A DNA stretch of 38,082 nt, taken from IMG/VR virus record IMGVR_UViG_3300027693_000002; one strand, 5' to 3'. A program made the position numbers and the translations under genes. Under the pieces are notes generated by a model. It saw only the letters and a list, made by a program, of their open reading frames with translations. It searched no databases and was not told where the DNA came from. Each line of letters starts with the position of its first letter. Within the stretch, counting starts at the first letter, position 1. This document shows positions 1 through 38,082 of the stretch, piece after piece. Source of the stretch: a virus.

Positions 1-1064
1 GTCGGGGCTTTTGACTCAAGAGCGTGAGCTAAAGCCCGATAACAAAAACGTTTCTGACCTCGACATCCAGAGAGATCAAGGTCTTCAAGAACGAAGACCG
101 ATTCTGGATAAGCTAGAAGAAGCTCATTTGATACTCGTCCTGTGATACTCTTAGTAAGCCCAGAAAGCTTGGACTCTAGGCGGTCAAGCCTGGGTGAGTT
201 GTCCTTAAGATTCTGTCTCTGGCGGTTCGAGCGAACCGCCCTGACCTTGTTGTAGAGCTGGTTGAACTTTGGTTGAAGGTCAGCCCCAAACGTGTGTCCA
301 CTCGAAGTAGCCGCTACTACGTTCAGCCCAACGTCGACTCCTACTCGAGGTAACTCTGGCTCAGCTTCCAGAACGAGCCACTCCTTGATATCAACCGCTT
401 CAAAACGCCAACGGCCCTTTCGGTCTTTCCTCGCATGGATTCCCTTGGAAACATCGGAAGCTTTCCTCACATAAGGGTTACCAACCAATGGTAACCAGGC
501 AAGCTTACGCGAAACCAAGGTTGAGATCTTGAGCCAAAAATCAGCGTGGACAGTTTCTTCTGGATCTTCCAATGAGCAAGTGTTTTCCGACATCCTCATT
601 GGAATCCGATTGGACACGCTTGGGAAATTTCCCACTACTTCTGGGTCTGAGAGCCAAGTCCAATACAGATCGATAGCTTCTTGGGAGACAGTGTCCCTTG
701 GCTCATGAACCAGATACTTCTCTACTGTGTAGAGTTGCTTTCGGAAGTCCTCGGTGATTTCACCCCTCTTGAAAGCCAATCGAATGTGGGTCTTGAGCTT
801 CCGGACGTAGACTGATTTAGCTCAAGTACTCACGATCTGAATAGCGTGGTCTCGGGCGTTCTTCTCAATCTGAGATGTGAGCTTCTCAGCTCGTGGAAAG
901 AACTCTTGCTTCTTGGAACGAGGTAAAGTCAGCCTACGAGCTTCAAGCATCGTCTGGACGCAGATCCGAACGTAAGAGACGTATTCGACATGGAGGGCTT
1001 CAAGGGAGGCTAGTTTCCCTGGGTTACACTCGGGGTGCAGCATGAAGAACCGACTCTTCTTCAT
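1..1064 (-). mobile_element. tnpB: IS200/IS605-family TnpB-like (OrfB) RNA-guided nuclease gene. The 5' part is in the window and the 3' end runs off the window start. It is interrupted by a single in-frame TGA at 822-824.
   Basis: The minus-strand frame is open from 821 down to position 1; I checked every in-frame triplet and found no stop. It is in the same frame as the 80-aa ORF 822..1064 that ends with TGA. The translation contains the RuvC-I-like motif GVDVGLNVVAATSSGHTFGADL. It also contains the RuvC-II-like stretch ESVFVLEDLDLSG followed by ...YRALAHALESKAP, which is typical of TnpB/OrfB. No TnpA is adjacent. Confidence 0.7.
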
Positions 1065-1219
1065 CTAATTACATACACCGGAATAATTAGCGGCCTTGAT
1101 CAACTTTGTAAGTTTGAAGTCAACTGCTCGAACCCTCAGATACCTGCTCACCACCTGTCGAACTATTGGGTCAGTCATCAACTGCCAAGACCAATCAATA
1201 GTTTACCAAAAACTCATCC

Positions 1220-1624
1220 TTATTCGTGAGTACTGAACCACCAATTGAGAAGTTCCATAAGCTCTCGTGCCCAACGCTGCTTGAGTACCTCCTCGAAATT
1301 CACCGGTTTGGGGTAATGTACGAGAGTAGCCTGAATATCATGCCCTGAATCAACAAGTTGATGGGCCAACCGCTGGAGCTTAACAGCTAATTCCATTCGA
1401 CTAGGATTGGGCTGCTGACACACATCCTGAAGTCGCTGCAACTCTCTCGACAAGTCTTGGGCATTAGTGATTCTACTCATACTAAAACCTGGTATGAGTA
1501 GATCATTCGAGGATGATCTTACCAGAGCCCCCCGAACAACCATCGGGTCTAAAGCCGAATCTCGGAAGCGCCTGACTTGGTTATCAACCGAACTTTTCCT
1601 GAAAAGTGGTTGACCTTCAACCAC
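1220..1624 (-). CDS. hypothetical protein (134 aa)
   Basis: Six-frame ORF of ordinary composition; no recognisable motif. Confidence 0.35.
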   Translation of the reverse strand: MVEGQPLFRKSSVDNQVRRFRDSALDPMVVRGALVRSSSNDLLIPGFSMSRITNAQDLSRELQRLQDVCQQPNPSRMELAVKLQRLAHQLVDSGHDIQATLVHYPKPVNFEEVLKQRWARELMELLNWWFSTHE

Positions 1625-1836
1625 TCTTCTGCATATCCTCGCCGGGTCTCGACAGAAAATACGACTCCCTTGTACTCGTTTGGCTGTTGAGCTGCTAGCT
1701 CAGGATAGGGGCTAGCAGCTCCTTCGAAGAAAACCTGAATAGTATCTGTGCCCTCGATTCGAAGTATCGTAATCGAGGTCGCAGATCTGAGAAATTCCTT
1801 GAGCATAGGTTGATTTTGGCACCTTACTCGCTCCAA
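1549..1836 (-). CDS. hypothetical protein (95 aa)
   Basis: ORF that overlaps the previous one in another frame; weak support. Confidence 0.3.
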   Translation of the reverse strand: MERVRCQNQPMLKEFLRSATSITILRIEGTDTIQVFFEGAASPYPELAAQQPNEYKGVVFSVETRRGYAEEWLKVNHFSGKVRLITKSGASEIRL

Positions 1837-2181
1837 GTCAAAGACAGCCGTTCGAAGTTACCACCGGATTGTACAAGCCTTGACGACGAGCCCACAACAA
1901 ACGGTACCCGTCACCCGTGGCAGCCCTGCTGGGTTGGTTGCTTCGAACTCCGTAGCTGACCAGTCCATACAGGTAAAAAAGCTATGCCCCTTGGTCCGTA
2001 CATCAGTGAACCCATTGTACTTCAAGGCCCTTTGGGTGCCTGCCTCGTTCGTCCAAGGGAGCAGCCAAGCCACGATGATGAGGATAGAGATCACATGGGG
2101 TATGGTTTTCATGCCAAGTCGATACCCCGGGAGTTGAGTTTTTGAATCCTCGGGTCCCTCCCCGGTGTAACTACCACTCCG

Positions 2182-2868
2182 ATGTCCAACAAAGACCTGC
2201 GTGAACGAAGTGGTAGTGTCAATATTCGAAGCCGGCTTACGAGTTTTCTCTACGATCTCATGCGAGATCACCTAACGCCAGGGGTTGTTGAGGAGCTGGT
2301 TCAGGAGTCCATAGCCATCGAGGTATCCTACACGAATGGGTACCTCGCCCAATACGCCTTCGATATGGCCAAGCGACTAGAGCCCTATCCGTTCTCTCAA
2401 GGGGGGGTCATCAAGGACGTACTCCGAACCTACTTCATGAGGGTCAAAGATGGTCGCATACCTCCTCTCGTGGCGGCCGAAAAGGTCTATGCAGCCATCA
2501 CCGAGAACGATCCTTTGCTTACTGGTAAGGATCGTCACAAGAACGAGACCGTGGACCCACCCAAGGTCAAAGAGTTTGAAAAAGGCTACCTAAAGCAGAG
2601 CATCCGCGAAGCTGAGGATGAGCGTGTCATTCAAGCCATCACCGAGGCCGTGAACCCGCAACCACCAACCCCCGATCCCAATTGGACCCTAATGGTAGGG
2701 AATCGACCAGAAGGCCTCTACGGGGTCTTCTGCGAGCCCATCGGACACAAGGGGAACCCACGCTTCATCGCATCTGATCCCAAGCCCTATGAGGATGCTG
2801 TGAAGGAAGCTGACTTCATGAACCACTCGAACCACGCTTGGCACTACTATGCCAAGCCTCTCCGGTGA
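2182..2868 (+). CDS. hypothetical protein (228 aa)
   Basis: Long ORF with balanced composition. Confidence 0.5.
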   Translation: MSNKDLRERSGSVNIRSRLTSFLYDLMRDHLTPGVVEELVQESIAIEVSYTNGYLAQYAFDMAKRLEPYPFSQGGVIKDVLRTYFMRVKDGRIPPLVAAEKVYAAITENDPLLTGKDRHKNETVDPPKVKEFEKGYLKQSIREAEDERVIQAITEAVNPQPPTPDPNWTLMVGNRPEGLYGVFCEPIGHKGNPRFIASDPKPYEDAVKEADFMNHSNHAWHYYAKPLR

Positions 2869-2942
2869 GACCTTAAACTACTCGCACTCTATTGCAACAT
2901 TTCAACAGCTTCCTGGAAGAGATCGAAATCGACAGGGAGCTG

Positions 2943-2977
2943 TTGAGGTTCCCCTACCTTCGAACGTATAATAGAAC
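2943..2977 (+). promoter_or_regulatory. leaderless promoter variant (TTGAGG-N18-TATAAT-agaac-ATG)
   Basis: TTGAGG at 2943-2948 and TATAAT at 2967-2972, 5 nt before the ATG at 2978. Confidence 0.5.
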
Positions 2978-3310
2978 ATGTCAATTGCAATCAAAAGCCT
3001 GAAGACTGGGGATGTTCTCTACGACTGCCACAAGGAGAGGGCTGGAAATACCACCATGTCTGTAATGAGGGTCTGGAAGATCCAAGTCCTCGAGGTGAAT
3101 CTTGAAGAGGGTAAAGCGCTCATCTCTTGGAACGGAAACTCGCCTGTTTGGAAAACCGAACAGTACTTCCAGGACGCAAGGATCCGTCGGACTCCCCCCG
3201 AGTGGTCCACGATAGGGATCTTCGAAGGCAGAACCTGCTACTTCTGCCGCGCTAAGGAGGTCGACGGTCACACACCTACTTGCACCCACCCCAAGGCCAA
3301 GAAACGTTGA
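2978..3310 (+). CDS. hypothetical Cys/His-containing small protein (110 aa)
   Basis: ORF placed directly after the promoter-like motif. The antisense 290-aa ORF over the same region looks like a shadow ORF. Confidence 0.55.
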   Translation: MSIAIKSLKTGDVLYDCHKERAGNTTMSVMRVWKIQVLEVNLEEGKALISWNGNSPVWKTEQYFQDARIRRTPPEWSTIGIFEGRTCYFCRAKEVDGHTPTCTHPKAKKR

Positions 3311-3327
3311 GTCCAAGCCCCCTACAA

Positions 3328-3420
3328 GGTGCAAAACCAGTACCACCCAAACCCCTTCGAGGCTTCTCCACCTGGGGTTGAAACGGCCCCAAACCCAAAA
3401 ACTAATACTCAGGTTGCACT
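3328..3420 (+). repeat. conserved ~95-nt 3'-UTR/intergenic element, copy 1
   Basis: It shares GCAAAACCAGTACCA, a stem AACCCC/GGGGTT, TTGAA, a CA-rich tract and ATACT...TTGCA with 30286-30380. The stem shows a compensatory change (CCCC/GGGG here, CCCCC/GGGGG in copy 2). Confidence 0.6.
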
Positions 3421-3442
3421 GGCAATACCACTTTTTTGTTGT

Positions 3443-3475
3443 TGAGTTCTCACCCCATCGTGCGTAGTACTTAGC
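3443..3475 (+). promoter_or_regulatory. consensus leaderless promoter (TTGAGT-N14-GCGTAGTA-N6-ATG)
   Basis: TTGAGT at 3443-3448 and GCGTAGTA at 3462-3469, with the ATG at 3476. Confidence 0.6.
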
Positions 3476-3835
3476 ATGTACGACCCAGCAGAGAAGATTG
3501 ACGAAGCTGTTCGAACCACATTGGCCGAGGCATTTCGTTGCGTAGGTTTGGAGCCCTACGCCGTGGTTGCCAGCGAATTCGTTGGGTCTGCATGTACCCT
3601 CCCCAACCACTACAGGACGGTGCCCGAGTTCGTGAATTGGCTTACCATCGGAGCAATCCGGAAGCTTGGGAGGGGGTTGGATCTCCCATGCGAGATGTTG
3701 CGCGAGATAGCACTCAGAATCGAGCACGCTTGCTTCGCTGCGAGTGAGCATGACGTCGATTCGGAGAGTGACGTGGAAACCGAACTCAACGTCGCCAAGC
3801 AAGCCCTCGAAGCCCTTCGGAAGAAGGCTCGCTAA
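3476..3835 (+). CDS. hypothetical protein (119 aa)
   Basis: ORF at the canonical distance from the promoter motif. Confidence 0.6.
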   Translation: MYDPAEKIDEAVRTTLAEAFRCVGLEPYAVVASEFVGSACTLPNHYRTVPEFVNWLTIGAIRKLGRGLDLPCEMLREIALRIEHACFAASEHDVDSESDVETELNVAKQALEALRKKAR

Positions 3836-3840
3836 CCGAT

Positions 3841-3870
3841 AAGAACGGGTCAAGTGGTTGACCCGTTCTT
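3841..3870. terminator. bidirectional hairpin terminator candidate between convergent genes
   Basis: A perfect 13-bp stem, AAGAACGGGTCAA / TTGACCCGTTCTT, with a GTGG loop. It sits between the stop of 3476..3835 (+) and the end of 3882..4172 (-). Confidence 0.5.
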
Positions 3871-3881
3871 CATCTCGTGAC

Positions 3882-4172
3882 TCATGGTTTCCTCAATCGT
3901 CCTACTACGCCGTTGCCACTGACCGTCTTATGCATCACCGTGTGGTCACGTGGCATCTCCGGTAGCCTAGGCTCTTCGTCAAACGGCGAGGTCGCGAACG
4001 GGTACTCCTCATCGAAGGTCAAAGCATTAACCTCGACCGGCTTCCCTTGTTCGTTCTCGGTGATGGTCTTCATCATGTCATCTTGGTTCTCGAACGTGGA
4101 CGTGGGCATTGGAGTGGACTTTAGACCTGGGGGTGGGTTAGGGTCGTAGCAGTTGACTCCAAACCTGATCAA
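3882..4172 (-). CDS. hypothetical acidic protein (96 aa; TTG or an internal ATG start)
   Basis: The minus-strand ORF has a more protein-like composition than the overlapping plus-strand ORF. The start codon is uncertain. Confidence 0.3.
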   Translation of the reverse strand: MIRFGVNCYDPNPPPGLKSTPMPTSTFENQDDMMKTITENEQGKPVEVNALTFDEEYPFATSPFDEEPRLPEMPRDHTVMHKTVSGNGVVGRLRKP

Positions 4173-4526
4173 AGTTACCCGATCATTTTCAACTTGACAA
4201 GAATTCCAATCGGATTTAGCATACCGGCCTCAGGTCATAATTCCGTAAAGTGGTAGATCTGATGGGTCCTTGAAAAGCAAGTCTATCGGGTTCACGGCAC
4301 GAAACAGCGCGTTCCGCGCACTTCCTTGCTGTGGTAAAAGACTTGAGGAAAATCAAGTTGACCAAACACCAAGAGGACTTGATCCTTTCGGGGAAAGTAG
4401 TTCCTAGATCACCTGGACGTTCCAGGACAAAATGGTCGAGGAATGTCGATATTCCTCGAAATTGGTGAATCGATGGATCGAAGGCTATGCCTAAGTTTAC
4501 TTAGGAAGTGTCCCGATCGTCGAATG

Positions 4527-4552
4527 ATGCAGTGCCCGAAGGGGCACTGCAT
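4527..4552 (+). other. GC-rich hairpin (11-bp stem) in the 4150-4650 non-coding region
   Basis: ATGCAGTGCCC-gaag-GGGCACTGCAT. Confidence 0.4.
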
Positions 4553-4651
4553 TCGCGCTATTACCGTACTAGCCGGAGGCTTACTGTGAAGGTAAGATCA
4601 CAAAATCTGGTTCGCATAGCTTCAAACTGAGAGTTCTACTCTAACGTAAGT

Positions 4652-4930
4652 TTGAACACGTTCTCAGATACGGTACTGAGCATGCCAGGACCAATATCCG
4701 ATGTGTATGATCCAGAGTTCTCGACGGTGGCGAATGCTGACCTAGTCCGTTCCGCCATAGAGATCCAACGGGACAAGGTAACCGCCCTACTTGGACCTCA
4801 GTTGCCCAACATCCTTGACGTTGTTGTTAACATGGATAGCAACGAGGGAAAAGAATTCACCATGAAGCTAACGGAGCGAGATCTACGAGTGATTCGCTTT
4901 GCGCTCAATCGAGCACTTGAGACGATCTAG
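4652..4930 (+). CDS. hypothetical protein (92 aa)
   Basis: ORF that follows the structured non-coding region. Confidence 0.45.
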   Translation: MNTFSDTVLSMPGPISDVYDPEFSTVANADLVRSAIEIQRDKVTALLGPQLPNILDVVVNMDSNEGKEFTMKLTERDLRVIRFALNRALETI

Positions 4931-5202
4931 ATCACTGGCACCCGGTGATACCTTGATGGGTACATCGTCTTTGTTGTTTTTGGTACGGGTGGTTCAGTGA
5001 AGAACGGGAGGAGTTGTTCCAACTCTTGTTCGCTTATGTGCAGGGTCACTAAGGCTCCATTAGGAGCCTTGAAGTCTACCGTTGTTATTGTACTGTGGAT
5101 GCTAGGTTCAAATCTTTGAGGACTCTCGTCTCCTACGTTGCGAAGTACTGGGACGAGGGTTCTTGTTTGGCTGAAAGAGCGTTCTAGCTGAAATCCAACT
5201 GT

Positions 5203-5949
5203 TCATAACCCACCTACCCGTAGCACGAGGTTAACGTACTCCAAACCCCGTGGTAGATCCCGGTTCACCAAAACCTTCCGACGAGTGCACGTCGTGGGTG
5301 CCTTGGTCTTGGGGTTGAACCCAGTCCTCTCGAAGTCCTCCCAATAGAGACCGACACCATGCTTTTGCCAGGTAGCGAGCTTGTTGAAATTGATCCCATG
5401 CTGAAAGAGTAGTTCGTTCTTGGCCGAGAAACTCCGACCTTCAAGGACCTCCGTCGCCTGCTTGGCGTTCTTCCCAGCCTTTCTCAACGTCCAGTAACAC
5501 CAGGAGTTCAGACAACAGCGAAAGGCATCCGACTGCCTCCATCGGAAGTAATCGACCACGTCGTTCTCCAAGATCCCCACCCAGACCCGACCGTCAAAGT
5601 GACCAGGCTTGCCCAGCTCCAACGAAAAGGTCGACGACGCTATCCCCGCAGAGACCGACACAAGCTTCTCCACTTCGCGACCGAATAGATCCGTATCACG
5701 AGGCAGTAGAACCGAAATTTCGTCACTCTCCGTGAATGCATAGAGTCCACCTAACTCAATCAACAAAGCCTTCGCCGTCGCCACCATGCACTCGTGAAAC
5801 TTCACATCGAATGGATGCTCCATTCCTCGGGTCAGCTTCGTGAAGCTCCGCCCATCAACACGAACAATGGGATAGGCACCAGGTAAGACTTCCAGCGCAT
5901 GATAGCACTCAAGCCGTCGCATCCGAACATCAAGGTTGTCACTTTTCAT
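5203..5949 (-). CDS. Thg1-like protein (tRNA-His guanylyltransferase / 3'-5' nucleotide polymerase family)
   Basis: 248 aa. The motifs IVRVDGRSF, TESDEISVLL, FDGRVWV, RWRQSDAFRCCLNSWCYWTL and SAKNELLFQHGINFNK align, from memory, with conserved Thg1 blocks ([55 protein letters not shown]). Confidence 0.8.
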   Translation of the reverse strand: MKSDNLDVRMRRLECYHALEVLPGAYPIVRVDGRSFTKLTRGMEHPFDVKFHECMVATAKALLIELGGLYAFTESDEISVLLPRDTDLFGREVEKLVSVSAGIASSTFSLELGKPGHFDGRVWVGILENDVVDYFRWRQSDAFRCCLNSWCYWTLRKAGKNAKQATEVLEGRSFSAKNELLFQHGINFNKLATWQKHGVGLYWEDFERTGFNPKTKAPTTCTRRKVLVNRDLPRGLEYVNLVLRVGGL

Positions 5950-6131
5950 ACTTTGAGGTCACTTCTGTGCTCGAGTAGCTAACCATCCTACGTGATTTCC
6001 TCTAGAAGTCAAAACCTATGTCGCTAGCTACGGAAACCTACCAGGCTTAGGATTAGTATAAGTATATCAAGGGTTTAGACCAGGTAACCCTAGGTCAGAT
6101 AACTCTCTGATGAGATTACATCTGGGGTTTC

Positions 6132-6569
6132 ATGAAAGTCACGAATCTCACCAATGCTCCGATCTACCTGAAGGACTTAAGACTCATTCGGCAGGGTCAA
6201 TCCGAGGCCCGGAGAGCTGAGGACCAGTACATTGGGGCGGGACGTAGTGTTTACCTGCCCGACACTTCAGAAGTCATTCGATCCGCTCAAAAAGGTGATC
6301 TCTATCAGTTCGAGAAGGTGGGTAAGCTAAGGCTCAACGAGATCCTCTCTCTAGCGGCCTTCCCGGGCCCAGGGAACTCAGCAACGATACACCATGACCT
6401 AGGGTATTACCCCAACGCAGCAGCTCTCAAAAAGGTTGTTACGGGTTCGGTAGTCACGTGGTTAACCTCTATAGGTGCCGTAGACATCATCCACAACGCT
6501 ACCTTCACAGAGACCACCTTCATCAATACAGTGGCCTTGCCTTTAGAGTTCTTAGTAAGGGTTGGATAA
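6132..6569 (+). CDS. hypothetical protein (145 aa), translationally coupled to the downstream tailspike-like gene
   Basis: Its 8-nt overlap with 6562..8526 suggests a two-gene structural module. Confidence 0.5.
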   Translation: MKVTNLTNAPIYLKDLRLIRQGQSEARRAEDQYIGAGRSVYLPDTSEVIRSAQKGDLYQFEKVGKLRLNEILSLAAFPGPGNSATIHHDLGYYPNAAALKKVVTGSVVTWLTSIGAVDIIHNATFTETTFINTVALPLEFLVRVG

Positions 6570-8526
6570 TATGACAGTTACACCACAAGAACTCGCTCGT
6601 GATGACTTCGGGACTATCATCCGAAAGCTCAACGTCCCCGGGGGACCCAACTCCTTTAGCCTTGGTGACGTCATCATCATCGATGACGTCAACGGGAATG
6701 ACTCAACGGGAGTGATCAACGGATTACCCTTCAAAACAGTTGAAGCCGCCATCGCCTACATCAATACGTATGGCTTCACGGAAGTGACTATGTGGCTCTT
6801 ACCGGGGCGGTATACTATCGCTGCCGGGTTCGTAATGCCCGCCACCTGCTCAATGCGTGGATTCAGCTTGCAAGTGTGCAGCATCACACTCACTACCTCT
6901 GTAAGCGCTACAATGATCACGATGGGGGAGAATTCTCGTATAGAGGATCTGACCCTGAACTTAACGTCAACATCAGATACGGCTAACCTAGTACTACTTG
7001 AGCTCCCGGGTACGACGTCAATCACATCGAAGATCAGAACTTGCGTTCTCAATATAGATAACGCCACAGTCTCGACGGGCAGTACCACCAACGTGTATGG
7101 CCTCTACGTGACAGGTACCGGTATCCTTGGGCCAGCAACGTTCAGCTTCAATCAAACTCGAAGTAGCACAATGAATCTCCGTTCCAACGGGAATGGCCAC
7201 AAGTACGGGATCTACTTGCCCCCGACAGGCTCCGGGTGTCAGATCTCCTGGAGAGACTCAAACATTTACGTTGCCGCCCCACGAGACTTGGCCTCAGCGG
7301 GTAACTACACTGGGGTTTGCTGTGAGAATAACAACAGCCAAATCCAGCTAAGAACAACCTCCATATCTGGAGTACCCTATCAATCACCAACTACTAACCC
7401 CTCGGTACGCCTGTTCTCACTTGTGAACACGACTCTATCAGGGATCCAAACCATTCAAGGAGTCACACTGGTCGCTGGTGACCGAATCCTCCTCGGAAGT
7501 CAAAACACAGAAACCCAGAACTCTGTTTGGATAGTTGCTAGTGAGGCTTGGACCCGTGCGGCAGATATGCCCCTTGGCAGCAATGCCAGTGGATCTTGGA
7601 TAGAGGTGCAAGAAGGAAGCTTCGCGTCCCAAAAGTGGCTCTGTGTTAGTTACCCAGCCACAGTTGGCACAGATCCTCTAACCTGGAGACACACCTATAG
7701 CGGGGTAGATCTCAAGTTGCCCGTGATGGCCAGGTATACAGGGGGATCCCCTACAGGATCTAGAGCAGCTCAAGGCTCCTACACGCCCGCCGAAGGAGAT
7801 CGCCTATTCTTGGATCAGGCCACAAGTGCAGTAAACAATGGTACTTGGACCTACAATTCGACTGGAGCCTGGACTCGGGCTGGGGATATGCCCGCAGGAA
7901 CAACTTCCTTCAATGCCTACATAACTGTGGAGGGTGGTACAGATGAAGGACACGCATTCATCTGCACTACCGTGGGTACTGTGGATACAGATGATCTAAC
8001 GTTTGTGCCCAAGTACAACGGATCGGATATCCTTCAACTCCTACCGCTCTCGGGTAACGTGCCCAATGGCATCAACGTCGGGCCTGGTGTTGACTTGGTT
8101 ACGAAAAGTACCAATGGCAAGCCTTTCTCAACATACACGAGACCAAATACTTTCGTGTATGGCTATCGAGGTAACCTGCCTAATGGTATCAGGTACCTAT
8201 GGCAAGGACTGCAGACCGCGTTGGACAGTACCCAGGTATTCTACCGCTTCCAGCAAGATACCATCGTGCAAGGGATCTCCATCGTAGTTAGGAACACAGA
8301 TTTAGGCACCACTGTGGTTAAGGCAACGGCACTCAAGTCCTTGAGTGGTATCGCCGGACAGGGGATCCACACTCCAGTGAGTGTGAGCATCACTAACGGG
8401 ATCACTATGGCAGAGAATTACAAATCTTCTATACTGTTCGAACGAGCCTCATTCCTCGCAGTACAACTAGAATCTAACTCACCCGTTAGCCCCGGAGACT
8501 TCACTGTCGAGATTGATGCCTACTGA
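6562..8526 (+). CDS. tailspike / tail-fiber-like receptor-binding protein, with an N-terminal pectate-lyase-type beta-helix signature and two ~60-aa C-terminal tandem repeats
   Basis: 654 aa, Ser/Thr/Gly/Asn-rich. The N-terminal pattern GDVIIIDD...PFKTVEAAIAYIN...GRYTI resembles the starts of beta-helix depolymerases. Internal repeats GDRxxL...AWTRAxDMPxG...GTDxLTW/F occur twice. Confidence 0.55.
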   Translation: MDNMTVTPQELARDDFGTIIRKLNVPGGPNSFSLGDVIIIDDVNGNDSTGVINGLPFKTVEAAIAYINTYGFTEVTMWLLPGRYTIAAGFVMPATCSMRGFSLQVCSITLTTSVSATMITMGENSRIEDLTLNLTSTSDTANLVLLELPGTTSITSKIRTCVLNIDNATVSTGSTTNVYGLYVTGTGILGPATFSFNQTRSSTMNLRSNGNGHKYGIYLPPTGSGCQISWRDSNIYVAAPRDLASAGNYTGVCCENNNSQIQLRTTSISGVPYQSPTTNPSVRLFSLVNTTLSGIQTIQGVTLVAGDRILLGSQNTETQNSVWIVASEAWTRAADMPLGSNASGSWIEVQEGSFASQKWLCVSYPATVGTDPLTWRHTYSGVDLKLPVMARYTGGSPTGSRAAQGSYTPAEGDRLFLDQATSAVNNGTWTYNSTGAWTRAGDMPAGTTSFNAYITVEGGTDEGHAFICTTVGTVDTDDLTFVPKYNGSDILQLLPLSGNVPNGINVGPGVDLVTKSTNGKPFSTYTRPNTFVYGYRGNLPNGIRYLWQGLQTALDSTQVFYRFQQDTIVQGISIVVRNTDLGTTVVKATALKSLSGIAGQGIHTPVSVSITNGITMAENYKSSILFERASFLAVQLESNSPVSPGDFTVEIDAY

Positions 8527-8684
8527 GTCAAAGGTCCTTCGAGCCCAATCGAACTAGGATCACTCGAAGACCACCTTCTTTCAACACGCTCGATAAAGCA
8601 TACGACAGAGATAGACTTCGCAGACCCACAGTCCGATGAAGATGCAGATCCGTAATAGGTCGGCCATGCCCTGAAAGTATCCTT

Positions 8685-8963
8685 TCAGTCCATCCCTTTA
8701 CGTTGCGTCTGGACTGGTTGCTCTTGCTGAATTTCACGAGAGATCATAGAAAAGTGAAGCTTCAAATCGCCCTTCTGCCACATCACGTCGGAACCATCGG
8801 GCGAGATTGACCAAAAGCCACGCCGTCGACGAATGCGATTCGCCTGCCAATCGATCACCGCAATCGTCAGCAAAGCCAGGGAGTACCCACCCAGCCCAAC
8901 TGCTAAATACCTTAGAACTTCAGAGTACATTGTACCAAGTAACCTTTCGAGACTAACCTGCAA
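8685..8963 (-). CDS. small membrane protein candidate (92 aa, one predicted transmembrane helix)
   Basis: Hydrophobic stretch YLAVGLGGYSLALLTIAVIDW. Convergent with the tailspike-like gene. A holin-like role is only a guess. Confidence 0.3.
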   Translation of the reverse strand: MQVSLERLLGTMYSEVLRYLAVGLGGYSLALLTIAVIDWQANRIRRRRGFWSISPDGSDVMWQKGDLKLHFSMISREIQQEQPVQTQRKGMD

Positions 8964-9049
8964 TCCTTGTCAACTCTCGAACGTCCTTTAAGCTTCTTAG
9001 GTTTCTTTAGGGCGGAATGTACCCTTGGACTTGAATCCTCATTTAGGTG

Positions 9050-9085
9050 TTGAGTCATACTTAGCATGGAGTAATAGGTGCATTA
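9050..9085 (+). promoter_or_regulatory. orphan promoter-like motif (TTGAGT-N15-gaGTAATAGG) with no ORF downstream, inside a minus-strand operon region
   Basis: TTGAGT at 9050-9055 and GTAATA at 9071-9076. There is no ATG at the canonical position. Confidence 0.3.
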
Positions 9086-9143
9086 GTCACTGGGTAACCA
9101 CCTCTCTTATTTCTGTACAACTATGTCCACAGAGACCTTTGTG

Positions 9144-9362
9144 TTAAGATTGGGAGTGGGTCTTGGGTTCTGGGAAACTGCTGTTTAGTGGGATTTCTTC
9201 GACAGATTCACACGTCATGACCACCTTCCCATCCTCACTCACATACTCCGAAGGATGATGGACAGAGGTGAGTATGATCTGTCCATCATCCAGCACCCCT
9301 TGATAGATGACTTGGTTCGGCACTGCTTTCGAGTTAGTCATGAGTGCACTTAACACCGTCAT
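9144..9362 (-). CDS. hypothetical protein (72 aa)
   Basis: Member of a minus-strand operon; overlaps the upstream gene by 4 nt. Confidence 0.4.
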   Translation of the reverse strand: MTVLSALMTNSKAVPNQVIYQGVLDDGQIILTSVHHPSEYVSEDGKVVMTCESVEEIPLNSSFPEPKTHSQS

Positions 9363-9865
9363 GACGGTTTCACTAAGAGGTAGTACTTCGCCCCTGCGGG
9401 ATCCAATCCGAGGTCAGTGAAGAGCAGAACCGCCTTCTCTAAGCCCTCGATTCGATCCGGATGCCAAAACGGGTAGAACTCCGTGCAAGTGTTCGCCCCT
9501 CCATCCACGACCGTAACCCCAAATAGCCAGTCTTCACTATCGTTCGGATCAAACCACTGCTGAGGTACTTGATGCTGACAGTTGAGAAGAGTAGATAGCG
9601 CCACGTCAATGGACATCCCATACTGAGTAGCATACTCGACTACGATTGGCGAAGGCACCATCCGATCCCGCTTTTTCACCGTTGAACCACACTGGGGACA
9701 GTAGAGCCCGCCCGGTACAACTACATGGGAAGAGTTTGACTGGCACACGGGCTCCATCCCATCAACTACTTGAAGTAGTTGATGATCGAACCGATATCCG
9801 TAAATGACTTTCCCATTGGCTTTGAACTCATAGACCATCGTAATAGCCAATTCTATACCACCCAT
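9359..9865 (-). CDS. hypothetical protein with a CxxC pair (168 aa)
   Basis: ORF; 4-nt overlap with its neighbour. Confidence 0.5.
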   Translation of the reverse strand: MGGIELAITMVYEFKANGKVIYGYRFDHQLLQVVDGMEPVCQSNSSHVVVPGGLYCPQCGSTVKKRDRMVPSPIVVEYATQYGMSIDVALSTLLNCQHQVPQQWFDPNDSEDWLFGVTVVDGGANTCTEFYPFWHPDRIEGLEKAVLLFTDLGLDPAGAKYYLLVKPS

Positions 9866-10209
9866 GGCCGCTTGTATCGACTTAAAACAGGAACTTTTGA
9901 GGGCTCTGTAGGCCGAGGGTCGTCAAGCTCCCAGTTCAGGTAGGCCGTCAGCCGCTCCCGTACGTCCCGCCTCTGAACCACACCCGTCAGAGGTGTGCCC
10001 ATAAGTCGTGCCTCGTCCAGCTCCCGAAGCGCCAGTAACCCACACGTCCAAAACACCTCGCAGGTCGGACACATGTACCCAAGCATCTGCCTCATTGGGT
10101 CGTCCGCCGGCTGAACTCGATGCCCATGCTCATGGACGTGAGCCCGGATGTCCCGTACCATCCGCACTGGATCCCTGTAGTTTGCCACCATGACACTCGA
10201 TAACCTCAT
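9853..10209 (-). CDS. hypothetical His-rich protein (118 aa). The start may be an internal ATG.
   Basis: ORF in the operon. It overlaps 10130..10426 (-), so one of the two starts is probably wrong. Confidence 0.35.
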   Translation of the reverse strand: MRLSSVMVANYRDPVRMVRDIRAHVHEHGHRVQPADDPMRQMLGYMCPTCEVFWTCGLLALRELDEARLMGTPLTGVVQRRDVRERLTAYLNWELDDPRPTEPSKVPVLSRYKRPWVV

Positions 10210-10426
10210 CCAAAGACTTCAAACCATACGAGAATCCAACCCAGGTGACCTGGAGGTCTTCTACCTCGTCCACATAGACGCTCCGCCCTTCATCATAGAC
10301 AAGGTTGAACCAACCAAGGCCGACATTACTGGCGAAGACTTCGGCTACGAAGAAGGTCAGCCCTATATCCTGATCTCCAATGACGAAGTATGACCACGTT
10401 CTTCCGCTTCCAGGCCTCCCCATCAA
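10130..10426 (-). CDS. hypothetical protein (98 aa)
   Basis: ORF in the minus-strand operon. It competes with the plus-strand ORF 10190..10393. Confidence 0.3.
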   Translation of the reverse strand: MMGRPGSGRTWSYFVIGDQDIGLTFFVAEVFASNVGLGWFNLVYDEGRSVYVDEVEDLQVTWVGFSYGLKSLDEVIECHGGKLQGSSADGTGHPGSRP

Positions 10427-10514
10427 AGAAGTCAGACGTTGATCCCCCTAACAGGGGAAGCCTTCGAGTACTTCCCCTGAGACTCCCAACCTTCCCTCGG
10501 TGCTCGCCCCCTTG

Positions 10515-10799
10515 TCAAACGTGACTTGGTTGAAGGTCAACCTCAGTTACCTCAAGCTCAGGGTAATCGTCAAGGAACCGCTGAACCAAGACTATCAGGT
10601 TCGCCTTGGCCTCCTCCCGAGTATCACCCTCAGCTCGAAAAGGTTCTTCGCCCTGAAGCCCAAACGGAACAGTCATCGCTAAGTAGCGCTTCTTACTTGT
10701 TGAAGGGTAACAACACAGCCTTTGAGCCTGGTTGTAGGTTACGATTTGAAACTTCACGGCTACCTCGCTTCTTTTGTACAAACAAACTCCAAGGGGCAT
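10515..10799 (-). CDS. hypothetical protein (94 aa)
   Basis: ORF in the minus-strand operon. Confidence 0.4.
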   Translation of the reverse strand: MPLGVCLYKRSEVAVKFQIVTYNQAQRLCCYPSTSKKRYLAMTVPFGLQGEEPFRAEGDTREEAKANLIVLVQRFLDDYPELEVTEVDLQPSHV

Positions 10800-10815
10800 G
10801 AGAAAGGTCCAAACT

Positions 10816-11289
10816 TCACGACTTCCCCTTGCGAACTAAGCTCAGATCCGGCCTGCTGAAGAGAGAACGAAGATCATCTGCCCGAGCCCTCAGCTCTGCA
10901 AACCACTCGGGCGAGCGCCCCTTACCCAAACGGTCCCACACAAGTGAAAGGCTCGCTTGCCAAGCTGCATCCTTCGACCACGTTATCGAAGACTCCAACT
11001 CCAAAGGTGTTGCCACTTGACACCAGACTTCCTTGTCCCGGACAACTTGGACAAGAACAGAGTCACCGCCGGCTACCTCGATTGCCCGATTCGCTACCCT
11101 GAGTATGAACTGGTGGTAAGCCGCACTCTTAGGGTAGACTCGAACAAGTAACCAAAGAAGCCATGACCCATTCTCACATCGCTCCCACGCCTCTTGAAGT
11201 GTCGTCCCCAAAGGTAACCCGCTCAACCAATCAAGAGATGAATCACAAGCCCCACGTTTCTCCAGTAGCTCAATCACTTCGTCCATCAT
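10816..11289 (-). CDS. hypothetical protein (157 aa)
   Basis: ORF; 4-nt overlap with the downstream gene. Confidence 0.5.
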   Translation of the reverse strand: MMDEVIELLEKRGACDSSLDWLSGLPLGTTLQEAWERCENGSWLLWLLVRVYPKSAAYHQFILRVANRAIEVAGGDSVLVQVVRDKEVWCQVATPLELESSITWSKDAAWQASLSLVWDRLGKGRSPEWFAELRARADDLRSLFSRPDLSLVRKGKS

Positions 11290-11504
11290 AGCCTCTCAAC
11301 AGATACAGGCGGTCCAAGAGATTCACCACCACCTACGACAAACTTCTCAACCAACAAGTTGGACGCCTCCCCATAGGCTACGTCATTGACATCCTCCCCA
11401 CCCTCGACCGAGACCTCAACAATGACCTGGCTACCCGTAACCCGCTCACCAGAAGAGGATAGAAAGACGTTGTACGTTACTCGGTACATCATTACGACCA
11501 CCAC
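11286..11504 (-). CDS. hypothetical protein (72 aa)
   Basis: Coupled by an overlap. Confidence 0.4.
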   Translation of the reverse strand: MVVVMMYRVTYNVFLSSSGERVTGSQVIVEVSVEGGEDVNDVAYGEASNLLVEKFVVGGGESLGPPVSVERL

Positions 11505-11914
11505 CCCCGATTATTCAGCGCTACAATGTCCGAGTAGAGAGCTTTCACGTTCTCAACCGAGATCCCATACTTGGCCGACAGTGCAGCCATTCGAGCACGG
11601 TATCTCTCGGTCCGCTCCATACCCTCGGCAAAGCTCTGTGCAGCGTTCGCGTCCCGAATCTCTTTGGCTCGCCTCCAATGAGAGCGGGTCTCGTGCTCAA
11701 GACAGTCCAGTAGAACAGCCCCGCACCCCGACATCGAACCGTCAAGCTTCAAACACGTAATCGATGCATGGGTAGAGGTCAAGGATTCAATGACTCCTAC
11801 CTCGCCAACAATGTGAACCATCATATCCTTCGGTTGACGTGCTACGAGAACGATGTCTCCAAGGGCAAATGCTGTCATACGCCTATGTGTACTAAAACGC
11901 GTAGGCAAACGCAA
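11492..11914 (-). CDS. hypothetical protein (140 aa)
   Basis: ORF. Confidence 0.5.
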   Translation of the reverse strand: MRLPTRFSTHRRMTAFALGDIVLVARQPKDMMVHIVGEVGVIESLTSTHASITCLKLDGSMSGCGAVLLDCLEHETRSHWRRAKEIRDANAAQSFAEGMERTERYRARMAALSAKYGISVENVKALYSDIVALNNRGWWS

Positions 11915-12253
11915 GCTTTTGGTTTACTGTCCCGCCATCGAAGGACAAAGACTCGGCCAGAATAGCACAGTCGGTTTCTACTTCGCCTACGGACACGCCC
12001 TAGGCCAACCCTCAAGATAGAACACCTCCCCATAAGCCACCACCAAGCCTAGAGAGTCTTGGAACACCAATACCAACCGCAGCACTGTCGTTGGTATAGA
12101 CGATGACCTGTGGCACCTCAACCCTAAGCAATACCCCTCAAGCTCGGTACCCTTCAGTTCCCCGATGCCTTCAAGTGGCAACCCACCAAGAAGACCCCCT
12201 CGACCGTAATGGAGCCACATGACATCTCAGCCAGCTAGAACATCGTCAGTAGC

Positions 12254-12622
12254 TCAACCCCTACCCAACACGTCATCAAGTATCACCCGCATCTCGTCAT
12301 CCGTAATGAGAGAGGCTCCAACCCCAACAGGTGAACCTTGAGTGCCCTCGTCAACTGGTCGCTCAGACTCTGAAGTTGACTCCCCTACTTCAGGCTCGAT
12401 AACTGGTTCAGGTCCCACCTCAGGCTCAGGTGAGATGGACTCAGATGACAACCCATCAGGCTTGTACCCAGCCCTCTCATTGAGTGACTCCCGTATCCAA
12501 GTCGATAGGCGCTTCCCACTCTCACTGGCGCGAAGCGCCCATGACCGTGCTTTCCCATCCCTTGCCCGAATGAGTATAGTTTTCGTGTAGTTCTTGACGG
12601 CCATGCTCGAATAAGCCGTCAT
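12254..12622 (-). CDS. ribbon-helix-helix (CopG/Arc/ParG-like) DNA-binding protein candidate with an acidic PE-rich tail
   Basis: The N-terminal KNYTKTILIRARDGKARSWALRASESGKRLSTWIRESLNERA fits the RHH beta-alpha-alpha pattern. It is the first gene of the minus-strand operon and sits directly beside the iteron array. Confidence 0.45.
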   Translation of the reverse strand: MTAYSSMAVKNYTKTILIRARDGKARSWALRASESGKRLSTWIRESLNERAGYKPDGLSSESISPEPEVGPEPVIEPEVGESTSESERPVDEGTQGSPVGVGASLITDDEMRVILDDVLGRG

Positions 12623-12639
12623 ACACCGCAGCTTTGAAC

Positions 12640-12835
12640 TTGTATATCACTTTCCTTTCCGGCTCTTGGGTCAGTGATATACAAATTATCCCGGCTCTTG
12701 GGTCAGTGATATACAAGCCCATTGGCCTGCGAAGCCTGCCCGTGGGCTTGTATATCACTTTGGTTCTTGGTTCGGTTTTGTATATCACTCGGCCTACGGG
12801 CTCGTATAGCACCGACCGACCGTTTTGTATATCAC
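12640..12835. repeat. iteron array: 7 copies of TTGTATATCAC (4-5 direct, 2 inverted, 1 degenerate) spaced 23-42 bp
   Basis: Copies at 12640-12650 (direct), 12674-12684 (inverted), 12706-12716 (inverted), 12748-12758, 12778-12788, 12802-12812 (degenerate) and 12825-12835. The array overlaps the likely promoter region of the RHH gene. Confidence 0.8.
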
Positions 12836-12968
12836 CAGACCTCCCGAATATCAAACCCACCTGATCTAAAATTCCAAATAAACGCGACAAACGGCAAAAC
12901 ACTATACAAATCACGGCACTTTCGTGCAATTGACTTGTGCAGTGTTTTTACTACACATTTGAAAACAG

Positions 12969-13065
12969 CACACAGTTTCCCTGCAGAACTGTGTGTTTTA
13001 CACAACCCCCAGTTGTGTTGTGAGGTTTCCTACACACATCCGACGATGCGCCTTCGGCGCATCGT
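12969..13065. other. cluster of inverted repeats and GC hairpins
   Basis: CACACAGTT...AACTGTGTG at 12969-12995 and ACACAAC...GTTGTGT at 13000-13018. A 10-bp stem hairpin with a tight loop at 13043-13065 has the core TGCGCCTTCGGCGCA. The same 15-mer recurs near 31366. Confidence 0.6.
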
Positions 13066-13224
13066 GATTTACTGTGAAAGTAGTAGGTGTCGGATAACCA
13101 CACCAGAACAGGCGCTTCGCGCAAGTGTAGGTAGGGTAGTCCTATAAGATATGAGGTAGTGTTTGTCATACGTCTATACCTATGTAGGCGAGGGTATGAT
13201 TAGCTATGGTAGGTACGAAAGATA

Positions 13225-13300
13225 AGGTAGCCTACACGTAAGTGACGAGCGCGCTCGAATCAATAGTAACGAGCGTGGTTCTTGCCTACGTGTAGTTGTA
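13225..13300. repeat. R1 inverted-repeat element, copy 1 (GCCTACACGTAAGT ... CGAATCAATAGTAACGA ... CTACGTGTAGT)
   Basis: 10-bp terminal inverted repeats, CTACACGTAG / CTACGTGTAG. Homologous copies lie at 18103-18178 and 27825-27900. Confidence 0.65.
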
Positions 13301-13365
13301 AGAACCGTAGGAACCCGTACCCTCATGGGGTAGTCCTCTACTTACATAGATAGAGTAGAAAGAAG

Positions 13366-13399
13366 TTGAGAGTTCGGGTGCTCGTGCGTAATAGAGGGC
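13366..13399 (+). promoter_or_regulatory. consensus leaderless promoter
   Basis: TTGAGA, a 14-nt spacer, GCGTAATA (13386-13393), gagggc, then ATG at 13400. Confidence 0.65.
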
Positions 13400-13954
13400 A
13401 TGAGCCAAACCGAACGAAATGGGGTCGTTCTTACGAGTGGACTTCTTGAGGGGTGGGAGGTTTCCAACCTCATCCCGAGTGAACAACTTCCAATGGAGGC
13501 GCTGAAGGTGTTCGAAGCCCCGATTTCCTCTGAGAACAAGATAGGGCTTCTCCTACGTGAAGAGATTCTTGGGGGAAGGGGGATGGTCTACGTGGCGGCT
13601 AGGGCTGCGCGCCGAGCCTGCACAGAGACAGGTTGGGACCATCCTGCTACCCTTCGAGCTCTCGACCTATGCGACCGTTACGCTGAGGGGGAAGAGATCT
13701 CAGCTAAAGCGCTAGGGGCAGCTGCTTTGGCTGTTTCTGAGGCTCCTTCAATGGCTGATGATGCCCCTTCAATGGATGCTTGGGAGGCTGCTCATGGGGC
13801 TGCTCGAGTTGCTTGGGCTGTTGCCGTTGATACTAGTGCCCGGACTAGGGCACTAACAGTTATTCGAACGGCTGTTAGTGCTGTCCCTAGTGAGAAGGAA
13901 GAGAGAAAAGCCCAACTCGCCGATTGTCGGGAGTGGCTTACGAGACGGGCCTAA
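13400..13954 (+). CDS. family A small protein (184 aa), paralogous to 17189..17803
   Basis: Promoter motif. The paralogue shares ...REEILGGRGMVYVAARAARRACTETGWDHPATLRALDLCDRY... Confidence 0.7.
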   Translation: MSQTERNGVVLTSGLLEGWEVSNLIPSEQLPMEALKVFEAPISSENKIGLLLREEILGGRGMVYVAARAARRACTETGWDHPATLRALDLCDRYAEGEEISAKALGAAALAVSEAPSMADDAPSMDAWEAAHGAARVAWAVAVDTSARTRALTVIRTAVSAVPSEKEERKAQLADCREWLTRRA

Positions 13955-13963
13955 GGAATTTGG

Positions 13964-13999
13964 TTGAGTTCTCTAGGCGCCCATGCGTAATAGGGTGGC
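13964..13999 (+). promoter_or_regulatory. consensus leaderless promoter
   Basis: TTGAGT (13964-13969), 15-nt spacer, GCGTAATA (13985-13992), then ATG at 14000. Confidence 0.65.
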
Positions 14000-14356
14000 A
14001 TGAGCAAAGTCGAACGAGAAGCTGTCATCCTGAACACGGTTCCTGGTTCGAAGTGGTATCAGTGCGTGAATAGCAAGTGGGTAGTGGGCTTGGTCGAGAG
14101 GGTAACCAAGACTACGATCTACCTCGAAGGGGGGACTCGCATCTCGAAGAGGAACTGTCGTGACCAAGATGGTTGGGCTTGGTATCCACCCACTCAGAAC
14201 ATCGTCAAGCAGTTCGAGGACTTTGAGGTCGCCAGGGTTGCTTACGAGGCGGCCGTAGAGAAGCTTCGAGAGGCAGCTCAGCGTGCTACGCCTGCTCAAC
14301 TTCTCAAGCTAGCCACTCAGCTAGAGAGCCTCATTGACCTGTCGGAGATTCACTGA
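14000..14356 (+). CDS. family B small protein (118 aa), with paralogues at 15380 and 16333
   Basis: Shared ...NTVPGSKWYQC...W...VTKTT...GG..ISK..CRD..G..W.PPTQ...; promoter motif upstream. Confidence 0.75.
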   Translation: MSKVEREAVILNTVPGSKWYQCVNSKWVVGLVERVTKTTIYLEGGTRISKRNCRDQDGWAWYPPTQNIVKQFEDFEVARVAYEAAVEKLREAAQRATPAQLLKLATQLESLIDLSEIH

Positions 14357-14401
14357 CCGCTCGTACTAGGAGGCCCGAGAAATTGACCTCGGGTATGGGA
14401 C

Positions 14402-15196
14402 ATGAAAAAGCCAATTGAATTGATCGTTCGGGGTTCTGTTGAGATTTCATCCTTCCAATTCAGCCTTGAGGCCACAGAAAATGTGGTGTGGCTGTCACGT
14501 ACGATGCGTGGCGTAGTCTCCGGGCTACTAGGCGTGTCGACGGGCGACATTGACGTCGTTGTCGTTGACGATTTCTTTTCTGGTCGAGGCCGATGGGGCC
14601 AGGTTTTGGAGATCTCAAACAAGACTGGTAAGTTCGACGGGACTCGGCGGATTCGGATGCTATTTCGCCTGCTCCCAGAAGAGCAAGCTCGCGATTTGAG
14701 GCCAATTAGCCTTGAGGTATCGGCTGATGAGACAGTTCCCTGTACGGTCATGGTGAGTGACCGGTTCGCCGGCAAGGAATTGCTATGGTCGCAGTCTTTT
14801 GTTCGCTACTCACATCGATTGTCTGACCCGGTACGGGCCGCAGATATCCTGACATGGCACTGGACGCGCTACTACCGTTTCCTACCGTGGTGTGATGTCG
14901 AGGATTTGGCACGCGACTTCGGGACTGCGGCGATTGGACTCACTCTGAGTGAGGCGAATCGCCTTGCTTCAAGGCAGCTCTACCAGAGGGCTAGAGAACA
15001 GGGTTGGAGGAAGTTGACTCTACGAGAGCAATCCCGGTGGCAGCTCCGTGGTCAGTGGCATCGCGACGAGGATTGCGTCACAGCTCGCGCCAAGCTTGGT
15101 GCACCCAACGGGGCGTCCGAAGCCTCGAATAGGGCCTCGCGTGCCAATGGTAAGCTTGACGACTACGAGTACTTGGCCGAGCAAATGGAGATCTAG
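14402..15196 (+). CDS. hypothetical protein (264 aa)
   Basis: Long ORF. The upstream signal is non-consensus (TTGACC ... TATGGGAC). Confidence 0.55.
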   Translation: MKKPIELIVRGSVEISSFQFSLEATENVVWLSRTMRGVVSGLLGVSTGDIDVVVVDDFFSGRGRWGQVLEISNKTGKFDGTRRIRMLFRLLPEEQARDLRPISLEVSADETVPCTVMVSDRFAGKELLWSQSFVRYSHRLSDPVRAADILTWHWTRYYRFLPWCDVEDLARDFGTAAIGLTLSEANRLASRQLYQRAREQGWRKLTLREQSRWQLRGQWHRDEDCVTARAKLGAPNGASEASNRASRANGKLDDYEYLAEQMEI

Positions 15197-15343
15197 AAGT
15201 TGACTCCAAACCCAGCTTAAGTTTCATAGAATGGGGAGCCAAGCACTGGGTTCCGGATGGGGTACTTGATGTTGGCCGACTTCCCAGTACCCCAGCCAAA
15301 GCTAGTTTCTTGGGGGTACCACAGGCGAACGCTATAGATTTTG

Positions 15344-15379
15344 GTTATGGGTTCGCAGGGGGCAAGCGTAATAGAGAAC
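15344..15379 (+). promoter_or_regulatory. consensus leaderless promoter (weak -35, GTTATG)
   Basis: GCGTAATA at 15366-15373, gagaac, then ATG at 15380. Confidence 0.55.
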
Positions 15380-15751
15380 ATGAACGCAGTTGATCGCGAA
15401 GAGGCCATTCGAAATACGGTACCTGGTTCAAAGTGGTATCAGTGCATCCATGGTAAGTGGCATGCGGTTGAGGTCAAGAAGGTAACCAAGACTACGGTTG
15501 TGCTTCTGGGGGGCACTTGCATCTCGAAGGCAACCTGTCGTGATCATGCTGGGCGGATCTGGTTTCCACCCACTCAGGACCTAGTTCTGGAGGTCATGGC
15601 GAAGAAGGACGCGATGACCTCTTACCTGGCAGCTCTAGAGAAGCTTCGAGCTATTGCTCAGTGGACTACAGCTGACCAGCTCCGGCAACTAGTCACCCAG
15701 ATGGAGAGCCTCATTGACCTCGTCACCGTCAATAGGGGCATAGGCCGGTGA
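15380..15751 (+). CDS. family B small protein (123 aa). The start is placed at the internal ATG defined by the promoter geometry and the paralogue N-termini.
   Basis: MNAVDREEAIRNTVPGSKWYQC... aligns with the family B N-termini. The track ORF begins 39 nt upstream, inside the promoter. Confidence 0.7.
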   Translation: MNAVDREEAIRNTVPGSKWYQCIHGKWHAVEVKKVTKTTVVLLGGTCISKATCRDHAGRIWFPPTQDLVLEVMAKKDAMTSYLAALEKLRAIAQWTTADQLRQLVTQMESLIDLVTVNRGIGR

Positions 15752-16201
15752 AGGTGGTAGGGGACTTTTGAGCTCCCTGCGTTTGAGTTCTGGGCCGGGG
15801 GCGTAGGTGATCATTCCGCGATACTGGGTAATGACAACGACGTCTTCGAGCTGGAATCCGGCGGACTTGACGTTACGTTGGATTCCGCCGTTGAGGACTC
15901 CGGTGAACCAGTTTGGTTTCTGCTTGAACTGGTCAGCGATCATCCTAGCGGAGAGACCATTTGGGGGGCCGGTCTTGATGAACTGGAGGACCTTCTTGGG
16001 GTTCGGCTTCAAGGCGGAGAGGAGTTTCATCCACGCCGTATCCCGGTCGAGGCGTGCCACTACCGGGATACGTGCTACGGGCTTTGGTTCATCCGCGACT
16101 GCCTGAAGGGTTGGGTTGAAGCCGTTCTCCTGAAGGAAGACGAGGGCCTTGATGAGGGCTTGATCGTCCTCGGTCTCGAATTGTACGAGAAATCTCGTCA
16201 T
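15689..16201 (-). CDS. hypothetical protein (170 aa) on the minus strand between plus-strand genes
   Basis: ATG start with AAGG about 9 nt upstream; natural-looking composition. It overlaps the 3' end of the 15380 gene by 63 nt. A competing plus-strand ORF 15878..16309 has a TTG start. Confidence 0.45.
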   Translation of the reverse strand: MTRFLVQFETEDDQALIKALVFLQENGFNPTLQAVADEPKPVARIPVVARLDRDTAWMKLLSALKPNPKKVLQFIKTGPPNGLSARMIADQFKQKPNWFTGVLNGGIQRNVKSAGFQLEDVVVITQYRGMITYAPGPELKRRELKSPLPPSPAYAPIDGDEVNEALHLGD

Positions 16202-16297
16202 AGGGGGCGCCTTAGTGGTACTGTAGTCAAGGCGTCATGCAAGAGGTTTTTGAGTAGGGGGACTTTTGAGTCAGAGGTTGAGTCTGCCTCAAAAGTC

Positions 16298-16332
16298 TCT
16301 CAGGACTAGGGCACAGGTGGTGTGTAGTAGGT
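16298..16332 (+). promoter_or_regulatory. degenerate promoter variant (…GTGTAGTAggtATG)
   Basis: A GTAGTA box ends 3 nt before the ATG at 16333. The -35 is unclear. Confidence 0.3.
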
Positions 16333-16701
16333 ATGAGCAACGCTATTCTTGAGGAAGCCGTTCGAAATACGGTCGCTGGGTCGAAGTGGTACCACCAAGT
16401 GGGTCGTAGTTGGCGTGAGGTCACTGTTGAGCGGGTAACCAAGACAATGGTCATTCTTACCAGTGGGGTACGAATCCCGAAGAAAACTCGTTGGGCTGAC
16501 GGGCACATATGGTTCCCACCCACCCCTGAGATGGTGGCGCTCTATGAGGCCCAGGATGCTCAAGAGATGGCTCATATCTTATACGTAGTAGCCTTAGAGA
16601 GGCTCCAGGCGTTGGCTCGGAAGTTTACGACCAACCAACTACGTCAGTTGGCCACTCAGATGGAGAGAGCCATCAAAGAGGTGGGAGACTCGCAGGGGTA
16701 A
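16333..16701 (+). CDS. family B small protein (122 aa)
   Basis: Paralogue of 14000 and 15380. Confidence 0.7.
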   Translation: MSNAILEEAVRNTVAGSKWYHQVGRSWREVTVERVTKTMVILTSGVRIPKKTRWADGHIWFPPTPEMVALYEAQDAQEMAHILYVVALERLQALARKFTTNQLRQLATQMERAIKEVGDSQG

Positions 16702-16856
16702 TCGAACCACTTCGGCCTGCTGTAAAAAGGTTGACTACCGGGGTGGGGGTGGAGTACTTTCCCGTTTGGCCTGAGCGTGGTTCTCCAATCATCTTCCACG
16801 TACGGGCTAGGCCGGGCCAGTTCTCCTTGTGTGCGGAGGATTGGCTCGGTCTTCTT

Positions 16857-17147
16857 TTATGGGGACCTCAAAGAGCCGGGTGGCTCGGGCAAATACATCC
16901 AATGGGTCACTAGCTCGGACTTGGAAAAGCGTACCCAATAGCCAGCATCCGATTCCACTAACCAATGAGACGTGCGATCGTACTTTGCAACGAGGAGTGC
17001 GTCCCAGCTATGCACTTCGCCGCTCGGGTATCGATCTACACGATGGTAGACGAGTAGTGGTTCATCGACTGGGGGATGGCATTCAGTGACCGGTACCCAG
17101 CCTTTCCTTTCGGGTTCAGGCTTCTCTTTCATGGGGCAAAAGTACAC
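16857..17147 (-). CDS. hypothetical protein (96 aa), minus strand
   Basis: ATG-start ORF with reasonable composition, sitting between plus-strand genes. Confidence 0.35.
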   Translation of the reverse strand: MYFCPMKEKPEPERKGWVPVTECHPPVDEPLLVYHRVDRYPSGEVHSWDALLVAKYDRTSHWLVESDAGYWVRFSKSELVTHWMYLPEPPGSLRSP

Positions 17148-17150
17148 CAG

Positions 17151-17188
17151 TTGACTTTTGGAGGTGATCCACGGATAATGAGGGTGGT
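17151..17188 (+). promoter_or_regulatory. promoter variant (TTGACT-N16-GGATAATG-N8-ATG)
   Basis: TTGACT at 17151-17156 and GGATAATG at 17173-17180. Confidence 0.45.
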
Positions 17189-17803
17189 ATGATCACCATT
17201 ACGAAAGAACTCCTTGAGAGTTGGGAGCCTTCCGACCTTATCCCAGACGAACTACTCCCGATGGGAGTGATGGAGTTGTTTGAAGCATCGATTCCGTCTA
17301 ATGCTAAAGTAGGGGTACTCCTACATGAAGAGATTCTTGGGCGGAGGGGAATGGTCTATGTAGTGGCTCGGGTTGCACGCCGAGGCTGTACGAAGACAGG
17401 TTGGTTCCATCCTGATACCCTTCGAGCTTTAGATCTGTGTGACCGATTTGTTAACGGGGAAGCGGTCTCAAAGGAAGAACTAGAAAGGGCTGCTAAGGCT
17501 GCTTGGGAGGTTCTGTCTGAGGATGCTCCTTCAATGCCTGCTTGGAGGACTGCTCATAGAGCTGCTCGGGTTGCTCAGGCTGCTGCTTGGGCTGCTTCTG
17601 TTATGACTACTTTGGCTAATGCTCAGGCTGCTGCTAGGGCTGCTACGACTTGGGCTGCTCGAGCAGCCACTTCTAGTGCTAAAAGTGCTAAAGAGAGAAG
17701 AGCTCAACTTACTGATTGCCAAGATTGGCTTCTAAGGAATTCCCCACAAGAAAGGGCTCCCGTACTTACTCGGTACCAGCGGATAATGAGGTCGTTGTGC
17801 TAA
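17189..17803 (+). CDS. family A small protein (204 aa) with an Ala-rich repetitive C-terminus
   Basis: Paralogue of 13400..13954. Confidence 0.7.
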   Translation: MITITKELLESWEPSDLIPDELLPMGVMELFEASIPSNAKVGVLLHEEILGRRGMVYVVARVARRGCTKTGWFHPDTLRALDLCDRFVNGEAVSKEELERAAKAAWEVLSEDAPSMPAWRTAHRAARVAQAAAWAASVMTTLANAQAAARAATTWAARAATSSAKSAKERRAQLTDCQDWLLRNSPQERAPVLTRYQRIMRSLC

Positions 17804-18102
17804 CCCTGGGGGAGGGTTAATGCGCCGTAGGGGGGAATGCCTTGGTCCAGTTCCGGATTTTGAGTTTGACGCTGACCTGTAAGATAGGTTGCCGGTAAGG
17901 TTACGAGCAGTGCATCAAGACTCGAGGGTGGTGGGGAGCCAGGGTCACTCTCGTTTATGACCAGAACAATGGGGGTGGCCTGGATAGTTAGTAGATTGCT
18001 TACAGGTAGGTAAGCTCTTGGCTCATTCCTATAGTTACCAGCGTATTGAGTAACTACATGTAAGCTAGTCCCTTGTTCGAGCTTATAAGCTCGAGCCTCT
18101 TG

Positions 18103-18178
18103 ATTGCCTACACGTAGTTTTAGAGCATGTTCGTAGCAATAGTAATGAGCCAATCATAAAACTACGTGTAGTTACATA
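18103..18178. repeat. R1 inverted-repeat element, copy 2
   Basis: GCCTACACGTAGT...CGTAGCAATAGTAATGAG...CTACGTGTAGT. Confidence 0.6.
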
Positions 18179-18404
18179 CTTTCTGGTTGAGAGTCCGCTT
18201 TTTGGTACATACTACGACTCATGTCATCAGTTGAGGGGAAAGTCGCACACTTTTTGAGAGCCGTAAGGCTCGGTTTGGTGAAAGACGTTCCACCGGATGC
18301 TGTCACATGTGAGTTCCATACAAAACTCACATGTGACAGCATCCGGGCTGCCACGTGTGGGGATAGGATTCTCGTAGAAAGGCAGGAACGCCGTCGAAGT
18401 TTGG

Positions 18405-18439
18405 TTGAGTTTGGCAAGACTGGCACGTAATACTAGGGC
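18405..18439 (+). promoter_or_regulatory. consensus leaderless promoter (TTGAGT-N14-CACGTAATA-N7-ATG)
   Basis: TTGAGT at 18405-18410, then ATG at 18440. Confidence 0.6.
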
Positions 18440-18670
18440 ATGACCCTCAAACATACGGCTGACATGCTTGCCTCGCTCAACGAACTGACTGCCAAGGTGA
18501 CGGCATTCAAGTCGTTTGCTGAGCTAGCAGCTCGCATGCTTGATGGGTACGTTCCCACTCTACGTGGAGACGATGCGGACTCAAAGGCCCTCGCCCTAGG
18601 GATCACCAGGGCGGGATTCAAGGCTTGGAACCCGGCAACGGGACGGAATTGGGTCGACGAAACCGGTTGA
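18440..18670 (+). CDS. family C small protein (76 aa)
   Basis: Its C-terminal 45 aa are nearly identical to 18936..19169. Its stop codon lies inside the next -35 box (ACCGGTTGAGG). Confidence 0.7.
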   Translation: MTLKHTADMLASLNELTAKVTAFKSFAELAARMLDGYVPTLRGDDADSKALALGITRAGFKAWNPATGRNWVDETG

Positions 18671-18700
18671 GGTTCTCGAAGCTCGCGCGTAATAAGAGGC
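18667..18700 (+). promoter_or_regulatory. consensus leaderless promoter
   Basis: TTGAGG (18667-18672), 14-nt spacer, GCGTAATA (18687-18694), then ATG at 18701. Confidence 0.65.
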
Positions 18701-18919
18701 ATGCCCAAGACGAAAAAGCTAACCCCCACCCAGGTTAAAACTCTCCAAGAGATCATCAAGATTACGGGTGTGGGGTTTCCTTGGAGTTGTGTCCCGGAAT
18801 ACAAGCCGGCTCTTAAGCTGCTCGAGCTCGGGTACGTGTCGAAGACTAAAAGTTTAGGTGGGTCTCTAATCATCTTGGTTCCGACCGAGCTAGGTCGATC
18901 AGTGGCTTCGAGCTTGTAA
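18701..18919 (+). CDS. family D small protein (72 aa)
   Basis: Paralogue of 21236..21475, with the shared block WSC.PEYKPALKLLEL.YVSK...LVPTELGRSVAS. Confidence 0.7.
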   Translation: MPKTKKLTPTQVKTLQEIIKITGVGFPWSCVPEYKPALKLLELGYVSKTKSLGGSLIILVPTELGRSVASSL

Positions 18920-18935
18920 GAGGGGGATTTTCTAC

Positions 18936-19169
18936 ATGAAAAGCGAAGTTCAAGTTGCTGCCCAGATCGACAAACTCAACCAGCTAACGGCTTCGGCCAC
19001 GGCCTTTAGGTCGTTCGCGGAGTTAGCTGCCAAGATGCTCGATGGGTACGTTCCCACCCTACGAGGGGACGATGCTGACTCGAAGGCGTTGGCTCTCGAG
19101 ATCACCAAGGCAGGATTCAAGGCTTGGAACCCGGCGACTGGGCGGAACTGGGTCGACGAAACCGGTTGA
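18936..19169 (+). CDS. family C small protein (77 aa), SD-led
   Basis: AGAGGGGGA lies about 10 nt upstream. Paralogue of 18440. Confidence 0.7.
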   Translation: MKSEVQVAAQIDKLNQLTASATAFRSFAELAAKMLDGYVPTLRGDDADSKALALEITKAGFKAWNPATGRNWVDETG

Positions 19170-19200
19170 GGTTCTTGGGGGTCGTGCGTAATAGGATGGC
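19166..19200 (+). promoter_or_regulatory. consensus leaderless promoter
   Basis: TTGAGG (19166-19171), 14-nt spacer, GCGTAATA (19186-19193), then ATG at 19201. The stop codon of the previous gene is inside the -35. Confidence 0.65.
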
Positions 19201-19641
19201 ATGGCACGATACCTCATCACCGTAGCGGCAGTTCTCCTAGTCGACCTGAGTGGATGTGCCCCTTTAGAGGACCACTTCCAGGTGACAGGGGACGCTACGG
19301 AGGAAGAGATTGCGATCATGCAGGAGGCCTCGGACGCTTGGTGTGAAGCGACGAGTGGTGCTTGGTGCGCCCAGATGAACCGGGAAGAGGGCGCCAACAA
19401 GATTCGCATCGTGCCGGTAGGGGTATTGCCGGGGAAGGATCACGCCATCTACACCCACCACAAGGGGTTGTATGAGTGGCACGAGATCCGGATTACGGAC
19501 CGTCGGGATAGAGACACGTGGGAGTTTGACTTGTATTACACAGTACTCCACGAGATGGGGCACGCCTACAACCTGCACCATCAGGATGGTACGGTGATGC
19601 AAGTTGGTTATGATCGTACACTGTTCGAAGAGAAGCCATGA
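19201..19641 (+). CDS. putative lipoprotein zinc metallopeptidase (metzincin-like HEMGHAYNLHH)
   Basis: Signal peptide plus lipobox (LVDLSGC). An HExxH motif with a third His is spaced as in metzincins (HExxHxxxxxH, with Asn in place of the usual Gly). Confidence 0.6.
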   Translation: MARYLITVAAVLLVDLSGCAPLEDHFQVTGDATEEEIAIMQEASDAWCEATSGAWCAQMNREEGANKIRIVPVGVLPGKDHAIYTHHKGLYEWHEIRITDRRDRDTWEFDLYYTVLHEMGHAYNLHHQDGTVMQVGYDRTLFEEKP

Positions 19642-19815
19642 AAGAAAAACTGATTCGTTGGTTGGTCGGGACCCCCACTCATGAGACGGGGAGTAAGCGT
19701 ATTAGGACCGTATGCGACGCCATCAAGTGGCGCTTAGGGGGACTCCCCTGGTTGGACGCGTCGGTACGGTACGATGGTTCAGTATCCCTCTACTATTACA
19801 GGTAATCTTTCCCAA

Positions 19816-19850
19816 TTGAGTTCAGGATAGGCTCAAGCGTAATAGACGTG
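19816..19850 (+). promoter_or_regulatory. consensus promoter followed by a 22-nt SD-containing leader
   Basis: TTGAGT at 19816-19821 and GCGTAATA at 19837-19844. There is no ATG at the canonical spot. AGGAGA sits 8 nt before the ATG at 19865. Confidence 0.55.
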
Positions 19851-19864
19851 CAGGAGAAGAAACC

Positions 19865-20563
19865 ATGATACAGTATGTACGTCCAGGGAAGAAACTAACA
19901 CTATACTGCCAGTGTTACAGTTACTTTGGGTCGGGGATTGGGATCGTCCGGTTGACGTTGACCGGCGGGGCCACACGGGGGCCTTCTGTGGAGTCCGGAG
20001 ACAACGGGTTCTGCCGCTGGAAGTCCTGCGAGGTGACCCTGCAGGCAGGGTCTACTGCGCGCGCGGAAGAGTCGTACTATCCCGGTGGGGACAGCGACAT
20101 CACTTACGTCGCGGACCTGGAGAAGTGGCGGGAGAAGAGGCGGGCCCATTTGGCTCGACTGTTTCAAGATCGGAAGATCGAGAGGGCGTACGCCGAGCTT
20201 CATTCGGCTCGTAAGCTGGAGATTGAGACTCGCTTACGAGCTGCGATCCAGGCTGCCATCGAGCTGGAGGGGCAGGCCCGGGCGCGAGCTTCAGGGCGTA
20301 GTGGCGGTCGAGCCCGAAGGGGAGCCGTGGTTCTTCGAGCCCAAGCGGCAGACCAACGTCGACTTGCGGCGGCCCTAGCATCAACCTACTACGTGGAAGT
20401 GCTCGAGTGCTGTAACCGAGCGTGGTCGGTCGACCAAGGGCTAGCGTCCCGAGAGGTTCGATGGGAAGCTCGGAACAGTTTCCGACAAAGCCGAGGCGGG
20501 CTAGCATCCGCCAAAATGCCAGCGGGTTGTGAAGTGGCACTCAAGTGGGCGTTAGCTGAGTAA
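19865..20563 (+). CDS. hypothetical Arg/Ala-rich protein (232 aa)
   Basis: ORF with an SD. Confidence 0.5.
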   Translation: MIQYVRPGKKLTLYCQCYSYFGSGIGIVRLTLTGGATRGPSVESGDNGFCRWKSCEVTLQAGSTARAEESYYPGGDSDITYVADLEKWREKRRAHLARLFQDRKIERAYAELHSARKLEIETRLRAAIQAAIELEGQARARASGRSGGRARRGAVVLRAQAADQRRLAAALASTYYVEVLECCNRAWSVDQGLASREVRWEARNSFRQSRGGLASAKMPAGCEVALKWALAE

Positions 20564-20851
20564 GCCACACACTTTCGAGTTCAAAATTTGGACATTGACT
20601 TAGAACTGGGCTATTCGGGGTGGGTATGGACGAATTCAGTCACAGAATCCGGCAAATAGCCCATCTCGTGCTTCACAAGCAGGACACATCATCTTTTGAC
20701 CCGCTCGAGGTAGAGGCGGCCAAGATCTACCTCAAAGACCAGGGGCCCGAGGAACCCGAGACTGAACGGCCACCAAGCTCTCCAAGTTCTCCAAAGCGCT
20801 CTTAGAGGAACTTGGTCTCGAAGGGGGGGTGGGATTTCCTCGAAAGAGAGG

Positions 20852-20885
20852 TTGAGCCCGGGCTCCCTCGCGCGTAATAGAGAGC
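20852..20885 (+). promoter_or_regulatory. consensus leaderless promoter
   Basis: TTGAGC, 14-nt spacer, GCGTAATA (20872-20879), then ATG at 20886. Confidence 0.6.
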
Positions 20886-21062
20886 ATGTCTACCGAAACC
20901 CGCCTAGAAGTTATGGCTCATGCTGCCCGTTGGGCAAACAACATGCTCAATGAGGTTCAGGCGAATCATGGGGTCCTGTTAGGACCCCATGCGAGACAAG
21001 CTCTGAAAACGGCAGTCCTGGCCCTAGGGGACTTTCTACTACACGTGAGCGTCAACGAATGA
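20886..21062 (+). CDS. hypothetical 58-aa protein (below the 60-aa cutoff of the ORF track)
   Basis: An ATG at the canonical distance from the promoter; translates to MSTETRLEVMAHAARW...VNE. Confidence 0.5.
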   Translation: MSTETRLEVMAHAARWANNMLNEVQANHGVLLGPHARQALKTAVLALGDFLLHVSVNE

Positions 21063-21205
21063 AGCTCAGCGAGAAACAACAAGATCTGTTCGACGAGATC
21101 AAGGATTTGACCTCCAATGGGGGTCGATTATCGATCGACCCCCATGAGGTTCCAACGGCGAAGGTCCTCGTGCTCTCCTTCAAAGAACCGCCCAGCAAAG
21201 GTTGA
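21059..21205 (+). CDS. hypothetical 48-aa protein, coupled by an ATGA overlap
   Basis: Its start overlaps the upstream stop (gaATGAag). Its stop lies within the next -35 box (GGTTGATC). Confidence 0.4.
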   Translation: MKLSEKQQDLFDEIKDLTSNGGRLSIDPHEVPTAKVLVLSFKEPPSKG

Positions 21206-21235
21206 TCTCTTTAGAGCCCAGGCGTAATAGAGTGC
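21202..21235 (+). promoter_or_regulatory. consensus leaderless promoter (TTGATC-N14-GCGTAATA)
   Basis: GCGTAATA at 21222-21229, then ATG at 21236. Confidence 0.6.
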
Positions 21236-21475
21236 ATGAGCAAGAAGCTATCCCCAGCCCAAGCCCGGGTCCTTCAGGAAGTCATCAAGGTTACTGACGA
21301 TGGATATCGAGCTTGGAGTTGTTTCCCGGAATACAAGCCTGCTCTCAAGCTCCTCGAGCTTGAGTATGTGTCCAAAAGTGAGACCTTGGGTAGCTACCGA
21401 ATCACTTTGGTCCCAACCGAGCTAGGTAGATCAGTGGCTTCTAAGTTAGCCACATCTAAATCCTTGACCACTTGA
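21236..21475 (+). CDS. family D small protein (79 aa)
   Basis: Paralogue of 18701. Its last codons run into the 380-nt repeat. Confidence 0.7.
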   Translation: MSKKLSPAQARVLQEVIKVTDDGYRAWSCFPEYKPALKLLELEYVSKSETLGSYRITLVPTELGRSVASKLATSKSLTT

Positions 21476-21897
21476 CCGTCCTGGGGTATCCTCCGGGGGT
21501 CGTAAGTTCTTCTTGCCCAGCGCCCGAATAGGCTTAGCGCCTTCCTTCTGGGGTCAGCCAGGTAAGAAACCTGAGGCCGCCTACTTCGGTGGGTCGTAAC
21601 AGGTGAACCGATAGACACCAGATGTAGATCCTATAGATGTAGATTCTATCCGATGTAGATACCATGCCTCAGCTAGGCCGAACCGGCCCTGCTAGGTCAA
21701 AGTAAGCTGACGATCTCTGTTCCCTGGAATGAGCCAATCCTTCCTCTTAGTAGGTAAACACAGGCTACGAGGGACGCCCGAGTCCGAAGCTAAACCGGCC
21801 CGCAGGAACGAAGTAGGACAAATAGCTCTCATTCTCAGCCTGAATCCCTTTGCTTTAGAGCAATTGTCTGGAAACGGGCTAAAGGTGTATTTGGGGG
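21461..21897. repeat. R2 large intergenic repeat, copy A (~437 nt)
   Basis: It aligns with 27946-28325. The blocks are near-identical (about 130 nt identical: GATACCATGCCTCAGCTAGGCCGAACCGGCCC...GAGTCCGA). Copy A carries an extra insert with 3 tandem copies of a GATGTAGAT-containing ~15-mer (21620-21665). No ORF is conserved between the two copies. Confidence 0.75.
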
Positions 21898-21898
21898 G

Positions 21899-21933
21899 TT
21901 GAGTTCGGGGAAAGCTCGTGCGTAGTAGAGATC
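21899..21933 (+). promoter_or_regulatory. consensus leaderless promoter (GCGTAGTA variant)
   Basis: TTGAGT (21899-21904), 15-nt spacer, GCGTAGTA (21920-21927), then ATG at 21934. It is preceded by GGAAACGGGCTAAAGGTGTATTTGGGGGG. Confidence 0.6.
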
Positions 21934-22569
21934 ATGGCATTGACAATCGGTTACGAGGTTCATTGGGCGGGGGCTAACAGGGCGGATGAGTTGTCGGCGC
22001 TCCGCCATGGTGCAAAGAGGCATGCTACCTATGAAGCCGCTCTGGTAGAGTCCAGAGAGATCACCCCTCCTGAGCCCGATCTGGTGACCATAGTGGTGGA
22101 AGTTCGAACTAAGGTTCAAACCAACTGCTCACAACCCCTACGTGGAGACCCCATGCCGAAGCTCGAAGAACGAATCGAGAAGAAACGAATTCACCTCCGT
22201 ACGCTGGACGAACAGATCGGGGCCCTAATGGCCCTGCGTGCTGATGTAGGAGAGGAGCTTGCGGACCTCTTACTCGAGTCGCGGGTTGGCATTCCGGAGG
22301 TGGTCGAGGGCGGGCAGCCCTTCAGGAGCGACCAGAAGGTGATCTTGGAGAAGCGGGCCCCCGACGGCAAAGCTCGACTTCACCCAAACCAGCCTCCGGT
22401 GGGTGCCATGACCTTTGACGCCCTCTACGCTCTCTACTTCTGGGAGTCGACTCACGACAAGCTCGATGCACTCTTCTTTCGGGAGGGGGCGATCGAAGAG
22501 GAAACTTGGAAGGACCTCCGTGAGTGGCTCGACTCAAAAGGTTGGGTCGTACGGGTTGAGACCTGGTGA
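21934..22569 (+). CDS. hypothetical protein (211 aa)
   Basis: ORF at the promoter. Confidence 0.6.
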   Translation: MALTIGYEVHWAGANRADELSALRHGAKRHATYEAALVESREITPPEPDLVTIVVEVRTKVQTNCSQPLRGDPMPKLEERIEKKRIHLRTLDEQIGALMALRADVGEELADLLLESRVGIPEVVEGGQPFRSDQKVILEKRAPDGKARLHPNQPPVGAMTFDALYALYFWESTHDKLDALFFREGAIEEETWKDLREWLDSKGWVVRVETW

Positions 22570-22575
22570 ATCTGG

Positions 22576-22610
22576 TTGAGTTCGGGGTAGGCTCATGCGT
22601 AATAGGGAGC
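22576..22610 (+). promoter_or_regulatory. consensus leaderless promoter
   Basis: TTGAGT (22576-22581), GCGTAATA (22597-22604), gggagc, then ATG at 22611. Confidence 0.6.
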
Positions 22611-22817
22611 ATGGGCGACTTGACCACAATCTGGATGGTTCGAACGATGGGTTTCGACTTCATTGGGCTGGCTCCAAAGACGGATGAACATCCGGCAATG
22701 CAGTGCCGATTCGTCGAACAGACGAACCAGATCATCTTTGAGGAGTTTCAGGATGGCAACTGGAGTGTGATCCCCCCATGTCTTCGTGGGGATTGGCAGC
22801 TCTTCAAGGTCCGGTAG
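22611..22817 (+). CDS. hypothetical 68-aa protein. The start is reassigned to the promoter-defined ATG.
   Basis: The track ORF 22566..22817 starts inside the promoter, but the canonical geometry points to 22611. Confidence 0.5.
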   Translation: MGDLTTIWMVRTMGFDFIGLAPKTDEHPAMQCRFVEQTNQIIFEEFQDGNWSVIPPCLRGDWQLFKVR

Positions 22818-22831
22818 AACGCGAATGTTAT

Positions 22832-22859
22832 GGGGCGGGCTTAAGGCGTCAGGAGGGAT
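22832..22859 (+). promoter_or_regulatory. family G leader module, copy 1 (GGGGCGGGCTTAAGGCGTCAGGAGGGAT-ATG; SD-containing)
   Basis: A 28-nt block repeated 3 times (also at 23195-23222 and 23540-23567), each ending 0-1 nt before an ATG. It contains AGGAGGG. Confidence 0.6.
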
Positions 22860-23135
22860 ATGGCAAGACTACAATACACGTACAAGTACCCACGGACTTC
22901 CTGGACGGACGTGCGCGAGACCCTCAGCGCTCGAAAGCGACGGTACTGGTACTCGCTCGAGGCCGCGGTTCGAGACATCGAGCGCATGATGCGCCCGGGC
23001 TGCACGAAAGAACCGTTCGTGCAGTTGATCGAGGTTCCTCCAGACGGTCCTATGCGCGTCCTAGCCGAGCGTACCCAAGACGAGTGGCTAGGTACTCTTG
23101 AAGCGGCTGGGTTCATCGCTCGCAGAGTCTCATAA
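22860..23135 (+). CDS. family G small protein (91 aa)
   Basis: MARLQYTYKY...; it shares its leader and its first residues with 23223. Confidence 0.5.
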   Translation: MARLQYTYKYPRTSWTDVRETLSARKRRYWYSLEAAVRDIERMMRPGCTKEPFVQLIEVPPDGPMRVLAERTQDEWLGTLEAAGFIARRVS

Positions 23136-23194
23136 GGTGAACCAACCTACATCGTTCCGCCTCGCTAGATAGTTCCGCCCGAACCCATTCAGTT

Positions 23195-23222
23195 GGGGCG
23201 GGCTTGAGGCGTCAGGAGGGAT
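23195..23222 (+). promoter_or_regulatory. family G leader module, copy 2
   Basis: GGGGCGGGCTTGAGGCGTCAGGAGGGAT, preceded by the hairpin CCGCCC...GGGCGG. Confidence 0.55.
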
Positions 23223-23480
23223 ATGACAAGACTACAATACACGAAGTTATGCGCATGGTTTGCGTTTTGGTATGTCGCATTGACAGCGTTACGGGCACTG
23301 CGCAACAGTGACACACTGATGTGTAAGTGGGCCTCGGTTGCGGCCAGGTGGCATCCGTGCGCCAAATCCGAGCCGGAGCTGCCAGATTATCCAGGTCGAG
23401 GGCCAGGAGGAGAGTCGCTGGTACGAGCGATCCATCTCGACGTTTTGCACGGCACGGACCGTGCATTTTCAAGTATGTGA
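23223..23480 (+). CDS. family G small protein (85 aa); diverged after the N-terminus
   Basis: MTRLQYT... Confidence 0.4.
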   Translation: MTRLQYTKLCAWFAFWYVALTALRALRNSDTLMCKWASVAARWHPCAKSEPELPDYPGRGPGGESLVRAIHLDVLHGTDRAFSSM

Positions 23481-23514
23481 GGAGGAAGTGATGAATATCA
23501 CATGCATACTATAC

Positions 23515-23567
23515 GCCTTAAGCCCGAACCCATTCAGTTGGGGCGGGCTTAAGGCATCAGGAGGGAT
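23515..23567 (+). promoter_or_regulatory. family G leader module, copy 3, with a 12-bp stem hairpin (GCCTTAAGCCCG / CGGGCTTAAGGC)
   Basis: The 3' arm of the hairpin is part of the conserved leader block just upstream of the SD. Confidence 0.55.
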
Positions 23568-23951
23568 ATGCCTACATTCAATTTAGAGGCACTGGAAAGT
23601 CTACCAGCTGGTACTATCCCAGATGGCTGGTACCCTATTAGGCGGGTTGATCTCGACGGCGTGCAACTGGTCGAGACCGATACAGGAGCTTACCGGCTTA
23701 CGGCCGGGGAACACGGGAAGAACCCCCATTTTGGGCGTGTGCAGAATATCCCCGGGCGTGGGCCCGCGTGGATGCGTTTGATTTTCCGCGAATGTGCCTA
23801 TGGCGCGGAGTCGGATTCTGCCCAGCAAGCGATTGCTGAGGCCATAGAGGCCGAGAACGCTGAGAGTCAAGTCCGACCCCCTTCTTCGATTGAGCGCGCA
23901 AACGAACTTCAGGGGGTAAGCGCCAAAGCGGGCCCCTCCAAAACCGGTTGA
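23568..23951 (+). CDS. hypothetical protein (127 aa)
   Basis: ORF that follows a module-type leader. It ends ...AAAACCGGTTGA, inside the next -35 box. Confidence 0.5.
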   Translation: MPTFNLEALESLPAGTIPDGWYPIRRVDLDGVQLVETDTGAYRLTAGEHGKNPHFGRVQNIPGRGPAWMRLIFRECAYGAESDSAQQAIAEAIEAENAESQVRPPSSIERANELQGVSAKAGPSKTG

Positions 23952-23981
23952 GCTTCGTGTTGCCCGCGCGTAATACTGGGC
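23948..23981 (+). promoter_or_regulatory. consensus leaderless promoter
   Basis: TTGAGC (23948-23953), 14-nt spacer, GCGTAATA (23968-23975), then ATG at 23982. Confidence 0.6.
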
Positions 23982-24245
23982 ATGGCACATAGAACTCACC
24001 GCAAGTTGGCAAAGCGACTGATCAGCCCTTGTTGGATGATCCGGACCGGGATTGCTTGCGAGCAGATCTCCCCCGTGTATCCGACCCTTGAGAAGGGATT
24101 CGAGGAGGTGGTCTCCGCCGTTTGCGGGTTTGACCCACTGTCAAGTCCGGACACCATCGAGCTCGTCCGCCACAGTCGGCGGAATCCAAAGCTTCTCGTC
24201 CGGTACTACTGTACGGATGAGGGGAAGATCGTCCAGGTTCAGTAG
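23982..24245 (+). CDS. hypothetical protein (87 aa)
   Basis: ORF at the promoter. Confidence 0.55.
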   Translation: MAHRTHRKLAKRLISPCWMIRTGIACEQISPVYPTLEKGFEEVVSAVCGFDPLSSPDTIELVRHSRRNPKLLVRYYCTDEGKIVQVQ

Positions 24246-24258
24246 GCGCGCTTTCTGG

Positions 24259-24293
24259 TTAATTTCGTCACGGGTTTCCGCGTAATAATGGGC
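24259..24293 (+). promoter_or_regulatory. consensus leaderless promoter (TTAATT -35)
   Basis: GCGTAATA at 24280-24287. The canonical ATG is at 24294; an extra ATG at 24288 directly abuts the box. Confidence 0.55.
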
Positions 24294-24677
24294 ATGTCGA
24301 ACAACGTTCATCTCCTGGATTTTATTCACACTGGGACTCAACAGCAGTTGGTTGCATTCGCCTGCAAGGTAGCTAAGCGAGCCAGCCCCGGGCCTGCTGG
24401 ACTTCATGCGATCGAGATTGCGGAGCGATGGCTCCGGGGTGAAGCTATTTCGAAGGAAGAACTCATCGTCGCGGGAGATGCGGCCTCTGATGCAGACGAT
24501 GACCTGGCAGGCTACGCTACCATCGCGGCGGCCTTTCCAGGAGATGCCGTCGAAGCGGCTTACATAACGGCGATCCACGCTTTGGATGATCTTGACGACC
24601 ACGCTCAGGAGGCTGAGGTGGCTCAACAAGTCCAGGACTTTCTTGATATCTTGGGTGGAAACCCAGCAAAGGAGTGA
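24288..24677 (+). CDS. hypothetical acidic protein (129 aa from 24288, or 127 aa from 24294)
   Basis: First gene of an operon whose downstream genes are SD-led. Confidence 0.6.
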   Translation: MGMSNNVHLLDFIHTGTQQQLVAFACKVAKRASPGPAGLHAIEIAERWLRGEAISKEELIVAGDAASDADDDLAGYATIAAAFPGDAVEAAYITAIHALDDLDDHAQEAEVAQQVQDFLDILGGNPAKE

Positions 24678-25177
24678 ATATGGGAGAGTTTTCGGAACAA
24701 TTGATGTCTGGGGGGCCGGAGCTCTTAGCGCTACCCGCAGATCCGGTTATAGGCGAGGCGTTGACCTCGATGCAGGCCTACCCGGAGGAATGGTGGTGTG
24801 AGCTTCAAGAGCTTCAACCAAAGCTTCGTATGGCGATTCTGGAGACGGCAGTGGCTGGAGATCGGGCTGCCCAGGATGCTGATTGGCTCCTGAGTGATTA
24901 TGATACCTTCAACTATGCGTTGAATACCCGAACGTTTGACGAGGGCTTCTTGCGGTTTGTCATGGGATTGCTCGAGTGTGGGCCGGGTTTACACTTCAGT
25001 GGACCACGGTTCCGGTTAGCTTTCCGACTTGGAGTACTGAACGCGGCTTCCTTCCAGGATAAGCATCGGAAGGACATGGTTATTTGCCGCTCACAGGATG
25101 CTGCCCCTTGGGAAGCTCGACCAATGCAGCTCTTACGGAGGCTGGCCGCCGTAAAGGTAAAGCCCGAACCCAAGTAG
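24674..25177 (+). CDS. hypothetical protein (167 aa), SD-led, with a 4-nt overlap
   Basis: AAGGAG lies 9 nt upstream of the start. Confidence 0.55.
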   Translation: MNMGEFSEQLMSGGPELLALPADPVIGEALTSMQAYPEEWWCELQELQPKLRMAILETAVAGDRAAQDADWLLSDYDTFNYALNTRTFDEGFLRFVMGLLECGPGLHFSGPRFRLAFRLGVLNAASFQDKHRKDMVICRSQDAAPWEARPMQLLRRLAAVKVKPEPK

Positions 25178-25198
25178 AACAGTGGGTGAGGGCGGCCC

Positions 25199-25606
25199 AT
25201 GAAACTCGAGGAAGTGACCGCTGGAAGGCGATTGAAACTGAGCAATCTCGCTCAGTTAGAAGGGGTATACCAAATGCTAGGTAGAAGGGGCATTCCATCT
25301 ATTTCGTTGAAACAATTGGTAGATGATGCGGTTTTTGCACTCTCACGGTTCCAACACGAGAAAGGGACTGTCAGCGAGCTACGTTCCCTGGCAAGTCCGA
25401 ATCACATCATGGACTTGATCTTCTTTGCCAACGCGAAGTCGGTCACTTTTCGTGATCGTGGCGTGGAGTGCGCGGTCGAAGCGGACAAGCGAGACTGTCA
25501 GCTCGCTGCTCTCGCGTTGGTCAAGATAGCCCAGCGAGCTGAACACATTGTGGAGGTCCTTCGAGGAAGGAGAATACCAGATGTGGTACGACATTGTGAA
25601 CGGTAA
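25199..25606 (+). CDS. hypothetical protein (135 aa)
   Basis: ORF in the operon. Confidence 0.5.
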   Translation: MKLEEVTAGRRLKLSNLAQLEGVYQMLGRRGIPSISLKQLVDDAVFALSRFQHEKGTVSELRSLASPNHIMDLIFFANAKSVTFRDRGVECAVEADKRDCQLAALALVKIAQRAEHIVEVLRGRRIPDVVRHCER

Positions 25607-25946
25607 CGGGGACTTTCTCGGACGTGCTAATGGGGATACGCCGGAGGGGGCCGTCGAAGGAGTCCAAAAGTACTGGCCATGTCCCGAAGACCGTTGGCTT
25701 CGAGACCCAAGTAACAAGGAGTCCCAGGACCTTCTCATTCCTGGGGCCAAGAAGGAACAGGAACTGGTCCGAAAGGATGTTTGGGCCTTCTGCAAACCCC
25801 ACATTAAGGGAATGCTGGGTGTGCAGACCAAACCGTTGAATAAGCCCCCGCAATTCTTAGATGGGGAGTACTACTACGAGGTTCTTGGTAAGACCTACTG
25901 CGTCAAGATCGTGCTTGATGCAGTCTTCATCACCCGCATCAAATAG
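25548..25946 (+). CDS. family F protein (132 aa), with its C-terminal 57 aa shared with 25999..26541
   Basis: AAGGAG SD. The C-terminal block KDVWAFC.PHIKGM....KPLNKPPQFLDGEY.YEVLGKTYCVKIVLDAVFITR.K is duplicated. Confidence 0.6.
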   Translation: MWRSFEEGEYQMWYDIVNGNGDFLGRANGDTPEGAVEGVQKYWPCPEDRWLRDPSNKESQDLLIPGAKKEQELVRKDVWAFCKPHIKGMLGVQTKPLNKPPQFLDGEYYYEVLGKTYCVKIVLDAVFITRIK

Positions 25947-25963
25947 AACTGACTCAAAGAGAG

Positions 25964-25998
25964 TTGAGTTCTTGGACCCTCGCGCGTAATAGAGGGGT
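25964..25998 (+). promoter_or_regulatory. consensus leaderless promoter
   Basis: TTGAGT (25964-25969), 14-nt spacer, GCGTAATA (25984-25991), then ATG at 25999. Confidence 0.65.
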
Positions 25999-26541
25999 AT
26001 GCAAGACCAAGACGATATCAAGGAAGAGCTCAAGCACATTGTCTGGGGTCTCGCCATCGAAGGGGCCACGGCTCATCTCCACGAGACCAGCGTTACCTTC
26101 AAGGCCGAGGGGGTGGATTGCTCCATCTATACGGAGGTGCTTGCGATCCCGAACCAAGTGACCAAGGACGCCGAGGGGAATGAATACGTTCCCTTGGAGG
26201 TCAGAGTCACCCTAGTTGAGCCAATTTTTGCTTTAGACACGCCCAAGGAAATCATCGCCCGACTCCAATTCGGGCTCAAGGTTGCCCAGCTCGCGCAGAG
26301 CATTGTTGATCACTTCGCAGGCCGAGACCTTCGGTGCCTCCTCTGTAGCGCAGGTGAGAGGGCCGAGAAGGATGTTTGGGCCTTCTGCACACCCCACATT
26401 AAGGGAATGCGGGTAGACAAGACCAAGCCGTTGAATAAGCCCCCGCAATTCTTAGATGGGGAGTACCACTACGAGGTTCTTGGTAAGACCTACTGCGTCA
26501 AGATCGTGCTTGATGCAGTCTTCATCACGCGCACCAAATAG
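25999..26541 (+). CDS. family F protein (180 aa)
   Basis: Its C-terminal domain is duplicated from the previous gene, and the promoter is duplicated with it (a 40-nt identical upstream block). Confidence 0.65.
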   Translation: MQDQDDIKEELKHIVWGLAIEGATAHLHETSVTFKAEGVDCSIYTEVLAIPNQVTKDAEGNEYVPLEVRVTLVEPIFALDTPKEIIARLQFGLKVAQLAQSIVDHFAGRDLRCLLCSAGERAEKDVWAFCTPHIKGMRVDKTKPLNKPPQFLDGEYHYEVLGKTYCVKIVLDAVFITRTK

Positions 26542-26557
26542 AACGGACCCAAAAAAG

Positions 26558-26591
26558 TTGAGTTCTTGGACCCTCGCGCGTAATAGAGGGC
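26558..26591 (+). promoter_or_regulatory. consensus leaderless promoter
   Basis: Identical to the 25964 promoter over about 35 nt (TTGAGTTCTTGGACCCTCGCGCGTAATAGAGGGC). Confidence 0.65.
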
Positions 26592-26795
26592 ATGAAGACG
26601 GAACTCATGGTTGGCTCAGAACTCGTAAAACGCCGCCGTAGCCTCTCGTACCCTTCTGGAACTGTCAAGGTTCCTGGAACCTTGGTCACGATTGTCGGAT
26701 CGACTCCCAAGTTTTGGGAGTTGAGCGATGACACTCTCGTGTCAAAAACCACTCTCGAAGCAAAAGGTTCGCTATTCACTTACAGTGTGAGCTGA
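26592..26795 (+). CDS. hypothetical protein (67 aa)
   Basis: ORF at the promoter. Confidence 0.5.
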   Translation: MKTELMVGSELVKRRRSLSYPSGTVKVPGTLVTIVGSTPKFWELSDDTLVSKTTLEAKGSLFTYSVS

Positions 26796-26800
26796 TAGCC

Positions 26801-27106
26801 ATGAACCAACGAGATATGCCACCAGGGACCAAGGTGGCTTACACAGGTAAGTTCCTACGTTCGGCGGGCCTCTACACGGGTTCAGCGGGCCTTGACCAGT
26901 TCGTAGTCCAAGAGTGCCACTGCCCTCACTGCAAGGGCAAGACTCGGGTAGCCGTCAACCGGCTCGCTTCTTGGACCGATCCCCATGAGCCTGGGTACGA
27001 CCCCGAGTACGCTCGTGATCTCAAGGCTGAGGTGGGGAACACCTGGCTGCACATAAGTCCGACGGCCCTCTACGTGGTAGGGGAGTTGGACCCAAGGAAC
27101 GTCTGA
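26801..27106 (+). CDS. hypothetical protein with a CHCPHC motif (101 aa)
   Basis: ORF. Confidence 0.45.
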   Translation: MNQRDMPPGTKVAYTGKFLRSAGLYTGSAGLDQFVVQECHCPHCKGKTRVAVNRLASWTDPHEPGYDPEYARDLKAEVGNTWLHISPTALYVVGELDPRNV

Positions 27107-27149
27107 CTTCGTTGGACTGTCTCGCCCCGAGACGGGGTATTAGGTCCCC

Positions 27150-27422
27150 ATGGACCTAAAAAGGTACGAGAGCAAGGTGACGGCCCTTCTAAACCTACTT
27201 AGGGAGCACGAAGTCCTGTCCTCTCAGCTACCAATTGGGTTCTCAGAAGCTTGCTTCGTTGCTGAGGAGTTCGGCCTGGCCTACGCCAGAAAAGACCTCA
27301 CCTTAACGTCAAGGGACAAGGCTATCTGGGTATGGAGGATCACCGACGCTGGTCGCCGTTGGCTCAAAGAGCGAGAGCATCCTGAAGTCCCTCCGACAGA
27401 AGTTCTCCCCACGAAGGATTGA
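27150..27422 (+). CDS. family E small protein (90 aa)
   Basis: Paralogue of 28412..28666 (MDL.KYESK..ALL..LR.H..LS..LP.G..EAC..AEE.GLAYARKD..L.S..KAIW.WRIT..G..WLK.RE.PEVPPT). A GTATTAGG box precedes the ATG. Confidence 0.6.
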   Translation: MDLKRYESKVTALLNLLREHEVLSSQLPIGFSEACFVAEEFGLAYARKDLTLTSRDKAIWVWRITDAGRRWLKEREHPEVPPTEVLPTKD

Positions 27423-27452
27423 GTTTCTGAGCCCTTATGCGTAATACTGGGC
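27419..27452 (+). promoter_or_regulatory. consensus leaderless promoter
   Basis: TTGAGT (27419-27424) overlaps the stop of the previous gene; GCGTAATA (27439-27446); then ATG at 27453. Confidence 0.6.
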
Positions 27453-27671
27453 ATGCCGAATGAAGACCATCAGGTGGTGCTTGGAATCCAAGTAAAGAAG
27501 AACGCAAAGGGGATGCGAGTGGGAGCCTCGAAAGAGGTTTTCCACATGACGATTGGGCTGAGCCAGAAGGCCATGATCCTTCCGGGTCGTCACTTGGTGG
27601 TGCTCGGGACCCGACGTTACCGGGTAGAGGTCGACCAGAACAAGAACCTCAAGATTACTCGTACGGTTTGA
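27453..27671 (+). CDS. hypothetical basic protein (72 aa)
   Basis: A frameshifted remnant of its 5' end, with its own promoter, recurs at 31651. Confidence 0.6.
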   Translation: MPNEDHQVVLGIQVKKNAKGMRVGASKEVFHMTIGLSQKAMILPGRHLVVLGTRRYRVEVDQNKNLKITRTV

Positions 27672-27724
27672 CCTAAGTTCAAGAGATAGGGGGAGTGATC
27701 CACAGACTTGGGTCACTCCCTCGT

Positions 27725-27900
27725 TATCCATGTAAGCAAATACGTGGTTCGTTACTATTGATACGAACAGTGCACTCGCTTACATGTAGTTTTTGCTCAC
27801 GTTCGTTACTATTGATACGAAAGCTAAGGTTGCCTACACGTAAGTATCAAGCACGTTCGAATCTATAGTAATGAACACGATTTTGGTCTACGTGTAGTAT
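27725..27900. repeat. R1 inverted-repeat element, copy 3, plus two extra direct copies of the 19-21-mer GTTCGTTACTATTGATACGAA
   Basis: 19-21-mers at 27748-27768 and 27802-27822 in one orientation, and CGAATCTATAGTAATGAAC at 27858-27875 inverted. Termini are GCCTACACGTAAGT / CTACGTGTAGT. CATGTAAGC...GCTTACATG flanks the first 19-21-mer. Confidence 0.65.
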
Positions 27901-27945
27901 GAGGAGACCACTTGACCGCCCTGAAGGTCAGCCAACAAGTATCTC

Positions 27946-28325
27946 CTCTTGACCACTTGACCGCCCTGAGGTATCCTCCGGGGGTCGTAAGTTCATCTTG
28001 CCCAGCACCCGAACAGGCCCAGAGCCTTCCTTCTGGGGTTAGCGAGGCAGAGTGAACCTCCTACGACACTCATCCTAGATGAAGATACCATGCCTCAGCT
28101 AGGCCGAACCGGCCCTGCTAGGTCAAAGTAAGCTGACGATCTCTGTTCCCTGGAATGAGCCAATCCTTCCTCTTAGTAGGTAAACACAGGCTACGAGGGA
28201 CGCCCGAGTCCGAGTGCTGAAACGACCTAAACGGAACCGAAGTAGGACAAGTAGCTCAAATCTCAGCCTGAATCCCTTTGCTTTCGGAGCAATTGATTGG
28301 AAACGGGCTAAAAGTGCATTTACTT
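27946..28325. repeat. R2 large intergenic repeat, copy B (~380 nt)
   Basis: See copy A. It is preceded by two tandem copies of ACCACTTGACCGCCCTGA(A)GG (27905-27965). Confidence 0.75.
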
Positions 28326-28411
28326 GATTAACTACATCTCCTAGGACTAGCTGGACACCCTCACCCACCCCAGTTAGAATACATCCCAGAACGGGGTGAG
28401 CCGTATTCACG

Positions 28412-28666
28412 ATGGACCTAACCAAGTACGAAAGTAAGATAGCGGCCCTCCTAATCGTACTCAGAGGTCACGACATCCTGTCCCCCAACCTACCTAGCGG
28501 GTCCGCAGAGGCTTGTTCCATCGCCGAAGAGCTCGGCCTGGCCTACGCCAGAAAAGACGTCCACCTGTCATCCAGCATGAAAGCTATCTGGATTTGGAGG
28601 ATCACCGCCTCCGGTTGCCAATGGCTCAAAGATCGGGAGCGTCCTGAAGTACCCCCGACAGATTGA
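28412..28666 (+). CDS. family E small protein (84 aa)
   Basis: Paralogue of 27150. Confidence 0.6.
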   Translation: MDLTKYESKIAALLIVLRGHDILSPNLPSGSAEACSIAEELGLAYARKDVHLSSSMKAIWIWRITASGCQWLKDRERPEVPPTD

Positions 28667-28702
28667 GTTTGGAAACGGGCTAAAGGTGTATTTGGGGGTA
28701 CG

Positions 28703-28900
28703 ATGTCACCGATATCTCGTCAGGAGAAGAGCCTATTGGAGAGGGAGAGTCCTGGGGATCCTGCTGGGGATCTTCGGGAGAGGGACCGGCTCAGGAAGCA
28801 GCATGAGCGGGCACAGGATCCGGACAACATGAGGCTAATCCAAGCGTTACGTGAGTTTCTAGGGCTACAACCGCTACCTGGGATCCCAGAAAGAAAGTGA
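28703..28900 (+). CDS. hypothetical charged protein (65 aa)
   Basis: It is preceded by TTGAGT plus the GGAAACGGGCTAAAGGTGTATTTGGGGG element, but has no GCGTAATA box. Confidence 0.4.
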   Translation: MSPISRQEKSLLERESPGDPAGDLRERDRLRKQHERAQDPDNMRLIQALREFLGLQPLPGIPERK

Positions 28901-28909
28901 AGAACCTGG

Positions 28910-28943
28910 TTGAGGGTCCACCTCCTCGCGCGTAATAATAGGC
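28910..28943 (+). promoter_or_regulatory. consensus promoter with no ORF at the canonical position (ACG replaces ATG); it feeds a long hairpin
   Basis: TTGAGG (28910-28915), 14-nt spacer, GCGTAATA (28930-28937), ataggc, then ACG. Confidence 0.55.
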
Positions 28944-28944
28944 A

Positions 28945-29039
28945 CGAAGGTCAGAAGCTAAACCCCTCCTTGACTAGCTGTAGTGGGGTCCTTGACTAGC
29001 TGTAGTGGTTAGTGGGAGGGGTTTAGTTCCTGACCTTCG
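28945..29039 (+). ncRNA. 95-nt hairpin leader / ncRNA candidate. The ~25-bp stem has a 4-nt internal mismatch. The 45-nt loop holds two tandem copies of CCTTGACTAGCTGTAGTGG.
   Basis: The 5' arm CGAAGGTCAGAAGCTAAACCCCTCC (28945-28969) pairs with GGAGGGGTTTAGTTCCTGACCTTCG (29015-29039). The predicted transcription start of the upstream promoter is at about 28944. Confidence 0.45.
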
Positions 29040-29050
29040 TAGTCGGAACC

Positions 29051-29407
29051 GTGGGAGACATCGAAGTGAAGTTCATCGAGAAAACGACGTTACGGAATTG
29101 CGGCCCCGTTGATCAAGAGGAGGATTCGCCGGTGCACGGATCCCTTCTCGTGGGAGAAGAGTGTGTCGGAACCTACGAAGACCGACGGTCTTCGTGCGGG
29201 TATGACTTCGTTGAGGTTTTCCCCGCGTACCATCGTGGGGCGAAAGCGTGGCTGCTCACGGCTACGTGGTCCCCTGCTCGGGGGTACTCGGCAAGCGGGG
29301 TCCAGGATGCGGTGGTCCCCTTCGAGGAGGGGGTTCGAATTCTGCTCACTCATGGGGCATACGCGCATCTTTGGAAGTCAACTGGATTGGAGTACTTGGT
29401 GAAGTGA
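29051..29407 (+). CDS. hypothetical protein (118 aa), GTG start, 11 nt after the hairpin
   Basis: ORF. Its TGA stop overlaps the GTG start of the next gene (GTGA). Confidence 0.4.
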   Translation: MGDIEVKFIEKTTLRNCGPVDQEEDSPVHGSLLVGEECVGTYEDRRSSCGYDFVEVFPAYHRGAKAWLLTATWSPARGYSASGVQDAVVPFEEGVRILLTHGAYAHLWKSTGLEYLVK

Positions 29408-29802
29408 CCAAGCTCACCAACTCGCAAAAGTCCTTACTGAGATCTATCCAGGCTCTCTCATCTGAGGGTAACAGGTCAGTAGAGGTCTTACCTTCCGAGA
29501 TTACGACAGCCAAGGCCCTCGAGCGAAAGGGGCTCGTCACCCTTCACTCCACCCAGGTAGGGGGCAGGGAGTCCTACGAGGCCACCCTGGTAGTGATCGA
29601 CTCCCGGCGTGAGGTCATTGGGGTCATCGAGGAGTTCATGGTTCAGCTCCAATCCGCCTGCCGAGCCCTCGAAACGGAATCCGACTCAAGTACTCTCTTC
29701 GAGCACATGAGTACCGTTATGAGCCACGGGAGAATCGAATCGCTCCGCATAGCTCTTCGCAATCGGGCCCTCGAGCTCTACGAGGAAAAGAAGGGCTCGT
29801 AG
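29404..29802 (+). CDS. winged-helix-like small protein candidate (133 aa from a GTG start)
   Basis: The frame matches the track ORF 29248..29802, but its N-terminal 52 aa look non-coding (Gly-rich). A GTG at 29404 is coupled to the upstream stop. The stretch KSLLRSIQALSSEGNRSVEVLPSEITTAKALERKGLVTL resembles MarR/wHTH helices. Confidence 0.4.
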   Translation: MTKLTNSQKSLLRSIQALSSEGNRSVEVLPSEITTAKALERKGLVTLHSTQVGGRESYEATLVVIDSRREVIGVIEEFMVQLQSACRALETESDSSTLFEHMSTVMSHGRIESLRIALRNRALELYEEKKGS

Positions 29803-29814
29803 ACCGCTCCCCGG

Positions 29815-29849
29815 TTGAGTTTCACCCGCCCTCAGGCGTAATAAGGTTC
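29815..29849 (+). promoter_or_regulatory. consensus leaderless promoter
   Basis: TTGAGT (29815-29820), 15-nt spacer, GCGTAATA (29836-29843), then ATG at 29850. Confidence 0.6.
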
Positions 29850-30284
29850 ATGTCACTTCAACACTTGTTAGCCGAGGCCCTCTGCGCAACCTTCACCAGC
29901 ATGTGTGGGAAGTGGCAAGCCAAGAAGCCTTCCCCCAAGGCCTTCGTGGTGAGCTTCAAGACCTCCATTAACTCCGACAAGGAAGAGGGTCACCGTTACG
30001 TCGACCTAGCCCTCTACGCTTCCCACAACTACGTCAACGTCTACTCACGAGAGCGCTGGAATACAATCCCACTCGAGGATATGGAGTGGGACGAGGAAGC
30101 CCAAGAGATGATGCCCTCGAAGGGCAAGGGCTATACCAAGGGTGAGACCCCTTGGAAGCTCCTAGTCTCCCATGACACGGGCTGGTCGGAGGCGGTGGAG
30201 GACTTCCTCCAGGCGAACGCCTCCAAGGTGAACGCCTTCGAGGGCAACTTTTACAAGCTCGTGGACGCTACCGAGTTCGAGTGA
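29850..30284 (+). CDS. hypothetical protein (144 aa)
   Basis: ORF at the promoter. Confidence 0.6.
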   Translation: MSLQHLLAEALCATFTSMCGKWQAKKPSPKAFVVSFKTSINSDKEEGHRYVDLALYASHNYVNVYSRERWNTIPLEDMEWDEEAQEMMPSKGKGYTKGETPWKLLVSHDTGWSEAVEDFLQANASKVNAFEGNFYKLVDATEFE

Positions 30285-30285
30285 A

Positions 30286-30380
30286 GGTTGCAAAACCAGT
30301 ACCAGCCAACCCCCTCCGGAGCCACTCCACAGGGGGTTGAAGTGCCCTCCAACCTCCAACCCTGATACTTTGATTGCAGA
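30286..30380 (+). repeat. conserved ~95-nt 3'-UTR element, copy 2
   Basis: See 3328-3420. It starts 2 nt after the stop of 29850..30284, just as copy 1 starts after the stop of 2978..3310. Confidence 0.6.
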
Positions 30381-30673
30381 GAACCTACATGCCAACGCCT
30401 CGCAAGAAGCCCACCAAGAAAGTCCACGAGCTCAACCGGAACCTCTTCATCGAATGGTCCAAGGGGACACTCCTGAAGAGGGATCGGAAGGGACGCTGCC
30501 TGGTATTGGACGGCTCGGACTTCGCTCGTAAGTGTGAGGCAGCCGAGGCCGATCTGGAACTGGGGGCTACGCTCTACCTCACTGACGACGCTGGCAAGCG
30601 GATCACTAAGATCACTTCCGATGGGAAGGGTTACGAGGAAGTTCTGGTGACCCGCTACCGGAAGCTATCCTAG
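30374..30673 (+). CDS. hypothetical basic protein (99 aa)
   Basis: ORF that begins inside the tail of the 95-nt element. Confidence 0.45.
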   Translation: MQRTYMPTPRKKPTKKVHELNRNLFIEWSKGTLLKRDRKGRCLVLDGSDFARKCEAAEADLELGATLYLTDDAGKRITKITSDGKGYEEVLVTRYRKLS

Positions 30674-30840
30674 AGAGACATCCTACGCTGGCACGACGAG
30701 TATCTTACGGCCTCAGGCTCATGGCTCCCTGTCTATAGCAAGGCCTCAGGCTCATGGCATACAGTGGGAAGGCATCCCTACCCCGGAACCGAGTATCGAA
30801 GGCCCCTACCCAAGCGTAAGAACTCCTCTTAAAGCCCACC

Positions 30841-31155
30841 ATGCACCTGGTAGTGAACCTCGATGACTACGCCTGGCTCATCCTACCAAGGCGTAGTGTG
30901 GCCCATGCGTTCGCCAGAGGTGCCTCAAGAGGCCTCTGTGGAATGACAAAGTCCTACCCCCTAGAACACTTGACTGCATCTACACCTACGACACGTAGGT
31001 GCGAAGCTTGCCTTATGTCACTTGTATCAGGGGTAAGCTCTGCTGAATACAAGTTCTTCCTAGGATTTGTCCCAGAGAAGGCCAGGCTGCGACGCCGGTC
31101 CGCCTGGAAGGCTTTCCTACGTGAACACCGTTCTGTGAAACTTACTCAAAGTTAG
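30841..31155 (+). CDS. hypothetical protein (104 aa), weak
   Basis: ORF only. Confidence 0.25.
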   Translation: MHLVVNLDDYAWLILPRRSVAHAFARGASRGLCGMTKSYPLEHLTASTPTTRRCEACLMSLVSGVSSAEYKFFLGFVPEKARLRRRSAWKAFLREHRSVKLTQS

Positions 31156-31616
31156 CTTTGATGTTCACTTCCTGCTTCAACGAATCATAACTCGTAGTCC
31201 GAAGTTTCCCTCGTTCCGCCGTTAGAGGGTTCTCCACAGGCTTTCAGAGATCATAGATCTCCACGTTTCCCCTAAACTATGGGTACGTTAAACCTACGTA
31301 AAGTTGGTTCTTTTCTTGATTCCTCAAGTCTTTTACCGCAACAAGGACAACGACATTGCGCCTTCGGCGCAAGTCTTTCGTGTTGCGAACCACTTAGACT
31401 TGCTTTTCAAGGATCATCTCAGGTCTTCCCTTGGTTTTCGGGTTTAGTTGCCTGAGTCCACGAACCTTGATTCAGTCCTGAGAAAATGTCAAGCTAATCT
31501 GGTTTGATCAACTTTGATCAACTTTTCTTTCAGCTGCTCCAACCCCCAATACGGTCCGCCCTCTTGGAGGGACCGCTCCATTGGAGCAGGAAAGTGACCC
31601 GGCACTAAGAAAGACG

Positions 31617-31650
31617 TTGAGTCCATCCAAGCTCATGCGTAATACTGGCC
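31617..31650 (+). promoter_or_regulatory. consensus promoter driving a decayed gene copy
   Basis: TTGAGT (31617-31622), 14-nt spacer, GCGTAATA (31637-31644), then ATG at 31651. Confidence 0.55.
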
Positions 31651-31662
31651 ATGACCGAATGA
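31651..31662 (+). pseudogene. remnant of the 27453 gene's 5' end (ATGaCCGAATGAgg versus ATGCCGAATGAAG), frameshifted by a 1-nt insertion so that a stop follows after 3 codons
   Basis: Direct comparison of the two promoter-plus-start regions. Confidence 0.45.
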
Positions 31663-31744
31663 GGCTCCTGTAACGTAAGAGGTATATTCCTCAGAGGGAG
31701 CGTACCCGACCAGCGGACGATGTCTCAGATGCAATGTCGGGTGA

Positions 31745-31769
31745 TAGGGTTCGATTCCCTAGGGGAGTC
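31745..31769 (+). other. tRNA-like T-arm plus 3' acceptor fragment (TAGGG-TTCGATT-CCCTA-GGGGAGT-C)
   Basis: A canonical T-loop (TTCGATT) with a 5-bp stem. A possible 5' acceptor partner, ATTCCTC, lies at 31686-31692. I could not fold a convincing D arm or anticodon arm, so this is not called a tRNA. Confidence 0.2.
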
Positions 31770-31833
31770 TCAAATGGTCTACTGGTCAGGACTTCTAACC
31801 TAAGTACCACAACAACAAACCTGACTAGTGCAC

Positions 31834-31875
31834 CGACAAGGGCGACAAGGCTACTTCCAGCCCTGTCGCCCTTGT
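31834..31875 (+). terminator. 13-bp stem hairpin (GACAAGGGCGACA / TGTCGCCCTTGTC), terminator-like
   Basis: Strong GC hairpin followed by CTATTCC. Confidence 0.35.
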
Positions 31876-32025
31876 CCTATTCCATCCTCAGCTCTACGCC
31901 CCCACCTTAGCCTGGTGCTTCGCAACCCTGCTGTAGGTATGGCCAGCTAGCCTACTACTCTGCCTAGTATTTCGGCCCTCGGTGCTACCAACCTCTCGTT
32001 GGCATGCTATTTTCCTATACTCTAT

Positions 32026-32060
32026 GTGTAAGGCAGGGCACATTGTGCCCTGCCTTACAC
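32026..32060. other. perfect palindrome GTGTAAGGCAGGGCACA-T-TGTGCCCTGCCTTACAC in the non-coding region
   Basis: Read directly from the sequence. ACACA/TGTGTG-rich repeats that follow (32061-32130) resemble those at 12969-13018. Confidence 0.6.
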
Positions 32061-32738
32061 ACAATCAAACAAGAGCAACACACAATCAACACAATGCATA
32101 TGAGTTGTGTGTGAACTGTGTGTCAATAATGGCACGAAACACGCGCGAAGCGCAGGTTGTGTGTTGAACTTTTAGTAGAAATTCGATTGATTATCCCCTG
32201 GCCGCCCGGCCCAGAGGGTTTCGGGGCGTATTCAGTTAACGAGATCTACTGGTGCGGTAGAAGAATTATCCTGTCCGACCGGTCAAGGCGCCTACGGCGC
32301 GGTGAAAGGTAAGAACTCGAGTTCGTGATATTGCTCGAGTTTATGAGAAAACTTGAATTTCAAGGGAGTGTTTGGGTTCGGACGAGGCCTCAAGTCAAGG
32401 CGCCTACGGCGCGGTGAGGGGTTGGGGAATCCAGGATAATTCCGATTGTAAGCATGGGGTTGGGGTCAAAAGGGGACCCGTGGAAGACAGGGTGGGACCT
32501 TCAAAAAGTGGCCCGGCGGCTAAAAATTCGGTGTCCGGGGAAGGTGCGCGGATCGCGAAATGTAGTATGGTGGCTTAAAATTTGGAAACTCGATAATTAT
32601 CGGCCAAGTAACCAACGATGTCTAGGCGGGCGGAACGAGTGGTTCCGGCCGCTATTGCTCATGAGTCCTTGGAGAGAACGTGATACCTGAGCTGACTCGC
32701 CATGGTGTGCTGCCACCAAGCCCGGTGTATGTTGTTAG

Positions 32739-33056
32739 ATGATCGAAAAGGGATCTTGCAAGTGCATGTGGGACCTGACGAGTGAGGGGATCGAGCTTGT
32801 TAAGAGCGAGTATCGGAGCAACCACAAGAAGCTCTTTGAGCTGAGCCTCTCCCATCAGGAAGGGGGTCTTTTTTCTGAAGAGCATCTTCGAGTGGCACGA
32901 TACTTTGGTGACTTCTTCAATCTTGAAGGCCCAGAGGAGTGGTTGCCGGGTTTCTGCCAGGCCCTTAAGCACGAGTCTTCGAGTAGTGACCACAATGGGG
33001 ACACGTTCCAGGTTTTGGAAACCGACCTTCAAGGACGTGTTCGACAGGAACCTTAG
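32739..33056 (+). CDS. hypothetical protein (105 aa)
   Basis: More protein-like than the overlapping Pro-rich 246-aa minus-strand ORF. TATGTT lies 5 nt before the ATG. Confidence 0.4.
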   Translation: MIEKGSCKCMWDLTSEGIELVKSEYRSNHKKLFELSLSHQEGGLFSEEHLRVARYFGDFFNLEGPEEWLPGFCQALKHESSSSDHNGDTFQVLETDLQGRVRQEP

Positions 33057-33058
33057 CC

Positions 33059-33421
33059 ATGACTCTACCGAAGATTTACGCACACATAGCGCCTGACGGA
33101 CGACTTTTGGAAGCTCGAACGGAGCCACCGGTATCGGTGATGACGATAGGAGGGCGGGTCTATGAGTACACTCCTGTGGGGGTGCCGGTTGATCTAGCTG
33201 CCCCTGACCAAGTAGAAGCATTACTGACCAAGCTGGCCCTTTTGGTACGTTCTGGGTGCAAGGAGATTCTTGGACGGGACTTTTCCGAAGATGAGAAGGC
33301 GCATCTCTCACGGGGGTACGAGGCCCTGGAGGGGATAGTTCAAGATATTGTCCTTGGGGAGCCGGTAGCTTTTGTTGCGACCGAGGGGTCAAGTACGGCG
33401 GACAAAGAATGTTTATCTTAG
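33059..33421 (+). CDS. hypothetical protein (120 aa)
   Basis: Adjacent to the previous ORF, 2 nt after its stop. Confidence 0.45.
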   Translation: MTLPKIYAHIAPDGRLLEARTEPPVSVMTIGGRVYEYTPVGVPVDLAAPDQVEALLTKLALLVRSGCKEILGRDFSEDEKAHLSRGYEALEGIVQDIVLGEPVAFVATEGSSTADKECLS

Positions 33422-33459
33422 ACCTTTAGACGTAATAGGATGGTACTTTGGCAACCAGA

Positions 33460-33982
33460 TCAACGAACGGCACGGTGTCCTTTTGGGAGCAACCTACCGC
33501 AAGATGAGCATTCGGATCCGGCACTGAACTTGACTCCACACTCGCAGTATCCGGCTTCATTCAAAACATCGGAAGCTAGGATCACTAGCTTGTTCAGATC
33601 TCCCAGGACACCGGAGGCCGTGGCATAAGCAGCCAGATCACTGGCATCTCTTGTGTAACCTTTTGCGAGGTTCACCCGTAGGTGCTCCCGCATGATGTCA
33701 GTTACGTCCATTTCAAGCTCCACAGGCAGCGTAGTAGCCGTCAGCAACTACGCGGTAGTTGTTACCCTCGCGGGTGATGGTGGCTTTCGAACCTGTGACG
33801 AACTCAACCGCGTCAGCCAAGTCCTGCTTGGAGGCATTGAGCTCAGTCAGGTCCATAGGGTTCACCATCGTGTTGATGGCAGTCTTCCAGTTATCCTTTG
33901 GGGCACACAAGTCGAAAAGCGGCAGGTATTTCTTCTGCTCTGGGGTTTGGCAGTAGGGGATCTCGCGGGACTGGGTCGTCAT
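33460..33982 (-). CDS. two overlapping minus-strand ORFs (33713..33982 and 33460..33747). They may be one gene with a frameshift or two overlapping genes.
   Basis: Both translations look protein-like. There is a 35-nt overlap in different frames. Confidence 0.35.
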
Positions 33983-34101
33983 GCAGACTATTTACGCACG
34001 AGCCTCCCGAGTTCTCAACAAGATTCTACGAGGGCTCGAGGGGGTTGGGTGTGCTCCTTACGGGGGGCTGAAAGGTTCGGCTTTTTGGTGTACTCACAGT
34101 C

Positions 34102-34413
34102 ATGAAAGATCTGATAGGGCAAACGATCCGGGTAGGGGACAAGGTGGCGTACTCGGTGAGGTCGATTTGTGGGTACCTGGGCATAGGGGTAGTCGTGGAG
34201 GTGGTCCCGGAGAGGGAAGACTCGTCGAAGCCGGCTGGGGTGGTTCCATCGAAGCTGAAGGTTGAGGTTCAGGCGTCGTCCAAGTACGTGGGGGCGAAGC
34301 GTGGGAAGGTCATCACGCTGGGGAACGATAGTCTACGGGTAACACATCCTAAGGGGCGATTGGACACCGTGTTCGTATATGAAAGAGCAGCTGGCCGAGC
34401 CAAGAGTTGTTGA
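34102..34413 (+). CDS. hypothetical protein (103 aa)
   Basis: ORF. Confidence 0.5.
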   Translation: MKDLIGQTIRVGDKVAYSVRSICGYLGIGVVVEVVPEREDSSKPAGVVPSKLKVEVQASSKYVGAKRGKVITLGNDSLRVTHPKGRLDTVFVYERAAGRAKSC

Positions 34414-34469
34414 GGGAAATGCTCGGAAGCAGAGTGGCTTATCCGGATCACTCAAGTTGAAAGGAATTC

Positions 34470-34733
34470 ATGAAACGTATTGCAAAGGTATCAAACCGCA
34501 GAGCTAGTCAAGTCGCAGATACAACATTTACCGTTGGTGATTTGCAGTGGGCATTTAATGAATGGATGCGGCGATATATTGCCAATCCCGAGGAATTCGA
34601 ACGAGAGTTTCGGAGTGTTCAGGTGTTTTTGCGGCAAAAAGGTGAGCCTAATTACGGCAAAGATTGCACGGCCTACGTCTGCAAACTTCTCAGAGAGAGT
34701 CATGAAAAGCGAACGAAACGTTCCAGCCGATGA
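34470..34733 (+). CDS. hypothetical basic protein (87 aa), SD-led and locally lower in GC
   Basis: AAGGAA lies 5 nt upstream of the ATG. The region is AT-richer than its surroundings. Confidence 0.5.
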   Translation: MKRIAKVSNRRASQVADTTFTVGDLQWAFNEWMRRYIANPEEFEREFRSVQVFLRQKGEPNYGKDCTAYVCKLLRESHEKRTKRSSR

Positions 34734-34976
34734 GGGTGGGAGCTAACCGGATTTTTTGGAGTTGGTCAGTAAAATCTAGTTGCATGGCAGCCGAAATGGA
34801 GGGAGAGTCTTTGAGACGCAATCCTTCCAGATTGACGTTGACGAGTCTGAGGTCGGGTTTGGCAATTTGGTCTCAGATCCGGTGTGGGAACCCCCGAAAG
34901 GGGGTTCTTCTGCTTTTGGGGACTGGAGTCGCCGAGTGGACAGCAACCGTCCGCCGGGAGTGCAAGAAGGAGCGAA

Positions 34977-35013
34977 CCCCCTCATCAACTGGTTTCACCA
35001 GTTGATGAGGGGG
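34977..35013. promoter_or_regulatory. perfect 17-bp palindrome (CCCCCTCATCAACTGGT-ttc-ACCAGTTGATGAGGGGG), 27 nt upstream of the ATG at 35040
   Basis: Read directly. Candidate operator or terminator. Confidence 0.5.
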
Positions 35014-35039
35014 TTGCCGAGGTGGTGTCAAGTTCATTC

Positions 35040-35606
35040 ATGTCCGAATCCTCTTTGAGACCAAGGCACAGCTCGTTGTCTGCATCTGAATCACTTGGTG
35101 AAACTGCATCACACGTCGGTGAACCACTCAATGGAATGCCAACCCTGCCTCGTAGGCTTTCTGCATTTGTGGAAGGATACACCGAAGCAAAGCATGAGAA
35201 TCTTTTTGTCCAAACCCACCAAGTGATGACCCAACGTGAGCCTTCTGATCACCTAGTCCTACGAGTAGCGGCTCGATATGCAGCCAAGCAGGTTGGAACC
35301 GTCGGTGTTGACTCCGGGACCCTGCTGGTGATTGACCCTGCCTACTTGAGGCATTGGGGGACAGGGGAGCATCCTGATTTGACTGATGACGGGTATCGCC
35401 GGGCCTGTAAGGCTGGACGTCACCAGCTCTACTTTACCAACGGGGTACCAGCAGCCGTGTTCATCAAGGGGTTTGGTGGTGACGGGAACTATCCGGTCAC
35501 CATTGATGAAGACCCCGAAAGTCGGCCTCCTGTTGCGAGTTTCAAGGTGGACTTCCAGGGGCTCGTCGCGAAAGTAGCAGCCAAGTACCGTGCATTGACA
35601 CGTTGA
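35040..35606 (+). CDS. hypothetical protein (188 aa). The start is reassigned to the ATG after the palindrome.
   Basis: The N-terminal 52 aa of the track ORF (34884..) span the palindrome and are low-complexity. Confidence 0.45.
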   Translation: MSESSLRPRHSSLSASESLGETASHVGEPLNGMPTLPRRLSAFVEGYTEAKHENLFVQTHQVMTQREPSDHLVLRVAARYAAKQVGTVGVDSGTLLVIDPAYLRHWGTGEHPDLTDDGYRRACKAGRHQLYFTNGVPAAVFIKGFGGDGNYPVTIDEDPESRPPVASFKVDFQGLVAKVAAKYRALTR

Positions 35607-35707
35607 ATACGAGCTTACCGTCCGCCTACGGGGTACGATATTCCCACATAGGCCCCATATGGGGCCTTGACGACAAGGATTTGTAGTGCTTTATAGTCCT
35701 CCCTACC

Positions 35708-36169
35708 ATGGCAATTCGAATCCTACTCGATGGAACTATAGAGGTTGACACTGCAACGGAGATGGTCGCCTATGAACAGGCTCTCCAGGCGGGTCGGCTT
35801 ACTCAGTTGCAACGCACTCTGGCCGTCAGGCGGACACCGGAAACTTCGATTGATGGGGCGTGGGACACCTTCCATTCAGCCTTGGTGGGTCGGAATGACT
35901 TTCGAGCTATTAGGATGAAGACCGTCTTGGGCTTGGTGAGGAATAACGGTCAAGAGGGGATCTCTTGGAAGGATTTGTCCGATGCCCTTGGCGATACAAA
36001 CCTAAGTAAAACCTCTGGAACAGTGTCCGGGATGGCGAAAAGCGCCCGCAGTTCTGGACTAAATCCCAAGGATGTCTTGGTAGTAGGGAAAGACAAGAGA
36101 GTGCGACCTGGACCGCTCCTCCAGCGTAACGAACCACCACGATCCTATCCAGAGAAAAAGGCACATTGA
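35708..36169 (+). CDS. hypothetical protein (153 aa)
   Basis: ORF. Confidence 0.5.
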   Translation: MAIRILLDGTIEVDTATEMVAYEQALQAGRLTQLQRTLAVRRTPETSIDGAWDTFHSALVGRNDFRAIRMKTVLGLVRNNGQEGISWKDLSDALGDTNLSKTSGTVSGMAKSARSSGLNPKDVLVVGKDKRVRPGPLLQRNEPPRSYPEKKAH

Positions 36170-36194
36170 GCAGCAAGTGGCCCGTCAACAACCA

Positions 36195-36707
36195 CTAGTG
36201 AAGTGGATCGATGCTTAGATGTCGCTCCACTTCGTCGCTCACGCAAGTTCTTTCTTCGGGGCCGCTCCTCTCGAGACAGGGAGCGACACCTCGAGCAACG
36301 GTCCAACTGCCATCCTCCGCCTCTTGCAGTTCACCTCGCTTGGTGAGGTAGTTACGAGTGGCGTTTCTCTTTTGGGCAGCCGGATCATCGCGCCCATTTT
36401 CGAGCTCCCGAGTTGCCTCGGCTATTGTCAGTCGGGGGTTTCGTTCATAGAGGCGTTTCAACCGTGCCGCCTTGGTGCCCGAGGTGTCATGTTTCGGAAC
36501 TACAGGGACTTCGACCCAGTCTTCGGTATAGTGCTCCACTAGCCGGTCAGATAGCTCTGTTATCTGACTCTGCAACTCCCGGAACTGTTGAGTGCGGGTC
36601 TGCTGTTCGAGCTTGAACCGCTCCTCAGCTTGCTTGAGTTCTTGAGCTTTCTCGACCATCTTGGCCGAGAGGATCTGAATCTCGTCTGCTGGGGAAAGTC
36701 TGACCAC
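36195..36707 (-). CDS. hypothetical coiled-coil protein (170 aa)
   Basis: Heptad-like EQ-rich N-terminal half. Confidence 0.5.
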   Translation of the reverse strand: MVRLSPADEIQILSAKMVEKAQELKQAEERFKLEQQTRTQQFRELQSQITELSDRLVEHYTEDWVEVPVVPKHDTSGTKAARLKRLYERNPRLTIAEATRELENGRDDPAAQKRNATRNYLTKRGELQEAEDGSWTVARGVAPCLERSGPEERTCVSDEVERHLSIDPLH

Positions 36708-36922
36708 GTTGGTATCGCGTATCTAGCACATGCAAAGAGATCGACAACACGAGGCTGTCGGATTTGACTTGGAAGCTAGCTTAGTGTTGACCTAACCAGC
36801 GGGTATCTTTAACTATTGTTCCTTGTGTAGAAGGGATGGCAGCATGGTGCTATGTGCCCGTTGTGCTGGAGATCGCCTAGGTGGTGTCCATGATCGTAGG
36901 GACCGATGAAGCCCTAAAGATG

Positions 36923-37201
36923 CTAATGCGCGTCTTCTTGGTCAGGCCCTCTTCCATCCTCTTCCAGTAATCTTTGATCGAACTCTTTCAGTATTCGCTC
37001 GTACCTCGTTTGCTGAGCTGGTGAGATTACTTGCAGTACTTCCTCACTGGTTAGTTCGATGCCTCGCTCTCTTGCAAGTCGCAGGATCTCCTCCAGGGGT
37101 TTATCCTTGTGGTAGATGATGTGGACAATCTTCTGCATACTACCATTCAGAGGTTCGCTCTTCACGAGCCCAATTGTCAAGAGACTAGGCCAACACTGCA
37201 C
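36923..37201 (-). CDS. small protein immediately downstream of the sigma factor gene (92 aa, or ~71 aa from the internal ATG at ~37138)
   Basis: Same strand as the sigma gene. An anti-sigma or regulator role is only a guess. Confidence 0.35.
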   Translation of the reverse strand: MQCWPSLLTIGLVKSEPLNGSMQKIVHIIYHKDKPLEEILRLARERGIELTSEEVLQVISPAQQTRYERILKEFDQRLLEEDGRGPDQEDAH

Positions 37202-37824
37202 AAGTCTGTTCCAAGCGCCCTCTTGATCTTTGTGATGACTCGAGTTTTGATTTGGCTGACTCGGGGTTCAGTGGTACCCCAAGCAAGGGCGATGTCTAGG
37301 AGGCGGTCGCCGAGGGCGATGGCTTCGAGGACTTGGCGTTCTCGGTCACGGAGGGGGACGGAGTCGACCTGTTGGAAGACTTCTCGGAAGTAAACGACGT
37401 CATCTGGGGAAGAGCGGTGGGAAGCGAGTAGGACCTCGTCGAGGTCATTGAACCGGGGTTTGTTTTTGGCCTTGAGCATTCTACGTGGTAGGGCGGCTTC
37501 ACCTCGAATCTCGTCCCAGATTTGGCCTCGGATACGGAGACGGGCGTATAAGGGGAAGGTGGCCTCGTCGCCAATGAAGCGCGTGCAGGCGTTCCACAGG
37601 CCGATAGATCCGAAGTGCTCTAAGGTTTTGAGGTCATAGATGAGGGACATTTTCCGGAGGGCGAACTTGGCTTCCAGGGTGACCAGGTGCAGGTGGTTCT
37701 TGAAGCGGTCCTGGATAGGATCCTTTTTGATGGGGAGTGGGTCACCGATGGGGTTAGCTATCTGGCGCAGGCTAATCCCTCTTGCGGCTTCTTCGATCTT
37801 TTTGGAGTCAGCGAAGTTAGCCAC
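37177..37824 (-). CDS. sigma-70-family RNA polymerase sigma factor (215 aa; regions 2 and 4 only)
   Basis: The C-terminal stretch RDRERQVLEAIALGDRLLDIALAWGTTEPRVSQIKTRVITKIKRAL is a typical region-4 HTH. The central part resembles region 2. The start is GTG. Confidence 0.75.
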   Translation of the reverse strand: MANFADSKKIEEAARGISLRQIANPIGDPLPIKKDPIQDRFKNHLHLVTLEAKFALRKMSLIYDLKTLEHFGSIGLWNACTRFIGDEATFPLYARLRIRGQIWDEIRGEAALPRRMLKAKNKPRFNDLDEVLLASHRSSPDDVVYFREVFQQVDSVPLRDRERQVLEAIALGDRLLDIALAWGTTEPRVSQIKTRVITKIKRALGTDLCSVGLVS

Positions 37825-37878
37825 ACTTAGTTACCCTGGGACAGAAGGAATACCGATTTAGAGAGAGTTCAAGGTCAC

Positions 37879-38079
37879 CTAACCAGTCGAGACATGCACT
37901 GTGGTAGACGGGTCTGCAACTGGGCGATCCAATAACTCACTAGGATCCATGCTAAAGAACTTAGCGACAAGAACTGCCTTCTGATAGATTTCCGGCGGGG
38001 CGTCCCCCTCGATTTTTCGGTTACGGTACCACCTGCCCACGTCATCAAGCGAAGACATAACCTTACGAACGTTTTCCAC
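37879..38079 (-). CDS. hypothetical protein (66 aa or longer; its start is near the window edge)
   Basis: ORF upstream of the sigma gene on the same strand. Confidence 0.3.
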   Translation of the reverse strand: MENVRKVMSSLDDVGRWYRNRKIEGDAPPEIYQKAVLVAKFFSMDPSELLDRPVADPSTTVHVSTG

Positions 38080-38082
38080 TAC

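Follow-up and report, generated by a model that had tools for sequence, protein, structure and literature searches.

Why should one arm of a phage genome be filled with small genes in diverged duplicate copies, and how do such copies arise and persist? The question is raised by an uncultured phage from a sediment metagenome, of whose ~100-kb genome ~38 kb are contained in the stretch of DNA analysed here (38,082 nt, hereafter the window). From 13.4 to 31 kb, the window is the plus-strand accessory arm of this phage. Some 40 small genes, nearly all ORFans, follow each other there with almost no intergenic space; many are present in diverged duplicate copies and about half abut copies of one promoter. 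At least seven protein families (A, B, C, D, E, F and H), with two to three copies each, lie within 17 kb, and all families are near-ORFans. A megablast search of 50,697 GenBank phage records gave zero matches to this phage.

The preliminary description had proposed seven paralogous families, A to G. All-vs-all protein comparison (blastp) establishes families A to F as real at the coordinates given below (E 1e-23 to 1e-49), but G does not stand as a protein family, since the 22860, 23223 and 23568 proteins share only MxRLQYT or nothing. Family H (29404 and the remnant 21059) is an additional, eighth family beside those claimed. The first description of small-gene families expanded in tandem or locally is upheld. 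In every paralog pair dN/dS lies between 0.12 and 0.53: purifying selection keeps all copies, with locally relaxed or diversifying segments. Old duplications have dS values of 0.6-1.5, and the recent one, in family F, has a dS of 0.17.

The preliminary description named an assembly artefact, such as collapsed or duplicated contig segments, as the caveat to these similarities; chimeras assembled from related strains would be a further origin of this kind. Contigs from other samples do break inside a 136-nt core of the noncoding element Y, which is 99% identical between copy 1 (21463-21900) and copy 2 (27948-28330), so that this core behaves as an assembler-confusing repeat. However, each Y copy lies entirely within one or more independent contigs (L016 for the first, L015 for the second), and seven independent assemblies from two pipelines reproduce the paralog order and match the window at 99.98-100% identity. 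The supporting contigs (JGI 3300009081, 3300009146, 3300009168, 3300027675 and 3300027743; Logan run SRR5468422) cover positions 9774-33144. Moreover, the protein paralogs, at 43-84% identity, are too diverged for collapsed or duplicated reads, and the same families occur in synteny in a sister phage (L022, a 94.9-kb contig and the single sister genome compared). The artefact reading is effectively refuted, and we regard it as extremely improbable.

The promoter shared by these genes has the consensus GTTGAG-N15/16-GCGTAATA (GGTTGAG-N15/16-GCGTAATA in its extended form), with 20 copies on the plus strand against ~0.2 expected and a single weak match (two mismatches) on the minus strand. An ATG lies 6-7 nt past TAATA in 18 of the 20 sites, a geometry that implies leaderless mRNAs; published work predicts leaderless genes from a TA-rich signal ~10 nt 5' of the start codon (PMC3160421). 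Promoter activity and leaderless starts alike are predictions from the geometry of the sites. A strict leaderless criterion selects 16 of the 39 plus-strand genes, and 10 others have a Shine-Dalgarno site. Plus-strand copies of the consensus are found at 13365-13393 (ATG 13400) and 13963-13992 (ATG 14000), with further promoters at 20851-20879 (ATG 20886; kept in L022 with a different discriminator), 22575-22604 (ATG 22611), 25963-25991 (ATG 25999), 26557-26585 (ATG 26592; identical to the 25963 copy) and 29814-29843 (ATG 29850). Degenerate forms occur at 15344-15373 (two mismatches; ATG 15380) and 24258-24287 (ATG 24294), and variant hexamers at 21201-21229 (GTTGAT; ATG 21236) and 21898-21927 (GTAGTA; ATG 21934). 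In five cases the next -35 contains the stop codon of the upstream gene, as at 18666-18694 (stop of C1; ATG 18701), 19165-19193 (stop of C2; ATG 19201), 23947-23975 (stop of the 23568 gene; ATG 23982) and 27418-27446 (ATTGAG, stop of E1; ATG 27453). One promoter (18404-18432; ATG 18440) lies inside the 18221-18430 ORF, another (19815-19844) is followed by a 20-nt Shine-Dalgarno leader before ATG 19865, and a third (28909-28937) has no ORF at +1. Neither terminators nor hairpins (p 0.19) are enriched at the array.

The preliminary description held that promoters had been duplicated together with the genes. This applies to F (232 nt) and C (222 nt) only; elsewhere the 20 sites agree only in -35, -10 and ATG distance and differ in their spacers, so that they are better described as instances of one consensus. 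The reported identity of the promoters at 25964 and 26558 is real, although it extends over 33-34 nt instead of 35, and forms the tail of a 232-nt duplication with 92.7% identity (25766-25996 vs 26360-26590).

Which polymerase reads this motif bears on when the genes act. The -10-like TAATA lacks the final T conserved in sigma-70/sigmaA -10 elements, and a scan for canonical sigma-70 promoters is not enriched (10 found, 8.4 expected); the array genes therefore need not be 'early', as had been proposed. ECF promoters have a CGTA-type -10 and a 16-17-nt spacer, and the CGTAATA element here resembles such a -10. Together with the different, canonical-looking promoters of the A2 gene and of both Y elements, this lends some weight to a reading in which a phage-encoded or alternative (ECF-like) sigma factor or polymerase recognizes the 20-copy motif and the array would be transcribed as a middle or late regulon, not early by the host sigma factor. 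Yet Pfam and PHROGs searches detected neither a sigma factor nor an RNA polymerase gene among ~74 window proteins, the window being only ~38 of ~100 kb, and a TTGAG -35 spaced 17 nt from TAATA also fits the housekeeping sigma factor of an unstudied host. We consider this reading of the motif and the array rather unlikely.

Families F and C are segmental duplications. F1 (25581-25946, plus strand; 121 aa from ATG 25581, in an ORF opening at TTG 25548) and F2 (25999-26541, plus strand; 180 aa, predicted leaderless) are 84% identical over the C-terminal 61 aa only (E 1e-33, blastp; dS 0.17), F2 having an unrelated, longer N-terminus. Both plus-strand duplicates, 25766-25996 and 26360-26590, comprise the F C-terminal domain and a promoter. 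Separately, the F2 N-terminus weakly matches the 25199 protein (E 0.002). The C duplication (222 nt, promoter included) yielded C1 (18440-18670, plus strand; 76 aa, predicted leaderless, TGA stop inside the next -35) and C2 (18936-19169, plus strand; 77 aa, Shine-Dalgarno-led, absent from L022), which share 81% identity over 72 aa by blastp (E 3e-41) and 83% over 70 aa in the comparison giving a dN/dS of 0.12. Their C-termini had been described as identical over 45 aa and the proteins as specificity-swapped variants. In fact 47 of 50 aa match, the underlying DNA has a pS of 0.52, and with a pN of 0.05 it is strong purifying selection that has conserved the C-terminus; a recent swap does not account for it. 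The wider claim that divergence is concentrated in segments does hold, for the N-terminus of family C against its C-terminus (pN/pS 0.51 vs 0.09) and for the centre of family A against its N-terminal part (1.03 vs 0.50).

Family B has three plus-strand members at 14000-14356 (B1, 118 aa, predicted leaderless), 15380-15751 (B2, 123 aa, predicted leaderless) and 16333-16701 (B3, 122 aa), with 43-53% identity (E 4e-24 to 1e-34, blastp): B2 and B1 share 53%, and B3 shares 43-50% with either. The B2 start at 15380 is upheld by its promoter copy (15344-15373), which ends 6 nt 5' of it. An AF2 model of B1 (pLDDT 91) has a small beta-barrel and a helical hairpin; fold matches are weak (Z <= 6.3), and family B may be a Tudor/SH3-like barrel followed by a helical (coiled) hairpin, judging by fold. 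Two minus-strand genes sit within this plus-strand array: one of 170 aa between B2 and B3 (15689-16201), called in three independent assemblies, and a DUF551 gene (PF04448) between B3 and A2 (16857-17147), 98% conserved in L022.

Among 5.8e9 proteins, family D has only 5 clusters and family E only 3. D1 (18701-18919, plus strand; 72 aa, absent from L022) and D2 (21236-21475, plus strand; 79 aa), both predicted leaderless, share 67% identity over 70 aa by blastp (E 1e-30) and 68% in the comparison used for dN/dS, and E1 (27150-27422, plus strand; 90 aa) and E2 (28412-28666, plus strand; 84 aa) share 64% over 84 aa (E 3e-39, blastp; dN/dS 0.35). Family H comprises a full-length 132-aa protein (29404-29802, plus strand; 45% identity, E 6e-29, to L022 8035-8436) and an internally deleted 48-aa remnant (21059-21205, plus strand), related to it by phmmer (E 6e-4) and 95% identical to both ends of a 133-aa L022 homologue. 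The N-terminus of D2 is related to family H (hhalign E 5e-5); D and H would thus have a small N-terminal domain in common, which looks like a winged helix by inspection and in one hhalign hit (probability 68%). What had been called family G is a repeated ribosome-binding leader, that is, a translation-initiation region with the first 7 codons. This 50-nt block, TGGGGCGGGCTTAAGGCGTCAGGAGGGAT-ATG plus ~7 codons, occurs on the plus strand at 22831-22880 (leader with AGGAGGG Shine-Dalgarno, ATG and first codons), 23194-23243 (96% identical to the first) and 23539-23588 (76%). Two noncoding elements are repeated as well. X, with CTACRYGTAG-type boxes 54 bp apart, is present at 13170-13300 (100% conserved in L022), 18050-18175 and 27780-27900; in Y no frame is open across all copies.

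The sister phage L022 uses the array's consensus promoter too, and at the array's paralog loci it has changed copy numbers, replaced alleles and an inserted cassette. Identity to the window is 96-100% at g264, B2, B3, DUF551 and X1 and 72-80% (nt) at A1, B1 and A2, the positional counterpart of A2 reaching just 72%. D1 is missing, a single C gene aligns with C1 in its 5' part and with C2 in its 3' part, five H paralogs stand where the window has the deleted remnant, and an extra cassette consists of a promoter and the family B C-terminal hairpin. The array thus turns over fast between sister phages, in keeping with the rapid diversification first proposed. Most copies might instead be separate alleles captured horizontally from other phages. 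The L022 A1 and A2 loci differ from their positional counterparts (72-80% nt) as much as the paralogs differ from each other, between flanks of 96-99%, and an otherwise unrelated 197-kb contig from the same sampling site carries three family A copies in tandem. Against this, F and C were clearly duplicated locally, as segments that took flanking noncoding DNA along, and the families hardly occur outside this phage clade, so that donors would be close relatives. Capture as the source of most copies is plausible but not the likelier course; it and duplication in place are not exclusive.

Family A offers a candidate role for the array. A1 (13400-13954, plus strand; 184 aa, predicted leaderless) and A2 (17189-17803, plus strand; 204 aa, behind a canonical TTGACT-17-GATAAT promoter) are 52% identical over 187 aa (E 6e-49, blastp). 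A distant third member (24294-24677, plus strand; 127 aa, predicted leaderless) is detected by phmmer (E 1e-5 to A2, 9e-4 to A1) and aligns over the AERWLRGEAISKEEL helix. The family has only ~22 clusters among 5.8e9 proteins, with up to six copies on one contig; relatives of family A lie on contigs of 95-120 kb. Its AF2 model (pLDDT 89) matches an Imm-5-like protein in BFVD (probability 1.0, TM 0.63), and the Pfam model Imm5_like gives a distant homologue 23.2 bits; the predicted fold is of the Imm5-like/SsdAI-like immunity-protein type. The all-helical immunity protein SsdAI plugs the active site of a deaminase toxin (PMC7901873). Imm5-like, SsdAI and DUF416 proteins are helical immunity proteins of polymorphic toxin systems (PF21805; PDB 7jtu_B, 3f7c, 2q9r; de Moraes et al., 2021, PMC7901873), but no window protein matches that Pfam model, the structural matches have 11-18% sequence identity, and family A, unlike those systems, is phage-encoded with no toxin gene adjacent. 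This fold and the central pN/pS of ~1 make family A a candidate toxin- or defence-neutralising array: its members would be helical proteins that bind a toxin or defence effector and neutralise it, and the variable central segment may set their specificity. The arrays could otherwise serve not in anti-defence but in regulation or superinfection exclusion, with phage or host DNA and RNA polymerase as their targets. A Pfam search detected no DNA-binding domain, D and E profiles found nothing among PDB sequences, and the modelled family A fold suggests toxin immunity instead; we think such a role doubtful.

Parts of this organization are known elsewhere. Large phages have host-takeover or early ORFan modules in which paralogs are lineage-specific, such as the SPO1 host-takeover module and the T5 pre-early genes; they resemble the array in their dense, very small genes, many strong promoters and little or no database homology, but the array, known here from its sequence, is set apart by its high paralogy, with seven families in 17 kb. 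Transcripts of the Thermus phages phiYS40 and P23-45 are predominantly leaderless. Actinobacteria and Deinococcus-Thermus are leaderless-rich hosts (Zheng et al., 2011, PMC3160421). The array resembles these phages and hosts in a TA-rich -10-like element ~10 nt before the start and in many genes without Shine-Dalgarno, and differs in a full -35/-10 consensus nearly verbatim before ~18 genes in 17 kb and in coexisting genes with a strong Shine-Dalgarno (AGGAGGG), features read here from DNA alone. Comparable too are the hyperplastic regions of T4-type phages with promoter-early stem-loop (PeSL) cassettes (Arbiol et al., 2010, PMC2839356; Comeau et al., 2014, PMC4122927), where clusters of small non-essential ORFan genes are likewise flanked by copies of one strong promoter motif and indels or replacements between close relatives map to repeated regulatory cassettes. 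Unlike PeSL, the array has no stem-loop terminator beside its promoters, carries stop codons inside the -35, and has a non-canonical -10 in a promoter fused to the ATG of predicted leaderless genes.

We propose that about half of the array genes would each be transcribed singly from a copy of the one promoter, the copy being placed so that the transcript would start at or beside the A of the ATG and yield a leaderless mRNA. A gene without Shine-Dalgarno would be translatable only from its own 5' end and so would need its own promoter, which may explain the promoter density. Promoter copies, 'G' leaders and gene 3' ends could serve as short homologies at which unequal recombination duplicates, deletes, truncates and swaps cassettes; the L022 comparison, from one sister genome, points to such recombination at repeats. 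As a whole, a promoter-fused array of predicted leaderless genes, with repeat-driven cassette turnover and candidate neutralisers in family A, is probably the best explanation of the locus. The array would then be a familiar type of fast-evolving phage accessory region, of unusual construction.

All-vs-all blastp and phmmer searches found the small-protein families A (13400 and 17189), B (14000, 15380 and 16333), C (18440 and 18936), D (18701 and 21236), E (27150 and 28412) and F (25548 (25581) and 25999) where the preliminary description had placed them. A distant third member of family A lies at 24294. The proposed family G dissolved as a protein family, since its three proteins (22860, 23223 and 23568) share at most their first seven residues; the repeated unit there is a leader of 50 nt that carries a strong Shine-Dalgarno site, TGGGGCGGGCTTAAGGCGTCAGGAGGGAT-ATG, and 16 nt 5' of the TGGGGCGGGCTTAAGGCGTCAGGAGGGAT-ATG leader are conserved in two copies. 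A further family, H, comprises a gene at 29404-29802 and a remnant with an in-frame internal deletion at 21059-21205; the remnant has a full-length counterpart of 133 aa in L022, a 94.9-kb contig of a sister phage from another JGI sample, which carries five H paralogs. Two minus-strand genes are found inside the array, at 15689-16201 and, encoding a DUF551 protein, at 16857-17147. An assembly artefact, raised earlier as the alternative origin of these similarities, was rejected: the sequence was assembled independently in at least five JGI samples and one Logan run, and these contigs jointly span 9774-33144 at 99.98-100% identity. No GenBank phage gave a megablast match to 13000-30000, and searches past the window ends returned short contigs only. 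Family A members, in this phage and in its relatives, sit on contigs of 95-120 kb, which makes this an uncultured phage of about 100 kb.

A motif scan for GTTGAG-N15-GCGTAATA and its N16 version, allowing up to two mismatches, predicted 13 and 8 promoter sites, respectively, against a chance expectation of 0.11 per pattern. All but one of the 21 sites read on the plus strand, and 18 fall within 13365-29843; a further consensus promoter beyond the array is present at 3441-3469. Alignment on TAATA shows conserved flanks, GGTTGAG(TTC) and (CTC)NNGCGTAATA, and variable spacers. The -10-like TAATA does not end in the T that closes sigma-70 hexamers, and canonical sigma-70 promoters were not enriched in a scan. 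An ATG follows 6-7 nt after TAATA in 18 of 20 motif copies, mostly as NNNGGC-ATG. The accepted way to predict leaderless genes, commonest in Actinobacteria and Deinococcus-Thermus, is by a TA-rich signal about 10 nt 5' of the start codon (PMC3160421). Judged by sequence geometry, the layout described here, with its TA-rich -10-like signal about 10 nt before the start and no Shine-Dalgarno site, is predicted to be leaderless; 16 of the 39 plus-strand genes satisfy the strict form of this criterion, and a Shine-Dalgarno site precedes 10 others.

Genes and promoters are tightly interlocked. The TGA stop codon of five upstream genes lies within the GTTGAG of the next gene, and one predicted promoter sits entirely inside the preceding ORF. 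The 45 nt 5' of the promoters are no more stably folded than controls (-9.3 versus -10.7 kcal/mol, p 0.19), and terminator-like sites are not enriched (11 versus 15.9 expected). Genes without a Shine-Dalgarno site would be translated solely from their own 5' end, so that each would need a promoter, which may be why there is one promoter per gene; a read-through transcript would permit translation of its first gene and of downstream Shine-Dalgarno-led genes only. Perfect consensus promoters without an ORF at +1 occur at 28909-28944 and 31616-31651, with just three codons at 31651 in the latter case, and may drive noncoding or long-leader transcripts. The suggestion that promoters were duplicated along with genes was borne out in families F and C and failed in the others: the F duplicate (232 nt, 92.7% identity) covers the C-terminal domain and the promoter, and the C repeat (222 nt, 80% identity) covers the 3' end and the promoter.

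Nei-Gojobori estimates for paralog pairs gave dN/dS values of 0.53 for family A (dS 0.60), 0.32-0.46 for B (dS 0.75-1.5), 0.12 for C (dS 1.04), 0.15 for D (dS 1.24), 0.35 for E (dS 0.62) and 0.52 for the shared domain of F (dS 0.17), and all copies are therefore maintained coding genes. The duplications are mostly old, that of F being recent. Divergence is segmental in families A and C, as had been claimed. The central Ala/Trp-rich segment of family A shows a pN/pS of 1.03 together with indels, and the N-terminal part a ratio of 0.50. The near-identity of the family C C-termini might suggest recent conversion; this was rejected, because a pS of 0.52 with a pN of 0.05 over the C-terminal 50 codons denotes purifying selection. 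A fusion or fission linking the 25199 protein to the N-terminus of F2, the second F copy, was also considered, and the comparison yielded a 13-aa match alone (E 0.002).

The sister phage uses the same promoter, and its similarity to the window varies mosaic-like from locus to locus. Nucleotide identity is 100% in X1 (the first copy of a noncoding repeat), 99% in gene g264, 98.6% in the third family B copy, 96.6% in the DUF551 gene and 96.5% in the second B copy; it is 80% in the first A copy, 79.5% in the first B copy, 78% in gene g232 and 72% in the second A copy. L022 has a single C gene, whose 5' part resembles C1 and whose 3' part resembles C2, and lacks D1; to judge from the sequence, unequal recombination between the C repeats would be expected to leave such a pattern. 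Two L022 copies correspond to the 61-aa gene at 20620. At L022 1396-2001, a stop codon interrupts the B1 orthologue and is followed by an extra consensus promoter and a 58-aa leaderless ORF that corresponds to the C-terminal hairpin of family B alone. In this one sister genome, indel and replacement breakpoints fall at cassettes: D1 and C2 were lost at the C/promoter repeat, a cassette of promoter and B C-terminus is additional, and the A alleles were replaced. Family A also occurs as three head-to-tail copies, one of them apparently frameshifted, at 10001-11791 of an otherwise unrelated 197-kb contig (Ga0105102_10000001), which further encodes Ro60/TROVE, a peptide deformylase, a dCTP deaminase and an SPFH protein; the window's promoter motif is absent at that locus.

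Two types of noncoding repeat, X and Y, are interspersed with the small genes. X elements (13170-13300, 18050-18175 and 27780-27900) contain three TACRYGTA/CTACRYGTAG boxes at a spacing of exactly 54 bp inside a larger dyad symmetry, an arrangement that resembles an operator array. X1 overlaps the start region of the leftward gene at 13169. An exact-pattern scan of IMG/VR for the X element returned no match. Y (21463-21900 and 27948-28330, with an L022 copy at 10374-10627) is a noncoding repeat of about 430 nt, each copy of which starts with TTGACC-17-TATCCT. Its 136-nt core is 99% identical between the window copies, a conservation exceeding that of every protein paralog, and about 79% identical to the L022 copy; other assemblies break within Y. 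A protein gene was rejected as an explanation, no frame being open across the three copies. A structured RNA was likewise set aside: MFE z-scores of +0.85 and +0.10 give it no thermodynamic support, the three sequences contain few compensatory pairs, and Rfam holds no match, permissive scanning of the X3/Y2 region giving chance-level matches only. Exact-pattern scans for the Y core in IMG/VR and a metagenome collection found nothing.

The families are nearly confined to the clade of the window phage. Family A is represented by about 22 clusters in 5.8e9 proteins, B by 11 representatives in 1.84e9, D by 5 clusters and E by 3. Searches of 40 array proteins against Pfam, PHROGs, PADLOC and NCBIfam gave a few sub-threshold matches (best E 0.00028), none of them usable. 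The predicted structure of family A is all-helical (pLDDT 89, pTM 0.86), a fold that the model would have it share with Imm5_like (Pfam PF21805)/SsdAI; among its best viral model matches, one is annotated Imm-5-like (probability 1.0, TM 0.63-0.65). A1, A2 and the 24294 protein do not match the Imm5_like profile (Pfam PF21805), the distant homologue P0019 scores 23.2 bits on it, below the cut-off of 25, and no PDB sequence meaningfully matches the family A profile. On the helical model, the Imm-5-like viral match and the score of the homologue, family A is read as belonging, in divergent form, to the Imm5-like immunity fold class. The same four collections revealed no toxin or enzyme domain, and hence no linked cognate toxin, in the 40 neighbouring proteins. 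All family A relatives together made too diverse an alignment to scan genomes with; distant homologues, used instead, matched only an Anaerolineae MAG (SCUK01000084.1) and a Gemmatimonadota MAG, too remote to name a host and at most a faint hint. The Anaerolineae locus has a prophage-like appearance and a DUF3799 PD-(D/E)XK nuclease nearby.

Family B is modelled (pLDDT 91) as a small SH3/Tudor-like barrel followed by a helical hairpin, with weak fold matches (Z at most 6.3). D and H have an N-terminal domain in common (hhalign E 5e-5, probability 68%), and D and E are unrelated by hhalign; neither the D nor the E profile has a meaningful match among PDB sequences. By inspection only, D, E and H look like winged helices. 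A 146-aa protein (19201-19641), 91% conserved in L022, combines a lipoprotein-like N-terminus (LSGC), an HEMGH zinc-peptidase motif and a weak Pfam peptidase match.

The 38-kb window has a GC content of about 53%, and neither tRNA genes nor Rfam families were found in it. Between 13169 and 9144 the genes point leftward, and from 13400 on they point rightward; cumulative GC skew turns at about 13 kb. In the ~780-bp noncoding strand-switch stretch where it turns, six TTGTATATCAC(T) copies in both orientations occupy 12640-12840; this cluster, also repeated in L022, is a candidate replication origin or operator cluster. The left part of the window holds a Thg1-like tRNA-His guanylyltransferase gene (5203-5949, minus strand; Pfam Thg1 E 1e-26, and Thg1C), even though the window itself is devoid of tRNA genes, and a 654-aa structural protein that is probably the source of the PHROG virion-protein matches. 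Nine IMG/VR relatives of the latter (36-46% identity) lack the promoter motif. The segment 31126-31548 matches three sites on a related 120-kb contig, L023 (1273-1406, 8151-8581 and 17207-17333; 83-88% identity), one adjoining the 3' end of a TnpB (IS605 OrfB) gene, and may be a repeat derived from a transposon end or omega-RNA. A 66-nt repeat (3330-3395 and 30289-30354; 79% identity) containing a CCCC...GGGG hairpin lies 3' of two unrelated genes.

The preliminary observation holds for the most part, and its interpretation holds in part. The region is a hyperplastic accessory arm; among known systems, PeSL-mediated shuffling in T4-type phages (PMC2839356) comes nearest to it. PeSLs place a repeated strong sigma-70-like early promoter beside small ORFan genes; the window has 20 copies of one predicted promoter, a -35/-10-like motif whose -10 lacks the canonical final T. 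In PeSLs a stem-loop terminator is joined to the promoter; here stop codons are embedded in the -35, the predicted promoter is fused to the start codon and terminators are absent. A joint reading, quite unlikely to be right in all its parts, would make the promoter-ATG a cassette joint for capture, duplication, truncation and exchange of single leaderless genes among co-occurring phages, PeSL- or integron-like without terminators or integrase; the X box arrays would be the targets of paralogous small D, E and H proteins, which together with Y would form an undescribed regulatory circuit, and phages would carry, in the family A arrays, a library of immunity proteins to counter toxin-type host defences.

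Paralog-rich accessory regions are common in large phages, and current understanding is not overturned. The array adds seven clade-restricted small-protein families, two with good structure models. Most worth following are the family A immunity-fold array, which is diversifying and supplies candidates for screening against toxin-type defence effectors, and the one-promoter-per-gene leaderless layout. If the reading holds, the region would be a compact natural example of leaderless translation shaping genome architecture, with one promoter per gene, stops inside -35 boxes, no terminators, and resulting repeats that would drive rapid gene duplication and exchange.

What the first reader, a model, noticed from the sequence alone, without database searches (positions are those of the whole stretch)
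21461..28325. Pair of ~380-440-nt non-coding repeats with a 130-nt invariant core; candidate structured RNA or non-autonomous mobile element
The two copies (21461-21897 and 27946-28325) share long identical blocks, separated by segments with clustered substitutions and one indel that carries a 3-copy minisatellite. No reading frame is conserved between copies, so the conservation is at the DNA or RNA level. Both copies start with the same boundary (TCTTGACCACTTGACCG(C/T)CCTG(A/G)GGTATCCTCCGGGGG) right at a gene end. Both end in a GGAAACGGGCTAAA(A/G)GTG element that precedes the next start site. Copy B is preceded by a tandem 20-mer duplication, which hints at insertion scars. Part of the core (GTAAGCTGACGATCT) reminded me of a group-I-intron core segment, but I cannot verify that.
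Basis: seen in the sequence. Interest (0 to 1): 0.6.

Follow-up and report, generated by a model that had tools for sequence, protein, structure and literature searches.

The report
New structured RNA gene in phages
The two repeats are paralogous copies of a previously undescribed, roughly 0.4-kb non-coding RNA gene with its own promoter and a conserved fold, found only in a group of uncultivated large phages; it is not a mobile element or an intron, and its function is unknown.

Summary
Copy A (21463-21895) and copy B (27948-28322) are homologous, with a 136-nt core that is 98.5-99% identical, and neither strand carries a conserved ORF.

The window is the early region of an uncultivated phage of at least 102 kb. 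That region is packed with small genes, each behind its own leaderless-type promoter.

I found nine further distinct homologues of the element in related metagenomic phage contigs.

- All 11 sequences start with a conserved sigma-70-type promoter (TTGACC-17-TAnnnT).
- All 11 share helices kept by compensatory changes. On a 52-pair model, 95% of cells pair, and 14 pairs changed on both sides against 4.2±1.4 in shuffles.
- Invariant G·U pairs fix the plus strand as the RNA strand.
- The 3' end is a hairpin overlapping a leaderless promoter that drives a 65-aa basic protein gene in five relatives.

Rfam gives no match. There are no terminal inverted repeats, no target-site duplications, and no interrupted host gene.

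Best reading: a new family of phage structured RNA, duplicated here as a promoter-bounded cassette. Whether it acts in trans or as a long leader cannot be settled without transcript data. There is no canonical terminator, and the predicted folding energy is no better than that of shuffled sequence.

The parts
21463..21895 (+). Element copy A: promoter, about 395-nt non-coding RNA region, and 3' hairpin with tail
   Evidence: nhmmer E 4e-128. Homologous to B and to 9 loci from other contigs.
21464..21492 (+). P1 promoter of copy A: TTGACC-17 nt-TATCCT. Predicted transcription start about 21498-21500.
   Evidence: The pattern occurs only twice in the window (0.21 expected). In all 11 homologues the -35 and TAnnnT hexamers are kept while the spacer varies. 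The transcription start is inferred.
21512..21567 (+). 5' module, copy A: stem / GAA-C-[AGGC-loop-GCCU]-UCC-UUC / stem
   Evidence: (helices 1-2). The same fold is predicted independently for most of the 13 instances (10 of 13; L014, L025 module 2 and L029 fold partly differently). The inner stem covaries: AGGC/GCCU, AGGA/UCCU, AGCC/GGCU, AGUC/GACU, AGGG/CCCU. The module is duplicated in L025 and L028.
21568..21651 (+). Variable region, copy A: a covarying hairpin (CCGCC/GGUGG), then two extra copies of the GAUGUAGAU motif (three units at 21620-21665 in all)
   Evidence: Mostly deleted in copy B. L032 has two units and the other homologues one.
21652..21787 (+). Conserved core, copy A. It holds the hairpin GCC-AGC-GGCCG/CGGCC-GCU-GGU and a long-range domain: GAU...UGU(U)CCC...[GCC...(CCU/AGG)...GGC]...GGGACG...GUC
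   Evidence: (helices 3-7). Compensatory changes: CCC/GGG to CUC/GAG (L032, L026, L025); GAU/GUC to UAU/GUA (L025); GCC/GGC to GGC/GCC (L027); CCU/AGG to CCC/GGG.
21838..21879 (+). 3' hairpin, copy A: GCCUG-AA-UCC-[variable distal stem]-GGA-AA-CGGGC
   Evidence: (helix 8). The distal stem has at least 5 different sequences among the homologues and forms a distal stem in all 11; in L014/L011/L026 only a weak 3-bp one.
21864..21892 (+). Promoter-like tail, copy A: TTGTCT-15 nt-GTGTATTT. It has the same geometry as the phage's leaderless promoters. No gene starts here in copy A.
   Evidence: and the sequence itself. In L014, L011, L026 and L027 an ATG follows 6-7 nt after this tail; in L025 it follows about 13 nt later.
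21897..21936 (+). Standard leaderless promoter and ATG (21934) of the next gene, 21934-22569 (211 aa)
   Evidence: (D9).
27906..27924 (+). Partial duplicate of the P1 -35/spacer (GACCACTTGACCGCCCTGA) with no -10 element
27948..28322 (+). Element copy B: promoter, about 340-nt RNA region, and 3' hairpin with tail
   Evidence: nhmmer E 1e-116.
27949..27977 (+). P1 promoter of copy B: TTGACC-17 nt-TATCCT
27997..28052 (+). 5' module, copy B
28078..28213 (+). Conserved core, copy B
28266..28308 (+). 3' hairpin, copy B
28412..28666 (+). 84-aa gene, a paralogue of 27150-27422, lying between copy B and the 65-aa gene that directly follows the element in relatives
   Evidence: (D3).
28659..28702 (+). 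Isolated third copy of the 3' tail (GGAAACGGGCTAAAGGTGTATTTGGGGGT), fused to a standard ATTGAGTTT -35 region and serving as the promoter region of gene 28703-28900
   Evidence: (D14, D16).
28703..28900 (+). 65-aa basic protein gene. Its homologues start directly after the element in L014, L011, L026, L027 and L025.
   Evidence: AlphaFold2 model: three helices, pLDDT 70.

Best explanation
Each repeat is a gene for a structured non-coding RNA of a family not described before. The family is carried by a clade of uncultivated large phages.

How it most likely works:
- Host RNA polymerase starts at a conserved sigma-70-type promoter that forms the shared 5' boundary (TTGACC-17-TAnnnT).
- It transcribes about 340-400 nt on the + strand.
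- The RNA folds into four parts. First, a 5' protein-binding-like module (stem / GAA·UUC / 4-bp hairpin with a UCC bulge). Second, a variable hairpin. Third, a highly conserved core closed by long-range helices. Fourth, a 3' hairpin.
- The last 30-45 nt of the element double as a leaderless promoter for the next gene. In several relatives that gene encodes a 65-aa basic protein.

The element is therefore a cassette bounded by promoters. This genome holds two such cassettes. One sits in the position seen in L032 and L010, upstream of the 211-aa gene family. The other sits in the position seen in most relatives, downstream of the conserved 101-aa gene and upstream of the 65-aa gene.

What is shown: homology, non-coding nature, the promoter conservation pattern, covariation, and strand.

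What is inferred: that P1 fires; where the RNA ends; and that the RNA acts in trans (as a scaffold or decoy for a conserved protein or nucleic-acid partner early in infection) rather than only as a leader. My split is about 0.85 that it is a functional structured RNA. Given that, I put about 0.55 on trans-acting and 0.3 on cis-acting leader. The confidence given for this explanation (0.75) is for the claim that it is a promoter-driven structured non-coding RNA of a new family, leaving trans versus cis open.
For: - Eleven distinct homologues come from independent metagenomes. The core is 72-92% identical between phages whose neighbouring proteins are only 40-80% identical.
- It is non-coding. 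All frames carry stops and there is no 3-periodicity.
- The P1 hexamers are kept while the spacer drifts. P1 occurs only at the two copies in the window. In L028 a canonical terminator sits right upstream of P1. In L031, P1 plus the first 70 nt or so now heads a protein gene.
- Covariation on a 52-pair model: 95.1% of cells pair. 14 pairs changed on both sides against 4.2±1.4 in shuffles (0/500), and 1-6 when the partners are slid.
- Individual compensatory events are listed.
- Folded one sequence at a time, most of the 13 module instances (10 of 13) and most of the 11 3' hairpins give the same architecture; L014, L025 module 2, L029 and the L014/L011/L026 distal stems depart from it.
- Invariant U·G pairs (336-407, 340-400, 469-506) fit only the + strand.
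Against: - The minimum free energy is no better than that of shuffled sequence (z = 0.13 for both copies).
- No canonical intrinsic terminator follows the element. None is seen on the + strand between about 18.1 and 31.4 kb. A discrete RNA would therefore need processing or a non-canonical stop.
- The 3' hairpin-plus-CGGGCTWAAGG junction also occurs in front of three other genes. That part may be a general inter-cassette junction rather than part of the functional RNA.
- There are only 11 related sequences, and the structure was derived partly from them.
- The roughly 50-nt stretch before the 3' hairpin has no consistent fold.
- There are no transcript data.
Confidence: 0.75

Rival explanations
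1. The element is a cis-acting structured leader. The P1 transcript is not a free RNA but the 5' part of a long early transcript. The fold then acts on RNA polymerase (processive antitermination, as with HK022 put or lambda nut) or on expression of the gene that follows, ancestrally the 65-aa basic protein.
For: - No terminator follows the element, and it is always co-oriented with a terminator-free downstream gene array.
- In 5 of 11 loci the 65-aa gene's ATG follows the tail, by 6-7 nt in four loci (L014, L011, L026, L027) and about 13 nt in L025.
- There are two promoter-proximal copies per genome, as with putL/putR.
- The conserved neighbour g26801 gives weak fold hits to KOW domains of NusG/Spt5 (E>=0.05, not significant).
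Against: - The downstream genes differ between loci (65-aa gene, 211-aa family, others), and each has its own promoter.
- No convincing downstream terminator is available to be overridden on the + strand: only one weak terminator-like site (23251-23265) lies between the copies and 31356.
- No alternative terminator/antiterminator or SD-sequestering pairing was found.
- At 340-400 nt with long-range helices, the element is far larger than known put, nut or EAR elements.
Confidence: 0.25
2. The element works at the DNA level: a replication origin, a regulatory region, or a recombination hotspot. On this view the conservation reflects protein-binding sites, and the repeated GATGTAGAT units act as iterons.
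For: - Both ends are promoters, and the 3' tail is a promoter reused elsewhere.
- GATGTAGAT is present in 3, 2 or 1 copies depending on the locus.
- Operator-like palindromes lie just upstream of copy B and of the L028 copy.
Against: - Compensatory changes keep Watson-Crick and G·U pairing across distances of 10-70 nt, which DNA-binding sites do not require.
- G·U pairs make the structure strand-specific.
- The most conserved 136 nt hold no repeats or palindromes.
Confidence: 0.05
3. The element is a MITE-like non-autonomous mobile element, and the nearby 19-nt duplication is an insertion scar.
For: - There are two copies in one genome. Close relative L032 lacks copy B at the syntenic site. 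Contigs L006 and L024 lack the element near the g26801 gene.
- A 19-nt duplicate lies next to copy B.
Against: - No terminal inverted repeats and no target-site duplications.
- The element is never found outside this phage clade or outside this gene neighbourhood. The one genome-contig hit was a chance 21-mer.
- The duplicated 19-mer is the -35/spacer of the promoter, and the other joints also fall in promoters. This fits recombination between repeated promoters.
Confidence: 0.03
4. The element is a group I or group II intron, or an intron-derived ribozyme.
For: The size is compatible.
Against: - No Rfam intron or ribozyme match at E<=10 in four homologues.
- The flanks are separate genes, one with a stop codon and the other with its own promoter. 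No exon continuity exists.
- The element starts with a promoter.
Confidence: 0.01

Closest known systems
GOLLD and ROOL RNAs (large ornate structured RNAs, often in phages or prophages)
   Same: A large (>300 nt) phage-borne non-coding RNA of unknown biochemical function. It has many covarying helices and very conserved unpaired stretches.
   Different: No sequence or structure match to these or any other Rfam family. This element is smaller (0.34-0.4 kb against 0.6-0.8 kb). It is not next to tRNA genes. It carries its own conserved promoter and overlaps the next gene's promoter.
HK022 putL/putR and lambda nutL/nutR (promoter-proximal antitermination RNAs)
   Same: Two paralogous copies per phage genome. 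Each lies directly downstream of a sigma-70-type promoter at the head of co-oriented early genes.
   Different: put and nut elements are about 70 nt or shorter with one or two stem-loops; this element is five times larger. No downstream terminators are evident. The relationship is functional analogy only and is untested.
PeSL cassettes of T4-type phages (early promoter plus stem-loop repeats that mediate shuffling of small genes)
   Same: The region holds about 20 repeated promoters flanking small genes and several paralogous duplications. The recombination joints fall inside promoters. This explains how the RNA gene came to be present twice.
   Different: PeSLs explain the duplication, not the roughly 300-nt conserved structured core between the two promoters. 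This comparison rests on my knowledge of the PeSL literature, not on a test made here.
phi29 pRNA
   Same: A phage-encoded structured RNA transcribed from its own early promoter and acting as RNA.
   Different: No similarity. pRNA is about 120-174 nt and tied to the packaging motor of small podoviruses. Nothing links this element to packaging genes.

Membership tests
Group I intron | Conserved catalytic core (P3-P9, G-binding P7) detectable with Rfam RF00028 | tested here: not met
   cmscan at E<=10 on copies A and B, L028 and L025 gives no intron hit.
Group I intron | Interrupts a gene, with flanking exons that join into one ORF or RNA | tested here: not met
   The upstream ORF has its own stop codon at 21473-21475. 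The downstream gene has its own promoter and ATG. The element begins with a promoter.
MITE / non-autonomous transposon | Terminal inverted repeats | tested here: not met
   The repeat finder on both copies with flanks finds no inverted repeat at the ends.
MITE / non-autonomous transposon | Target-site duplications and insertion in unrelated contexts | tested here: not met
   No flanking direct repeats. All 11 copies lie in the same phage gene neighbourhood. Collection scans found no copy elsewhere.
Any described RNA family (Rfam 15, including GOLLD, ROOL, HEARO, OLE, tmRNA, RNase P, 6S, riboswitches, ribozymes) | Covariance-model score at or near the gathering threshold | tested here: not met
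   No match at gathering score in the window or in 12 related loci. At E<=10 there are only chance-level hits of 12-20 bits to eukaryotic snoRNA, miRNA and lncRNA models. ARAGORN finds no tRNA or tmRNA.
Structured non-coding RNA gene (generic) | Base pairs maintained by compensatory substitutions, above controls | tested here: met
   14 of 52 pairs changed on both sides against 4.2±1.4 in shuffles (0/500) and 1-6 with slid partners. Details. Caveat: 11 related sequences, and the structure was partly derived from them.
Structured non-coding RNA gene (generic) | No protein-coding potential | tested here: met
Structured non-coding RNA gene (generic) | Discrete transcript with defined 5' and 3' ends | not testable with these tools
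   The promoter is predicted and conserved. No canonical terminator follows. No expression data are available.
Riboswitch / gene-specific cis-regulatory leader | Constant association with one downstream gene class, plus an expression platform | tested here: not met
   The element is followed by the 65-aa gene in 5 of 11 loci and by other genes with their own promoters in the rest. No terminator/antiterminator or SD-sequestering alternative was found.
put/nut-type processive antitermination RNA | Short promoter-proximal stem-loop element upstream of terminators that are read through | tested here: inconclusive
   The promoter-proximal position and the two copies are met. Size (340-400 nt) and the lack of downstream terminators do not fit. 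Activity is not testable here.

The most novel reading that the evidence does not exclude
This is a new class of large phage RNA with an activity of its own: a ribozyme, a self-assembling RNA, or the scaffold of a ribonucleoprotein. It would be made early from the only canonical sigma-70 promoter in the region and would help the phage take over the host. One possible route is through the repeated GUARG / GAUGUAGAU / AGCUGA motifs and the duplicated 5' module binding a conserved host or phage factor, in a phage whose own mRNAs are almost all leaderless.
Probability: 0.2. Interest if true: 0.8.

Novelty: new member of a known kind. Interest (0 to 1): 0.6.

Why it matters
- Large structured RNAs with many conserved helices and invariant loops (more than about 300 nt) are rare. 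Where they have been studied, they turned out to be ribozymes, ribonucleoprotein scaffolds or self-assembling particles.
- This one is phage-specific, sits among early host-takeover genes, has a clearly defined promoter, and is more conserved than the surrounding proteins. It is therefore likely to do something important for this phage group.
- It is a concrete candidate for structure probing, cryo-EM and partner pull-downs.
- The locus also shows how a region of promoter-bounded cassettes can duplicate and reshuffle an RNA gene just as it does protein genes.

Tried and rejected
- Rfam at gathering and at E<=10 on the window, four homologues and 12 loci: nothing.
- INPHARED phages by blastn (copies A and L028) and by tblastn of the 101-aa neighbour: no match. 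No cultured relative exists and the host stays unknown.
- Exact-pattern scans:
  - Viral contigs found only L028.
  - Metagenome contigs found only L012.
  - Genome contigs gave one chance 21-mer in a Lachnospiraceae MAG.
- The search for related loci with the 211-aa protein found nothing. With the 101-aa protein it found a 228-kb phage contig that lacks the element.
- A covariance model of the core found no diverged copy in L006, L018-L020, L024 or L031.
- Rejected helices:
  - The local hairpin UUCC/GGAA, superseded by the long-range UGU(U)CCC/GGGACG pairing.
  - AGCU/AGCU closing the 3' region, which is broken without compensation in L027 and L028.
  - A pseudoknot UCCUUC/GAGGGA, with no compensation in L025-L027.
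  - CCUUU/AAAGG at the 3' end, which changes register between sequences.
  - A 5'-leader/GAUGAAGAU pairing seen only in copy B.
- Resemblances I judged coincidental: an anti-Shine-Dalgarno reading of CCUUCC, and a similarity to the 3' end of 16S rRNA in copy A's variable hairpin.
- MAFFT and the small covariance model R1 could not put the variable distal 3' stem in register, so I folded each sequence alone instead.
- The structure prediction of the 65-aa protein was low-confidence. Cluster look-up gave no organism names.

Full report
**1. The observation**

The repeat finder, a pairwise alignment and a profile search all recover two direct copies.
- Copy A is 21463-21895 and copy B is 27948-28322.
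- A 136-nt block (21652-21787 / 28078-28213) is 99% identical. The 5' 100 nt are 90% identical and the 3' part about 80%.
- The large indel in A contains three 15-16-nt units, AGATGTAGATyCTAT (21620-21665).
- Neither strand has a frame shared by the copies.
- Across all homologues every frame carries stops, apart from one frame in one sequence. Variable columns show no three-base periodicity (25/20/19).
- The shared 5' boundary, the shared 3' GGAAACGGGCTAAARGTG element and the 19-nt duplicate 45 nt upstream of copy B are all present.
- The 3' element also occurs a third time on its own at 28667-28695.

**2. Context**

The window is phage DNA. A 654-aa ORF has partial matches to head-decoration and tail-fibre proteins of actinobacterial and other phages. 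A Thg1-like gene is present. There are no tRNAs.

Identical proteins occur on JGI and Logan metagenome contigs of up to 102 kb. Several of those contigs break inside or next to the repeats, as expected for a repeated sequence.

Between 13.4 and 31.6 kb the + strand carries about 20 copies of a motif, TTGAGT-14/15 nt-GCGTAATA-6 nt-ATG. These are promoters placed so that transcripts start at or next to the start codon. The region also holds five other pairs of paralogous segments. It is thus an array of small promoter-bounded gene cassettes.

No convincing + strand terminator lies between about 18.1 and 31.4 kb.

**3. Homologues**

Pattern scans of the public DNA collections gave little. Walking out from neighbouring proteins worked better. 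This produced nine further distinct copies:
- L010:1556-1972
- L014:6212-6638
- L011:8973-9372
- L026:260-660
- L027:119-521
- L025:5323-5769
- L028:5120-5545 (a 98.5-kb IMG/VR contig)
- L029:11289-11707
- L032:119-540

These come; the alignment is A7.

The core is 72-92% identical among them. The neighbouring proteins are 40-80% identical, so the RNA region is the best-conserved feature of the neighbourhood.

Some related contigs have the neighbouring genes but no element within the DNA I hold (L006, L018-20, L024). This holds even with a covariance model of the core.

L031 keeps only the promoter and the first 70 nt or so, now in front of a pentapeptide-repeat gene.

**4. The 5' boundary is a promoter**

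All 11 copies begin with TTGACC (TTGCCC in L025, TTGACT in L027). After 17 nt comes TAnnnT: TATCCT, TAGATT, TACATT, TAGACT, TACACT or TATCAT. Much of the spacer varies.

The consensus scan reports this site at both window copies. The pattern occurs nowhere else in the window (2 found, 0.21 expected).

In L028 a canonical terminator (10-bp GC-rich stem followed by TTTTTTCTT) ends 5-10 nt before the -35 element. The element therefore starts a transcription unit. The transcription start (about 21498 / 27984) is inferred.

**5. The 3' boundary is a hairpin overlapping another promoter**

The tail reads TTGnnT-15 nt-GTGTATTT-6 nt-ATG in L014, L011, L026 and L027. In L025 the ATG lies a little further on. 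This is the same geometry as the standard leaderless promoters. The ATG belongs to a conserved 65-aa basic protein.

In the window that gene is 28703-28900. It is preceded by the isolated third copy of the tail, which is fused to a standard ATTGAGTTT -35 region. Between copy B and this gene lies an 84-aa gene that is a paralogue of 27150-27422. The joints therefore lie inside promoters.

The close relative L032 has copy A's arrangement but lacks copy B, the 84-aa gene and the 65-aa gene at the syntenic place. The two copies therefore reflect cassette gain by recombination between repeated promoters, not transposition. No terminal inverted repeats or target duplications exist.

**6. RNA structure**

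RNAalifold and a column-pair scan suggested helices. I tested a 52-pair model on A7.
- 95.1% of cells form standard pairs.
- 14 pairs have changes on both sides, against 4.2±1.4 in shuffles (0/500) and 1-6 when the partners are slid by 1-3 columns.

The supported elements are:

(a) A 5' module: stem / GAA-C-[4-bp hairpin, loop YYAGN]-UCC-UUC / stem.
- The hairpin stem reads AGGC/GCCU, AGGA/UCCU, AGCC/GGCU, AGUC/GACU or AGGG/CCCU.
- The outer stem changes U-A to C-G, and CCC/GGG to CCU/AGG in L029.
- The module is present twice in L025 and L028.
- Folded one sequence at a time, most of the 13 instances (10 of 13) give this architecture; L014, L025 module 2 and L029 fold partly differently.

(b) A variable hairpin (CCGCC/GGUGG, CCUCC/GGAGG). 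Copy B replaces it with a different, shorter one.

(c) The hairpin GCC-AGC-GGCCG/CGGCC-GCU-GGU.

(d) A long-range domain:
- GAU/GUC, which is UAU/GUA in L025.
- UGU(U)CCC/GGGACG. Here CCC/GGG becomes CUC/GAG in L032, L026 and L025. By hand alignment it reads GGU-CUC/GAG-ACC in L027.
- Inside this domain lies GCC/GGC (GGC/GCC in L027).
- Also inside lies the hairpin CCU/AGG, which alternates with CCC/GGG.

(e) The 3' hairpin GCCUG-AA-UCC-[distal stem]-GGA-RA-CGGGC. The distal stem has at least five unrelated sequences and forms a distal stem in all 11, though only a weak 3-bp one in L014, L011 and L026.

Three invariant U·G pairs and several G·U variants are compatible only with the + strand.

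Caveats:
- There are 11 related sequences, and the structure was partly derived from them.
- The MFE is not better than shuffled sequence (z = 0.13).
- The 50 nt before the 3' hairpin show no consistent fold.
- A hairpin-CGGGCTWAAGG junction also precedes three other genes (22836, 23199, 23544). The 3' hairpin may therefore be a general junction element.

**7. What it is not**

- Rfam 15 gives no match at gathering score in the window or in 12 loci. At E<=10 there are only chance-level hits.
- There is no group I/II intron signature and no interrupted gene.
- It is not a MITE.
- It is not a degraded ORF.
- Cultured phages have nothing similar.

**8. Mechanism**

I conclude that this is a transcribed, structured, non-coding RNA of a new family.

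Whether it is released as a free RNA or stays as the leader of a read-through transcript is open.

For a free RNA:
- Its size, long-range architecture and extreme conservation.
- The different downstream genes, each with its own promoter.

For a leader:
- The absence of a terminator.
- The direct abutment to the 65-aa gene in five relatives.

Three motifs recur in the RNA:
- GUARG, which occurs at about three sites per RNA.
- GAUGUAGAU, present in one to three copies.
- AGCUGA, present twice.

Together with duplication of the 5' module in two lineages, these suggest multivalent binding of a partner. That is inference only.

The conserved 101-aa neighbour gave a confident model (pLDDT 90.6). 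Its only fold matches were non-significant hits to KOW/SH3-like RNA- or polymerase-binding domains. This is a lead, not evidence.

**9. Verdict**

The finding is a new family within the known kind 'large phage-borne structured RNAs of unknown function'. Interest 0.6.

Noticed in passing
window 13386-31651 (+), e.g. 13359-13402, 18660-18703, 21897-21936, 25957-26001: About 20 copies of a promoter motif, TTGAGT-14/15 nt-GCGTAATA-6 nt-ATG. Nearly every small gene in this 18-kb array seems to be transcribed as a leaderless mRNA from its own promoter.
   Followed up: partly
window 13214-13296, 18090-18172, 27729-27898; L028:4900-4990; L032:8690-8880: Operator-like palindromes (GTTCG..CTATnG..CGAAC and CTACACGTAAG..CTACGTGTAG) recur at three places in the window. 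One set lies directly upstream of copy B. The same kind lies upstream of the element in L028. This may be a regulatory switch region.
   Followed up: no
window 13431/17199, 18476/18975, 25773/26368, 27145/28407, 18780/21312: Five further pairs of paralogous segments (73-93% identical) lie in the same array. Small gene cassettes are duplicated often here, apparently by recombination between the repeated promoters.
   Followed up: partly
window 26801-27106 (+): A 101-aa Cys-rich protein that is 65-91% identical across most of this phage clade (47 clusters; the more distant ones 27-57%). The AlphaFold2 model is confident (pLDDT 90.6). Foldseek gives only weak, non-significant matches to KOW/SH3-like barrels (NdhS, Spt5/NusG KOW, L24, OapB). 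It often lies within 1 kb of the RNA element.
   Followed up: partly
window 22836, 23199, 23544 (+): Three copies of a hairpin ending in CGGGCTTAAGG, each followed by AGGAGGGATATG, lie in front of three small genes. They resemble the 3' hairpin and tail of the element, which suggests a shared inter-cassette junction module.
   Followed up: partly
window 5203-5949 (-): A Thg1-like (tRNA-His guanylyltransferase family) gene lies in a phage window that has no tRNA genes.
   Followed up: no
L028:5010-5113: A leaderless-type promoter is followed after about 60 nt by a canonical terminator, with no ORF between them. It sits immediately upstream of the element's promoter and may be a tiny sRNA unit.
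   Followed up: no
L011:8973-9372 versus L026:260-660: The flanks of the element are 98-99% identical between these two contigs, but the core is only 91% identical. This points to recombination inside the RNA gene between lineages.
   Followed up: no
L031 (-) 7139-7063: Only the promoter and the first 70 nt or so of the element survive here. Unrelated sequence and a pentapeptide-repeat gene follow. This looks like a natural truncation that reuses the promoter.
   Followed up: partly
L025:1957-3534: An IS607-like serine recombinase plus a TnpB (Cas12f-like) pair is inserted about 2 kb from the element in one relative. It is unrelated to the element itself.
   Followed up: no

Follow-up and report, generated by a model that had tools for sequence, protein, structure and literature searches.

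A promoter-fused hairpin with tandem repeats in its loop: a candidate 5' leader in a metagenomic phage

Along a metagenomic phage fragment, a recurrent promoter-like motif usually opens directly onto the ATG of a gene. At one copy, beginning at position 28909, the place of the ATG is taken by ACG and a long hairpin with two tandem repeats in its loop begins on that very triplet. What does a hairpin do where the other copies mostly have a start codon? It might be the leader of the genes that follow, an RNA in its own right, an operator, a terminator, a replication origin or the scar of a past rearrangement.

The window (the whole stretch of DNA analysed, 38,082 nucleotides) encodes a Thg1-like protein (minus strand, 5203-5949) and a structural protein (6562-8526), and most of its remaining ORFs, including the neighbours of the hairpin, had no family match in Pfam or PHROGs. 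Pieces identical to the window are present in freshwater assemblies (JGI, Logan). The window type comes from samples JGI 3300009146, 3300009085, 3300009168 and 3300027675 and from SRR5468422, and the L004 type from 3300035675 and ERZ27227586. Comparison of the window DNA with 50,697 phage records found no similarity, and nothing was returned when viral, metagenome and genome collections were scanned with exact patterns or protein seeds. The comparative analysis reached one diverged version of the hairpin, that of contig L004 (equivalent here to L005), which makes two sequence variants in all.

The promoter array and its copy at 28909

From ~13 kb onward, the plus strand of the window holds 20 copies of a bipartite promoter-like motif, GGTTGAG-N15/16-GCGTAATA. 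At 17 of the 20, an ATG opening an ORF of 58-211 aa stands 6 nt (n = 14) or 7 nt (n = 3) after TAATA. Leaderless mRNAs need precisely this register, from which we infer that transcription starts on the A of the ATG and that the mRNAs of these 17 promoters are leaderless. Fusion of the same promoter consensus to ATG is also seen in L004 and in two contigs further removed, L006 and L011, and the array appears to represent a sigma-70-like, bipartite promoter family. The ATG at the leaderless copies usually lies in a CATG context.

An earlier note, made by reading the sequence of this locus, had stated that every copy other than the one studied here has ATG. This holds for the 17 leaderless copies and fails for two others. 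The copy at 19816 precedes a 20-nt leader with an AGGAGAA Shine-Dalgarno (SD) sequence placed at +8, and has no hairpin. That at 31617 has an ATG followed by only 3 codons and then by a conserved noncoding RNA (ncRNA), which is located at 31651, is covarying and cloverleaf-like, and lies under the same promoter type. A second ncRNA, a terminated small RNA at position 9138 of L004, also lies under a promoter of this type.

The copy of interest comprises the following features, all on the plus strand:

28909..28915, plus strand: -35-like block GGTTGAG, common to the 20 copies and identical in L004
28930..28937, plus strand: -10-like block GCGTAATA, the array consensus, identical in L004; the consensus is also found in L006 and L011
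28944, plus strand: putative transcription start, at the A of ACG; 14 other copies have the A of their leaderless ATG in this register

With its 15-nt spacer, this copy is an exact match to the consensus, and both of its blocks are unchanged in L004 while the spacer differs at 5 of 15 positions. The promoter with ACG singled out in the earlier note can thus be regarded as a genuine member of the family. The position of the ATG is occupied by A28944 of ACG in the window and by ATC in L004, and the reading frame opened at ACG 28944 reaches a stop after 5 codons. By the register of the other copies, transcription is inferred to start at or within 2 nt of A28944. Since the GGC just 5' of A28944 is also able to pair, the 5' end would stay paired even if transcription began 1-3 nt earlier.

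The hairpin, its genes and their conservation

Downstream of the promoter, the locus is organized as follows, again on the plus strand:

28944..28969, plus strand: left (5') hairpin arm, 0/26 substitutions against L004, with a 1-nt insertion at the 5' edge
28968..28986, plus strand: loop repeat 1, CCTTGACTAGCTGTAGTGG; the L004 version is CCTTGAC-ACCTGTAGTGG
28990..29008, plus strand: loop repeat 2, CCTTGACTAGCTGTAGTGG, identical in L004
29015..29040, plus strand: right (3') hairpin arm; its pairing with the left arm includes one G·U and one A·C
29053..29058, plus strand: SD-like GGGAGA of gene 1, read from the sequence, matching the AGGAGA before the L010 homologue
29066..29407, plus strand: gene 1, 113 aa, GTG start, 77% identical to the homologue P0006 and absent from L004
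29404..29802, plus strand: gene 2, 132 aa, whose GTG start and the stop of gene 1 overlap as GTGA, with a candidate LexA-like winged-helix N-terminal domain and a helical C-terminal part

The hairpin, with 26-nt arms separated by 45 nt and 97 nt overall, is the longest local inverted repeat of the window, and its first base coincides with the putative start base A28944. The stem had been described as perfect, of ~25 bp within 95 nt; in fact, 24 of its 26 pairs are Watson-Crick, the other two being a G28957·U29027 wobble and an A28955·C29029 mismatch. The predicted stem consists of 11 bp, a 1x1 mismatch and 14 bp in the window and of at least 24 continuous bp in L004. It exceeds the ~20 bp of near-continuous double-stranded RNA that is the length requirement of an RNase III substrate. 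The stem would begin at +1 in the window and at +3 in L004, leaving few unpaired 5' nucleotides, as compared with the ~2-4 that a stabilizing stem-loop tolerates. Neither Rfam 15 (at gathering thresholds and at E <= 5) nor ARAGORN gave a match overlapping 28944-29040.

As RNA, the plus strand folds with -59.0 kcal/mol (z = -8.3) and the minus strand with -47.1 kcal/mol; the corresponding values in L004 are -60.4 and -48.7 kcal/mol, and all four folds have z between -7 and -9. We rejected this strand asymmetry as proof of an RNA function, because the extra stability of the plus strand comes from pairing within the G/U-rich loop, which is no better than in shuffled sequences (z = -0.8). The pattern of wobble and mismatch in the stem is itself nearly symmetric between the strands. 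A MITE or other mobile inverted-repeat element was also discarded, the hairpin being single in the window and in the related loci and its flanks, GGC and AGT, not being duplicated.

The two tandem repeats that had been noticed in the loop proved to be exact 19-nt copies, at 28968 and 28990, with a period of 22 nt. They are direct repeats, lie at +25 to +65 and show weak internal dyad symmetry (ACTAGC/TGTAGT, 4/6). The window holds no further copy of CCTTGACTAGCTGTAGTGG within 3 mismatches (0.01 expected by chance), and scans for the repeat in the viral, metagenome and genome collections had no hits. A search of the 38-kb window for a complementary target of the repeat, along the lines proposed in the earlier note, yielded nothing above the null: the best antisense site pairs at 16 of 19 positions with G·U counted, which is just the median of the null (16). 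On the same value we set aside an antisense leader RNA of the P1 c4 or P4 CI type. Likewise, a TGACTAG motif in common with position 31822 was dropped for want of enrichment, with 3 occurrences against ~2.3 expected as estimated from the window length.

Promoter and hairpin are both retained in L004/L005, where the hairpin is 93% identical. The differences between the window and L004 are distributed as follows:

-35 and -10 blocks: identical
Promoter spacer: 5/15
Whole hairpin (97 nt): 5 substitutions and 2 indels
Left arm: 0/26
Loop: 1/44 substitutions
Right arm: 4/26
Synonymous sites of the upstream 65-aa gene: 8.2/44
Synonymous sites of gene 2: 32.5/97.5

Synonymous sites of the flanking genes therefore differ by 19-33%, and the hairpin, loop included, is 3-4 times more conserved (Fisher test: p = 0.025 when compared with the upstream gene only, 2e-6 when compared with the two genes together). 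The two versions agree fully in repeat 2 and in the 3' part of the loop; in repeat 1, 3 of the 19 positions are altered (TAGC versus -ACC). The L004 stem is fully Watson-Crick at the positions of the G·U and A·C of the window. In addition, L004 lacks ~270 bp of gene 1 by a deletion that starts directly after the stem; the new junction still pairs (CGAAGG/CCTTTG), and only 75 nt separate the repeats from gene 2. The conservation of the hairpin and its intact pairing after the loss of gene 1 argue for selection on the element, including its loop sequence. Since a pure stabilizer would have no need of a conserved loop sequence, the two 19-nt repeats probably form a sequence-specific recognition site.

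The two variants exhibit no compensatory double changes in the stem, where the changes amount to two wobbles and one mismatch, so that an RNA structure is not proven by this comparison; gene conversion from arm to arm could also keep the arms complementary. Long perfect inverted repeats recur in this phage group, with examples of 28 and 40 bp in L006. We rejected the 28-bp hairpin at L006 6153-6293 as a homologue: by eye its arms are ~70% alike with apparent compensatory changes, but the BLAST E value is 30-50, and it sits behind the homologue of the 31617 promoter, not of the promoter at 28910.

The first gene after the hairpin had been placed at a GTG 11 nt downstream (29051). The homologue P0006, encoded in L010, begins with MKFIE directly 3' of an AGGAGA SD, and its identity with the gene 1 product extends from the first residues; this N-terminal homology, together with the SD, moves the most likely start of gene 1 to the GTG at 29066, which lies 25 nt past the end of the stem. 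In L010 the homologue has its own SD, and L010 lacks both the array promoter and the hairpin, which points to gene 1 as a portable gene with its own ribosome-binding site. The AlphaFold2 model of its product was unusable (pLDDT 44).

Gene 2 is 73% identical in L004 and has only 13 relatives among 1.84 billion protein representatives (full scan). Its AlphaFold2 model (pLDDT 70) comprises an N-terminal helix-strand-helix-hairpin domain and a helical C-terminal part, with weak Foldseek matches to PadR, MarR and CtsR regulators (E = 0.03-0.06) and to ribosomal protein S8. A ten-member profile of the family aligned with the N-terminal domain of Escherichia coli LexA (hhalign 92%, 52 columns, with the LexA sequence entered by hand), with a gap of ~11 residues in the helix-turn-helix segment. 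The Pfam LexA_DNA_bind profile scored E = 0.029, below its cut-off, and weakly matched four of the ten members. In the putative recognition helix region, the window and L004 have the same sequence, TAKALERKGL, and no similarity to replication initiators was detected. Gene 2 is thus a probable DNA-binding protein gene. Its earlier description as wHTH-like receives moderate support: the hhalign match to the LexA N-terminal domain agrees with it, whereas the best Foldseek E value is only 0.03.

Relatives of gene 2 occur in other settings. L004 contains five to six paralogues that have neither hairpin nor repeats upstream; in L011 the array promoter drives a leaderless 88-aa gene coupled to a gene 2 homologue, with no hairpin; and L012 has a plain SD-led homologue with no hairpin or repeats. 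These arrangements, together with that of the gene 1 homologue in L010, indicate that the hairpin is no general companion of either gene family.

Weighing the possible functions

Two of the possible explanations operate on DNA. In one, the 19-bp direct repeats, 22 bp (two helical turns) apart, would be an operator bound by the LexA-like gene 2 protein, which would repress or roadblock its own promoter, and the flanking inverted repeat would be incidental or serve another protein. This could account for the loop sequence being kept beyond the needs of pairing, for gene 2 following the repeats in both genomes (at 75 nt in L004), for the alignment of its N-terminal domain with the LexA DNA-binding domain (hhalign 92%, plus the weak Pfam and Foldseek matches), for the invariance of the TAKALERKGL region between the window and L004, and for the motif being single in the window, as a private operator would be. 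However, it leaves unexplained a 26-bp inverted repeat that starts exactly at the putative start base, which is the hardest feature to explain at the DNA level. LexA, PadR and MarR dimers usually bind palindromes, whereas the repeats are direct, with a weak dyad (4/6), and lie at +25 to +65 rather than overlapping the promoter. Moreover, 3 of the 19 positions of repeat 1 have changed in L004, such repeats are absent upstream of the five to six L004 paralogues and of the L011 and L012 homologues, and structural support for the gene 2 fold is weak (pLDDT 70, best E 0.03). We consider such an operator unlikely. A transcription-activated replication origin, proposed in the earlier note, seems the least probable function of all. 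Two direct repeats with a 22-bp period beside a strong promoter and a putative DNA-binding protein gene could recall iterons, but three or more of these would be expected, the region has no AT-rich unwinding stretch (GC 0.54-0.57), and GC skew does not turn at the hairpin, its minimum being near 13,000, where the coding strands switch. Gene 2, for its part, belongs to a small multi-copy family (13 representatives) without initiator similarity.

The other explanations concern the transcript or deny any function. The hairpin could be a stand-alone early ncRNA, in which the 97-nt hairpin, or a repeat-containing part excised by RNase III, accumulates and works in trans, either by titrating a protein as decoy or sponge or through a host or phage target outside the window, the downstream genes being expressed by read-through. 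The same promoter type makes at least two other ncRNAs in the phage group, there is conservation of the loop sequence, L004 retains the hairpin despite the loss of the adjacent gene, and so stable a structure would be expected to resist 3' exonucleases and could survive in processed form. On the other hand, the element has no terminator or other 3'-end signal, no complementary target in the 38-kb window (16/19 pairs, the null median) and no Rfam match, and its repeat gave no hits in the viral, metagenome and genome collections; we find this possibility rather doubtful, somewhat more so than the operator. A narrower form of it appears slightly less plausible again: the hairpin would belong, with the 31651 RNA and the L004 small RNA, to a set of early promoter-driven ncRNAs, its repeat loop being the active part, a trans decoy or sponge that captures a nucleic-acid-binding protein of the host or of a phage (for instance, as an anti-defence or takeover RNA), and its stem a stalk for processing or stability, with no role as a cis leader. 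It is improbable that the hairpin is a functionless by-product, an inverted duplication or recombination scar dating from the insertion of gene 1, with its own SD, between the array promoter and gene 2. Gene 1 is indeed portable, with a 77% identical homologue preceded by its own SD in the unrelated context of L010; L011 would preserve the presumed older layout, in which a promoter, a leaderless gene and a coupled gene 2 homologue follow one another; L006 has long perfect inverted repeats, and no compensatory changes were seen. Nevertheless, the hairpin with its loop has changed 3-4 times less than synonymous sites, its pairing is intact after the deletion of gene 1 in L004, and it is present as a single copy without target-site duplication. 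Finally, the earlier note had named as its refuting case that the hairpin might simply be the terminator of the upstream gene (28703-28900). An intrinsic terminator or attenuator of that gene, or of the promoter's own transcript, would fit a very stable GC-containing hairpin 44 nt past the upstream stop codon, but here the hairpin lies downstream of the next promoter and its loop has 45 nt instead of the short 3-8 nt. No U-tract follows the stem, which is succeeded by AGUCGGAACC / AGTCGGAACC in the window and by GCCCCUUCGA / GCCCCTTCGA in L004, so it is not the terminator of the upstream gene. A terminator scan called none at the hairpin, yet canonical U-tract terminators occur elsewhere in the phage group. 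Termination in either form is very improbable.

We tentatively favour the reading, to which we give a probability of about 0.45, that the element is a cis-acting 5'-terminal leader hairpin of the operon formed by genes 1 and 2. It is in keeping with the earlier suggestion of a dedicated structured leader or small RNA, which agrees with a genuine promoter, a stem placed at the start base, the missing U-tract and a hairpin more conserved than synonymous sites. In this model, the small early operon (29066-29407 and 29404-29802) would be transcribed by the same holoenzyme that reads the other 19 promoter copies. The nascent RNA, starting at about A28944, would fold at once into the 97-nt hairpin and expose no free 5' end, the stem shielding the mRNA in cis from 5'-end-dependent decay. 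In the other transcripts, this end would be covered by a ribosome, positioned on the 5'-terminal AUG (17 copies) or on the +8 SD (19816); at 28910, the hairpin would cap a leader of ~120 nt. A stem that starts at the putative start base matches what protection of an RNA 5' end requires, and the stem is also long enough to be cut by RNase III, which may thereby produce the mature transcript or set the stem-loop free. The loop repeats might be bound, on DNA or RNA, by the LexA-like protein of gene 2, the best candidate ligand, resulting in autoregulation of the operon. That this promoter type already drives ncRNAs (at window 31651 and L004 9138) lends further support to the leader model.

Several observations go against a leader hairpin. 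The right arm has diverged (4/26) at about the pace of synonymous sites nearby, a hairpin is missing from 19816, the other copy with a leader, and a stem of 24-26 bp far exceeds the needs of 5'-end protection. Cleavage by RNase III would remove that protection, so the two sub-mechanisms pull in opposite directions. A mutational tendency may lie behind long inverted repeats such as those of L006, and the arms could stay complementary through gene conversion from one to the other, without selection.

If the leader model is true, the 5' end of an mRNA would be covered in three different manners behind a single promoter design, by a leaderless AUG, by an SD placed at +8 or by a terminal hairpin, and the phage would provide a natural experiment on how 5'-end-dependent decay proceeds where the host favours leaderless translation. 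The element would also mark the site where a portable SD-led gene was fitted behind a leaderless-type promoter. If the loop repeats bind the gene 2 protein, they would offer a first handle on a small phage-restricted family (13 among 1.84 billion proteins). Until a host is assigned, the practical value is modest.

Comparison with known systems

RNase III processing hairpins are known from phage early transcripts, as in the R0.3-R1.3 sites of T7, the lambda N leader and SP82 early RNA. The hairpin described here resembles them in being a long near-perfect stem in what would be a phage early transcript, between cistrons and without a terminator tail. The T7 sites have an internal loop between two ~10-bp stems and recur between most early genes; unlike them, the present hairpin is single and located at the very 5' end, and its cleavage is putative. 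Another parallel is provided by P1/P7 c4 and P4 CI, leader-encoded immunity RNAs that pair with complementary blocks further down the same transcript. The similarity consists in a structured RNA from the 5' leader of a putative early operon with repeated sequence blocks, and the difference in that the loop repeat has no complement in the window.

Autoregulated repressors of the LexA, PadR and MarR type share with this locus a regulatory gene, here LexA-like, just downstream of a single repeated motif by its own promoter. Unlike in their operators, the repeats are direct and situated at +25 to +65, not over the -35 and -10 blocks, and binding is putative; the gene 2 domain also differs from LexA in lacking ~11 residues of the canonical helix-turn-helix segment.

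The T7 phi10 leader is one example of a 5'-terminal stabilizing stem-loop. More generally, mRNAs gain stability from a stem-loop placed only a few nucleotides from the 5' end (Emory 1992, Bouvet and Belasco 1992, Bricker 1999, Hambraeus 2002, as listed in PMC3997798). Our hairpin is like the leaders of E. coli ompA and papA and Bacillus subtilis aprE, for which we relied on references listed in PMC3997798, and of T7 phi10 in lying 0-2 nt from the putative 5' end, before an SD-led gene, on the sense strand and without being a terminator, and unlike them in its 26-bp stem, theirs being typically of 5-12 bp. It further differs from these leaders by its large conserved loop with tandem repeats and by belonging to a phage whose other early mRNAs would be leaderless. 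The sequence of the hairpin is new, with no match in Rfam and none in the collections searched, whereas the kind of element that it would represent, a 5' leader hairpin near the promoter, in an early transcript of a phage, is already well known. Its unusual traits are the 26-bp stem, the conserved tandem-repeat loop and the exact joining to a promoter that elsewhere serves leaderless genes.

A tRNA-like RNA and other promoter-linked RNAs

Several other elements, in the window and in the related phage contigs L004 and L006, are associated with the array promoter, the bipartite promoter-like motif (GGTTGAG block, TAATA-containing block) that is fused in most of its copies to the ATG of an ORF, or lie next to an element that is:

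Window 31617-31780 (+), L004 10475-10640 and L006 5988-6150: cloverleaf-like RNA with array promoter
L004 9110-9275, core also at L006 6368-6531: promoter-driven non-coding stretch
L006 6153-6293: multiloop hairpin with a 28-bp closing stem
Window 19816-19867: array promoter copy with a true leader of 20 nt

The first of these may be of greater interest than the 97-nt inverted-repeat hairpin at 28944-29040. After the promoter copy at 31617 come an ATG and three codons only, and then a cloverleaf-like RNA of ~105 nt, whose acceptor-like stem is accompanied by two arms and by a T-arm that reads UAGGG-UUCGAUU-CCCUA. All three contigs conserve the RNA, and nine of its pairs covary. Neither ARAGORN nor Rfam gave a call for it. 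The same phage also encodes a Thg1-like tRNA 5'-end repair enzyme (window 5203-5949, - strand).

Directly 3' of the L006 copy of this RNA lies the multiloop hairpin (fold z = -11), in which the long stem closes a multiloop with three small hairpins; one of these resembles a T-arm (GGGGUUCGAACCCC). The L004 stretch is ~130 nt of non-coding sequence with an array promoter in front and a canonical terminator (GGGCCCCGGG...CCCGGGGCCCTTTGGTTTTT) at its end. Its core, CTTAGCGCG.CTGGCT...ACCCGGT.TTGTCTGGG.ATTGAG, sits in L006 inside a perfect inverted repeat of 40 bp; the window has no copy of it. Besides the hairpin copy, only the copy at 19816 has a true leader among the array promoter copies; this leader, which contains no hairpin, carries an AGGAGAA SD from about +8 and precedes a 232-aa gene.

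Repeats and duplicated modules

The window also contains the following repeated sequences:

13214-13296, 18090-18172 and 27816-27898: intergenic repeat, 83 nt, three copies
21463-21892 and 27948-28321: duplicated non-coding module, ~430 bp
18293-18346: perfect palindrome, 23 bp, loop 8 nt

Each 83-nt copy is a hairpin in its own right (CTACACGTA...TACGTGTAG), with inverted relatives at 27729-27820. The two copies of the ~430-bp module share one block of 136 nt at 99% identity, and the module terminates in the element GGAAACGGGCTAAAGGTGTATTTGG, which is also found upstream of the 65-aa gene (window 28703-28900) in the window, L004 and L006; this element may represent a second class of promoter or act as a signal for translation. 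The palindrome falls within a small Cys-rich ORF (~18235-18437) that, by eye, looks like a homologue of the ORF starting at L006 6717 (common FL.AVRLGLV.DVPP).

Possibly mobile or shuffled segments

Window 4140-4674 matches L004 1783-2316 at 98% identity in inverted orientation; this points to a module that is mobile or has been shuffled. Long-range inverted repeats (4267-4350 with 31320-31413) occur near a below-threshold RAGATH-18 match at 31169-31240 (-) (27.8 bits, E = 0.04). At the left end, window 1-575 (-) has 77% identity to a TnpB-like gene (Cas12f1-like_TNB) that in L006 (1957-3534) adjoins a MerR-resolvase gene; this looks like an IS607-type element within these phages.

Follow-up and report, generated by a model that had tools for sequence, protein, structure and literature searches.

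The sigma gene and its surroundings

The window analyzed here is a 38,082-nt stretch of viral DNA (IMG/VR record IMGVR_UViG_3300027693_000002). A sigma-70-family gene lies at its right end on the minus strand (37177..37824); it opens with GTG and encodes a 215-aa protein with FliA/WhiG-like sigma2 and sigma4 domains and no sigma3. The GTG start is confirmed by the N-terminus, (M/V)ANFAD, which is conserved in all relatives. Just upstream of the start, on the same strand, is a conserved block, GGTATTCCTTCTGTCCCAGGGTAACTA (37828..37854), that is not a GCGTAATA promoter of the kind described below. It is found once per locus in five lineages and is a candidate promoter or operator specific to the sigma gene. 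The block was also considered as a second repeated promoter class, an idea rejected because of its single occurrence per locus. The sigma gene sits amid motif-driven genes yet never behind the motif in any lineage. Farther upstream, a co-directional small ORF (37879..38079, minus strand) is cut by the window edge; it has 75 aa in the related loci L048/L001 and belongs to the sigma operon in this lineage only.

Downstream, a 92-aa ORF (36923..37201, minus strand) overlaps the 3' tail of the sigma gene, its GTG start falling inside the extra C-terminal tail of the sigma; ATG 37138 is the likelier start. The preliminary description had suggested this ORF as a regulator of the sigma, a role that its distribution does not favor: outside the window it is confined to L001/L048, which are near-identical, no other lineage has it next to the sigma, and it matches no family in Pfam, NCBIfam or PHROG. 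Across lineages, the sigma has no conserved downstream partner or co-transcribed anti-sigma. A 170-aa ORF without a family match (36195..36707, minus strand) is the last gene of a block 98% identical with L001.

Family placement and architecture of the sigma

Judged from its sequence, ORF 37177..37824 encodes a real, very divergent sigma-70-family protein whose nearest relatives are FliA and WhiG. Among NCBIfam models, it matches FliA_WhiG (TIGR02479) with E=4e-16 and 59.3 bits, below the cut-off of 189.6, and it scores far under the curated cut-offs of all FliA/WhiG equivalog models. The sigma70-ECF superfamily model (TIGR02937) gives 38.6 bits (cut-off 42.9) and Pfam Sigma70_r4 17.9 bits (E=0.002, cut-off 24.1), both likewise too low; the Pfam region 2 match is weak in the relatives. 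PHROG 351, 'RNA polymerase sigma factor', matches at 2e-8. A profile of the sigma family searched against the PDB finds FliA at 6e-13, WhiG at 1.5e-9 to 4e-7 and RpoD only at 1e-4, with profile positions 89-173 aligning to FliA sigma2 (E 6e-13). Region 4 of FliA is aligned by the same profile, and an RVSQ motif is conserved in the family. The top Foldseek matches are all sigma factors. The HMM classification into ECF, FliA or SigB-like groups that the preliminary description proposed thus puts FliA/WhiG first, yet with every curated cut-off missed.

The same description had recognized a sigma-70-family protein of 215 aa containing only regions 2 and 4, and HMM searches, PDB profiles, AlphaFold and Foldseek agree with it. 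AlphaFold predicts confident helical domains at residues 36-109 (pLDDT 78-95) and 140-204 and a disordered linker at residues 111-134, and the model contains no sigma3 domain. The gap between sigma2 and sigma4 spans ~38 profile positions in the family compared with ~92 residues in FliA. Profile comparison and model together assign the sigma, a protein of two domains, to the FliA/WhiG (group 3) lineage. FliA/sigma28 (group 3; PDB 6PMI, 9WSM; TIGR02479) is the best relative by sequence, profile and fold, but it possesses sigma3, whereas the phage family lacks this domain and most of its members carry an added N-terminal HTH (HTH_23-like). In the window sigma, a ~50-aa internal deletion in this N-terminal extension has removed most of the HTH. 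Its C-terminus also differs: relatives end in ...KADL*, while the window protein reads ...TDLCSVGLVS*. The altered C-terminus and the reduced HTH count against this particular protein as reader of the motif.

The family consensus across regions 2.3/2.4-3.0, YARlRIRGQIWDEIRgesklPRR, aligns with YAgIRIRGAMLDEvRkgdwaPRS of FliA, and the 'PRR' start of region 3.0 is retained. Residues Y93, R97, R99, G100, D104, E105, R107 and R114 of the window sigma have aligned counterparts in FliA and do not vary among the 15 family sequences, although overall identity within the family drops to 46%. P113, the counterpart of FliA P96, is kept by most members and replaced by S, H or T in P0004, P0010 and P0014. 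Window Y93, R97, D104 and R114 correspond to the sigma28 -10 contacts Y76, R80, D87 and R97 (P. aeruginosa numbering). In sigma28, the element (-15)GCCGATAA(-8) is read by R97 for the GC, by Y76 for A-11 and by R80/D87 for -12/-13, and position -7 is left unread; in group-1 sigmas, -7 is read by region 1.2 (PMC12784957).

A promoter family placed on start codons

The window contains 17 exact copies of GCGTAATA against 0.37 expected, a number reached in none of 100 shuffles. All lie on the plus strand between 13386 and 31637. Four near-copies (3462+, 18425+, 21920+ and 33997-), alike in -35 element and in distance to the ATG, bring the total to 21 units, so that the more than 20 dedicated promoters originally proposed are a fair count. 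The box had been described without its surroundings; it is half of a bipartite element at the start codon, GTTGAG-N15/16-GCGTAATA-N6/7-ATG, in which the -35 element occupies -36..-31 and the 8-mer -15..-8. Since the element ends 6-7 nt before the ATG, the motif-driven transcripts are predicted to be leaderless, with +1 on the A of the ATG.

The form GTTGAG-N15-GCGTAATA-N6-ATG is seen at 13365..13402, leading an ORF at 13400..13954 (184 aa), and a version with N16/N7 spacing at 13963..14002 (ORF 14000..14356, 118 aa). Further plus-strand promoters are found at 18666..18703 (ORF 18701..18919, 72 aa), 19165..19203 (ORF 19201..19641, 146 aa), 20851..20888 (ORF 20886..21062, 58 aa), 22575..22613 (ORF 22611..22817, 68 aa), 23947..23984 (ORF 23982..24245, 87 aa), 25963..26001 (ORF 25999..26541, 180 aa), 26557..26594 (ORF 26592..26795, 67 aa) and 29814..29852 (ORF 29850..30284, 144 aa). 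The -35 element is weak at 15344..15382 (GTTATG; ORF 15380..15751, 123 aa) and 24258..24296 (GTTAAT; ORF 24294..24677, 127 aa), and reads GTTGAT at 21201..21238 (ORF 21236..21475, 79 aa) and ATTGAG at 27418..27455 (ORF 27453..27671, 72 aa), all on the plus strand. Variant boxes occur on that strand at 3441..3478 (GCGTAGTA, N6 to ATG; ORF 3476..3835, 119 aa), 18404..18442 (ACGTAATA; ORF 18440..18670, 76 aa) and 21898..21936 (GCGTAGTA; ORF 21934..22569, 211 aa), and in the sole minus-strand member at 33980..34019 (GCGTAAAT; ORF 33713..33982, 89 aa). One plus-strand promoter is exceptional in having a leader: at 19815..19851, a 20-nt spacer with an AGGAG SD separates the box from the ATG (ORF 19865..20563, 232 aa).

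Two plus-strand copies lack an ORF; each is followed by an RNA whose structure starts at the predicted +1 (z = -7.9 and -3.9). The copy at 28909..29040 is followed from its predicted +1 (28944) by a ~97-nt near-perfect hairpin, and the copy at 31616..31785 by only a 3-codon ORF; the transcript of the latter folds like a tRNA, with GGTTCGATTCC as a T-loop-like element. Rfam matched no known RNA family in the window and ARAGORN found no tRNA. The distinct motif-led ORFs number 88, with a median of 86 aa. Among the 20 largest (10 from the window and 10 from related loci), 19 have no significant Pfam family, the exception being a DDE transposase, and PHROG matches none of the 10 window ORFs.

Base preferences were taken from 80 non-redundant sites, which comprise the set outside the 512-kb lineage described below; the columns for G-15 and C-14 were not used in selecting them. 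Of these sites, 49 have a 15-nt and 28 a 16-nt spacer, and the box lies 6 nt from the ATG in 69 and 7 nt in 8. At -15, 75/80 sites have G, and at -14, 80/80 have C; A-11 is kept, and T occurs at -7 in only 3/80. Only one of the 17 window sites passes the sigma70 rule. Conservation reaches past both hexamers, to a CTSGY spacer and to ATC after GTTGAG, and divergent promoter pairs share overlapping -35 elements. Sigma28 promoters have the -35 element at -36..-30, an 8-mer at -15..-8, GC at -15/-14, A-11 and no requirement at -7 (PMC12784957), features that the motif shares; the previously noted resemblance in spacing therefore extends to the same geometry. The two differ at the -35 and at -13/-12 (TAAA-N15-GCCGATAA for sigma28 compared with GTTGAG-N15/16-GCGTAATA here). 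The -10 box had also been held to depart from the housekeeping consensus in the way group-3/4 promoters do, and G-15, C-14, the kept A-11 and the rare T-7 agree: the deviations match what is predicted for a sigma without region 1.2. By analogy with sigma28, the base pattern is that of sigma28-style reading and not that of a primary sigma. A canonical class, TTGACn-N16-18-TAnnnT, exists separately in the window (7 copies against 2.1 expected). In the literature, the string GCGTAATA was found only in T7-promoter primers.

Distribution, probable phage context and host leads

The sigma family is tiny: the word index gave 15 matches, and a search of 1.84 billion representatives gave six clusters at E<=1e-30. 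It is found only on uncultured viral contigs, up to 443-512 kb (66-512 kb for the sigma-bearing contigs in IMG/VR). A search of 50,697 GenBank phage records gave no sigma homolog beyond marginal E~1e-4 matches, and no near-identical DNA was found in GenBank phages or PLSDB plasmids. The motif accompanies the sigma in every lineage (the window, L001/L048, L003, L006, L009, L049 and L050), in L008 as a variant. In IMG/VR, only five contigs have more than one strict copy, and two of these encode the sigma; a third contig with the sigma, of 512 kb, holds a single strict copy and ~12 variant copies. Strict copies in 185,579 genomes amount to five matches, which is the chance level, and the motif is not a general bacterial promoter. 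These phages have at least one further sigma: the 512-kb contig encodes, besides the sigma ortholog, a paralog 29-34% identical to it (L010). Paralog loci have few or no motif copies around them (L011 0, L058 0, L010 1), whereas the ortholog always lies amid motif promoters.

The sigma had been attributed to a mobile element; the viral contigs and their domain content refine the carrier to a probable very large uncultured phage, of which the window is most likely a part. Contigs of the clade carry homing endonucleases, an anti-repressor, T5orf172, and tail-type and Ig-like virion-type domains. The parts sampled, ~10% of the large genomes, showed neither capsid nor terminase, and none of 53 large clade ORFs encodes an RNA polymerase subunit. 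Scanning genomes with the motif in search of a host yielded matches at chance level only. One of the apparent host leads, L060, was rejected as a mis-binned phage fragment. Two good motif sites in one 'delta proteobacterium' MAG (L061, L062) are a weak host lead.

Which factor reads the motif

The phage sigma is the most likely reader of the motif, an assignment that is plausible and, from sequence and analogy, somewhat better than even. Expression of the sigma gene would be driven by the separate conserved element upstream of it, and the protein would bind host core RNA polymerase and steer it to GTTGAG(A/T)TC-N12/13-GCGTAATA. If it acts as sigma28 does, sigma4 would read the -35 element at -36..-31 and the conserved Arg that opens region 3.0 would read G-15/C-14. 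A-11 would be flipped onto the conserved Tyr, and position -7 would be left unread because region 1.2 is absent. Initiation would fall on the A of the ATG, 6-7 nt past the box, and the whole regulon would therefore be made as leaderless mRNAs, together with at least two structured RNAs. It would comprise ~21 units in the window and probably tens to more than 100 per genome. Like the reading of the motif itself, the precise +1, the timing and the recruitment of host core polymerase are inferred.

The co-occurrence of sigma and motif holds at the level of the clade only, so any clade-specific factor would give the same association. Covariation of sigma and promoter does not discriminate between readers in the 512-kb lineage, whose promoter reads GGTGAGATC...(C/T)GTA(A/G)TA. 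In P0013, the sigma of this lineage, the sigma4.2 recognition helix shows no change peculiar to the lineage, only I98V, and R114 is kept though the GC at -15/-14 is lost from the promoter. Lineages whose sigmas share only 46-68% identity have almost the same promoter, a constancy that a highly conserved host factor would also explain.

It is unlikely, but not negligibly so, that the motif represents strong early promoters read by the host primary sigma holoenzyme, with the phage sigma serving another class, such as late or virion genes. The near-invariance of the promoter beside a sigma that diverges so far, and the missing sigma/promoter covariation in the 512-kb lineage, fit this explanation, and TTGAG(A/T)-N17-TAATAn does keep four of the six -35 consensus bases together with T-12 and A-11. 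The motif-driven genes are, moreover, small ORFans, which are typical of early, host-sigma regions in many phages. However, the motif nearly always lacks T-7 and has G-15 and C-14 in place of a TG extended -10, the sigma70 rule fails in all but one of the 17 window sites, canonical TAnnnT promoters exist beside it in the window, and strict copies are at chance level in bacterial genomes; position -7 is moreover the one that region 1.2 reads in group-1 sigmas (PMC12784957).

Another phage factor is a rather improbable reader, whether a paralogous sigma (of the L010/L011/L058 type), a phage RNA polymerase outside the sampled DNA, or a MotA-like activator acting on GTTGAGATC with a modified host holoenzyme at the -10. 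Conservation beyond the hexamers, in the spacer (CTSGY) and just past GTTGAG (ATC), resembles that in phage-specific systems, and the second sigma on the 512-kb contig offers one such factor, but the paralog loci are nearly free of motifs. The 53 large ORFs inspected, with ~10% of the large genomes covered, include no polymerase subunit, and the DNA features fit the conserved residues of the sigma described here. It is highly improbable that the repeat is not a promoter but an RNA-level signal at start codons (a processing site, translational operator or hairpin). The fixed distance to the ATG would suit such a signal, and the box flanks often look complementary (e.g., CCCTC...GAGGG), but real sites do not exceed cross-site controls in this respect (permutation p = 0.23). 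The bipartite layout, the 15/16-nt spacer and the divergent pairs with overlapping -35 elements speak for promoters, the structured RNAs begin at the predicted +1 and do not contain the box, and Rfam gave no match. The same comparison led to rejection of the idea that the box lies in a hairpin or cruciform, whether N4-like or an RNA operator (best stems of 2.85 bp on average, 2.73 bp cross-site, p = 0.23).

Relation to known systems and implications

With the phage sigma as the preferred reader, the system can be set beside other sigma factors. FliA and WhiG govern a flagellar or developmental regulon and are paired with FlgM/RsiG-type anti-sigmas, whereas the context here is one of phage ORFans with no FlgM-like partner. 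The ECF (group 4) sigmas have the same two-domain layout of sigma2, linker and sigma4 in ~200 aa; the phage sigma is nevertheless nearer to FliA/WhiG, keeps the 'PRR' start and has no conserved co-transcribed anti-sigma. ECF promoters carry AAC/CGT-type boxes, which are absent from the motif. The family is previously undescribed, FliA-derived, sigma3-less and restricted to uncultured, probably giant phages.

Phage sigmas that redirect host RNA polymerase include T4 gp55(+gp33), SPO1 gp28 and gp33/34, and phiEco32 gp36. The capture of host polymerase by such proteins is a classic theme, but few types are known. The concept proposed here is the same, including that of the 'group 2' jumbo phages: phages that lack a polymerase draw host core enzyme to a dedicated, highly conserved promoter class (PMC7824862). 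In the present case, a dedicated repeated class distinct from the host consensus sits on the same genome as the sigma, which is neither of the minimal gp55 type nor of the RpoD-like type described for jumbo phages. It further differs from the known phage sigma systems in that the promoter is fused to the start codon and the regulon is predicted to be leaderless. Leaderless phage transcripts are known for lambda cI from PRM and for middle and late genes of the Thermus phage phiYS40. There, likewise, the transcription start coincides with the AUG, but here one fixed sigma-type promoter would produce this arrangement at ~80 or more sites across lineages, 6-7 nt from the ATG, in genomes of up to ~0.5 Mb.

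A broader proposal, tentative and on balance doubtful, is that a clade of ~0.4-0.5-Mb phages runs an orthogonal program, in which a private, minimal FliA-derived sigma and one ultra-conserved, start-codon-fused promoter would serve tens to hundreds of genes and a few structured RNAs through leaderless, SD-independent translation. Canonical host transcription and SD-dependent translation could then be shut down at once with the phage regulon still active, and the N-terminal HTH and the block upstream of the sigma gene would form a dedicated switch. Because the promoter is ~20 nt long and nearly invariant, the putative regulon is unusually readable from sequence. It would be a natural example of a whole regulon expressed as leaderless mRNAs, and it offers a testable pairing of residues and bases, that of R114 with G-15/C-14 and of a missing region 1.2 with the missing requirement at -7. 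If confirmed, the sigma and its motif would constitute a compact orthogonal sigma/promoter pair and help to recognize temporal classes of genes in megaphage genomes, in which more than 90% of the genes are unannotated.

A divergent two-domain sigma factor

The 215-aa ORF at the right end of the window (37177..37824, minus strand) is a very divergent member of the sigma-70 family. The HMM classification that the preliminary description had proposed places it nearest to FliA/WhiG, below the cut-off: its top NCBIfam match is FliA_WhiG (E 4e-16, 59 bits where the cut-off is 190), FliA/WhiG equivalogs are also among its best matches, and the sigma70-ECF superfamily model gives 38.6 (cut-off 42.9). 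Pfam returns Sigma70_r4 alone, sub-threshold. When the family profile is compared with all PDB sequences, FliA ranks first (6e-13) and WhiG next, with RpoD at merely 1e-4. In the AlphaFold model, based on a 15-sequence alignment, residues 36-109 and 140-204 fold into confident helical domains, residues 111-134 between them are a disordered linker, and a sigma3 domain is absent; all Foldseek matches of this model are sigma factors (SigH, WhiG, SigD, FliA, SigB). These HMM, PDB-profile, AlphaFold and Foldseek results bear out the earlier reading of a protein with regions 2 and 4 only.

In most family members an HTH_23/HTH_38-like domain (EEAARLRSQGxSLRQISKLTGLHRETI...) is added at the N-terminus. 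In the window protein and its counterparts at the near-identical loci L001 and L048, this extension has a ~50-aa internal deletion (window residues ~15-25), and 7 additional codons follow the position at which the relatives stop. The 'short' database members P0006, P0009 and P0010 are probably start-call artefacts.

The family is rare. Among 5.8 billion proteins, a word-index search identifies 15 relatives, and a profile search run exhaustively over 1.84 billion representatives yields 6 clusters at E<=1e-30 and no more; ranked next are ~170-200-aa proteins matched in a single stretch (sigma2-sigma4), and further down ordinary FliA-sized proteins matched in two. GenBank phages and PLSDB plasmids contain neither a real homolog of the sigma nor DNA near-identical to the window.

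The promoter element and its predicted products

The 8-mer GCGTAATA occurs 17 times in the window (0.37 expected), always on the plus strand, from 13386 to 31637, and is paired with GTTGAG in a two-part element, GTTGAG-N15/16-GCGTAATA-N6/7-ATG. Four further copies with 1-2 mismatches (3462+, 18425+, 21920+ and 33997-) share the -35 element, the spacing and an ATG-led ORF. The total is 21 units, in agreement with the earlier count of more than 20 promoters. In 18 of the 21, the ATG 6-7 nt past the box opens an ORF of 58-211 aa. The unit at 19837 (plus strand) is an exception, having a 20-nt box-to-ATG spacer with an AGGAG Shine-Dalgarno sequence. A hairpin at the box, considered since the flanks looked complementary, was rejected, as there is no excess pairing (cross-site permutation control, p = 0.23).

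Two units head structured RNAs. The ORF-less unit at 28930 precedes a ~97-nt near-perfect hairpin (28944..29040, plus strand; MFE -59.7 kcal/mol, z = -7.9), which begins precisely at the usual ATG position, contains a tandem ccttgactagctgtagtgg repeat and has no Rfam match. The unit at 31637 precedes a 3-codon ORF and then a tRNA-shaped fold (31651..31785, plus strand; z = -3.9), with an acceptor-like stem GGCUCCU/GGGAGUC and a T-loop GGTTCGATTCC, that is called by neither ARAGORN nor Rfam. Because these RNAs begin where the ATG usually lies, they support transcription starting 6-7 nt after the box; with such a start, most units would be predicted to give leaderless mRNAs. The window also encodes a Thg1-like tRNA 5'-end enzyme of the tRNA-His guanylyltransferase family (5203..5949, minus strand; Pfam Thg1 1e-26, Thg1C 4e-15), preceded by a canonical promoter, TTGACT-N16-TAGGAT, at 6012..5985.

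Small genes duplicated along with their promoters (repeat families D2-D8) make up most of the plus-strand promoter array (13.4-31.6 kb); one example, the MxxVEREAxIxNTVPGSKWYQC family, has copies at 14000 and 15380 and a relative in locus L002 at 19886. Other repeats are present as well. Six copies of the 11-mer TTGTATATCAC, 4 direct and 2 inverted (12640..12835), lie within a ~760-bp non-coding gap between a leftward gene block and the rightward array, an arrangement reminiscent of iterons or of an operator array. A unit of 83 nt whose ends are inverted (CTACACGTA ... TACGTGTAG) occurs at 13214..13296, 18090..18172 and 27816..27898, two of the three copies being upstream of motif-promoter runs. 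A duplicated non-coding module (21463..21930 and 27948..28731; repeats D9, D6 at 99% identity, and D12) opens with a sigma70-like TTGACC-N17-TATCCT site and may encode RNA.

Conservation of the promoter

The identical element is found in every ortholog lineage (L001/L048, L003/L007, L006, L009, L049 and L050; sigma identity 46-100%) and on 3 more IMG/VR fragments. Among 80 pooled non-redundant sites, 49 have a 15-nt spacer and 28 a 16-nt one, and the ATG follows the box after 6 nt in 69 and after 7 nt in 8; (A/T)TC after GTTGAG and CTSGY ahead of the box are also conserved. The 88 distinct motif-led ORFs (median 86 aa) are nearly all ORFans, with one DDE transposase, a SWIM + DDE_Tnp_1 gene that is motif-led in two lineages (L001 17701..18939 and L022 980..2209, both minus strand).

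In all of IMG/VR, 5 contigs hold more than one strict copy, and 2 of them encode the sigma. The 512-kb sigma contig has 1 strict copy and ~12 of a relaxed variant, GGTGAGATC...(C/T)GTA(A/G)TActgagcATG. A tightened pattern run against 185,579 bacterial and archaeal genomes gives 5 matches, which is chance level, one being a mis-binned phage fragment. Two more of these matches are convincing copies (L061 4892-4929 and L062 1333-1370, both minus strand), located on islands within one 'delta proteobacterium' MAG, MFD01476.bin.3.99 (the contigs measure 571 and 820 kb); they may be a lead to the host, or host or mobile-element genes wired to the phage sigma. The islands look bacterial, with FGE-sulfatase-like secreted proteins, an integrase and HicB.

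Recognition of the promoter

On balance, a sigma of the window's family is the likely reader of the motif, and the strongest argument is its putative structural match to the way sigma28 reads DNA. In the open complex, sigma28 reads (-15)GCCGATAA(-8): R97 contacts the GC at -15/-14, which serves as an extended -10 element, A-11 flips out and stacks on Y76, -12/-13 are contacted by R80 (in place of sigma70 W434) and D87, and -7 is unread because group-3 sigmas have no region 1.2 (PMC12784957, 2026). In the pooled sites, G is found at -15 in 75/80 and C at -14 in 80/80, columns that played no part in site selection; T-12 and A-11 are supplied by the TAATA of the motif, and T occupies -7 in just 3/80. 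As the preliminary description had proposed, the box thus departs from the housekeeping consensus in the manner of group-3 promoters. The -35 element lies at -36..-31, the same as in sigma28 promoters. On the protein side, HMMER aligns window Y93, R97, R99, G100, D104, E105, R107, P113 and R114 with FliA Y76, R80, R82, G83, D87, E88, R90, P96 and R97, respectively, and all but P113 stay unchanged throughout the family.

Recognition by the host primary sigma is unlikely; a conserved host factor could account for a promoter that is near-invariant across sigmas merely 46-68% identical. Of the 17 window sites, only 1 passes a mechanical sigma70 rule that asks for A and T at positions 2 and 6, respectively, of the -10 hexamer. 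The window also has 7 canonical TTGACn-N16-18-TAnnnT promoters where 2.1 would be expected, so that a normal promoter class exists beside the special one. Slightly less probable again is another phage factor. These genomes have at least one further sigma paralog, and the co-occurrence of sigma and motif is at clade level, so the same correlation would be seen with any factor specific to the clade. This second paralog (~180 aa, 29-34% identity) is found at L010 10001-10558, L011 and L058; the 512-kb contig, which includes L010, holds both ortholog and paralog, and loci with the paralog as sole sigma have the motif absent or nearly so, which suggests a multi-sigma programme. In the ortholog of the 512-kb lineage (P0013), the single lineage compared, the sigma4.2 recognition helix has no lineage-specific change and I98V alone stands out; R114 is kept although the GC is relaxed in that lineage's promoters. 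A non-promoter role for the motif is very improbable.

Control and genomic setting of the sigma gene

The sigma gene lies among motif-driven genes yet is never motif-led itself. In 5 lineages, a block TA(T/A)TCCT(T/C)CTGTCnnnGGGTA occurs once per locus, at a variable 3-13 nt upstream of the sigma start codon (window 37828..37854, minus strand; L003 ~9960-9990; L006 ~9808-9838; L049 ~590-620; L050 ~1856-1886), and may be a private promoter or operator. Separate control is what one expects of a gene that switches on its neighbours. The suggestion that the 92-aa ORF at 36923..37201 regulates the sigma finds no support: the ORF is confined to the near-identical L001/L048, is not beside the sigma in L049, L003, L006, L008 or L009, has no family match (Pfam, NCBIfam, PHROG), and its annotated GTG start falls in the window sigma's 7-codon tail past the usual ...KADL stop.

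Contigs bearing sigma relatives measure 95, 226, 443 and 512 kb, and several are listed as viral in IMG/VR. They carry mostly small ORFans with GIY-YIG and T5orf172 homing endonucleases and methyltransferases, as well as anti-repressor, RNA ligase, R2K, transglycosylase and tail-type matches; among the window's proteins, one of 654 aa has an Ig-like domain of a kind known from virion proteins. The ~1/10 of these genomes inspected contains no capsid, terminase or RNA polymerase subunits. The window and L001 have only a ~1.9-kb sigma block in common (36174..38082 = L001 9743..11651, 98.4% identity); its flanks show no relationship or <=77% identity and the rest is mosaic. Such an island of sequence identity suggests either strong mosaicism or that the sigma module was exchanged recently. 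On a 98.5-kb IMG/VR contig (L009 10001-10493), the ortholog is split over two frames near 10230-10258 and may reflect a frameshift, an error in assembly or a pseudogene.

Relation to known sigma factors

Phage sigmas that redirect the host polymerase are well established (T4 gp55, SPO1 gp28/34, phiEco32 gp36), and the window sigma putatively works like them, resembling sigma28 at the -10 element. Minimal and RpoD-like sigmas are found in RNAP-less 'group 2' jumbo phages (PMC7824862), and sigma70 genes have been noted in huge phages (PMC7162821). The window sigma falls outside FliA/WhiG on score, sigma3, cognate consensus and context, and outside the ECF group on sequence and anti-sigma partner. 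The description that suits it best is that of a new phage sigma family, derived from FliA but without sigma3, and associated with a promoter regulon predicted to be leaderless; the pairing of sigma and promoter is directly testable, which makes it matter to specialists in phage transcription.
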